Source of the DNA: an uncultured Chitinophagales bacterium
Lineage (GTDB): Bacteria; Bacteroidota; Rhodothermia; Balneolales; CAYWCV01
Direction: 5' to 3'
Length of the DNA stretch: 20,990 nt
Assembly: GCA_964640035.1 (NCBI GenBank)
Contig: CAZXGO010000009.1
Location: 2,413-23,402 of the forward strand
In this document: piece by piece, positions 1 to 20,990 of the stretch
Layout of the letters: every line of letters starts with the position of its first letter
Position numbering within the stretch: position 1 is the first letter of the stretch
Made by a program: the position numbers and the translations under genes
The notes under the pieces: generated by a model
What the model saw: only the letters and a program-made list of their open reading frames with translations
What the model was told of the DNA's origin: nothing
The model's database searches: none

Positions 1-1465
1 CAGCCTGGTAATCAAGACGCTCTGAGCTGAAACTGTAACCGAGTCCACTGGTAAGACGGTATCGACGACCATAGGTGGTTGTAAGTAAACCACCCAGATA
101 GGGACCGTCGACACGTGTAAAACGATATTCTGGGGCAAAGGAGTTTCTTAAACGAGCCGATGAAGACGATTGTGCAGAGCTTCCAGACTGGGTTCTACCG
201 TTTGATTCATCCCGGCTAGTGTTCACAAATCGGGCCAGGATCCCTTTCGGTTCGAAGGCCTTATCCAATGTTTTAGTGCTGTCGATGTCGTCGTAGGCTT
301 TCACTTCGATGGCTGTAAGGGGCACGACCATCGGACTTTTGAGAAACAGACTGTCCATCTTCACCGAAACAGTGTCGACCCGCAAGCGACGCCGCTGAGC
401 GGGGTCATAAAGAGAATCGGGTAGAACAACATTTACCTTGTAATCGGTAAGGCGCGATAACTGCTGGATGCCAATTTCCGGAAACTGCAGACCGATAATT
501 CCAAACTTGATATCACCCCGTATGCGAACGTCGACCGGTAGCCAGAAATCACCTCCAAAATTACTGAACTGCTGGGTATACCAAAGGTCAAATTTTTGGA
601 TGGGTGGAGGGAAGATGAGGGCGTCATTGGGTTTGAGATCGATTTCGATGAGGGCGTAGGCTGAATCAACCACCGCTATCATTCCCTCAAAAGTGGGTTG
701 TAATTTACGTTTTGAGCTCACTTTAATATCGAATACATCGAGATTATCCAATGATCGGATGCCTATTAGCTCAAAATTATAATAGTTAAATGCATTCGGA
801 TGGGTAGGACCCACCATATCAAAACCGCTGATACTGATGTTGTCATCGTAGAAGTTGGGGATAAAACTCGCCGCTGCGAAGTTTTCCTCCATACCTATGT
901 TGGCGGTCTGTCGTTTCGATGTGATGACCTCTCGCGAGCCTTTGATTTTATCCCAGAAGACTTCCGACAAGGTTTCGGTGATAGAAGCGATCTTAGAATC
1001 ACTTTCGAGGCGTTGACGCGTGTAGGCTTGGGCGGTATAGGATTGAAGCTCAGCTCGCCATATTTGCTTACGACGGATAACTTCACGCATGATTTCGAGC
1101 GCTGGATCACCACCGGTTACCACCACTTCACCAAGTTCACGCACATTAGGCTGCATGCGTATGATGATGGGTTCATGTTGGATCTGATCAATACGCAGTT
1201 CTTGGGAGAAATAGCCGATGTAGCGAACGATAATGGTTGTTGGTAGGACTGACAATTTAAGCTCGAATTGCCCGTCCAGATTTGAGATGGTGCCGGTATA
1301 ACTGTCTTTGATGATAATATTAGCTGCCGGAAGAGGCTCACCGGAATTAGCATCTTGAATACTACCTTTTAAGAGTAGTTCTTGTGCATAAGATCTTTGG
1401 TGCACAAAGAGCATAAAAAAGAGCGTTGCTACGAAGTAGACAGGGAAAAAAGAGTATAGTTTCAA
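1..1465 (-). CDS. Partial (3' end off window) secreted protein with an N-terminal CarboxypepD_reg-like domain followed by a DUF5686-like region, as in Bacteroidetes carboxypeptidase-like regulatory domain-containing proteins. The N-terminus is at 1465 (TTG) or 1414 (ATG).
   Basis: One minus-strand frame is open from position 1 to a TAA at ~1475-1477. It is absent from the ORF track only because it has no stop inside the window. Translated from the TTG it gives MKLYSFFPVYFVATLFFMLFVHQRSYA/QELLLKGSIQDANSGEPLPAANIIIKDSYTGTISNLDGQFELKL..., a signal peptide followed by the CarboxypepD_reg pattern. The rest is a coherent protein (…VVVTGGDPALEIMREVIRRKQIW…FNYYNFELIG…). The listed small ORFs at 433-669, 895-1113 and 1117-1353 (-) and 468-659 and 800-1246 (+) are in other frames. 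Confidence 0.6.
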   Translation of the reverse strand, partial: MKLYSFFPVYFVATLFFMLFVHQRSYAQELLLKGSIQDANSGEPLPAANIIIKDSYTGTISNLDGQFELKLSVLPTTIIVRYIGYFSQELRIDQIQHEPIIIRMQPNVRELGEVVVTGGDPALEIMREVIRRKQIWRAELQSYTAQAYTRQRLESDSKIASITETLSEVFWDKIKGSREVITSKRQTANIGMEENFAAASFIPNFYDDNISISGFDMVGPTHPNAFNYYNFELIGIRSLDNLDVFDIKVSSKRKLQPTFEGMIAVVDSAYALIEIDLKPNDALIFPPPIQKFDLWYTQQFSNFGGDFWLPVDVRIRGDIKFGIIGLQFPEIGIQQLSRLTDYKVNVVLPDSLYDPAQRRRLRVDTVSVKMDSLFLKSPMVVPLTAIEVKAYDDIDSTKTLDKAFEPKGILARFVNTSRDESNGRTQSGSSAQSSSSARLRNSFAPEYRFTRVDGPYLGGLLTTTYGRRYRLTSGLGYSFSSERLDYQA

Positions 1466-1791
1466 GTAATTGATCCCTTAGATGACGGAAATCCCAGGTG
1501 TACGAAACGATCAAGATTAAGTTAAGGTATTCGATGTAGTATGAGAAATATCACGTACGTAGCATACCATTGTAGCATACCATGATGAAAGATTTCATCC
1601 ATCCATTTGATCATGGTTGGATCATTTATTATTTATGTTTCCTTTCGATTTTGGGAGTGAAGCAGTTCTATATATATTTTTTATATTAGCTCTGTGAAGA
1701 GTCGCTCAGAAGTGTCTTTCTTTCGCTTGAGAACCTCTGCCTATACTTTTCCCTTTCGAAACAGACTTCACTCATTCCCACAAGCCAATCT
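1466..1791. promoter_or_regulatory. AT-rich divergent intergenic region that presumably carries the promoters for the 1-1465 (-) gene and the prohibitin gene (+).
   Basis: 326 bp non-coding, AT-rich (e.g. ttctatatatattttttatattagc at ~1666-1690) and flanked by divergent starts. No exact Bacteroidetes -7 TAnnTTTG match could be placed with confidence. Confidence 0.3.
1553..1616. repeat. Repeat cluster in the divergent intergenic region. It holds an 8-bp palindrome ACGTACGT (1553-1560), a tandem 12-bp direct repeat GTAGCATACCAT-T-GTAGCATACCAT (1559-1583), a nested inverted repeat GATGAAA-ga-TTTCATC (1584-1599) and an outer inverted repeat CCATGAT…ATCATGG (1580-1616).
   Basis: Read directly from the sequence. 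It lies ~90-150 bp upstream of the minus-strand CDS start (1465) and ~180-240 bp upstream of the prohibitin start (1792). Confidence 0.6.
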
Positions 1792-2712
1792 ATGGAAAAT
1801 AAGTCAACAACTGATGTTCAGGAGGCTATACCGCCGACACATAAACGTTGGTCCTTAGCTTGGTTCAACAATGCCATTATGACTCGAAAGAGGGGTATGT
1901 TGATATCGGTGTTGATTTTCATCCTGGTATTTTTATTCTTTGCCGAGCGCATAGTCATTTTTGTGAATGCCGGGGAGTCAGCCGTTCTTTTCAAGCGTTT
2001 CCAGGGTGGTACACAACTTAACAGAACATATGGGGAGGGTCTGCATATTATTTTGCCCTGGGATCAAATGCAGGTGTATAATGTTCGCATCCAACATGAG
2101 CAGAAACAGTTTGAAGTTCTTAGTGCAAATGGTCTAAAGATCAAAGTTGATGCTTCCATTAGATATCGTCCCATTTTGGAAAACTTACCGTATTTACATC
2201 AAAATGTTGGACCAGATTACGCAGATCGTATTGTGTTTCCAGAGGTAGAAGCCGTAGTGCGTCAAATTTTTGGCCAATATCTTCCTGAGGATATCTATTC
2301 ATCGCAAAAGTTCATCATTCAGAATACAGTTCAAAATGCCATTTTTGAAGTAAGTGAACGCTTTGTTGATTTGGACGAACTTCTGATTACCCGGATAACC
2401 TTACCGGATATGATTGTAACGGCCATTGAAGAGAAACTTGAGAAAGAGCAAGTTGCTCAAGGCTACAAATTCCGGCTTGATTCAGAACGTCTTGAAGCTG
2501 AACGCAAGCGTATCGAAGCAGAGGGTATTCGAGATTTCCAGACGATTGTTAGTTCCGGTTTAACAGAAAATTACCTTCGATTTAAAGGAATAGAGGCTAC
2601 CTTAAAATTATCGGAATCAAACAATTCAAAGATTGTTGTGATTGGTGGGGGTAAAGATGGTCTTCCGATAATTTTAGATGGATCGGGGGAAAAAGCACGA
2701 GTGGCAAACTAA
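1792..2712 (+). CDS. SPFH/Band-7 (prohibitin-like) membrane protein.
   Basis: 306 aa with an N-terminal TM segment (MLISVLIFILVFLFFAERIVIF). The SPFH-like body reads LHIILPWDQMQVYNVRIQ…LKIKVDASIRYRP…ADRIVFPEVEAVVRQIFGQY. A coiled-coil EKLEKEQVAQGYKFRLDSERLEAERKRIEAEGIRDFQ follows. TAA stop. Confidence 0.85.
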   Translation: MENKSTTDVQEAIPPTHKRWSLAWFNNAIMTRKRGMLISVLIFILVFLFFAERIVIFVNAGESAVLFKRFQGGTQLNRTYGEGLHIILPWDQMQVYNVRIQHEQKQFEVLSANGLKIKVDASIRYRPILENLPYLHQNVGPDYADRIVFPEVEAVVRQIFGQYLPEDIYSSQKFIIQNTVQNAIFEVSERFVDLDELLITRITLPDMIVTAIEEKLEKEQVAQGYKFRLDSERLEAERKRIEAEGIRDFQTIVSSGLTENYLRFKGIEATLKLSESNNSKIVVIGGGKDGLPIILDGSGEKARVAN

Positions 2713-2733
2713 CATTCGGCGTGGCCCCACAGT

Positions 2734-3918
2734 TTAGTGTAGCATTATCCGATTATTTGATCGCTTTTTACCGTCTTTTTCGGTGGTGTAGCGCTCAAAC
2801 TCTTCTAATACTTTCTCCCAATGTTGTTCATAGATTGTGTCAACGCTATCCAGGCTTCGGATGTAGTATATGTTAGAACTTAGAAATGGATTGATGTAGG
2901 ATGGCCCCTTTAGTATGATGCGGTCTACATAACGTCGGGATTCTGTAATAGAATTGGGATAAAAGTTAGAATTGGTCAAACTAGCTGCGTTATGTGGATC
3001 CAAAAGAAAGTCAATAAAGGAATGTGCAAGTTCCTGTTTTGTACTAGTTGATGGGATACAGAGATTATCCACAAAAAATATGCTGCCCTCTGATGGCAAG
3101 GAAAATCGTATGTCAGAATCTTGATTCGATAAAAGAGCTGAGTTCCCACTCCAATTCATGGCTAAGTTTAGGGATCCGCTTTGTAGTTCACTCCCCAGAT
3201 TATCATTGTGGATCCCCGTTAAATACGGAACTAGTTGGAGTAGGCGGTCGGTAGCGGCGGAAATCTCTTCCTGATTTGTAGTATTTGGACTGTAGCCTAA
3301 AGAAATGAGAGATAATCCAATCGACATCCTGGGGTCATTGAGTAATGAAAGATTATAACGCATTCGAACAATTTCGGCCGAATCAAAAACGGCAGACCAA
3401 CGAAGTGGGGGATTGAACACAAATTTAGTGTCATAGACTAAGCCAACGGCTCCCCAAAAGTAGGGGATGGAGTAGAAATTTCCGTAATCGTAATCCATTT
3501 CAGTAAATCGGGCATCAATAAGTGCGTAATTCGATAATAGATTTCGATCGATTTGGATGATATGTCCTTCATTCACAAGTCGAGTAACCATATAGTCGGT
3601 AGGTACGACCAAATCATATGATTTACCAGCATTTAAAGCTTCATGTAATTCTTCATTCGAGGTGTAGTAGTCAAAAAGAACTTTAACTTTTTGGCTTTTT
3701 TCAAACTCTTCAATAATGGTAGCATCTTCGAAATATTCAGTCCAGGTATAAACTCTGAGGGTGTCTTCGTATAGCTCATCTGGATTAATCCCTTGAGTGT
3801 ATAGAACTACTCGTTCAATTTTGTCTGGGAAAACTACCAAAAGAGTTGTAATAACCAGAATCAATAGAAATGAGATCATAACAAGGGGTGTCTCAATAAC
3901 CCATTTCAAAAATTTCAT
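2734..3918 (-). CDS. PotD/PotF-family polyamine (spermidine/putrescine)-binding protein with an N-terminal membrane anchor. It is an orphan substrate-binding protein with no importer permease or ATPase next to it.
   Basis: Block-by-block similarity to E. coli PotD, recalled from memory. LRVYTWTEYF matches LYFYNWTEY. YDLVVPTDYMVTRLVNEGHIIQID matches YDLVVPSTYYVDKMRKEGMIQKID. YSIPYFWGAVGLVY matches YSIPYIWGATAIG. LGYSPNTTNQEEISAA matches LGYSGNTTDPKEIEAA. SEGSIFFVDNLCIPSTSTKQELAHSFIDFLLDP matches [34 protein letters not shown]. The N-terminus MKFLKWVIETPLVMISFLLILVITTLLVVF is a signal anchor. Confidence 0.8.
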   Translation of the reverse strand: MKFLKWVIETPLVMISFLLILVITTLLVVFPDKIERVVLYTQGINPDELYEDTLRVYTWTEYFEDATIIEEFEKSQKVKVLFDYYTSNEELHEALNAGKSYDLVVPTDYMVTRLVNEGHIIQIDRNLLSNYALIDARFTEMDYDYGNFYSIPYFWGAVGLVYDTKFVFNPPLRWSAVFDSAEIVRMRYNLSLLNDPRMSIGLSLISLGYSPNTTNQEEISAATDRLLQLVPYLTGIHNDNLGSELQSGSLNLAMNWSGNSALLSNQDSDIRFSLPSEGSIFFVDNLCIPSTSTKQELAHSFIDFLLDPHNAASLTNSNFYPNSITESRRYVDRIILKGPSYINPFLSSNIYYIRSLDSVDTIYEQHWEKVLEEFERYTTEKDGKKRSNNRIMLH

Positions 3919-4137
3919 TGTATCGTGAGCAAGTGTTGAATAACTCTTCGAAGGAATAAAGGAATATACATTCTTTTCATAAAATGGGGATAGTTATCTC
4001 TTTAAAAGGGGATTTGATGTAGGAGATAAGCTATGTTTTATGGGTCAAAGTAGATAACTTAATTAAGCCATAGCTCTTGTTGGTTAGTAGAGCTTTGTTT
4101 TGTTTTATATGCTCTTCAGCTCATCACCATATATGCT
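3919..4137. promoter_or_regulatory. Divergent promoter region between the PotD-like gene (-) and the ABC exporter gene (+).
   Basis: 219-bp AT-rich spacer between two divergent starts. It contains GATAAC/GTTATC-type inverted elements (agttatct ~3986-3993 and agataact ~4063-4070) and a ttgttttgtttta run. No specific promoter hexamers are asserted. Confidence 0.3.
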
Positions 4138-5787
4138 TTGATCATGAATTTTATTGATCTGATTTATGCCGAAACTAAAGATGTGCGTAATAAACTTGTG
4201 CTGTATATGTTTCTATCCGGCATGTCGAACGCATTTATTTTATTTATCATAAATGGAGCTGCCGCAACGGTAACATACAGCGAAATAAACACGCGTTTGT
4301 TCTTGATGTTTATTGTGGTGATATCCATCTATATCCTGACACAACAGTTTATTTTTAAAAGTGCCGGCTACATCATAGATCAGATTATTCAAAAAATTCG
4401 ACTACGATTGGCTGAGAAAATTATTCAGAGAGCAGAATTAGTGGAGTTAGATGCTATTGGCAATTCGAGGATATACAATCACATGACCCATCAGATCAGT
4501 GAGGTATCTAATTCCTCTAATGAGATTACAGCAGCCGTTCAATCGTTTATTATGGTGTTATTCTCCATCATGTATTTGGGGACGCTATCTATTCAAGCTT
4601 TAATTGTGACCGTTGCTGTGGTTGCCATAGGAATGATTGTTTATTTGGGGATGGAGAAGAAGATTATCCCCTTTATAAATAAGCATAATGAGAGTGAAAT
4701 TCGCCTGTTTTCCTCCTTATCTCACCTGTTGGATGGCTTCAAAGAGATAAAATTGAGTCATGATAGAGGTTCTGATATCAGGGATGATATTGATGCAATT
4801 TCAAAAGAAGCACGAGACAATAGTATCACAACAAAAGTGATGTACTCGAATGCTTATATCTTTGCGCAGTCCTTTTTTTATGTGTTGATTGCGATTATGG
4901 TATTCATTTTACCTCGTTTTTTTGAAATATATACGGAGAGTGTCATTCAAATTACGGCGGTAATTCTTTTTATCATCGGACCCTTGTCGAGTGTTGTTGC
5001 GGGGATACCGGCATATACAAGATCTAACATTGCTATAAAAAATATTATGACGTTGGAGTCGGAGCTTGATCGGTTAAAAGAAGAGCCTCCTACGTTTAAT
5101 CCTCAAACTCACTCGAAATTTCTCGAATTTAAACGCATACAATTCAGAGGATTAGAGTTTGATTATTATGATCGCAACAATGAGAAAGTATTTAGTGTAG
5201 GTCCGATAGATTTAGAACTTAAAAAAGGGGAAACACTCTTTTTGATTGGTGGGAATGGCTCAGGTAAATCGACATTATTGAAACTTATAACTGGGCTATA
5301 TCGTCCGGCTCAAGGTGAAATTTTAGTTGATGAACACGTGATACATGGAGAATCGCTTCAAGAGTACCGGGAATTGTACTCCGTTATTTTTGCTGATTTC
5401 CACTTGTTTGAAAAGTTATACGGTATACGCAATTGGGAATCGGATGTTGTTGCAGATTTAATCAGAGAAATGCAATTAACGGATAAAACGGCCTTTGAAA
5501 ACGGGCAATTCACGAATATTAATCTTTCGACCGGTCAAAGGAAGCGTATTGCTATGATCGTAGCAAAATTAGAGCATAGAGAGATCTATGTATTTGATGA
5601 GTGGGCTGCAGACCAAGATCCTCAATTCAGAGAGTACTACTATTATCAGATCTTACCTGAGTTAAAAAAGGCAGGCAAGACTGTTATTGTGGTATCTCAC
5701 GATGATAGCAAGTATTTTGCGACAGCTGATCGTATTCTTAAAATGGATATGGGTAAACTGAGTGATATCCGTTTGAATAAACCTTAA
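4138..5787 (+). CDS. Fused TMD-NBD ABC exporter of the cyclic-peptide/siderophore-peptide export family (SyrD/PvdE/YojI-like).
   Basis: 549 aa. The N-terminal ~300 aa hold multiple hydrophobic helices. The C-terminal NBD has Walker A GGNGSGKST, signature LSTGQRKRIAMIVAKL and Walker B IYVFDEWAADQDP. The EWAADQDP context is characteristic of the SyrD-like cyclic peptide transporter family. TAA stop. It lies adjacent to the NRPS cluster. Confidence 0.85.
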   Translation: MIMNFIDLIYAETKDVRNKLVLYMFLSGMSNAFILFIINGAAATVTYSEINTRLFLMFIVVISIYILTQQFIFKSAGYIIDQIIQKIRLRLAEKIIQRAELVELDAIGNSRIYNHMTHQISEVSNSSNEITAAVQSFIMVLFSIMYLGTLSIQALIVTVAVVAIGMIVYLGMEKKIIPFINKHNESEIRLFSSLSHLLDGFKEIKLSHDRGSDIRDDIDAISKEARDNSITTKVMYSNAYIFAQSFFYVLIAIMVFILPRFFEIYTESVIQITAVILFIIGPLSSVVAGIPAYTRSNIAIKNIMTLESELDRLKEEPPTFNPQTHSKFLEFKRIQFRGLEFDYYDRNNEKVFSVGPIDLELKKGETLFLIGGNGSGKSTLLKLITGLYRPAQGEILVDEHVIHGESLQEYRELYSVIFADFHLFEKLYGIRNWESDVVADLIREMQLTDKTAFENGQFTNINLSTGQRKRIAMIVAKLEHREIYVFDEWAADQDPQFREYYYYQILPELKKAGKTVIVVSHDDSKYFATADRILKMDMGKLSDIRLNKP

Positions 5788-5849
5788 AAACTATACTATT
5801 GTTGGCTCATTTTTGGTCATTAAGCTAATCCAAGATAACCTCGATACCA

Positions 5850-6335
5850 TTGAGTATGAATGAAAAAGAGAAAACTCTATTAATTAGAATTTCCCAGGAA
5901 CTCTCGGACGACATTAGTCAATGGTCAGAAAAAGTAGGTAAGAACAAATCCTCTTTTGTCCGAAGTGCCATCGATCATTACATAAAATTGCTGGATAGTG
6001 AGAATCCCGAAGTACTTGAGTTGATCAAAGGAATTATCATTACCAAAATCGATAAAATTCAAAGCTCATATAACGAGGGTACCCTGATTGCCTTTACCAG
6101 TATTACACGGGTGAGTACCATGCTGAGTTGTAGTCTGTGTAAAGATGAGCAAGGATTAGAATACTTGGTGTATAATATTCCTCAACGGCATGGTGAGACA
6201 GTACTAGATGCGATTCAAAACTACGCGAGAAAGCTCTATGATATGTGGCGTGGTTTGCCTGAAGCTGAGAAGAAACACTTCTTAGTGGACTTACAAATGA
6301 GTCACGTTTATTTCAGTATTCAAGTTGAACCCTGA
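5850..6335 (+). CDS. Hypothetical protein with an N-terminal ribbon-helix-helix (CopG/Arc-like) DNA-binding motif and an uncharacterised ~110-aa C-terminal region. It is a candidate regulator.
   Basis: 161 aa. KTLLIRISQELSDDISQWSEKVGKNKSSFVRSAIDHYIKLL fits the beta-strand/helix pattern of RHH domains (S.FVR.AI..Y). It sits 62 bp downstream of the exporter and is probably co-transcribed. The C-terminal part has a CSLC pair and no recognisable family. Confidence 0.5.
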   Translation: MSMNEKEKTLLIRISQELSDDISQWSEKVGKNKSSFVRSAIDHYIKLLDSENPEVLELIKGIIITKIDKIQSSYNEGTLIAFTSITRVSTMLSCSLCKDEQGLEYLVYNIPQRHGETVLDAIQNYARKLYDMWRGLPEAEKKHFLVDLQMSHVYFSIQVEP

Positions 6336-6340
6336 GCGTT

Positions 6341-6352
6341 GTTGCAACAAGT
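6341..6352. repeat. Perfect 12-bp palindrome TTGTTGCAACAA 5 bp after the RHH-gene stop codon, in the 75-bp convergent intergenic gap.
   Basis: Read directly: gagcgTTGTTGCAACAAgta. It may be a protein-binding site or a weak bidirectional terminator element. No GC-rich stem or U-tract is present. Confidence 0.4.
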
Positions 6353-6410
6353 AATACTAAACGGTATTCCTGGAGACGGAGAAACTGATTGATTAGTTAA
6401 CAGTGTGTAC

Positions 6411-7232
6411 TTAGAAATTCAAAACAACGCCTACGGTTAGGGCTGTGTTCATTTTTTCATAATATGGGGCTAGATCTGGAATGAGAGGCTCTTCTTCATA
6501 TTTGATCTGGTATTGAACCATACCGCTTATGTGAGCATTAAATTGGTACATTGCTTTAAGATCCAGATCTACCCTGTAGATATGAGATTGATCAATACCA
6601 TGAATAAAAATGAGGGTTTCGCTCAAATTGACTTTGGGAATAGAGGTCAGATTAAAGCGTTGTTGTGCGTACACAATTGGATTTCCGAATTTTTCAGTAC
6701 CAAGATCTTCAGGCAACTGGGTGGTAGAAACCTGTTCGTATCCGAAAGCTACAAAGAGAAGCTTACCCAGATTTTTATGCTCCAGGTTATTGTAAATCAA
6801 TCCAGTGTAATAGGCAGATCTAAGTTTCAGATATTGAGCATCATTTTTCTCAGCTAAGACTCCACCTTCCCACTGTAGACTGGGATTGAGATCGTAAATG
6901 AGCTTAGGGTTGAAGGAAAAGGATCGGGTTCGTGATGCTGGATTTGATTGAACTCGTACTTTTTGATACGAAAGAGTACCGAAAGCACTCAATTGGGCAC
7001 GACCATCACGGATGAAGACCATTGGAGTACTTTTATGAAAATAAGTATCTACCTGGCCAGTGGCTATATAGGTACTGTACTCACCCTGAGCTTGAATACG
7101 AGTTCCCTTATGTTTCTCCGTTAGTTTAAGACTATTTGTCATCCACCATGCTGGTGTTGCATTTTGAGAAAAAGAATCAAATGGGATTGAAAGTGTGGCA
7201 ATACATGCCAGAACGATGAGGTAGCGTTTCAT
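6411..7232 (-). CDS. Probable outer-membrane beta-barrel protein, signal peptide-bearing and possibly DUF2490-like.
   Basis: 273 aa. The N-terminal signal peptide is MKRYLIVLACIATLSIPFDSFSQ. Aromatic and hydrophobic residues alternate throughout, as in beta-strands (LTVGVVLNF, LLFVAFGYEQV). The C-terminal residue is Phe (…GVVLNF), as in OMP barrels. TAA stop. Confidence 0.5.
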   Translation of the reverse strand: MKRYLIVLACIATLSIPFDSFSQNATPAWWMTNSLKLTEKHKGTRIQAQGEYSTYIATGQVDTYFHKSTPMVFIRDGRAQLSAFGTLSYQKVRVQSNPASRTRSFSFNPKLIYDLNPSLQWEGGVLAEKNDAQYLKLRSAYYTGLIYNNLEHKNLGKLLFVAFGYEQVSTTQLPEDLGTEKFGNPIVYAQQRFNLTSIPKVNLSETLIFIHGIDQSHIYRVDLDLKAMYQFNAHISGMVQYQIKYEEEPLIPDLAPYYEKMNTALTVGVVLNF

Positions 7233-7319
7233 ACAAATAAAGATACAGCGGTAGTTAAAACACTCTGTCTACACTACCCCTATATAAAGGCGTAGTGTGG
7301 ACGAGTAAAGATAGTGGGA

Positions 7320-7838
7320 TCAGTTGTCTGCTGGTTTTTCGACTTCTGTTTTAAGATCTTTCGCAGCTTTTTCACCACGGCTAAACATCATCTTAAAATT
7401 TTCGGTGAATTTAGCAGGATCGAGATCGAGAAAGCTACCACCGTTTTCGAAGTGGTTGATGAAGACATTACCCAATGCATACGCTGATGCCGATGCAAAA
7501 AAGGGCATAGTAATTGTACCTACAAGAGTACCGATCAGGGGTAGTGATTTAATACTACTTCCAAGAGTACCCTGAGCAAGAGTATTTGCCGTTACGCCTG
7601 AGAGAGCAGCAGAAATAGTATTTTTTGCAGTGTTTTCAGAAAATTTTACGCCGTACGCATCTGAAATTTCTGACACCATTTTCATTTGAACTCCGACAAT
7701 GGTAGCCAGATCAATAAGTGGGAATGGTATTAATCCGGCGCCACCAGACCATAACATGTAGCGTCGGGTGATGGCCATAGCCTGTTTTTCTTTGTCACTT
7801 GCTGGACGAGAAGCAGTTGCTGTTTTTTTAGTGGACAT
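7320..7838 (-). CDS. DUF697/YcjF-like small membrane-associated protein, paralog A.
   Basis: 172 aa. The core reads AITRRYMLWSGGAGLIPFPLIDLATIVGVQMKMVSEISDAYGV … ALGNVFINHFENGGSF. It is clearly homologous to the 10233-10733 ORF. WRYTLIAAGIGLIPSPTVNSVGVAVLELAMIDELAKNY matches its first block and VVGKLFKHHFETGGTF matches its last. The family assignment (DUF697) is from memory of the G..G.IP.P..D…iq..M…Ia.iYG pattern. Confidence 0.5.
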   Translation of the reverse strand: MSTKKTATASRPASDKEKQAMAITRRYMLWSGGAGLIPFPLIDLATIVGVQMKMVSEISDAYGVKFSENTAKNTISAALSGVTANTLAQGTLGSSIKSLPLIGTLVGTITMPFFASASAYALGNVFINHFENGGSFLDLDPAKFTENFKMMFSRGEKAAKDLKTEVEKPADN

Positions 7839-7893
7839 GGTACAATAGGGTTAGAACTCGAGGTTGGTGTAGCAATTCGTATAAACGTTATGA

Positions 7894-8052
7894 TTACTTG
7901 GTTTGCTTGGTTAGCGCCAAAATCAAGAACATGATCAGTGGTGTGGTCACAATGGCTCCTACAAAAGAGCCCAAAAAACCAAATCGCCTTTCGCTACCGT
8001 ATACTCCTACTAAAATGCAGGCGACTCCGTAAGCAATGTACCAAAGAATCAT
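7894..8052 (-). CDS. Unlisted 52-aa ORF encoding a two-TM mini-protein.
   Basis: ATG at 8052 to TAA at 7894-7896. It translates as MILWYIAYGVACILVGVYGSERRFGFLGSFVGAIVTTPLIMFLILALTKQTK. Two hydrophobic helices are separated by GSERRFG. It lies between the PPTase remnant and DUF697-like paralog A on the same strand. It is below the ORF-track size cut-off. Confidence 0.3.
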   Translation of the reverse strand: MILWYIAYGVACILVGVYGSERRFGFLGSFVGAIVTTPLIMFLILALTKQTK

Positions 8053-8267
8053 TGAAGCGTTCCTAACTAATTACTGGGGTTTTCTGTTGATTGGGATCGA
8101 GCAGACACTAGAAACGTGAAGTTTCAGCTTCGAGAATATACTATAATATTTGAATAGCAAGATTAATTCCTGATGAATAATTACACTTTTTTTTGTCTAA
8201 TTTTACTTTTTAAAAACAATTTGTATATATAAATATCCTATTTGTATAGTGTTTTTCAATAGTGATA

Positions 8268-8972
8268 TCACTTATTTATTAACATTATTTCTTTCATGAG
8301 TGGAATATTATTTGTTCGATTCGGCATGCACCAGGAAACAGCGTAGCTCATATTTTGATACCTTAATTGTTGATAAGAGCCAGTCCAGCAAACACCGTCT
8401 AAAATAAGTTCCCAGTTTGATGGATGATCATGAGGGAACTGAATTTCAAAATGCCGAGGGTCAAGCGACAAACCTAGTCCAGTTGCTTTTAAGGCTGCTT
8501 CTTTTGCAGACCACATCATAAAAAAAGCCTCTGTCTCGGTACAATAATCTTTTGAAACCCAGGCTGTGATCTGACCGATCTCATAGGGAGTATATAAACT
8601 TTTGAAATCGATCAGTGATCGGTTGTGATGAAGCTCAATGTCGATACCGCATGGTTCATCTCCGTGTATAAGTGCTATCAAATCGCCTGAATGGCTCCAA
8701 TTAAACTCAAACGAACATTGCTTGAGACTTGGTTTGCCATTCGAGTTGTACTCAAATTCTAATGGTTTCTCCAGGTACGTTCTAGACCCGGTTTCGCGCG
8801 TAATCAGCTAATGCCAAAGCAGAATACGAGCAGCGATAAACCGGTCTGCATCCTGCTTATGATAAAAACGAGACGCTTTTTGAAGATCTTCAGCACTCAA
8901 CATTTGAGAAACCAACTCGGCCGATGTCTGCTCAAGTATCTGTGTATAGGGCTGTACGATGAGTGCATTCAT
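8268..8972 (-). pseudogene. Sfp-type 4'-phosphopantetheinyl transferase reading frame (234 codons) interrupted by one in-frame TAG (amber) at codon 55 (plus-strand 8808-8810).
   Basis: From the ATG at 8972 it reads MNALIVQPYTQILEQTSAELVSQMLSAEDLQKASRFYHKQDADRFIAARILLWH*LITRETGSRTYLEKPLEFEYNSNGKPSLKQCSFEFNWSHSGDLIALIHGDEPCGIDIELHH…MMWSAKEAALKATGLGL…. All Sfp hallmarks are present and in the same frame: RFYHK.DA, GKP, FN(W)SHS, GIDIE and WSAKEA.LKA. The ORF track shows only the C-terminal 137 aa (TTG start at 8681). Other genes here stop with TAA or TGA and none needs TAG read as sense. Confidence 0.75.
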
Positions 8973-9000
8973 GGATAAAGCTGGTCTGTCGGTTTATATT

Positions 9001-10224
9001 TTACTGTTTTGAGTGGTCAAGATAACGCATCAGATTGAGCACAAACTTCCAATTGTGTGTAGCCATCTCGCTGTTCATTCCCATTCTTGTAGAACCATCG
9101 GCAGCGATTTGGGCTGTAAACATACCTGCCTCACCAAACATAGCCACTTTCCCATTTCCATGTTCGACTAAAGCTGCTTGTAGTTTTTGGGTAGCATCTA
9201 CCACAGGAACAACAAAAGCTGGTAATTCTTTCGTCGAAAGGAGAGACACCATTGTTTGTTGGTTTGAACTGTTAGAATCTTTACCAAAATAGGCATCCTG
9301 AGCTTCTGTGAGTACCGTAAAGGGTCCATCACCAAAGCGTAAAAGGGGATGCAATTTCATCCCAGGCAATTCTTCGGCGCTGAAACTATGACCTGTAAAC
9401 GTTGTGACATATGGGATGGTGGTATCATTCTGAGTTCCGGCATCACCCTTCAAAAAATCATTGATTTTGAGAGTTCCATCACCCTTTTGATATCCAGCTT
9501 CGGCCTGAGGATTGGGAGAGTTCCAAAAGCGTAAGGTATTAATTTCAGCTCCTAAGGCTACAAAGAGACCGCTCGCTTGGCTTACAATCTGTTGATTAAC
9601 GCTTGCATTATTTGGATCCGCTTTACCTTGCATAATTTGATCAACTACAGGAAGTTGAAAAAAGCGTTCTTTTAAGATGGTATAATATTCAGGGTCAAAA
9701 TTGTATCCATTATCAAGAGAGAATCCGAATCGAGCGGCTAAATCTGCCGTTGCACCTGGAAATGGATAATGATCGGCAATAAGTAAAAGAGATCCTCCCT
9801 TACCCACCCATTCAACGATAGCATCAATTTCTTCGCTGGTAAATGCACTTAAAATGGGGCTCACCCATTTTGGTTCTGGATGATTCGCATCATTAGCAGG
9901 ATTTGATATTACTAAAACCTTAACATCTTGCAGATTCTCGCGGGTAAATTTCTCAGTAAATGATTCAACCTTGAAGCCATCGTTTCGTAGCAGATCAGCG
10001 AATGGTTTAAAACGTTGATCTTTCGTATGAAAATTGTTGTGGGCTGCATCAATATAAATGACTGTTTCGCTCGAATAGGGCTTATATGGAACGGGAGGCA
10101 CATAGTTTTGGTCATACGATTGAACCTCAAGAGCCGGTGGTTTTGCACCCTGTGATTGTTGGGCAATGCTTGTCTGACTAAAAAGAAATGCTAGTAGGTA
10201 AAAAAGTATGATCACATTTTTCAT
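9001..10224 (-). CDS. Secreted, cysteine-free 407-aa protein of unknown function. It may have a DUF4350/ThuA-like (class I glutamine-amidotransferase-like) N-terminal fold. It lies in the same gene string as the NRPS.
   Basis: The signal peptide is MKNVIILFYLLAFLFSQTSIAQQ. The motifs VIYIDAAHNNFHT…VKVLVISNPAN…GGSLLLIADHYPFPG are reminiscent of the DUF4350/GldG N-terminal domain, a weak call made from memory. There is an 8-bp gap to the upstream DUF697-like gene. There are no Cys residues at all. Confidence 0.6.
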   Translation of the reverse strand: MKNVIILFYLLAFLFSQTSIAQQSQGAKPPALEVQSYDQNYVPPVPYKPYSSETVIYIDAAHNNFHTKDQRFKPFADLLRNDGFKVESFTEKFTRENLQDVKVLVISNPANDANHPEPKWVSPILSAFTSEEIDAIVEWVGKGGSLLLIADHYPFPGATADLAARFGFSLDNGYNFDPEYYTILKERFFQLPVVDQIMQGKADPNNASVNQQIVSQASGLFVALGAEINTLRFWNSPNPQAEAGYQKGDGTLKINDFLKGDAGTQNDTTIPYVTTFTGHSFSAEELPGMKLHPLLRFGDGPFTVLTEAQDAYFGKDSNSSNQQTMVSLLSTKELPAFVVPVVDATQKLQAALVEHGNGKVAMFGEAGMFTAQIAADGSTRMGMNSEMATHNWKFVLNLMRYLDHSKQ

Positions 10225-10232
10225 GGTGAGTT

Positions 10233-10733
10233 TTAGCTTGTGGTTGAGGATGCGATTCGGATGGGTAGTTCTTTTTTTCCGTTTTCGAGCTCCGTCCGGA
10301 ACATTTTTCTGAGGGTACTGTTATCCTTGCTCAAAAATGTTCCACCTGTTTCGAAGTGGTGTTTAAAGAGTTTGCCGACAACGTAGACAGACAAGGCTCC
10401 TGTGATGGAATAAATACTCGATGCAACAAAATGTCCTACGAAGGGAATGCTGGAGAGCGATGATTTAGATTTTAAAGCCAGATATACAGGTCCCAAACTT
10501 CCTACCAGTGAAATAAACGCCTTGGCTGCGGCTAATTTCGTTGGAAAGGGGAAAGAATAATTCTTGGCAAGTTCATCAATCATTGCTAACTCGAGTACCG
10601 CAACACCGACCGAGTTAACCGTGGGTGATGGTATGAGTCCAATACCAGCAGCAATTAGGGTATAACGCCATACAATGGCCTCACCCGATGCAATCGGATC
10701 TGTACTTTGATCTATATTCTTGGATTCATTCAT
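10233..10733 (-). CDS. DUF697/YcjF-like small membrane-associated protein, paralog B.
   Basis: 166 aa and homologous to 7320-7838 (see that entry). It lies 81 bp downstream of the type II thioesterase and 8 bp upstream of the secreted protein. Confidence 0.5.
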   Translation of the reverse strand: MNESKNIDQSTDPIASGEAIVWRYTLIAAGIGLIPSPTVNSVGVAVLELAMIDELAKNYSFPFPTKLAAAKAFISLVGSLGPVYLALKSKSSLSSIPFVGHFVASSIYSITGALSVYVVGKLFKHHFETGGTFLSKDNSTLRKMFRTELENGKKELPIRIASSTTS

Positions 10734-10814
10734 TTAGCGTTGATGATTTATCCAAAATAGTTAAATACAATAGCGGACATTTATCAAAGGAAAATAGTAC
10801 ACTTTTTTATCTAA

Positions 10815-11537
10815 TTATTTTAGCAATGTTTTTCGGATGATAGTGCCAACATGATTGATTTCATCAAAAAAGGCAAAATGACCCCCTTTTTGTGGATTAA
10901 ACTCTATAGAGTACTTTGTTTCATTTTGCCATGGAATTAATGCATGAATGGGGGTTTCCACATCCAAGGTACCATAAAAGACAGTGATGGGAATATCAAG
11001 GGGTTCGGATGGATTCTGGTAGCGATAGCATTCCAAGGCTTGAATGTCAGCTCGAACAATAGGCTCAAAGAAATTCATCAATTCTTGATGTTCCTTAAGT
11101 TCAGGTGGAAGCGCTCCAAGACTTTCTATGTAGGCCCAGAAATCCTCCGTAGCGGCTTTGTAGTGTGGAATATCAAGATGTGCCACTTTTGGCACTGATG
11201 GTGCACCATGAGCACTACAGAATATGTGCTCAACCCTGCCGGGCGTATCTGACTCCGACAAACGAGTGATCAGATAGGCAAGTAACGCTCCCATGCTATG
11301 ACCAAGTAAAGCAAATGATCGTTCGTTAGCATAGTGTTTAATTTGTTCATACATATCTAAAGCTATGGATTCAATATCCGTTAGCAGTGGGTCTTTCAAT
11401 CGTTTTCCTCGCCCAGGTGGTTCCAAGGCTACAAGGTCAATCTCATCACCCAAAAGCGGCTTAAGATTTCTGTAGACTAGAGAATTACCGCCTGCATAGG
11501 GTATAGCAAACAGTACTTTTGGATCATTTATCGTCAT
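10815..11537 (-). CDS. Type II (editing) thioesterase, alpha/beta-hydrolase, GrsT/TycF-like.
   Basis: 240 aa. The nucleophile elbow is GHSMGALLAY. The N-terminal LFAIPYAGGNSLVYRNL matches the TEII pattern, and a C-terminal His lies in GGHFAF. It sits 15 bp downstream of the NRPS stop. Confidence 0.9.
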   Translation of the reverse strand: MTINDPKVLFAIPYAGGNSLVYRNLKPLLGDEIDLVALEPPGRGKRLKDPLLTDIESIALDMYEQIKHYANERSFALLGHSMGALLAYLITRLSESDTPGRVEHIFCSAHGAPSVPKVAHLDIPHYKAATEDFWAYIESLGALPPELKEHQELMNFFEPIVRADIQALECYRYQNPSEPLDIPITVFYGTLDVETPIHALIPWQNETKYSIEFNPQKGGHFAFFDEINHVGTIIRKTLLK

Positions 11538-11552
11538 AAAACCTTCACTGAA

Positions 11553-14500
11553 TCAATCGTTAGATATAATTTGGGCAATGATGTCTGCAAGCTGAGAAAC
11601 ATGGGGTTCATTAAGCATGGTGAGGTGATCACCTGGTGTGTGATGAATATGAAGGTGGTGTTGAATCCATTCAGACCATCCTAAATCAGGAGTGGAACGG
11701 AGTTCATGTACCCTTGAATCATTCAGATGTTCAGGCTGTAATTCAAAGGAGCGTATCAGATGAATATCCAGGTTTTCTAATTTCGCATGTGGATGGTATT
11801 CCATCTGAAGATTACTCCGATATACCTGGATAAAGCCTTCCAATTGAATGAGCGGTGTTTCAGGTGGAAAGATTTCAGCCTTAATTAGAGCCTCCAGTAA
11901 CTTTTGAGTAGGACTAGATCCTTGATCTAATTGTTCATCATCGATATTGACCCACTTTCCAAATTGATGTGAGGCAATTTCGGCAATTTGACGTGTCCAT
12001 TTTTCCATGGACCAGTCTTTACCCGTTGGTTCAAACCAATGAGGTGCTGACGAATCCAATATGATAGCCTTGTGTTTCAAGTGCACATCTTGAGCAGAAG
12101 TGCGTTCAAGTTGACGTGCCATTTCATATGCTAGGAGTCCGCCGAATGAATGACCGACAAGAATCAAGCTGCTGTTGGGTATTGCATCACTAATGGCATC
12201 CAGATAGTGACTGGCAAGCTGATCCATGGTAGTACATACGGCAGTTTTTCCATCAAGACCTGGAGGCTGTACACCATAAACTGGAATATCTAGACCTAGT
12301 GTTGATGCAAGTGCTTGCATATAGAGAATATTTCCACCGGCACCAGGAATAAGTACGATGGCTTTTTCGTCGACGGTTCCTTTTCGAAGCGGAATAATCG
12401 TCGGCCAGGCCGTAGAACCCTCGGATGACGTTCTAAGATTTCGGGTAAAACTTTCAAGAGTGGGATAATGGAATAAACTGACGAGTGGAAGCTGGATTCC
12501 AAACTCAGCATGCACCAATGCCATCATCCGAACAGCTAAAAGGGAGTGTCCGCCAAGCTCAAAAAAATGATGTTGAGGGCTAATGTGATTGACACCCAAA
12601 ACTGCTTTCCAAATGGATGCCATCCTGTATTCGAAAATATCTCGGGCTTCCAGTCGGTCAGCATGTGCATGTTCGGTAAGATTAAGCTTTCTATTACTTA
12701 ATGCTTTTCGATCCAACTTCCCGTTGGGTGTCATTGGGAAAGAGTCCACTATAATAAAATGAGCTGGAATCATGTACTCAGGAAGAAGAGGCCTGAGATA
12801 GGTTGCCAACGTTTTCCCTTCAACAGTCTTTTTTGATCCAGGGATAATGTATGCCACCAATTTTCCCTCTGATCCACTCCCATAAAGAACAACAGCTGAT
12901 AATGATATTCCTGGATGATTACTTAAATGGTATTCTATTTCACCCAATTCTATTCTAAATCCACGTAATTTTACCTGTTGATCACTTCTTCCCAGATACA
13001 TGATCGATCCATCGGGTCGAAACTGGGCTAAATCGCCGGTATTGTACATTTTGGGACTCGCTACTTCTCCTTTCGAGCTCAGACCATTGATATCTGAGAT
13101 CGGCTTGCTGTAGGGGTCTGAGATAAATCGCTCCTGAGTTAGATCATCCCGGTTCAAGTATCCATCCGCAACCCCTATTCCACCGATATATAAGGTACCA
13201 GTTATTCCAGCTGGTAGTGCCTGGAGTTGATCATCGAGAACATATACAAACGTATTGTCGATGGGGCGACCAATTAAAACAGGAGATGATGCGTCAAGAG
13301 TATGTTTATCAATACGTGAGATCGTTGAGTAAACCGTAGTTTCAGTGGGCCCATATAAGTTCCAAACGGAGGCACTTTTTGAAACAAGCTCTTTTGCCAA
13401 GTGGTACGAAAGTGCCTCTCCTCCAGTGAAAATCTTCAGCTTGTCGTTTCCATGCCAGGATTGTTCTACCATCATATTCCAGGTGGCTGGAGTGGCCTGC
13501 ATGATGGTGATATCACCTTTTAAAATACGCTCCATGAGGGCTTGCGGGTCTTTTGCTACTGTTTCTGGAGCCAACTCAAGGATTCCACCACAACTGAGGA
13601 TACCCCAAATTTCCAGCACAGCAATATCAAATGATATCGTTGTCAAGGCCAGGAGTTTATCATTATGATCCATCCCAGGTTCACGATGGATAGATTGGAT
13701 AAAGTTCAAGACGCCTCGATGAGGTATAATGACCCCTTTGGGTCGACCAGTACTCCCAGAAGTGAAGATGACATATGCTATATCGCTTGGCCGAATAGGA
13801 ATGTTCGATTCCTCAGCATTGAGACTTTCCGGATCGATTTCAATGTTATCTACAAGTACCTGGGCCGAGGTAGAAGGTATGCGATCAGCTAAGGTTGACT
13901 CTGTAAGGACCAATTCGATCTCGGCATCTTCAAAAATCATTTCTATCCGTTGCGATGGATAATTCGGGTCAAGAGGGACATAGGCATGGCCTGCTTTCCA
14001 AATTCCAAGCATGGAGCTTATCAAATAAGACTTCCTCTCCAGTGCAACCGCGATAAGTGATCCAGGCTTTAGCTTTAGGTTTCGAATGAAAGAAGCAATT
14101 TTATTGGATTCGTCCCTCAATTCAGCATAGGTCATTCGCCGATTTATGGCATTTAATGCAATGTGATCGCCTCGTACGTGTGCCTGATTATCGATCAAAT
14201 CTACCAAAGACACCGCATCATCCAGTGGCCTGGAGGTTTGGTTCCAATTTGCCAATGTCATCATGGCATGGTCTTCACTCTGAAGAGCAATATGATCGAT
14301 TGTTCGACGATCATCCCATGAAAGTTCTGAAAGAATATGCTTGAACTGTTCTGACATCTGATGGATACGCCATTCTTGAAATAAGTCGGTGCTGTACTCC
14401 AAATATCCAGCAAGAGTATCTCCTTCTTCTGCAAAAAGAAGAGACAGATCATATTTAGAGATGGTGTTTTTATGTTCAAGAAGATCAGAATCAAGACCCT

Positions 14501-17500
14501 GAAATGATGGTGGGTTCATGCGTTGTGTTTGCATGCTTAGCATCACCTGAAATAAAGGCGAGTATGCCGTATTTCGTTCTGGTTGCAAGATTTCAACAAG
14601 TTGTTCAAACGATATGTCCTGATGGCCATACGCCTCAAGGGCTGTGGCCTTTATTTGTTTTAAATATTGGACAACGCTTTGCTTAGGATCAAGATTAAGT
14701 CGTAACACTTGTGTATTGACAAAAAAACCAATGAGTGGCTCAAAAGCGGCCTTTTTTCTATTTGCAAATGGCGCTCCAATGACGATATCCTCTTGACCAG
14801 AATACTTATGAAGCATGATCCCAAAAACGGCAGTAAGTATCATGAACGGGGTCATCTTGGATACCTCTGCGAGTTTTTGCACTTTTTGACTTAGATCCTG
14901 CCCCAGTTCAAAACGATGTGTAGCACCTTGATACGTTTTTACAGGAGGACGCTGAAAATCGGTAGGTAATTCCAGCAAAGCAGGAATATTGGCCAGTTTA
15001 TCTTTCCAATATTCAGCTTGTCGCTGAATTTCTCCAGTGTTGATCAACTCATCTTGCCATTTCGCATAATCTGCGTATTGGCTTTCAAGTACTGGTAGAC
15101 CATGATCCTCACCATCGATGAACGCTTGATAGAAATATTCCAATTCCCGGGAAATGAGTCCAAGTGACCACCCATCCGACACAATATGGTGCATGTTAAT
15201 GGTAAACAGGTACACATCATCCTCAAGTCGGACAACTGCTGACCGAAAAAGTGGTCCTGAACGCAAATCAAAAGGTGTATTACTCAGATTCTGAATCCAT
15301 AATTCAAGATGCTCCTGTTTGGTTGAATCCTTCAGCAATCGAATATCAACCACACTGAGTGGGTTGGAGTGTGGAGTAATCTTTGTTTGTAGCTCAGCAT
15401 CGACTGATACGATCGTGCTTCGAAGCACCTCATGACGTTGTTGTAAACGATCGACGGCATACTTAAGGGCATCCAGGTTAAGCTCACCATACATTTTGAT
15501 GGTGATAGGCATATTATAGGTTGGTTTACCGCCATCAAGTTGTTCGAAAAACCACAGTCGCTTCTGCGCTAAGGACAGAGGTCTAGTGTTGCTTGATTCG
15601 TAGCCTGTTGAGATCGGGTGTGTCTGACTTGGCCGAACTTGGTCATTAACCGTATTTGAAGAGATGACCCCTGGTTTGCTTGTTGAAGCATTGGAACCCG
15701 ATGAGTCAAAAGCATATCCCAGTTGACGTGCTACATCGACTGTGAGATCACCTAATATGTCGACCGAATAATGCTCTTTCCAACGATCTGAAGTATTAGC
15801 ATCTATTTTTTTATGCGAATGAAATTTAACATCTCCTAACATTCGGGATTCGGCATAAAGGCCATCCGTCATGCGACGTTTTTTCTCCTGATCATTAAAC
15901 AATGCAAGCATTTCTGCATCAAAGGGTATGCCAATATGTGCGCACAAACGCTCCATCTCTTTTTTCGGATGATTCGTCATATCCTCAAAAGAGATACTGG
16001 TTTGTCTATTTTGGGGAATAGTTGATAAAAAATGAGTGATATTTTCGTGACTTTGAAACCAAATAAGTTCAGCCAGCTCACGTGATTGAAACGTGTGAGG
16101 ATATCTAAAGAAGATCTGCTGCAATTTGGCTTCAACAAAGGAATGGATCATTCCCAATGGATGGCGATGCAGGTGGATGTAGAACGCATCCTCAAAATTG
16201 TTTTCTATTCTTTCCAAGATGGATGGATGAAGAACATACGATGGTGATTTGTCGACCAGGATTTGTTCATCAACCGATTTCTGGAGTTCATTGTAGAATT
16301 CTTTTACGCTGAGATGAGCCTCTTCATACCGATTCATCGCCAATTTGGCTTCCTCAGCATTCAGATCTTTAGCTTCCATGAGAGCCCGGATGGTCCCCTC
16401 TAACCAAAAGCTATCCCGACCGGTATAGGTATCTGCACGTTCCTTCAGGGTATTAAAAGGCATTAACTCTAGTTCGGGTGGAGCAAAGAGCATCGGATGC
16501 CCACCTAATAATACCCTAAGTAAGGTAGTACCAGAACGTGGAGGTGCGAGCACAAAAATGGCACGTTTATTTTTGGACTGTACCTTCTCCTTATATGATG
16601 ATAGACCTGGTATGAGATCTTTGAATGTTGAGATATCATTTGGAGATATACGTGTTATCTCTTTCTTTGAAGAAGAGCCTAAATCATCAAATTGAGCATA
16701 AATTTCAGGATAATGCTCTGTGATATAGATCGCTAGTTCTGCTATCGTTGGAGCTTCGAACAAGGCAACGACATAGAAAATACACCCAAAGTGTTCTTGA
16801 ATCCGGTTTGAGAAGATGGCCGCTTTGATGGAGTCGCCACCCAGTTCGAAAAAGTTATCATGAATACTTAGCTTCGGAAGTCGCAGAAGTTCGGACCAGA
16901 GATTGGCTATATATTCTTCAAGTGTATTTCTGGGTTCTACTAGGGGAGTGACTGAAGAATGACTTTCTCTATCTGGGTCAGGTAAAGCCTTTAGGTCAAC
17001 CTTACCATTATGCGTTAATGGCATTTCTGATAGAGTGACCATAGCTGAGGGCACCATATACTCAGGCAGTTTGATACTAAGATGTTCTCTTAGCGCTTTA
17101 AGCCTTTCGTTCGGATTCACTTCGGGTTGAAAGACAAGATATCCTGCAAGTTCATTACCTGAAGTGGATTGTATAACTTTCACCACGGCAGTGCTTACAC
17201 CGTTGAAGGATTTTATTAGGCTTTCAATTTCCCCGATTTCGATACGAAATCCTCGAATCTTGACTTGTTGGTCAATACGTCCAAGGTACTGTAGTCTACC
17301 ATCCAATCGTCTTCTGGCTAAATCTCCACTACGGTAATATCTGGCTATAGGAAGTCCGGCAGACATCTGCGTTGAGATGAACCGTTGCTCATTGAGCTCG
17401 GGGCGTTTCAAATATCCCTTTGCTACTCCGGCACCTCCAACAACAATCTCGCCCGGAATACCAAAAGGGACTAATTGGCCATAGTCATCACACAAATCCA

Positions 17501-20150
17501 AGCTTAGGTCCGGAATAGGATTTCCGATGATGCTGCTGCCATTTCGGACATCCTGCTCGGTGATTTCATGCCAGGTAACATGAACCGTAGTTTCAGTAAT
17601 GCCATACATGTTTACCAATCGAGGTGAGGAATACCCATGACGTTGAAACCATCCATCCAGACTTTTTATATCAAGCGCCTCCCCTCCGAAAATAACCCAT
17701 CTGAGCATGGATAATGAATTTCCTGAGCGTCGATCCACTTCAGCTAATTGGGCAAAAGCTGAAGGAGTTTGGTTGAGTACCGATACGTTCTCTTCAACCA
17801 ATAGCTTGTAAAATGCATCTGTTTGACGTGCTATTTCTTTTGGTACCAAAACCAAGGTACCCCCATATAGGAGTGCGCCAAATATCTCCCAAACGGAAAA
17901 ATCAAAGGCATACGAGTGGAAAAGCGTCCAAATATCAGTATGGTCAAATCTATAATACGATTCAGTACATCGAAACAATCGGATGACATTAGCATGTGAC
18001 ACCTCTACACCCTTAGGCAAACCTGTTGACCCAGAGGTATAAATGATGTAGGCTGTGTCTTCCGGAATCCCCACATTAATGGCTGGTTGGATCCTGTTAT
18101 CGTGCTCACTAAGTTCATTTAGAATCTCAGGGACGCAGATATTAGTTTGTCCGCTAGAGGGTAATCCTGATCTGGATACCTCGTCAGTGAGTACGATCTT
18201 CAGCTCCGCGTCTTCGATCATAAAGGACAACCGATCAATAGGATAGACAGGATCCAGTGGAACATAGGAAGCTCCAACCTTTAAAATGGCCCATATCGAA
18301 GCAACTAAATCGGGACTACGCTCCATGAATACCCCAACCCGATGCTGCCTTCCTATTCCATGATGGCTTAAAACTTCAGCCAGGATAGTTGAGCGTTGAT
18401 GCAACCATTGGTAGGTGTAGGAATTTCCATCGTAGCGCAGCGCAGTGTGTTGTGAATACTTTTCTGCAGCATGCGCTAAGAGCTCTTGTAATGTTTCATT
18501 AACTGGGTAGGTTTGTCCAGCACCTCTGAGTGATAGCAGTTCCTGAAGCTCTAATTTAGTGGTGAAGGGAATCTGGTGAACCGGTACTTCAGGTTGGGAG
18601 ATGAGTCCTTTTAGTAAAGCAATAAAATGACCCGACATTCGCTGAATCGTTTCTCGATCAAAAAGTTCAGTGTTATATCGAAACCTTCCGTGAATTTGTG
18701 ATCCAGACTCCTCCATAGATAAGACTAGATCGAAGGGAGCTTTGCTGTTTTCGGGCTCCATCTCTATAAGTTCAAGGCCACCTGAGCGAAACTCAGATGA
18801 TGGGGCATTTTGCAATGCAAATAAGACCTGAAACAACGGAGTATGAGTGAGCGATCTGGTAACATTTAGAGCCTGAAGAAGCTCATCAAAAGGCACTTCT
18901 CCATGTTCAAAAGCTTGAATCGACATCGCCCGTACACGTTGTAAAAGCTGAAGAAAATCGGGTGATTCGGTTAAATCAACCCTCATGGGAAGAGTGTTTA
19001 GAAAGAGTCCAACAAGTGGCTCCGTATCAGGATGGGGTCGTACAGAAATGGGAGAGCCAATGAGTATATCATCCTGACGGCTGTAGCGAGATAGTAGTAC
19101 GGCAAACACAGACAAGAGCACCATGTAAGGTGTCGTAGAAGTTTTAGAAGCCAACAACCGTAGGGTTTTAGTCTCTGATGCCTCAAGAGTAAAAGCACAC
19201 GTATTCCCGTGAAAAGACTGCATTCGAGGTCTGGGTCGATCAGTAGGCAACTCCAGAAAGTGTGGCGCGCCTGATAGAACTCTTTTCCAGTGATGAATGC
19301 TACGCTGAATACGGTATGCATCCATATAACAGCGCTCCCATAGAGCAAACTGACCATAATGAATATCGATGGGCTTCAATGGGTTTGATTTACCCGTCAT
19401 CTTTTCCTCGTACAGCGTAGATACCTCCGCTACGAGATTTCCCAGTGACCATCCATCCGCACAAATATGATGAAGGGTTAAAATGAGTATATGCCGAAGA
19501 TCGCTACATCGGATCACACCTACCCGAATGAGTGGATCTCCCTTTGTAAGATTAAAGGGCCGCTCCCCCTCTTCCAGAATAATCGTTTGGATACGCTTGG
19601 AATCTTCACCAGATTCAGACAGCTCATAGATGGAGAATGGGACTTCACCACCTTGATCAGGCCATTGTCTGGGTTCGTTATTTTTAAGCCCAAATTTTGT
19701 TGAAAGTCCGGTATGGCGATGAATTAAATCCTGAAAAACCGCCCTCAACACCTCCAGATTCAATGAACCCTTGGCTTCAAAAACAATTGGTAACATGTTG
19801 TATATCGGCGAGTTACCACCTGCCAATTGATCCAAAAACCAAAAACGCTGTTGAGCAAAACTTAAGGGGTATCCATCTTGATCTCTATGATGATCAGGAT
19901 ACAAGGTATTAAGCGACCTAAAAATGGGCTGTTCAAGGAGGTCCTGAGATTTTTTTTCGTGTTGAAGAATCCTTATAAGCTCTGCTTTATGACGTCTCAT
20001 CGCGTCAACTAAAGCCTCATCCATACTTCCTTTAGGAGCAGAATACCTTAGTTGATCATCTTCTAGGTAGAGCCTTATGCCTTTGGCTTGAACCTCAAAG
20101 AGAAGATCTAGTGCATTGGAATCGAATGCTTGGTAGCTTTCATTCAACAT
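11553..20150 (-). CDS. Bimodular non-ribosomal peptide synthetase with an N-terminal beta-hairpin docking domain and an embedded sulfotransferase. The order is dock-C-A-PCP-ST-C-A-PCP-TE.
   Basis: 2865 aa. The motifs are as follows. C1 has [10 protein letters not shown] and HHICADGW (aa 227). A1 has [63 protein letters not shown] and NGKVD. PCP1 has FFELGGDSI (Ser ~1107). ST has [21 protein letters not shown] (aa ~1198). C2 has [11 protein letters not shown] and MHHIVSDGW (aa 1654). A2 has [63 protein letters not shown] and NGKLD. PCP2 has FFELGGHSL (Ser ~2536). TE has GHSFGG (Ser ~2668). TGA stop. The start is 14 bp downstream of the upstream KR-carrier gene stop. Confidence 0.95.
   Translation of the reverse strand: [2865 protein letters not shown]
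11556..12383 (-). other. Terminal type I thioesterase (chain-release) domain.
   Basis: [15 protein letters not shown]…[15 protein letters not shown] (Ser codon at 12147-12149). The C-terminal [11 protein letters not shown] holds the catalytic His region. Confidence 0.8.
12441..12638 (-). other. Peptidyl carrier protein PCP2 (Ser codon at 12543-12545).
   Basis: [20 protein letters not shown]. Confidence 0.8.
12711..14207 (-). other. Adenylation domain A2 (approx. aa 1982-2480). The FDIAVLE signature is tentatively of the small/Gly type.
   Basis: A-domain cores are as listed for the parent CDS. Asp-Ile-Leu at the first three Stachelhaus positions resembles the Gly code DILQLGLIWK. The remaining code positions were not reliably extracted. 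Confidence 0.55.
14301..15593 (-). other. Condensation domain C2 (approx. aa 1520-1950).
   Basis: [14 protein letters not shown] and [12 protein letters not shown] (His codons at 15186-15191). Confidence 0.8.
15699..16583 (-). other. Embedded PAPS-dependent sulfotransferase domain of the CurM/olefin-synthase ST type (approx. aa 1190-1484), inserted between PCP1 and C2.
   Basis: [38 protein letters not shown] matches CurM ST …[30 protein letters not shown], the 5'-PSB loop. [20 protein letters not shown] matches [23 protein letters not shown] matches IHLVRHPYAVIESF, the 3'-PB region. The CurM strings are recalled from memory. The domain runs from ~KNKRAIF to …[11 protein letters not shown]. 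Confidence 0.8.
16731..16928 (-). other. Peptidyl carrier protein PCP1 (Ser codon at 16830-16832).
   Basis: [25 protein letters not shown]. Confidence 0.8.
17001..18488 (-). other. Adenylation domain A1 (approx. aa 555-1050). The FDFSVWE / [12 protein letters not shown] signature is tentatively of the Thr (hydroxy-amino-acid) type.
   Basis: A3, A4, A5, A8 and A10 cores are as listed for the parent CDS. The specificity guess comes from Asp-Phe-Trp at the first three Stachelhaus positions and the YGITETTVH motif, recalled as typical of Thr-activating domains. No predictor was run. Confidence 0.6.
18561..19898 (-). other. Condensation domain C1 (approx. aa 85-530).
   Basis: C1 motif [10 protein letters not shown] and C3 HHICADGWS. 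Confidence 0.8.
19956..20150 (-). other. NRPS N-terminal TubC-type beta-hairpin docking domain (aa 1-~65).
   Basis: [62 protein letters not shown] matches the betaHD pattern …L…gv.Lw.egd.LryrAPkG.l…l…l..hK.ell..L. Confidence 0.7.
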
Positions 20151-20164
20151 GAGACGTATTGAGC

Positions 20165-20990
20165 TTAAATGAATCCTTCATCTCGATCTTCACTTTGATT
20201 AGCGTTAGATAAGCTATCAATGTCAACCGCCATTTCGGCCACTGTTGGTTGTTCAAACAAACGGGAAAGCGTCAAATCGGCTTTAAAATGTCGGCGAATC
20301 AGCGCCACAAGTTGTGTGAGTAATAAAGAATTGCCTCCGAGTTCAAAGAAGCTGTCGTGAATACCAATTCCCTGAATTCCGAGGAGCTGCTCCCACAATT
20401 CTGTAAGTTTCTTTTGAGTAGTATTGGATGGCGCCGTATACAATCCTAAATGTTCGGGGCGGGGATGTGCATCCAGAACTTGAATTTGTAGCTCGGCCTG
20501 TTTCGATTTGCTCACCCACTGGGCTATGCGTGCATTGAGATCACCACTGGATATCACCAATCGTTCTACAGAAGGCATTTTTAGCAGATATTCAAAGGCC
20601 TGTATACCTTCAGAGGGCGTCATTCCCAATTCGGCTGCAGATGAGTTCGTATTGCCAGCTAAGGCATCAAGATCATCAAATATCCAGCCTTCCCAGTTGA
20701 TCGAGATCCATTTACCGGGTTGTTGCTGATTTAATATGGAAATTTTTGCATCGACAAGCGCATTCGTTGCAGCATATGCCGAAAAACCCAGTCCACCCAA
20801 AATGGGTGACAAGGAAGAGCAAACCAAGCAAAAGTCGAAGTCTATCTGAGCAAGTGCTTTTTCGATAACATCAAGGCCCTGAACTTTAGGGATAAACTGC
20901 CGGGAATTTTTCTCTTGTCCGTGCTCAGTCAAAGACTCGCTGATCGTGACAAAGGAATCCTCACCCACGATCAGCGAGTCTTTGACTGAG
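20165..20990 (-). CDS. C-terminal part of the upstream assembly-line protein (5' end off window). It has a ketoreductase domain, a PCP-like carrier protein and an acidic C-terminal docking tail.
   Basis: KR catalytic region CSSLSPILGGLGFSAYAATNALVDA…WISINWEGW. Carrier IHDSFFELGGNSLLLTQLVALIRRHFKADLTLSRLFEQPTVAEMA. C-terminus …NANQSEDRDEGFI, then TAA. The frame stays open to the window edge. The ORF-track start (GTG at 20968) is internal and the true N-terminus lies beyond 20990. Confidence 0.85.
   Translation of the reverse strand, partial: SVKDSLIVGEDSFVTISESLTEHGQEKNSRQFIPKVQGLDVIEKALAQIDFDFCLVCSSLSPILGGLGFSAYAATNALVDAKISILNQQQPGKWISINWEGWIFDDLDALAGNTNSSAAELGMTPSEGIQAFEYLLKMPSVERLVISSGDLNARIAQWVSKSKQAELQIQVLDAHPRPEHLGLYTAPSNTTQKKLTELWEQLLGIQGIGIHDSFFELGGNSLLLTQLVALIRRHFKADLTLSRLFEQPTVAEMAVDIDSLSNANQSEDRDEGFI
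20924..20990. repeat. Perfect 25-bp inverted repeat with a 17-nt spacer that ends exactly at the window boundary, inside the KR-coding sequence. 20924-20948 reads CTCAGTCAAAGACTCGCTGATCGTG and 20966-20990 reads CACGATCAGCGAGTCTTTGACTGAG.
   Basis: Verified by reverse-complementing base by base. The repeat could extend further outward past the window end. Confidence 0.8.

Follow-up and report, generated by a model that had tools for sequence, protein, structure and literature searches.

In the window, a stretch of 20,990 bp from an uncultured marine bacterium, ~19 kb form the final part of a natural-product gene cluster that spans 48 kb or more. The gene content described in the original prediction was recovered completely at or near the same positions (Table 1), and its assignment to a hybrid PKS/NRPS locus agrees with the domain content (KR-ACP, NRPS and type II thioesterase). 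Between strains, dN/dS values of all window genes range from 0.04 to 0.15. We consider it likely that the region from 1.8 to 21.0 kb represents the downstream part of a functional, so far uncharacterised cluster.

Table 1 Features of the window
Feature	Position	Strand	Basis or remark
CarbopepD_reg_2 + DUF5686 protein (partial), outside the conserved block	2..1477	-	Pfam E 3.5e-38
Band_7/SPFH membrane protein, last gene of the conserved block	1792..2712	+	PF01145 1.3e-25
PotD-like solute-binding protein (SBP), membrane-anchored	2734..3918	-	SBP_bac_8 9.4e-22
Fused TMD-NBD ABC exporter, SyrD-like cyclic-peptide export family	4138..5787	+	TIGR01194 331.8 bits (cut-off 286.2)
159/161-aa lineage-restricted protein	5850..6335	+	no Pfam/NCBIfam match
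DUF481 outer-membrane-type protein with signal peptide, 273 aa	6411..7232	-	PF04338 1.8e-8
DUF697 paralog a, 172 aa	7320..7838	-	PF05128 1.4e-10
Predicted membrane protein, 52 aa	7894..8052	-	no Pfam family
Sfp-type PPTase frame, 234 codons	8268..8972	-	ACPS 1.4e-14; in-frame TAG at codon 55 (complement of 8808-8810)
Secreted 407-aa protein, GIFT/ThuA-like (class I glutamine-amidotransferase-like) fold	9001..10224	-	AF2 model
DUF697 paralog b, 166 aa	10233..10733	-	PF05128 9e-9
Type II (editing) thioesterase, 240 aa	10815..11537	-	Pfam Thioesterase 9.2e-32
Terminating bimodular NRPS, 2865 aa	11553..20150	-	TubC_N dock-C1-A1(Thr)-T1-ST-C2-A2(Gly-like)-T2-TE, Pfam
In-line sulfotransferase (ST), aa 1197-1467, between T1 and C2	15750..16562	-	Sulfotransfer_3 1.2e-29
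A1 adenylation domain, aa ~559-1050, Thr code	17001..18476	-	code DFWNIGMVHK
KR (partial) + ACP, C-terminal end of the last PKS module, running off the right window end	20165..20990	-	Pfam KR 5.9e-13, PP-binding 1.7e-16

As originally predicted, further modules lie upstream of the window. They were read from same-species contigs with 96% nucleotide identity, and the 45,317-bp contig from which the window was taken has records of close variants of these genes, which fall into the same clusters at 90% identity. The cluster size is a lower bound, as its start was not reached. At least three cis-AT PKS modules are followed by a cassette of FkbH, 3-hydroxyacyl-CoA dehydrogenase, ACP and acyl-CoA dehydrogenase of the hydroxymalonyl- or methoxymalonyl-ACP type, a 404-aa protein without family match, a 1778-aa protein with the domains ACP-aminotransferase-C-A(Asn-like)-T and an AT-less KS-KR-ACP protein, the last 274 residues of which open the window. 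Of these, 258 recur unchanged at the C-terminal end of the 1243-aa KS-KR-ACP protein in a same-species contig, in which the Cys, His and His catalytic residues of the KS are present. The KR-carrier gene is hence the end of an intact protein and not a truncated remnant.

Six independent orthologous loci from metagenomes (L079, L075, L078, L077, L069 and L070) show the same gene order, with synteny read as far as each contig goes, since some loci end early at contig ends. NRPS identities across the six loci are 48–64%. Because the same order is found in six independent loci, the co-occurrence of these genes is not due to chance. Wherever the orthologous contigs extend far enough, the genes between 4138 and the end of the window, which had been proposed to be pathway-associated, are inherited together with the synthetase. 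The type II thioesterase adjoins the NRPS in all orthologous loci (49–65% aa identity), and DUF697 paralog a (69–81%), the DUF481 protein (39–68%) and the ABC exporter (69–83%; start called at 4144 by gene callers) are likewise conserved at the amino acid level. DUF697 paralog b is kept in five of the loci and absent in L077, while the 52-aa protein occupies the same position in L075 and L077–L079 (52–86% aa identity).

The secreted 407-aa protein is encoded between DUF697 paralog b and the PPTase in all four orthologous loci that reach that far. Its AF2 model (pLDDT 89.3) has a GIFT/ThuA-like fold, as judged from the best Foldseek matches in the PDB, which are the GIFT domain of IFT52 (E 2.5e-9, TMt 0.74) and ThuA-like proteins. 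Homologs with 55–57% identity carry the names Balneolaceae or Bacteroidetes. By these names, and by a PorZ gene in the vicinity, the host is probably a Balneolaceae-like member of the FCB group. The 159/161-aa protein is 52–69% identical to its orthologs and yielded only three representative clusters among 1.84 billion proteins. Its N-terminal sequence pattern resembles a ribbon-helix-helix (RHH) motif, an assignment that is a guess from this pattern, and two invariant Cys residues are located in the C-terminal part.

The original prediction placed the left boundary of the cluster at 3.9–4.1 kb, which is not upheld. As the accessory genes, the SBP and the Band_7 protein are kept in orthologous loci, the conserved block ends near 1.7–1.8 kb. 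The SBP (PotD model PRK09501 6.5e-50, under that model's cut-off) was found in four loci (L077, L078, L079 and L082), two of which, L077 and L078, have it flanked by the 159-aa gene and the ABC exporter, within the stretch that had been assigned to the cluster. The Band_7 gene adjoins the block in three loci (L077, L079 and L082) and is the last gene common to the orthologous loci; with 67–82% aa identity it is better conserved than the NRPS (49–64%). Only beyond it do the flanks differ, in three lineages (metallophosphoesterase/DoxX, 143-aa protein/SDR/MscS and DUF5686/PorZ). The DUF5686 protein, 790 aa long in a same-species contig, is absent from the orthologous loci, and in L082 its gene is followed by that of PorZ (T9SS). 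Nor did the composition show a tetranucleotide break at 4 kb: the correlation between positions 1–3900 and the rest is 0.86, within the range of internal chunks (0.80–0.91). Both proteins do come from common housekeeping-type families, and the SBP lacks a permease or ATPase partner. Moreover, the orthologous loci all derive from related organisms, and vertical inheritance of a chromosomal neighbourhood, rather than function, could therefore explain the conservation. On balance, we regard it as rather unlikely that the cluster ends at about 4 kb with the two genes as ordinary chromosomal neighbours.

Within the NRPS, the two amino acids and the in-line sulfotransferase foreseen at the end of the assembly line were both found. 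The A1 code is kept in all eight orthologs (either unchanged or altered only by V at 299, by I at 330 or by a single alignment gap). The A2 code is DILQFGLVYK, and A2 codes are Gly-like throughout. For code extraction a PheA reference fragment was used, which reproduced DAWTIAAICK and K517; the codes were translated into substrates by the assignments of Stachelhaus 1999. The C2 domain resembles ordinary elongation C domains (Txo1/Txo2, TycC) and lies far from the AmbE-type C domain, which dehydrates; this placement speaks neither for nor against a dehydro donor. The NRPS as a whole has a dN/dS of 0.148 against the 96% nucleotide-identical strain.

By its sequence, the ST is a CurM-type domain (CurM ST 4gbm, E 2.3e-60; OLS ST 4gox, E 7.4e-52) with intact PAPS loop and PPE(L) catalytic motif (PPRSGTTLLR and PPELELMPF), and its dN/dS of 0.06 between strains indicates strong purifying selection. 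The ST domains of CurM (curacin A) and olefin synthase (OLS) act on 3-hydroxyacyl-ACP, and the sulfate serves as leaving group. As in their ACP-ST-TE arrangement, the ST studied here directly follows a carrier with a bound substrate whose hydroxyl is beta to the thioester. However, it is preceded by an NRPS Thr module instead of a KS-AT-KR PKS module, and it is followed by C-A-T-TE instead of directly by a TE, so that no decarboxylative off-loading would occur. The residue after the catalytic Glu-Leu is His in CurM and olefin synthase, but Glu here and in most uncharacterised relatives.

In the mechanism we propose, C1 would couple the ACP-borne polyketide/aminoacyl chain to Thr on T1. The ST would then sulfonate, with PAPS, the beta-hydroxyl of the threonyl residue, which is beta to the thioester as in the CurM substrate; this step we favour with some confidence. 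Departure of the sulfate may afterwards yield dehydrobutyrine, an outcome that we put forward tentatively and consider slightly likelier than retained O-sulfo-threonine. C2 would add the Gly-like residue, TE would release the product, and the ABC exporter and the envelope proteins would provide export or self-protection. The T1-bound intermediate would also bear a KR-derived hydroxyl and possibly a hydroxymalonate-derived one as further candidate acceptors.

If the sulfate were kept, the product would be a peptide-polyketide with O-sulfo-threonine next to a C-terminal Gly-like residue. A precedent is provided by OciA (cyanopeptolin-1138/oscillapeptin E) and DysB (dysinosin), in which an ST inside the NRPS modifies a carrier-bound building block ahead of the next condensation and yields a stable sulfate ester (PMC2533009, PMC6520454). 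The likeness meant here is one of architecture. Their acceptor is an FkbH-loaded glyceric acid starter, whereas the present ST follows the elongation module C-A(Thr)-T, and FkbH stands as a protein of its own, encoded within a hydroxymalonyl-ACP-type cassette some 11–12 kb upstream of the NRPS. An intact, constrained ST and an ordinary-looking C2 would suit retention as well. Against it, sulfate is the leaving group in the closest solved homologs CurM and OLS, a beta-sulfate beside a thioester-activated alpha-proton should, on chemical grounds, eliminate easily, and our search of the literature turned up no sulfated Thr in any nonribosomal peptide. We therefore hold retention to be doubtful.

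Even less probable, in our view, is an acceptor in the polyketide part, i.e. the beta-hydroxyl set by the preceding KR or the alpha-hydroxyl of a hydroxymalonyl extender, sulfonated in CurM fashion. Such a reading draws on the 3-hydroxyacyl-ACP substrates of the homologous CurM and OLS domains, on the KS-KR-ACP module before the NRPS and on the FkbH cassette. Yet the ST is placed after T1 of the Thr module and not after a PKS ACP, the hydroxyl beta to the T1 thioester is that of Thr, and the Thr code is strictly kept together with the ST in eight orthologs. In two distant readable C-A-T-ST modules, the A codes before the ST are Cys-like and possibly Lys/Orn-like, respectively, and thus not for hydroxy amino acids, which would fit a polyketide acceptor; however, these predicted residues have nucleophilic side chains, which fits an ST that sulfonates the residue of its own module on the side chain. 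Sulfonation of threonine accordingly stays the reading we prefer.

The PPTase had been described as broken. A single in-frame TAG does interrupt the gene, but there is no frameshift and the frame is still under purifying selection. That loss of the PPTase to a pseudogene has left the cluster silent or in decay in this species, as the premature TAG in every assembly of the species seen (codon 55 in the window, L002 and L082; split gene calls in two further assemblies; identical in a 95.9% nucleotide-identical strain) and the intact orthologs of other lineages (222–233 aa; L, Y, V or E at the TAG column) might suggest, is very unlikely given the constraint on the NRPS, on all accessory genes (dN/dS 0.04–0.11; strain dS about 0.12–0.19) and on the PPTase frame (0.15; neutrality rejected at P = 7e-8), codons 56–97 included. 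All catalytic motifs of the PPTase are intact. The TAG-interrupted enzyme is probably still expressed in functional form; a second PPTase from another genomic locus could act for the cluster as well.

Parts of the assembly line recall known systems. In the ACP-aminotransferase-C-A-T arrangement, a beta-keto chain is converted to a beta-amino acid and then coupled to an amino acid. The off-window 1778-aa protein (ACP-Aminotran_3-C-A-T; Asn-like code DATSVGEVCK, in L069 DATKIGEVGK) shares it with MycA/ItuA (mycosubtilin, iturin) and McyE-type proteins. Unlike in these, KS-AT forms a separate 1200-aa protein with six genes inserted before the ACP-aminotransferase protein, and what follows downstream (AT-less KS-KR-ACP, Thr-ST, Gly-like, TE) bears no relation to the logic of iturins or microcystins. 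The off-window FkbH domain (TIGR01686 289 bits, cut-off 146.65) adjoins a free ACP and acyl-CoA dehydrogenase-like and 3-hydroxyacyl-CoA dehydrogenase-like proteins, as in FkbGHIJK and zwittermicin ZmaD-E-G-N; in contrast to these, neither an O-methyltransferase nor a recognisable trans-AT was seen. The AT-less elongating KS module could take a hydroxymalonyl- or methoxymalonyl-type extender.

The literature searched contained no description of a characterised cluster with the module order C-A(Thr)-T-ST-C. SyrD/TIGR01194 exporters of NRPS clusters share with the present one the fused TMD-NBD half-transporter beside the cluster, but here it is accompanied by two DUF697 proteins, DUF481, SPFH, a PotD-like SBP and the GIFT-like secreted protein. 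We know of no such envelope protein set described with SyrD-type systems. Taken together, the locus is of a familiar kind but takes a new form, and the cluster is passed on along with a constant complement of genes for envelope and export proteins.

The ORF listing, together with the Pfam and NCBIfam scans, confirmed all genes named in the original prediction (see the table). The fused ABC exporter exceeds the curated cut-off of TIGR01194 across the full TMD-NBD length, and the type II thioesterase is a free-standing protein that adjoins the NRPS in all orthologs. The KR-ACP fragment lies directly upstream of the TubC_N docking domain of the NRPS. Several ORFs of 50–148 aa, found on both strands at 433–1514, share the stretch of the DUF5686 gene in a different frame or on the opposite strand and look spurious; one of them (800–1246, forward strand) gave no family match when scanned. 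No RNA elements were found in Rfam and tRNA scans, promoter and terminator counts showed no excess over shuffles, and the intergenic repeats were short and at chance level.

Features of the window and of the genes upstream of it. Positions without a prefix are those of the window; upstream genes, read from contigs of the same species, are numbered towards the window.
Feature	Position	Strand	Support
Partial CarbopepD_reg_2/DUF5686 protein	2-1477	-	
Band_7/SPFH protein	1792-2712	+	
PotD-like solute-binding protein, membrane-anchored	2734-3918	-	
Fused ABC exporter	4138-5787	+	TIGR01194, 331.8 bits vs cut-off 286.2, residues 21-541
161-aa protein without family match (159-aa gene)	5850-6335	+	
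DUF481 protein	6411-7232	-	
DUF697 paralog a	7320-7838	-	
52-aa membrane protein	7894-8052	-	
Sfp-type PPTase frame	8268-8972	-	Pfam ACPS, 1.4e-14
Secreted 407-aa protein	9001-10224	-	
DUF697 paralog b	10233-10733	-	
Type II thioesterase, ~240 aa	10815-11537	-	PF00975, 9.2e-32; GHSMG in sequence
2865-aa NRPS	11553-20150	-	TubC_N dock-C-A-T-Sulfotransfer_3-C-A-T-TE (Pfam)
KR-ACP end of PKS	20165-20990	-	
PKS, 1859 aa, KS-AT-DH-KR..., start not reached	upstream 1		
PKS, 2199 aa, KS-AT-DH-cMT-KR-ACP	upstream 2		
KS-AT, 1200 aa	upstream 3		
3-Hydroxyacyl-CoA dehydrogenase, ACP, acyl-CoA dehydrogenase	upstream 4-6		
FkbH	upstream 7		TIGR01686, 289 bits
404-aa protein without family	upstream 8, L072:13337-14551	+	
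ACP-aminotransferase-C-A-T	upstream 9		code DATSVGEVCK, Asn-like
AT-less KS-KR-ACP, 1243 aa, followed by the NRPS of the window	upstream 10		

Pfam assigns two C, two A and two T domains and a TE to the NRPS. Core motifs read from the sequence are HHxxxDG in both C domains, the carrier GGxS and GHSFG in the TE. Specificity codes were read after both A domains had been aligned with a fragment of GrsA-PheA, for which the same procedure reproduces DAWTIAAICK and K517. The first A domain (A1) carries DFWNIGMVHK, which we take to be the canonical Thr code following the Stachelhaus assignments. The code of the second (A2), DILQFGLVYK, is Gly-like and shares 7 of 10 positions with the Gly code DILQLGLIWK of the same scheme. 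The best PDB matches of the second C domain (C2) are the C domains of teixobactin Txo1/Txo2, while the dehydrating C domain of AmbE is distant; judged by these matches, C2 looks like an ordinary elongation domain.

The sulfotransferase domain (ST, aa 1197–1467) follows the first carrier domain (T1, aa 1079–1143) and precedes C2. The region matches the ST of CurM from the curacin A pathway (4gbm, E 2.3e-60) and that of an olefin synthase (OLS; 4gox, E 7.4e-52). Its PAPS loop PPRSGTTLLR aligns with SPRSGSTLLR of CurM, and PPELELMPF aligns with PPELHLLPF, in which the Glu of the PPEL motif is the proposed catalytic residue (CurM Glu60). The position of CurM His62 was rejected as a marker of ST subtypes, since most relatives have Glu there both where a TE and where a C domain follows the ST. 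Many uncharacterised ST-TE proteins from metagenomes (P0006–P0120) share 45–55% identity with the ST of the window and likewise carry PPELELL, as compared to PPELHLL in CurM and OLS. The search for homologs of the ST region returned only proteins below 700 aa, did not recover even the identical long NRPS, and is thus no gauge of how rare the architecture is.

Compared to known systems, the domain shares the Sulfotransfer_3 family, the PAPS-binding loop and the catalytic Glu motif with CurM and OLS. In those modules, however, the order is ACP-ST-TE, the ST running straight into the TE for decarboxylative release, whereas here the ST is followed by C-A-T-TE. In the NRPSs OciA and DysB, too, an in-line ST stands between a carrier domain and the C domain that follows, but there the acceptor is a glyceric acid starter loaded by FkbH; in the window, the ST follows a C-A pair with a Thr code, and FkbH is a separate upstream protein. 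In the literature, we found in-line NRPS sulfotransferases for glyceric acid starters only, and no biochemical study of a CurM-type ST built into an NRPS elongation module after a Thr A domain.

A scan of GTDB genomes with the T1-ST-C2 region yielded distant modules only (35–42% identity); it used exact patterns of 8 residues, which can miss orthologs at 50% identity, so that no claim of absence from GTDB is made. C-A-T-ST modules were observed in unrelated phyla, namely in MAGs of Ardenticatenaceae and of Bacterium BMS3Abin04 (L015:6830–11401 and L004:4183–11202, respectively) and in two loci of Calditrichales (L007, L017). The A codes preceding the ST are not those of Thr in L015 (DLYNMSVIWK, Cys-like) and L004 (DAEDIGTVVK, possibly Lys/Orn-like). 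The L015 protein ends right after the ST.

The ST would sulfonate the beta-hydroxyl of the T1-bound threonyl, which we regard as probable. The Thr code is conserved together with the ST in eight orthologs. This hydroxyl is favoured because it lies beta to the thioester, as in the substrate of CurM, and also because the codes preceding the ST in L015 and L004 resemble those of residues with nucleophilic side chains. O-sulfo-threonine may tentatively be seen as an activated intermediate, from which sulfate could be eliminated on the assembly line to give dehydrobutyrine or displaced to form a ring. Alternatively, the sulfate might be retained on Thr, which we consider only slightly less likely than its elimination to dehydrobutyrine; no nonribosomal peptide with a sulfated Thr was found in the literature. 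A rival reading, less likely still, is that the ST sulfonates a hydroxyl of the polyketide part instead.

The genes upstream were read from five contigs of the same species (L071, L072, L073, L081 and L082), which are ~96% identical to the window at the nucleotide level. Close variants of the KS-AT, the 3-hydroxyacyl-CoA dehydrogenase and the 1778-aa ACP-aminotransferase-C-A-T protein (same 90%-identity clusters) occur on the 45,317-bp source contig of the window itself. The cluster spans at least ~48 kb, of which the window represents the last ~19 kb. The KR-ACP fragment of the window is identical in 258 of 274 aa to the tail of the 1243-aa KS-KR-ACP, whose KS keeps its Cys, His and His. The KR-carrier gene is thus the end of an intact PKS module, and the scenario of a truncated remnant does not hold. 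For the 404-aa protein, no Pfam or NCBIfam match was obtained even at E = 1. Its gene, between FkbH and the ACP-aminotransferase protein, occupies a spot at which one might look for a trans-acting acyltransferase that serves the AT-less KS-KR-ACP. A prodrug motif of the N-acyl-D-Asn type, paired with a ClbP-like peptidase, was considered and rejected, since both an E domain after the Asn module (Pfam) and an S12 peptidase are absent.

Six orthologous loci from metagenomes, found in a scan with the KR-ACP (L069, L070) or by homolog search with the 407-aa protein (L075, L077, L078, L079), encode NRPSs of 48–64% identity. The NRPS architecture dock-C-A(Thr)-T-ST-C-A(Gly-like)-T-TE recurs in all six, as does the type II thioesterase. 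The order (DUF697b)-407 aa-PPTase-52 aa-DUF697a is kept in the four farther-reaching loci, as far as the contigs extend, and DUF481 and the 159-aa gene were also found in L077, L078 and L079. The ABC exporter is complete in L077 and L079, while the contig of L078 breaks off after residue 73 of it. Several accessory proteins are better conserved than the synthetase: identities to L079 and L077, respectively, are 83 and 69% for the exporter, 82 and 67% for Band_7 and 81 and 72% for DUF697a, but 64 and 49% for the NRPS.

The PotD-like protein is likewise present in L077, L078, L079 and the same-species contig L082, and Band_7 in L077, L079 and L082; in L077 and L078, the solute-binding protein has the 159-aa gene on one side and the exporter on the other. 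What lies past Band_7 varies by lineage (metallophosphoesterase/DoxX; 143-aa/SDR/MscS; DUF5686/PorZ). The cluster boundary previously placed at 3.9–4.1 kb is thus not supported, and the block conserved among the loci ends after Band_7, near 1.7–1.8 kb. G+C and tetranucleotide composition, proposed earlier as a check, revealed neither a break at 4 kb nor any other boundary signal. Between 3500 and 6000, a stretch with the ABC gene and the spacer that separates it from PotD, the G+C content dips to 0.35–0.37 (0.40–0.45 elsewhere), and the tetranucleotide composition does not shift with it. Their co-inheritance suggests that the solute-binding and SPFH proteins may have a role in the pathway.

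NRPS, ST and accessory genes are under purifying selection between strains, with dN/dS values of 0.148, 0.06 and 0.04–0.11, respectively. In the comparison of the NRPS with that of strain L071, divergence is patchy: per 150 nt, a few spots have 15–27 mismatches as opposed to 1–5 elsewhere. These spots are T1, the ST-C2 linker and the C2/A2 junction (aa ~950–1100, ~1450–1500 and ~1850–2100), and the dS of T1 is 0.43 as compared to about 0.1. This pattern suggests that strains, or carrier domains, have recombined with one another.

The PPTase had been called broken. Its 234-codon frame does contain one in-frame TAG at codon 55 (complement of 8808–8810) but is otherwise continuous, without a frameshift, and is under purifying selection. 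The motifs FNxSHS, GIDIE and W(S/T)AKE align with four intact orthologs. Orthologous PPTases are intact (222–233 aa) and variable in the TAG column (L/Y/V/E); the nearest relative has GAG there, from which a single G-to-T change leads to TAG. The same TAG was found in L002, a further assembly of the species, and in L082 (PPTase at L082:11253–11957), which is 95.9% identical to the window over 20.2 kb and shows no other lesion in the gene. Differences between the window and L082 flank the TAG at 14 nt upstream and 5 nt downstream. Over the frame, 24.3 synonymous and 15.7 non-synonymous differences correspond to a dN/dS of 0.15, and neutrality was rejected (P = 7e-8). For codons 56–97 alone, the counts are 6.5 (synonymous) and 3.5 (non-synonymous), with P = 0.007. 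A canonical restart codon occurs only after this stretch, and a restart there would delete the FNWSHSG motif.

Judged from these substitution patterns, the frame appears to have stayed under selection after the TAG arose. Such selection on both sides of the TAG suggests that the gene is not dead but relies on read-through, on reinitiation at CTG56/ATT57 or on an enzyme made in two pieces. Among 21 genes of the species (window, L071, L081 and L082), 14 end with TAA, 7 with TGA and none with TAG, while TAG terminates 4 of 14 genes in the related locus L079 and 3 of 10 in L078; at a background of 15%, the absence has a P of about 0.03, in a sample too small for a conclusion. That the conserved TAG is read through or decoded as sense in this lineage is rather improbable, and wholesale reassignment of TAG is unlikely because only one in-frame TAG was found in about 50 kb of coding DNA.

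For the secreted 407-aa protein, a model with a pLDDT of 89.3 was obtained, and its best structural match is the GIFT domain of IFT52 (E 2.5e-9). The protein is predicted to have a GIFT/ThuA-like, class I glutamine-amidotransferase-like fold, from which a catalytic assignment does not follow. Its NCBI-named relatives belong to MAGs of Balneolaceae and Bacteroidetes, some with a T9SS tail. The 161-aa protein is 52–69% identical in the orthologs and falls into three representative clusters among 1.84 billion proteins. Its N-terminus, LLIRISQELSDDISQWSEKVGKNKSSFVRSAIDHYI, has a strand-helix-helix sequence pattern conserved in the orthologs, the one feature that speaks for a ribbon-helix-helix (RHH; CopG/Arc/MetJ) fold, and two invariant cysteines (C94, C97) are located in the C-terminal half. 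Comparison with RHH families gave no Pfam or NCBIfam match and nothing significant in a PDB profile search; the single-sequence AF2 model (pLDDT 47) is unusable for the fold. In the same species (L082:18806–21224), the DUF5686 gene encodes 790 aa, and next to come is a PorZ-like gene of type IX secretion, a neighbour consistent with a host of the FCB group.

Taken together, the locus is not a new kind of system. Its parts are familiar: a CurM-type ST, a MycA/McyE-like aminotransferase module, an FkbH cassette, a SyrD-like exporter, a type II thioesterase and an Sfp-type PPTase. Searches of the literature found neither a description of this cluster nor a report of PKS/NRPS clusters or products of Balneolaceae. 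On the sequence evidence, it represents a well-supported orphan family with one enzymatic arrangement known from sequence and a conserved, unexplained set of accessory genes. The family occurs in at least seven lineages from marine metagenomes in a Balneolaceae-like group at the phylum level. The PPTase, interrupted by a TAG yet still constrained by selection, lends itself to studies of stop-codon read-through or of a split enzyme, as a small and clean case, and the ~10 co-inherited envelope genes (two DUF697 proteins, DUF481, the GIFT-like secreted protein, SPFH and the orphan solute-binding protein among them) offer a way to approach what those families do. In the window, a CurM-type ST is built into an NRPS elongation module after a Thr-specific A domain, a concrete case of this arrangement that is conserved in relatives. 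If sulfate is indeed eliminated from Thr, nonribosomal synthesis would have a route to dehydroamino acids in which sulfate acts as the leaving group, much as phosphorylation or glutamylation prepares lanthipeptides for dehydration, and distinct from the known dehydration catalysed by C domains.

Follow-up and report, generated by a model that had tools for sequence, protein, structure and literature searches.

The window analyzed in this study, a stretch of DNA of 20,990 nt, contained on its minus strand the 3' end of a PKS gene, an NRPS gene and a gene for a free-standing type II thioesterase (Table 1). The Pfam domains of the NRPS were, in order, TubC_N dock, C, A, PP-binding, Sulfotransfer_3, C, A, PP-binding and TE. 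In the Pfam results, PCP1 ended at residue 1143 and the ST began at about residue 1190, which placed the ST directly downstream of a carrier domain. The ST was joined to C2 by a linker of about 35 amino acid residues whose translation contained no lyase-like domain. An ACP-ST-TE terminus was absent from the NRPS, in which the ST was followed by C-A-PCP-TE, and Pfam gave no match to FkbH in this protein. The N-terminal dock takes over the chain from the upstream PKS, whose ORF ended in KR-ACP, in agreement with the upstream KR proposed in an earlier note on this DNA. The complete PKS gene was read from a contig that encodes a protein of the same cluster at 90% identity; there it encoded KS-KR-ACP of 1243 amino acid residues and was preceded by ACP-aminotransferase-C-A-PCP. 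The gene cluster probably ends with the type II thioesterase gene, which also followed the NRPS gene in three related loci (L006, L077, and L078).

Table 1. Features identified in the window, with their positions and the basis of each assignment.
Feature	Position	Strand	Residues and remarks	Basis
Upstream PKS gene, 3' end: KR (C-terminal part) and ACP	20165..20990	-	gene runs off the window	PF08659, PF00550
NRPS, dock-C1-A1(Thr)-PCP1-ST-C2-A2(Gly-like)-PCP2-TE	11553..20150	-	2865 aa	ORF, translation, Pfam, phmmer domain map
N-terminal TubC_N-type docking domain	19962..20108	-	aa 15-63	PF18563, E 7.3e-13
C1	18534..19880	-	aa 91-539	PF00668, best stretch
A1	17001..18476	-	aa 559-1050; code DFWNIGMVHK = Thr	PF00501, PF13193; code by alignment
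PCP1	16722..16916	-	aa 1079-1143; Ser attachment motif LGGDSI	PF00550, translation
ST domain, CurM/OLS type	15699..16583	-	aa 1190-1484	PF13469, 4gbm match, AF2, Foldseek
5'-phosphosulfate-binding loop PPRSGTTLL	16518..16544	-	Arg = CurM Arg39 equivalent	translation
PPELELMPF	16455..16481	-	first Glu = CurM Glu60; second Glu = CurM His62 position	4gbm alignment
DKSPSY	16236..16253	-	Lys, Ser = CurM Lys133, Ser134 equivalents	alignment
RHPLGMIHS, presumed 3'-phosphate-binding Arg...Ser motif	16140..16166	-	Arg, Ser invariant in 95/95 and 62/62	
C2, ordinary elongation type	14262..15593	-	aa 1520-1963; HHIVSDG intact	PDB relatives
A2	12681..14261	-	aa 1964-2490; code DILQFGLVYK, variant of Gly code	code by alignment
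PCP2	12411..12650	-	motif LGGHSL	phmmer map, second Pfam PP-binding stretch
Terminal TE, generic NRPS/PKS type	11571..12359	-	aa 2598-2860	PF00975, E 6.3e-24
Free-standing type II thioesterase	10815..11537	-		PF00975, E 9.2e-32

The earlier note placed a ST of the CurM/OLS type between PCP1 and C2, and Pfam, phmmer and Foldseek agreed on this assignment. The coordinates given there also held, with the strand now fixed as minus: the reverse-complement translation was an open stretch of 295 amino acid residues that contained the motifs FVLAPPRSGTTLLRVLLGGHP, LVDKSPSY, IHLHRHPLGMIHSF, and ELELMPF quoted in that note, and the plus strand had stops throughout. With membership defined as a score above the curated gathering score, Sulfotransfer_3 (PF13469) was found in the whole NRPS with an E-value of 1.2e-29 (104.6 bits vs. 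a cut-off of 27) and in the excised ST domain with an E-value of 3.5e-31 (109.6 bits). PF00685, the second model that had been suggested for this check, also scored above its cut-off (39.4 vs. 22). The best PDB sequence matches found by phmmer were the STs of CurM (4gbm; E 2.9e-59) and OLS (4gox; E 1.3e-51). Similar results were obtained from the structural comparison that had likewise been suggested. The AlphaFold model of the ST had a pLDDT of 93.3 and aligned to 4gbm with TM scores of 0.90/0.94, an rmsd of 2.3 Å and about 38% sequence identity. Foldseek ranked the CurM ST first (TM 0.90) and the OLS ST second (TM 0.87), followed by TPSTs with a TM of about 0.6. The identity of this domain as a ST is far beyond a chance match. 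A generic P-loop NTPase was ruled out, as all significant matches in Pfam, the PDB phmmer search and Foldseek were sulfotransferases.

All four residues that are reportedly catalytic in the CurM ST, Arg39, Glu60, Lys133, and Ser134, a finding said to be that of McCarthy and colleagues in 2012, were identical in the ST of the window. The equivalents of Arg39 and Lys133 were invariant in 62/62 family homologues and in 95/95 NRPS-embedded relatives, and that of Glu60, which we take to be the proposed catalytic base of CurM, was kept in 95/95 NRPS-embedded relatives. The RHPLGMIHS motif presumably binds the 3'-phosphate, as assigned from the general features of the sulfotransferase fold. His62 in the PPELHLLPF motif of CurM, to which we also assume a role, was replaced by Glu in the ST of the window, and the earlier note had raised the concern that this change may impair activity. 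This position was variable across the family (Glu 31, Gln 15, His 4, Leu 4, and Tyr 4 of 62) and was Glu in all 95 of the NRPS-embedded relatives examined. Glu at this position is therefore a marker of the sub-clade, no particular residue being a family requirement, which rules out that the replacement of His by Glu means an inactive enzyme. Judged from its sequence, in which the PAPS-binding and catalytic residues are all present, the ST is apparently functional. No PAPS-supply genes were found within the window.

The code of A1 was a Thr code, as the earlier note had supposed, and was identical in 10 of the 12 loci with the same architecture. A2 had a Gly code (DILQLG[ML]VWK) in 9 of these 12 loci and differed in the other three (L011, L014, and L044). 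The best PDB relatives of C2 were the C domains of Txo2 and Txo1 (E 3.7e-86), whereas the dehydrating C domain of AmbE (7r9x) reached only 1.3e-13; a dehydrating C domain at C2 was thus ruled out. The PDB matches of the terminal TE included Vlm2 and Pks13, and no chain named curacin or CurM thioesterase was among the matches listed. A decarboxylating TE of the CurM type is unsupported for the TE of the window, whose PDB matches were generic, and for the TE following the ST in L030, the single ST-TE terminus tested.

At E <= 1e-30, the ST family had 1066 representative proteins; the related genome stretches numbered at least 594. Architectures were read from genome loci together with a search of representative proteins, and loci were analyzed in the best 76 of the at least 594 stretches. 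A-PCP-ST-C recurred in these best 76, and 12 of them had exactly the architecture of the window, dock-C-A-PCP-ST-C-A-PCP-TE. The proteins with this architecture were about 2800–2890 amino acid residues in length, and a first A domain specific for Thr and a PPELELL signature were common to them. Their genes were often adjoined by FAAL and KS-(AT)-KR-ACP. A KR-bearing PKS module adjoined the NRPS in L004, L006, and L028 as well as in L077 and L078, and at least the KS-AT part lay beside the NRPS of L007 and L008 before the locus ended. In the Herpetosiphonaceae relatives L011 and L021, NRPS modules were found upstream, and NRPSs of Acidobacteriota contained up to three consecutive A-PCP-ST modules (L019). 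Compared with several relatives, in which a simple FAAL and PKS lay upstream, the assembly line of the window had upstream a KS-KR-ACP that lacks an AT, together with a module that contains an aminotransferase. L077 and L078, which were found by a protein-guided scan of metagenome contigs, are orthologous loci (55% identical), and the identity over the whole NRPS between them and the window was about 48%. The upstream end of the window, used as a 35-nt query for exact matches, was found in no metagenome contig, and an exact look-up of the NRPS itself yielded no contig that encodes it.

The identities between the ST of the window and its relatives ranged from 51 to 65% across several phyla, the best among GTDB species representatives being 65%. 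Carriers of A(Ser/Thr)-PCP-ST included a Thiotrichales MAG (L001), Thalassomonas sp. RHCl1 (L006), Delftia sp. PS-11 (L007), and many Acidobacteriota. The ST of the window had every trait of this clade: it was preceded by A-PCP, the A domain had a hydroxy-amino-acid code and its signature was of the PPELELL type. These A(Ser/Thr)-PCP-ST modules form a large, phylogenetically wide and seemingly uncharacterized class.

The presence of a ST was coupled to the residue for which its module is specific. When the best 76 of the at least 594 loci were compared, the A domain before PCP-ST read Ser/Thr in 58 of 72 cases (81%; Thr 38 and Ser 20) and was Tyr-like in 5, while a Ser/Thr code was found in just 5 of the 79 A domains of ST-free modules (Fisher p = 3e-22). 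This bias held when the 13 proteins of identical architecture, namely those of the 12 loci and the window's own, were left out (45/59 vs. 5/66). A weaker bias was found in 148 diverse representative proteins (37/100 vs. 6/77, p = 6e-6). The rule is not absolute, as only 37% of the ST-linked A domains in this diverse set read Ser/Thr. Some STs of the clade followed Tyr-, Dab-like or Orn-like modules. The coupling is independent of an upstream KR, since L011 and L021 have NRPS upstream and L019 has A-PCP-ST modules in a row. This class most likely sulfates the hydroxyl of the residue loaded by its own module. The PCP1-tethered intermediate named in the earlier note is the most plausible substrate.

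Our preferred reading, to which we assign a probability of roughly 0.55, is that Thr is O-sulfated in a PAPS-dependent manner while bound to PCP1 and that the sulfate is kept in a lipopeptide that ends in Thr(OSO3-)-Gly. A1 would load L-Thr onto PCP1, and C1 would join it to the chain from the upstream KS-KR-ACP, a β-hydroxyacyl unit that, by analogy with the orthologous loci, may extend the Asn of a β-amino-fatty-acyl lipopeptide. Before or after C1 acts, the ST would move sulfate from PAPS onto the β-hydroxyl of the PCP1-bound Thr, which has the same position relative to the thioester as the β-hydroxyl sulfated by CurM. C2 would then add Gly, and the TE would release the sulfate-bearing lipopeptide Thr(OSO3-)-Gly, possibly in cyclized form. 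No natural product with the predicted Thr(OSO3)-Gly structure was found among known products.

The sulfate could also be a leaving group, so that sulfation of PCP1-Thr would be followed by β-elimination to dehydrobutyrine or by displacement to a ring, giving a product without sulfate. The closest characterized relatives, the STs of CurM and OLS, are indeed "activating" enzymes whose sulfate is eliminated (PMC6274090, PMC11837247). In addition, a Thr sulfate β to the thioester would on chemical reasoning be primed for β-elimination, and Ser/Thr, to which dehydration by this route is limited, accounted for the 81% given above for the 76 best loci out of at least 594. However, the in-line NRPS STs of OciA, AerB, and DysB (FkbH-PCP-ST) put a β-sulfate on PCP-bound glycerate that survives on the glyceric acid of the product (PMC2533009, PMC6520454, PMC10143770). 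Moreover, this clade has STs after Tyr-, Dab-like and Orn-like modules as well, and a sulfate on those residues cannot drive β-elimination. C2 is of the ordinary, not the dehydrating, type, without a lyase-like domain between it and the ST; no extra lyase domain or gene was evident in the window, and the post-ST TE of L030, the single ST-TE terminus tested, is unlike CurM-TE. For these reasons retention of the sulfate in the product is favored by analogy and by the lack of an evident eliminating domain, and the balance leans toward retained sulfation rather than sulfation and elimination to dehydrobutyrine. We regard loss of the sulfate as possible but unlikely. The specific proposal that the sulfate of PCP1-Thr leaves to give dehydrobutyrine or a sulfate-displacement ring with no dehydrating C domain required appears unlikely as well.

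The hydroxyl that receives the sulfate might instead be the KR-derived β-hydroxyl of the upstream unit, either N-linked to Thr on PCP1 or still on the ACP. Such a substrate would resemble the KR-made β-hydroxyacyl carriers used by the CurM and OLS STs. KR-ACP precedes the NRPS of the window, KR-PKS adjoins the NRPS in the five loci named above, and, with FAAL-ACP and KS-AT-KR-ACP, the cluster looks like an olefin synthase with an inserted NRPS (PMC11837247). Judged by architecture alone, the KR-derived hydroxyl would also be a conceivable target in the sub-family that has the architecture of the window. Sulfation at this position is nevertheless improbable: throughout the clade, the occurrence of the ST goes with the Ser/Thr code of its own module and not with the presence of a KR, the acyl hydroxyl would no longer be β to the thioester once N-linked to Thr, and the upstream ACP belongs to a different polypeptide and lies about 1100 residues away from the ST. 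It is far less probable still that the ST is a catalytically dead relic with no role beyond that of a spacer or structural element. The change of His62 to Glu and the lack of PAPS-supply genes in the window would fit such a relic, but the cofactor-binding and catalytic residues are all conserved, Glu at the His62 position is the signature of the NRPS clade, and the 51–65% identity kept over several phyla argues for selection on ST function.

To our knowledge, very few of the natural products described to date carry a sulfate ester on Ser/Thr. If the STs of this class sulfate the residue of their own module, structure-prediction tools and mass-spectrometric dereplication are missing a whole class of nonribosomal peptides that are sulfated and strongly anionic. 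Departure of the sulfate would instead mean that NRPS have a new dehydration logic, the counterpart of the phosphorylation-/glutamylation-elimination of lanthipeptides and of the sulfate elimination of CurM. Given the many bacterial genomes that encode A(Ser/Thr)-PCP-ST modules, elimination would then be a general and previously unrecognized route to dehydro-amino acids in nonribosomal peptides. In either case, the ST is of interest for engineering as a tailoring unit that is compact and portable.

Fold, family, PAPS loops and the Glu/Lys catalytic pair are common to the ST of the window and the STs of CurM (curacin A; 4GBM) and OLS (Synechococcus PCC 7002; 4GOX). Each of them comes directly after a carrier domain, and the carrier-tethered substrate with a hydroxyl β to the thioester that is used by CurM and OLS is likewise predicted for the window. 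Different from the CurM and OLS STs, which follow a PKS ACP, the ST of the window follows the NRPS PCP of a Thr module and has Glu in place of the CurM His62. The CurM and OLS STs are followed by a dedicated TE for hydrolysis, decarboxylation and sulfate elimination, whereas that of the window is followed by a C domain. Their sulfate is eliminated, while that of the window is probably retained.

The earlier note described the STs of the curacin and olefin-synthase systems as located at the chain terminus. The views that such STs occur only there and that an internal PCP-ST-C is new are not supported, as OciA, AerB, and DysB have a published ST between PCP and C in their glycerate-loading modules (PMC2533009, PMC6520454, PMC10143770) and A-PCP-ST-C is abundant in public genomes. 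In the literature searched, only FkbH-PCP-ST and PKS ACP-ST-TE cases were found and none of a ST in an amino-acid-loading NRPS elongation module. Thus, the PCP-ST-C layout is already known, while a ST in an amino-acid module is seemingly undescribed. Similar to the window, the cyanobacterial enzymes OciA (cyanopeptolin 1138/oscillapeptin E) and AerB/DysB (suomilide, varlaxin, and dysinosins) have the ST in an NRPS after the PCP and before the next condensation, a likeness drawn from the published layouts, and their PCP-bound unit is sulfated at the carbon β to the thioester. They differ in that their assembly lines begin with glyceric acid loaded by a FkbH-type domain, whereas the module of the window is a C-A-PCP elongation module that loads Thr. 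SulN of sulfazecin biosynthesis likewise uses PAPS to sulfonate an NRPS intermediate that is still on a PCP and not yet released (PMC11298585). SulN, however, is free-standing and N-sulfonates a diaminopropionate residue, whereas the ST of the window is an embedded domain of the CurM type.

The earlier note had placed a CurM-type sulfotransferase (ST) domain at positions 15699–16583, and both its location and its family held. A 295-aa open stretch with every motif quoted for it lies on the reverse complement, and the plus-strand frame of these positions is interrupted by stops. The ST constitutes residues 1190–1484 of a 2865-aa ORF whose Pfam domain order is TubC_N dock, Condensation, AMP-binding, PP-binding, Sulfotransfer_3, Condensation, AMP-binding, PP-binding and Thioesterase. 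Downstream of this NRPS gene are a type II thioesterase gene and two DUF697 genes that bracket both the gene of a 407-aa protein without confident family and a small PPTase-like ORF; unrelated transport genes lie beyond. Because its homolog on a related contig was called at only 82 aa, the PPTase-like ORF may be degenerate. Named relatives of a Band-7 protein near the NRPS, 65–83% identical, were from Bacteroidota and Balneolales MAGs; a Balneolales-like host is probable. The Ser motif of PCP1, LGGDSI, is typical for carriers serving tailoring (E) domains, and GGDSI also precedes the ST in the homologs P0001 and P0002.

Features of the NRPS region and of the genes upstream of its homolog on a related contig
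Feature	Position	Strand	Remarks
KR-ACP end of PKS	20165–20990	-	ORF fragment directly upstream of NRPS
NRPS	11553–20150	-	2865 aa
PCP1	16722–16916	-	before ST; LGGDSI
ST	15699–16583	-	295 aa
PCP2	12411–12650	-	before TE; LGGHSL
DUF697 paralog	10233–10733	-	
407-aa protein	9001–10224	-	
PPTase-like ORF	8268–8681		TTG start
DUF697 paralog	7320–7838	-	
Upstream gene 1, related contig			1778 aa; PP-binding, class-III aminotransferase, C, A, PCP
Upstream gene 2, related contig			1243 aa; KS-KR-ACP, AT domain absent

The Sulfotransfer_3 score of the ST was 104.6 bits (cut-off 27). Its best matches among all PDB sequences by phmmer were the STs of CurM (4gbm, E 2.9e-59) and olefin synthase (OLS; 4gox, E 1.3e-51), with tyrosylprotein sulfotransferases far behind (E about 1e-4). 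The same two structures ranked first and second by Foldseek (TM 0.90/0.94 and 0.87/0.93, respectively) for an AlphaFold model built with 62 homologs (mean pLDDT 93.3). Arg39, Glu60 (the proposed base), Lys133 and Ser134 of CurM ST have reportedly been functionally probed, and their numbers, which match the 4gbm chain numbering with an offset of 3, correspond to identical residues in the ST. The Arg, Glu, Lys and 3'-phosphate-site Arg...Ser pair were invariant or nearly so in the 62 homologs and invariant in 95 of 95 NRPS-embedded ST domains examined. The concern that Glu at the CurM His62 position impairs activity was not borne out. This position varied among the 62 homologs (E 31, Q 15, H 4, L 4, Y 4), yet was Glu in all 95 NRPS-embedded domains; Glu is therefore read as a clade signature (PPELELL) rather than a lesion. 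Thus, an inactive domain is very improbable, and the ST, real, widespread and uncharacterized, is probably functional.

In a profile-guided scan with one genome for each species, at least 594 stretches encoding ST relatives were identified, the best 76 of which were 51–65% identical to the ST; the second and third closest, from MAGs labeled 'Bacteroidetes' and Balneolaceae, were 64% identical. Mapping of the surrounding domains by phmmer, with the window's own domains as probes, showed that A-PCP-ST-C was the rule among mapped loci and A-PCP-ST-TE the main alternative, with up to three A-PCP-ST modules within single Acidobacteriota ORFs. Two or three consecutive modules per NRPS ORF were found in L019 (an Acidobacteriota MAG; A-T-ST-C-A-T-ST-C-A-T-ST-C...), L055, L022, L032, L042 and L060, and would predict that Acidobacteriota make peptides sulfated, or dehydrated, at several positions. 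The exact dock/C-A-PCP-ST-C-A-PCP-TE architecture, in proteins of about 2800–2890 aa, was found at 12 loci from Thiotrichales, Propionivibrio, Sulfuricellaceae, Thalassomonas, Delftia, Comamonadaceae, Moraxellaceae, Magnetococcales, Herpetosiphonaceae and others. FAAL(-ACP) and a KS-AT-KR(-ACP) PKS module adjoin the NRPS in L004, L006 and L028, and L007 and L008 end inside the adjoining PKS gene. A2 codes other than Gly occurred in the same architecture in L011 and L014 (Herpetosiphonaceae; DINDLGIDIK) and in L044 (DVLTIGAVCK). What the bimodular proteins conserve is thus their first module, Thr-ST.

When 1.84 billion representative proteins were searched exhaustively with HMMER, 1066 matched at E <= 1e-30, and in the top 148 the ST context was A-PCP-ST-C 66 times and A-PCP-ST-TE 31 times. 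Two of the representatives, P0127 and P0130, had tandem T-ST-T-ST, i.e., two carrier-ST pairs back to back without A or C between. Many further homologs (P0019, P0020, P0024–P0027, P0040, P0043, among others) were free-standing proteins of about 430–500 aa with PP-binding plus ST alone, which look like discrete carrier-ST didomain proteins; one sub-group had Gln at the His62 position (A[SA]ELQLLGF). The C-A-T-ST-TE terminus of L038, from the cyanobacterium Sphaerothrix gracilis, had a Tyr-like A domain (DASTIAAVCK) and would predict a C-terminal sulfotyrosine.

In the best 76 of at least 594 loci, the A domain before PCP-ST was Ser/Thr in 58 of 72 cases (38 Thr, 20 Ser) and Tyr-like in 5 more, compared with Ser/Thr in 5 of 79 modules without ST (Fisher p 3e-22). 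After removal of 13 same-architecture proteins (the 12 loci and the window), the proportions were 45/59 and 5/66. They were 37/100 and 6/77 (p 6e-6) among the 148 diverse representatives, where the other ST-linked codes were enriched in Tyr-like, Dab-like and Orn-like ones. The code DIWE[ILM]TADDK, presumably Dab-like, occurred in 11 ST-linked A domains, and several others were presumably Orn-like, hinting that some clade members may N-sulfonate side-chain amines, reminiscent of the trans-acting SulN of sulfazecin. These results clearly point to an ST that accompanies modules for amino acids with a sulfonatable side chain, with or without a PKS KR upstream. The A1 code, DFWNIGMVHK, is that of Thr, as had been suggested, and PCP1-bound Thr carries its hydroxyl beta to the thioester, where the substrate hydroxyl of CurM/OLS and the 3-hydroxyl of PCP-bound glycerate are also located. 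Because the ST tracks the side chain of its own module and this hydroxyl is so positioned, the Thr beta-hydroxyl is assigned as the putative acceptor. The KR-derived acyl hydroxyl of the incoming chain, which part of the bimodular sub-family conserves, is a less likely alternative.

Retention of the sulfate as O-sulfo-Thr is the predicted outcome, with a probability of about 0.55. Its use as a leaving group is appreciably less probable, although it would fit both the 'activating' role of the nearest characterized STs and the chemical lability of a beta-sulfated aminoacyl thioester. The in-line NRPS ST domains published so far yield stable sulfates, and the sulfate of Tyr-, Dab- and Orn-partnered clade members is unusable for beta-elimination. 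Moreover, C2 is of the ordinary elongation type (Txo2 and Txo1 are its best PDB relatives, and the dehydrating AmbE domain ranks far lower), the ST-C2 linker has only about 35 residues and no other domain, and no lyase was evident among the genes near the NRPS in the window, which favors retention. The single NRPS ST-TE terminus tested also lacked a CurM-type TE.

The A2 code, DILQFGLVYK, is a variant of the Gly code DILQLG[ML]VWK, which was found at the matching module of 9 of the 12 same-architecture loci. The identical NRPS sequence is recorded on a 45-kb NCBI contig. On a related contig, which encodes another member of its 90%-identity cluster, two genes precede the NRPS; the orthologous metagenome loci L077 and L078 (NRPS identity about 48%) have the same three genes plus a type II TE, and their first-gene A domain reads Asn (DATKIGEVGK). 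The upstream PKS module, of which the window holds the KR-ACP end, is KS-KR-ACP with KS-AT linker remnants only, as read from the related contig and L077 (5640–9389), different from the cis-AT KS-AT-KR-ACP of L006 and L028. Without an AT domain, it must be loaded in trans. By upstream gene order and the Asn code, the line resembles an iturin-like start, in which a beta-amino fatty acid and Asn would be followed by a single ketide extension reduced to a beta-hydroxyl, and then by Thr, the ST step, Gly and release.

With its fold, its cofactor site and its catalytic residues, the ST resembles the carrier-dependent CurM/OLS-type STs and belongs to their family. Different from the 'activating' ACP-ST-TE subtype, however, it lacks a decarboxylating TE next to it and has Glu instead of His62. 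The premise that ST occurs only as ACP-ST-TE was incomplete, and PCP-ST-C alone is not new, because OciA (cyanopeptolin 1138, oscillapeptin E) and AerB/DysB (suomilide, varlaxin, dysinosins) have an ST between PCP and C of a glycerate-loading module, with the sulfate kept in the products of all these systems (PMC2533009, PMC6520454, PMC10143770). In the full-text literature searched, mostly without subscription journals, PCP-ST-C placements were found in glycerate-loading modules only, and neither an NRPS module for Ser/Thr or any other amino acid with an ST domain nor a nonribosomal peptide with O-sulfo-Thr was found. The interest lies in the clade of A-PCP-ST modules more than in the single window. 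Similar to OciA and AerB/DysB, the ST of the window is placed in-line between PCP and C; different from them, with their FkbH glycerate loader, it is part of an amino-acid elongation module.
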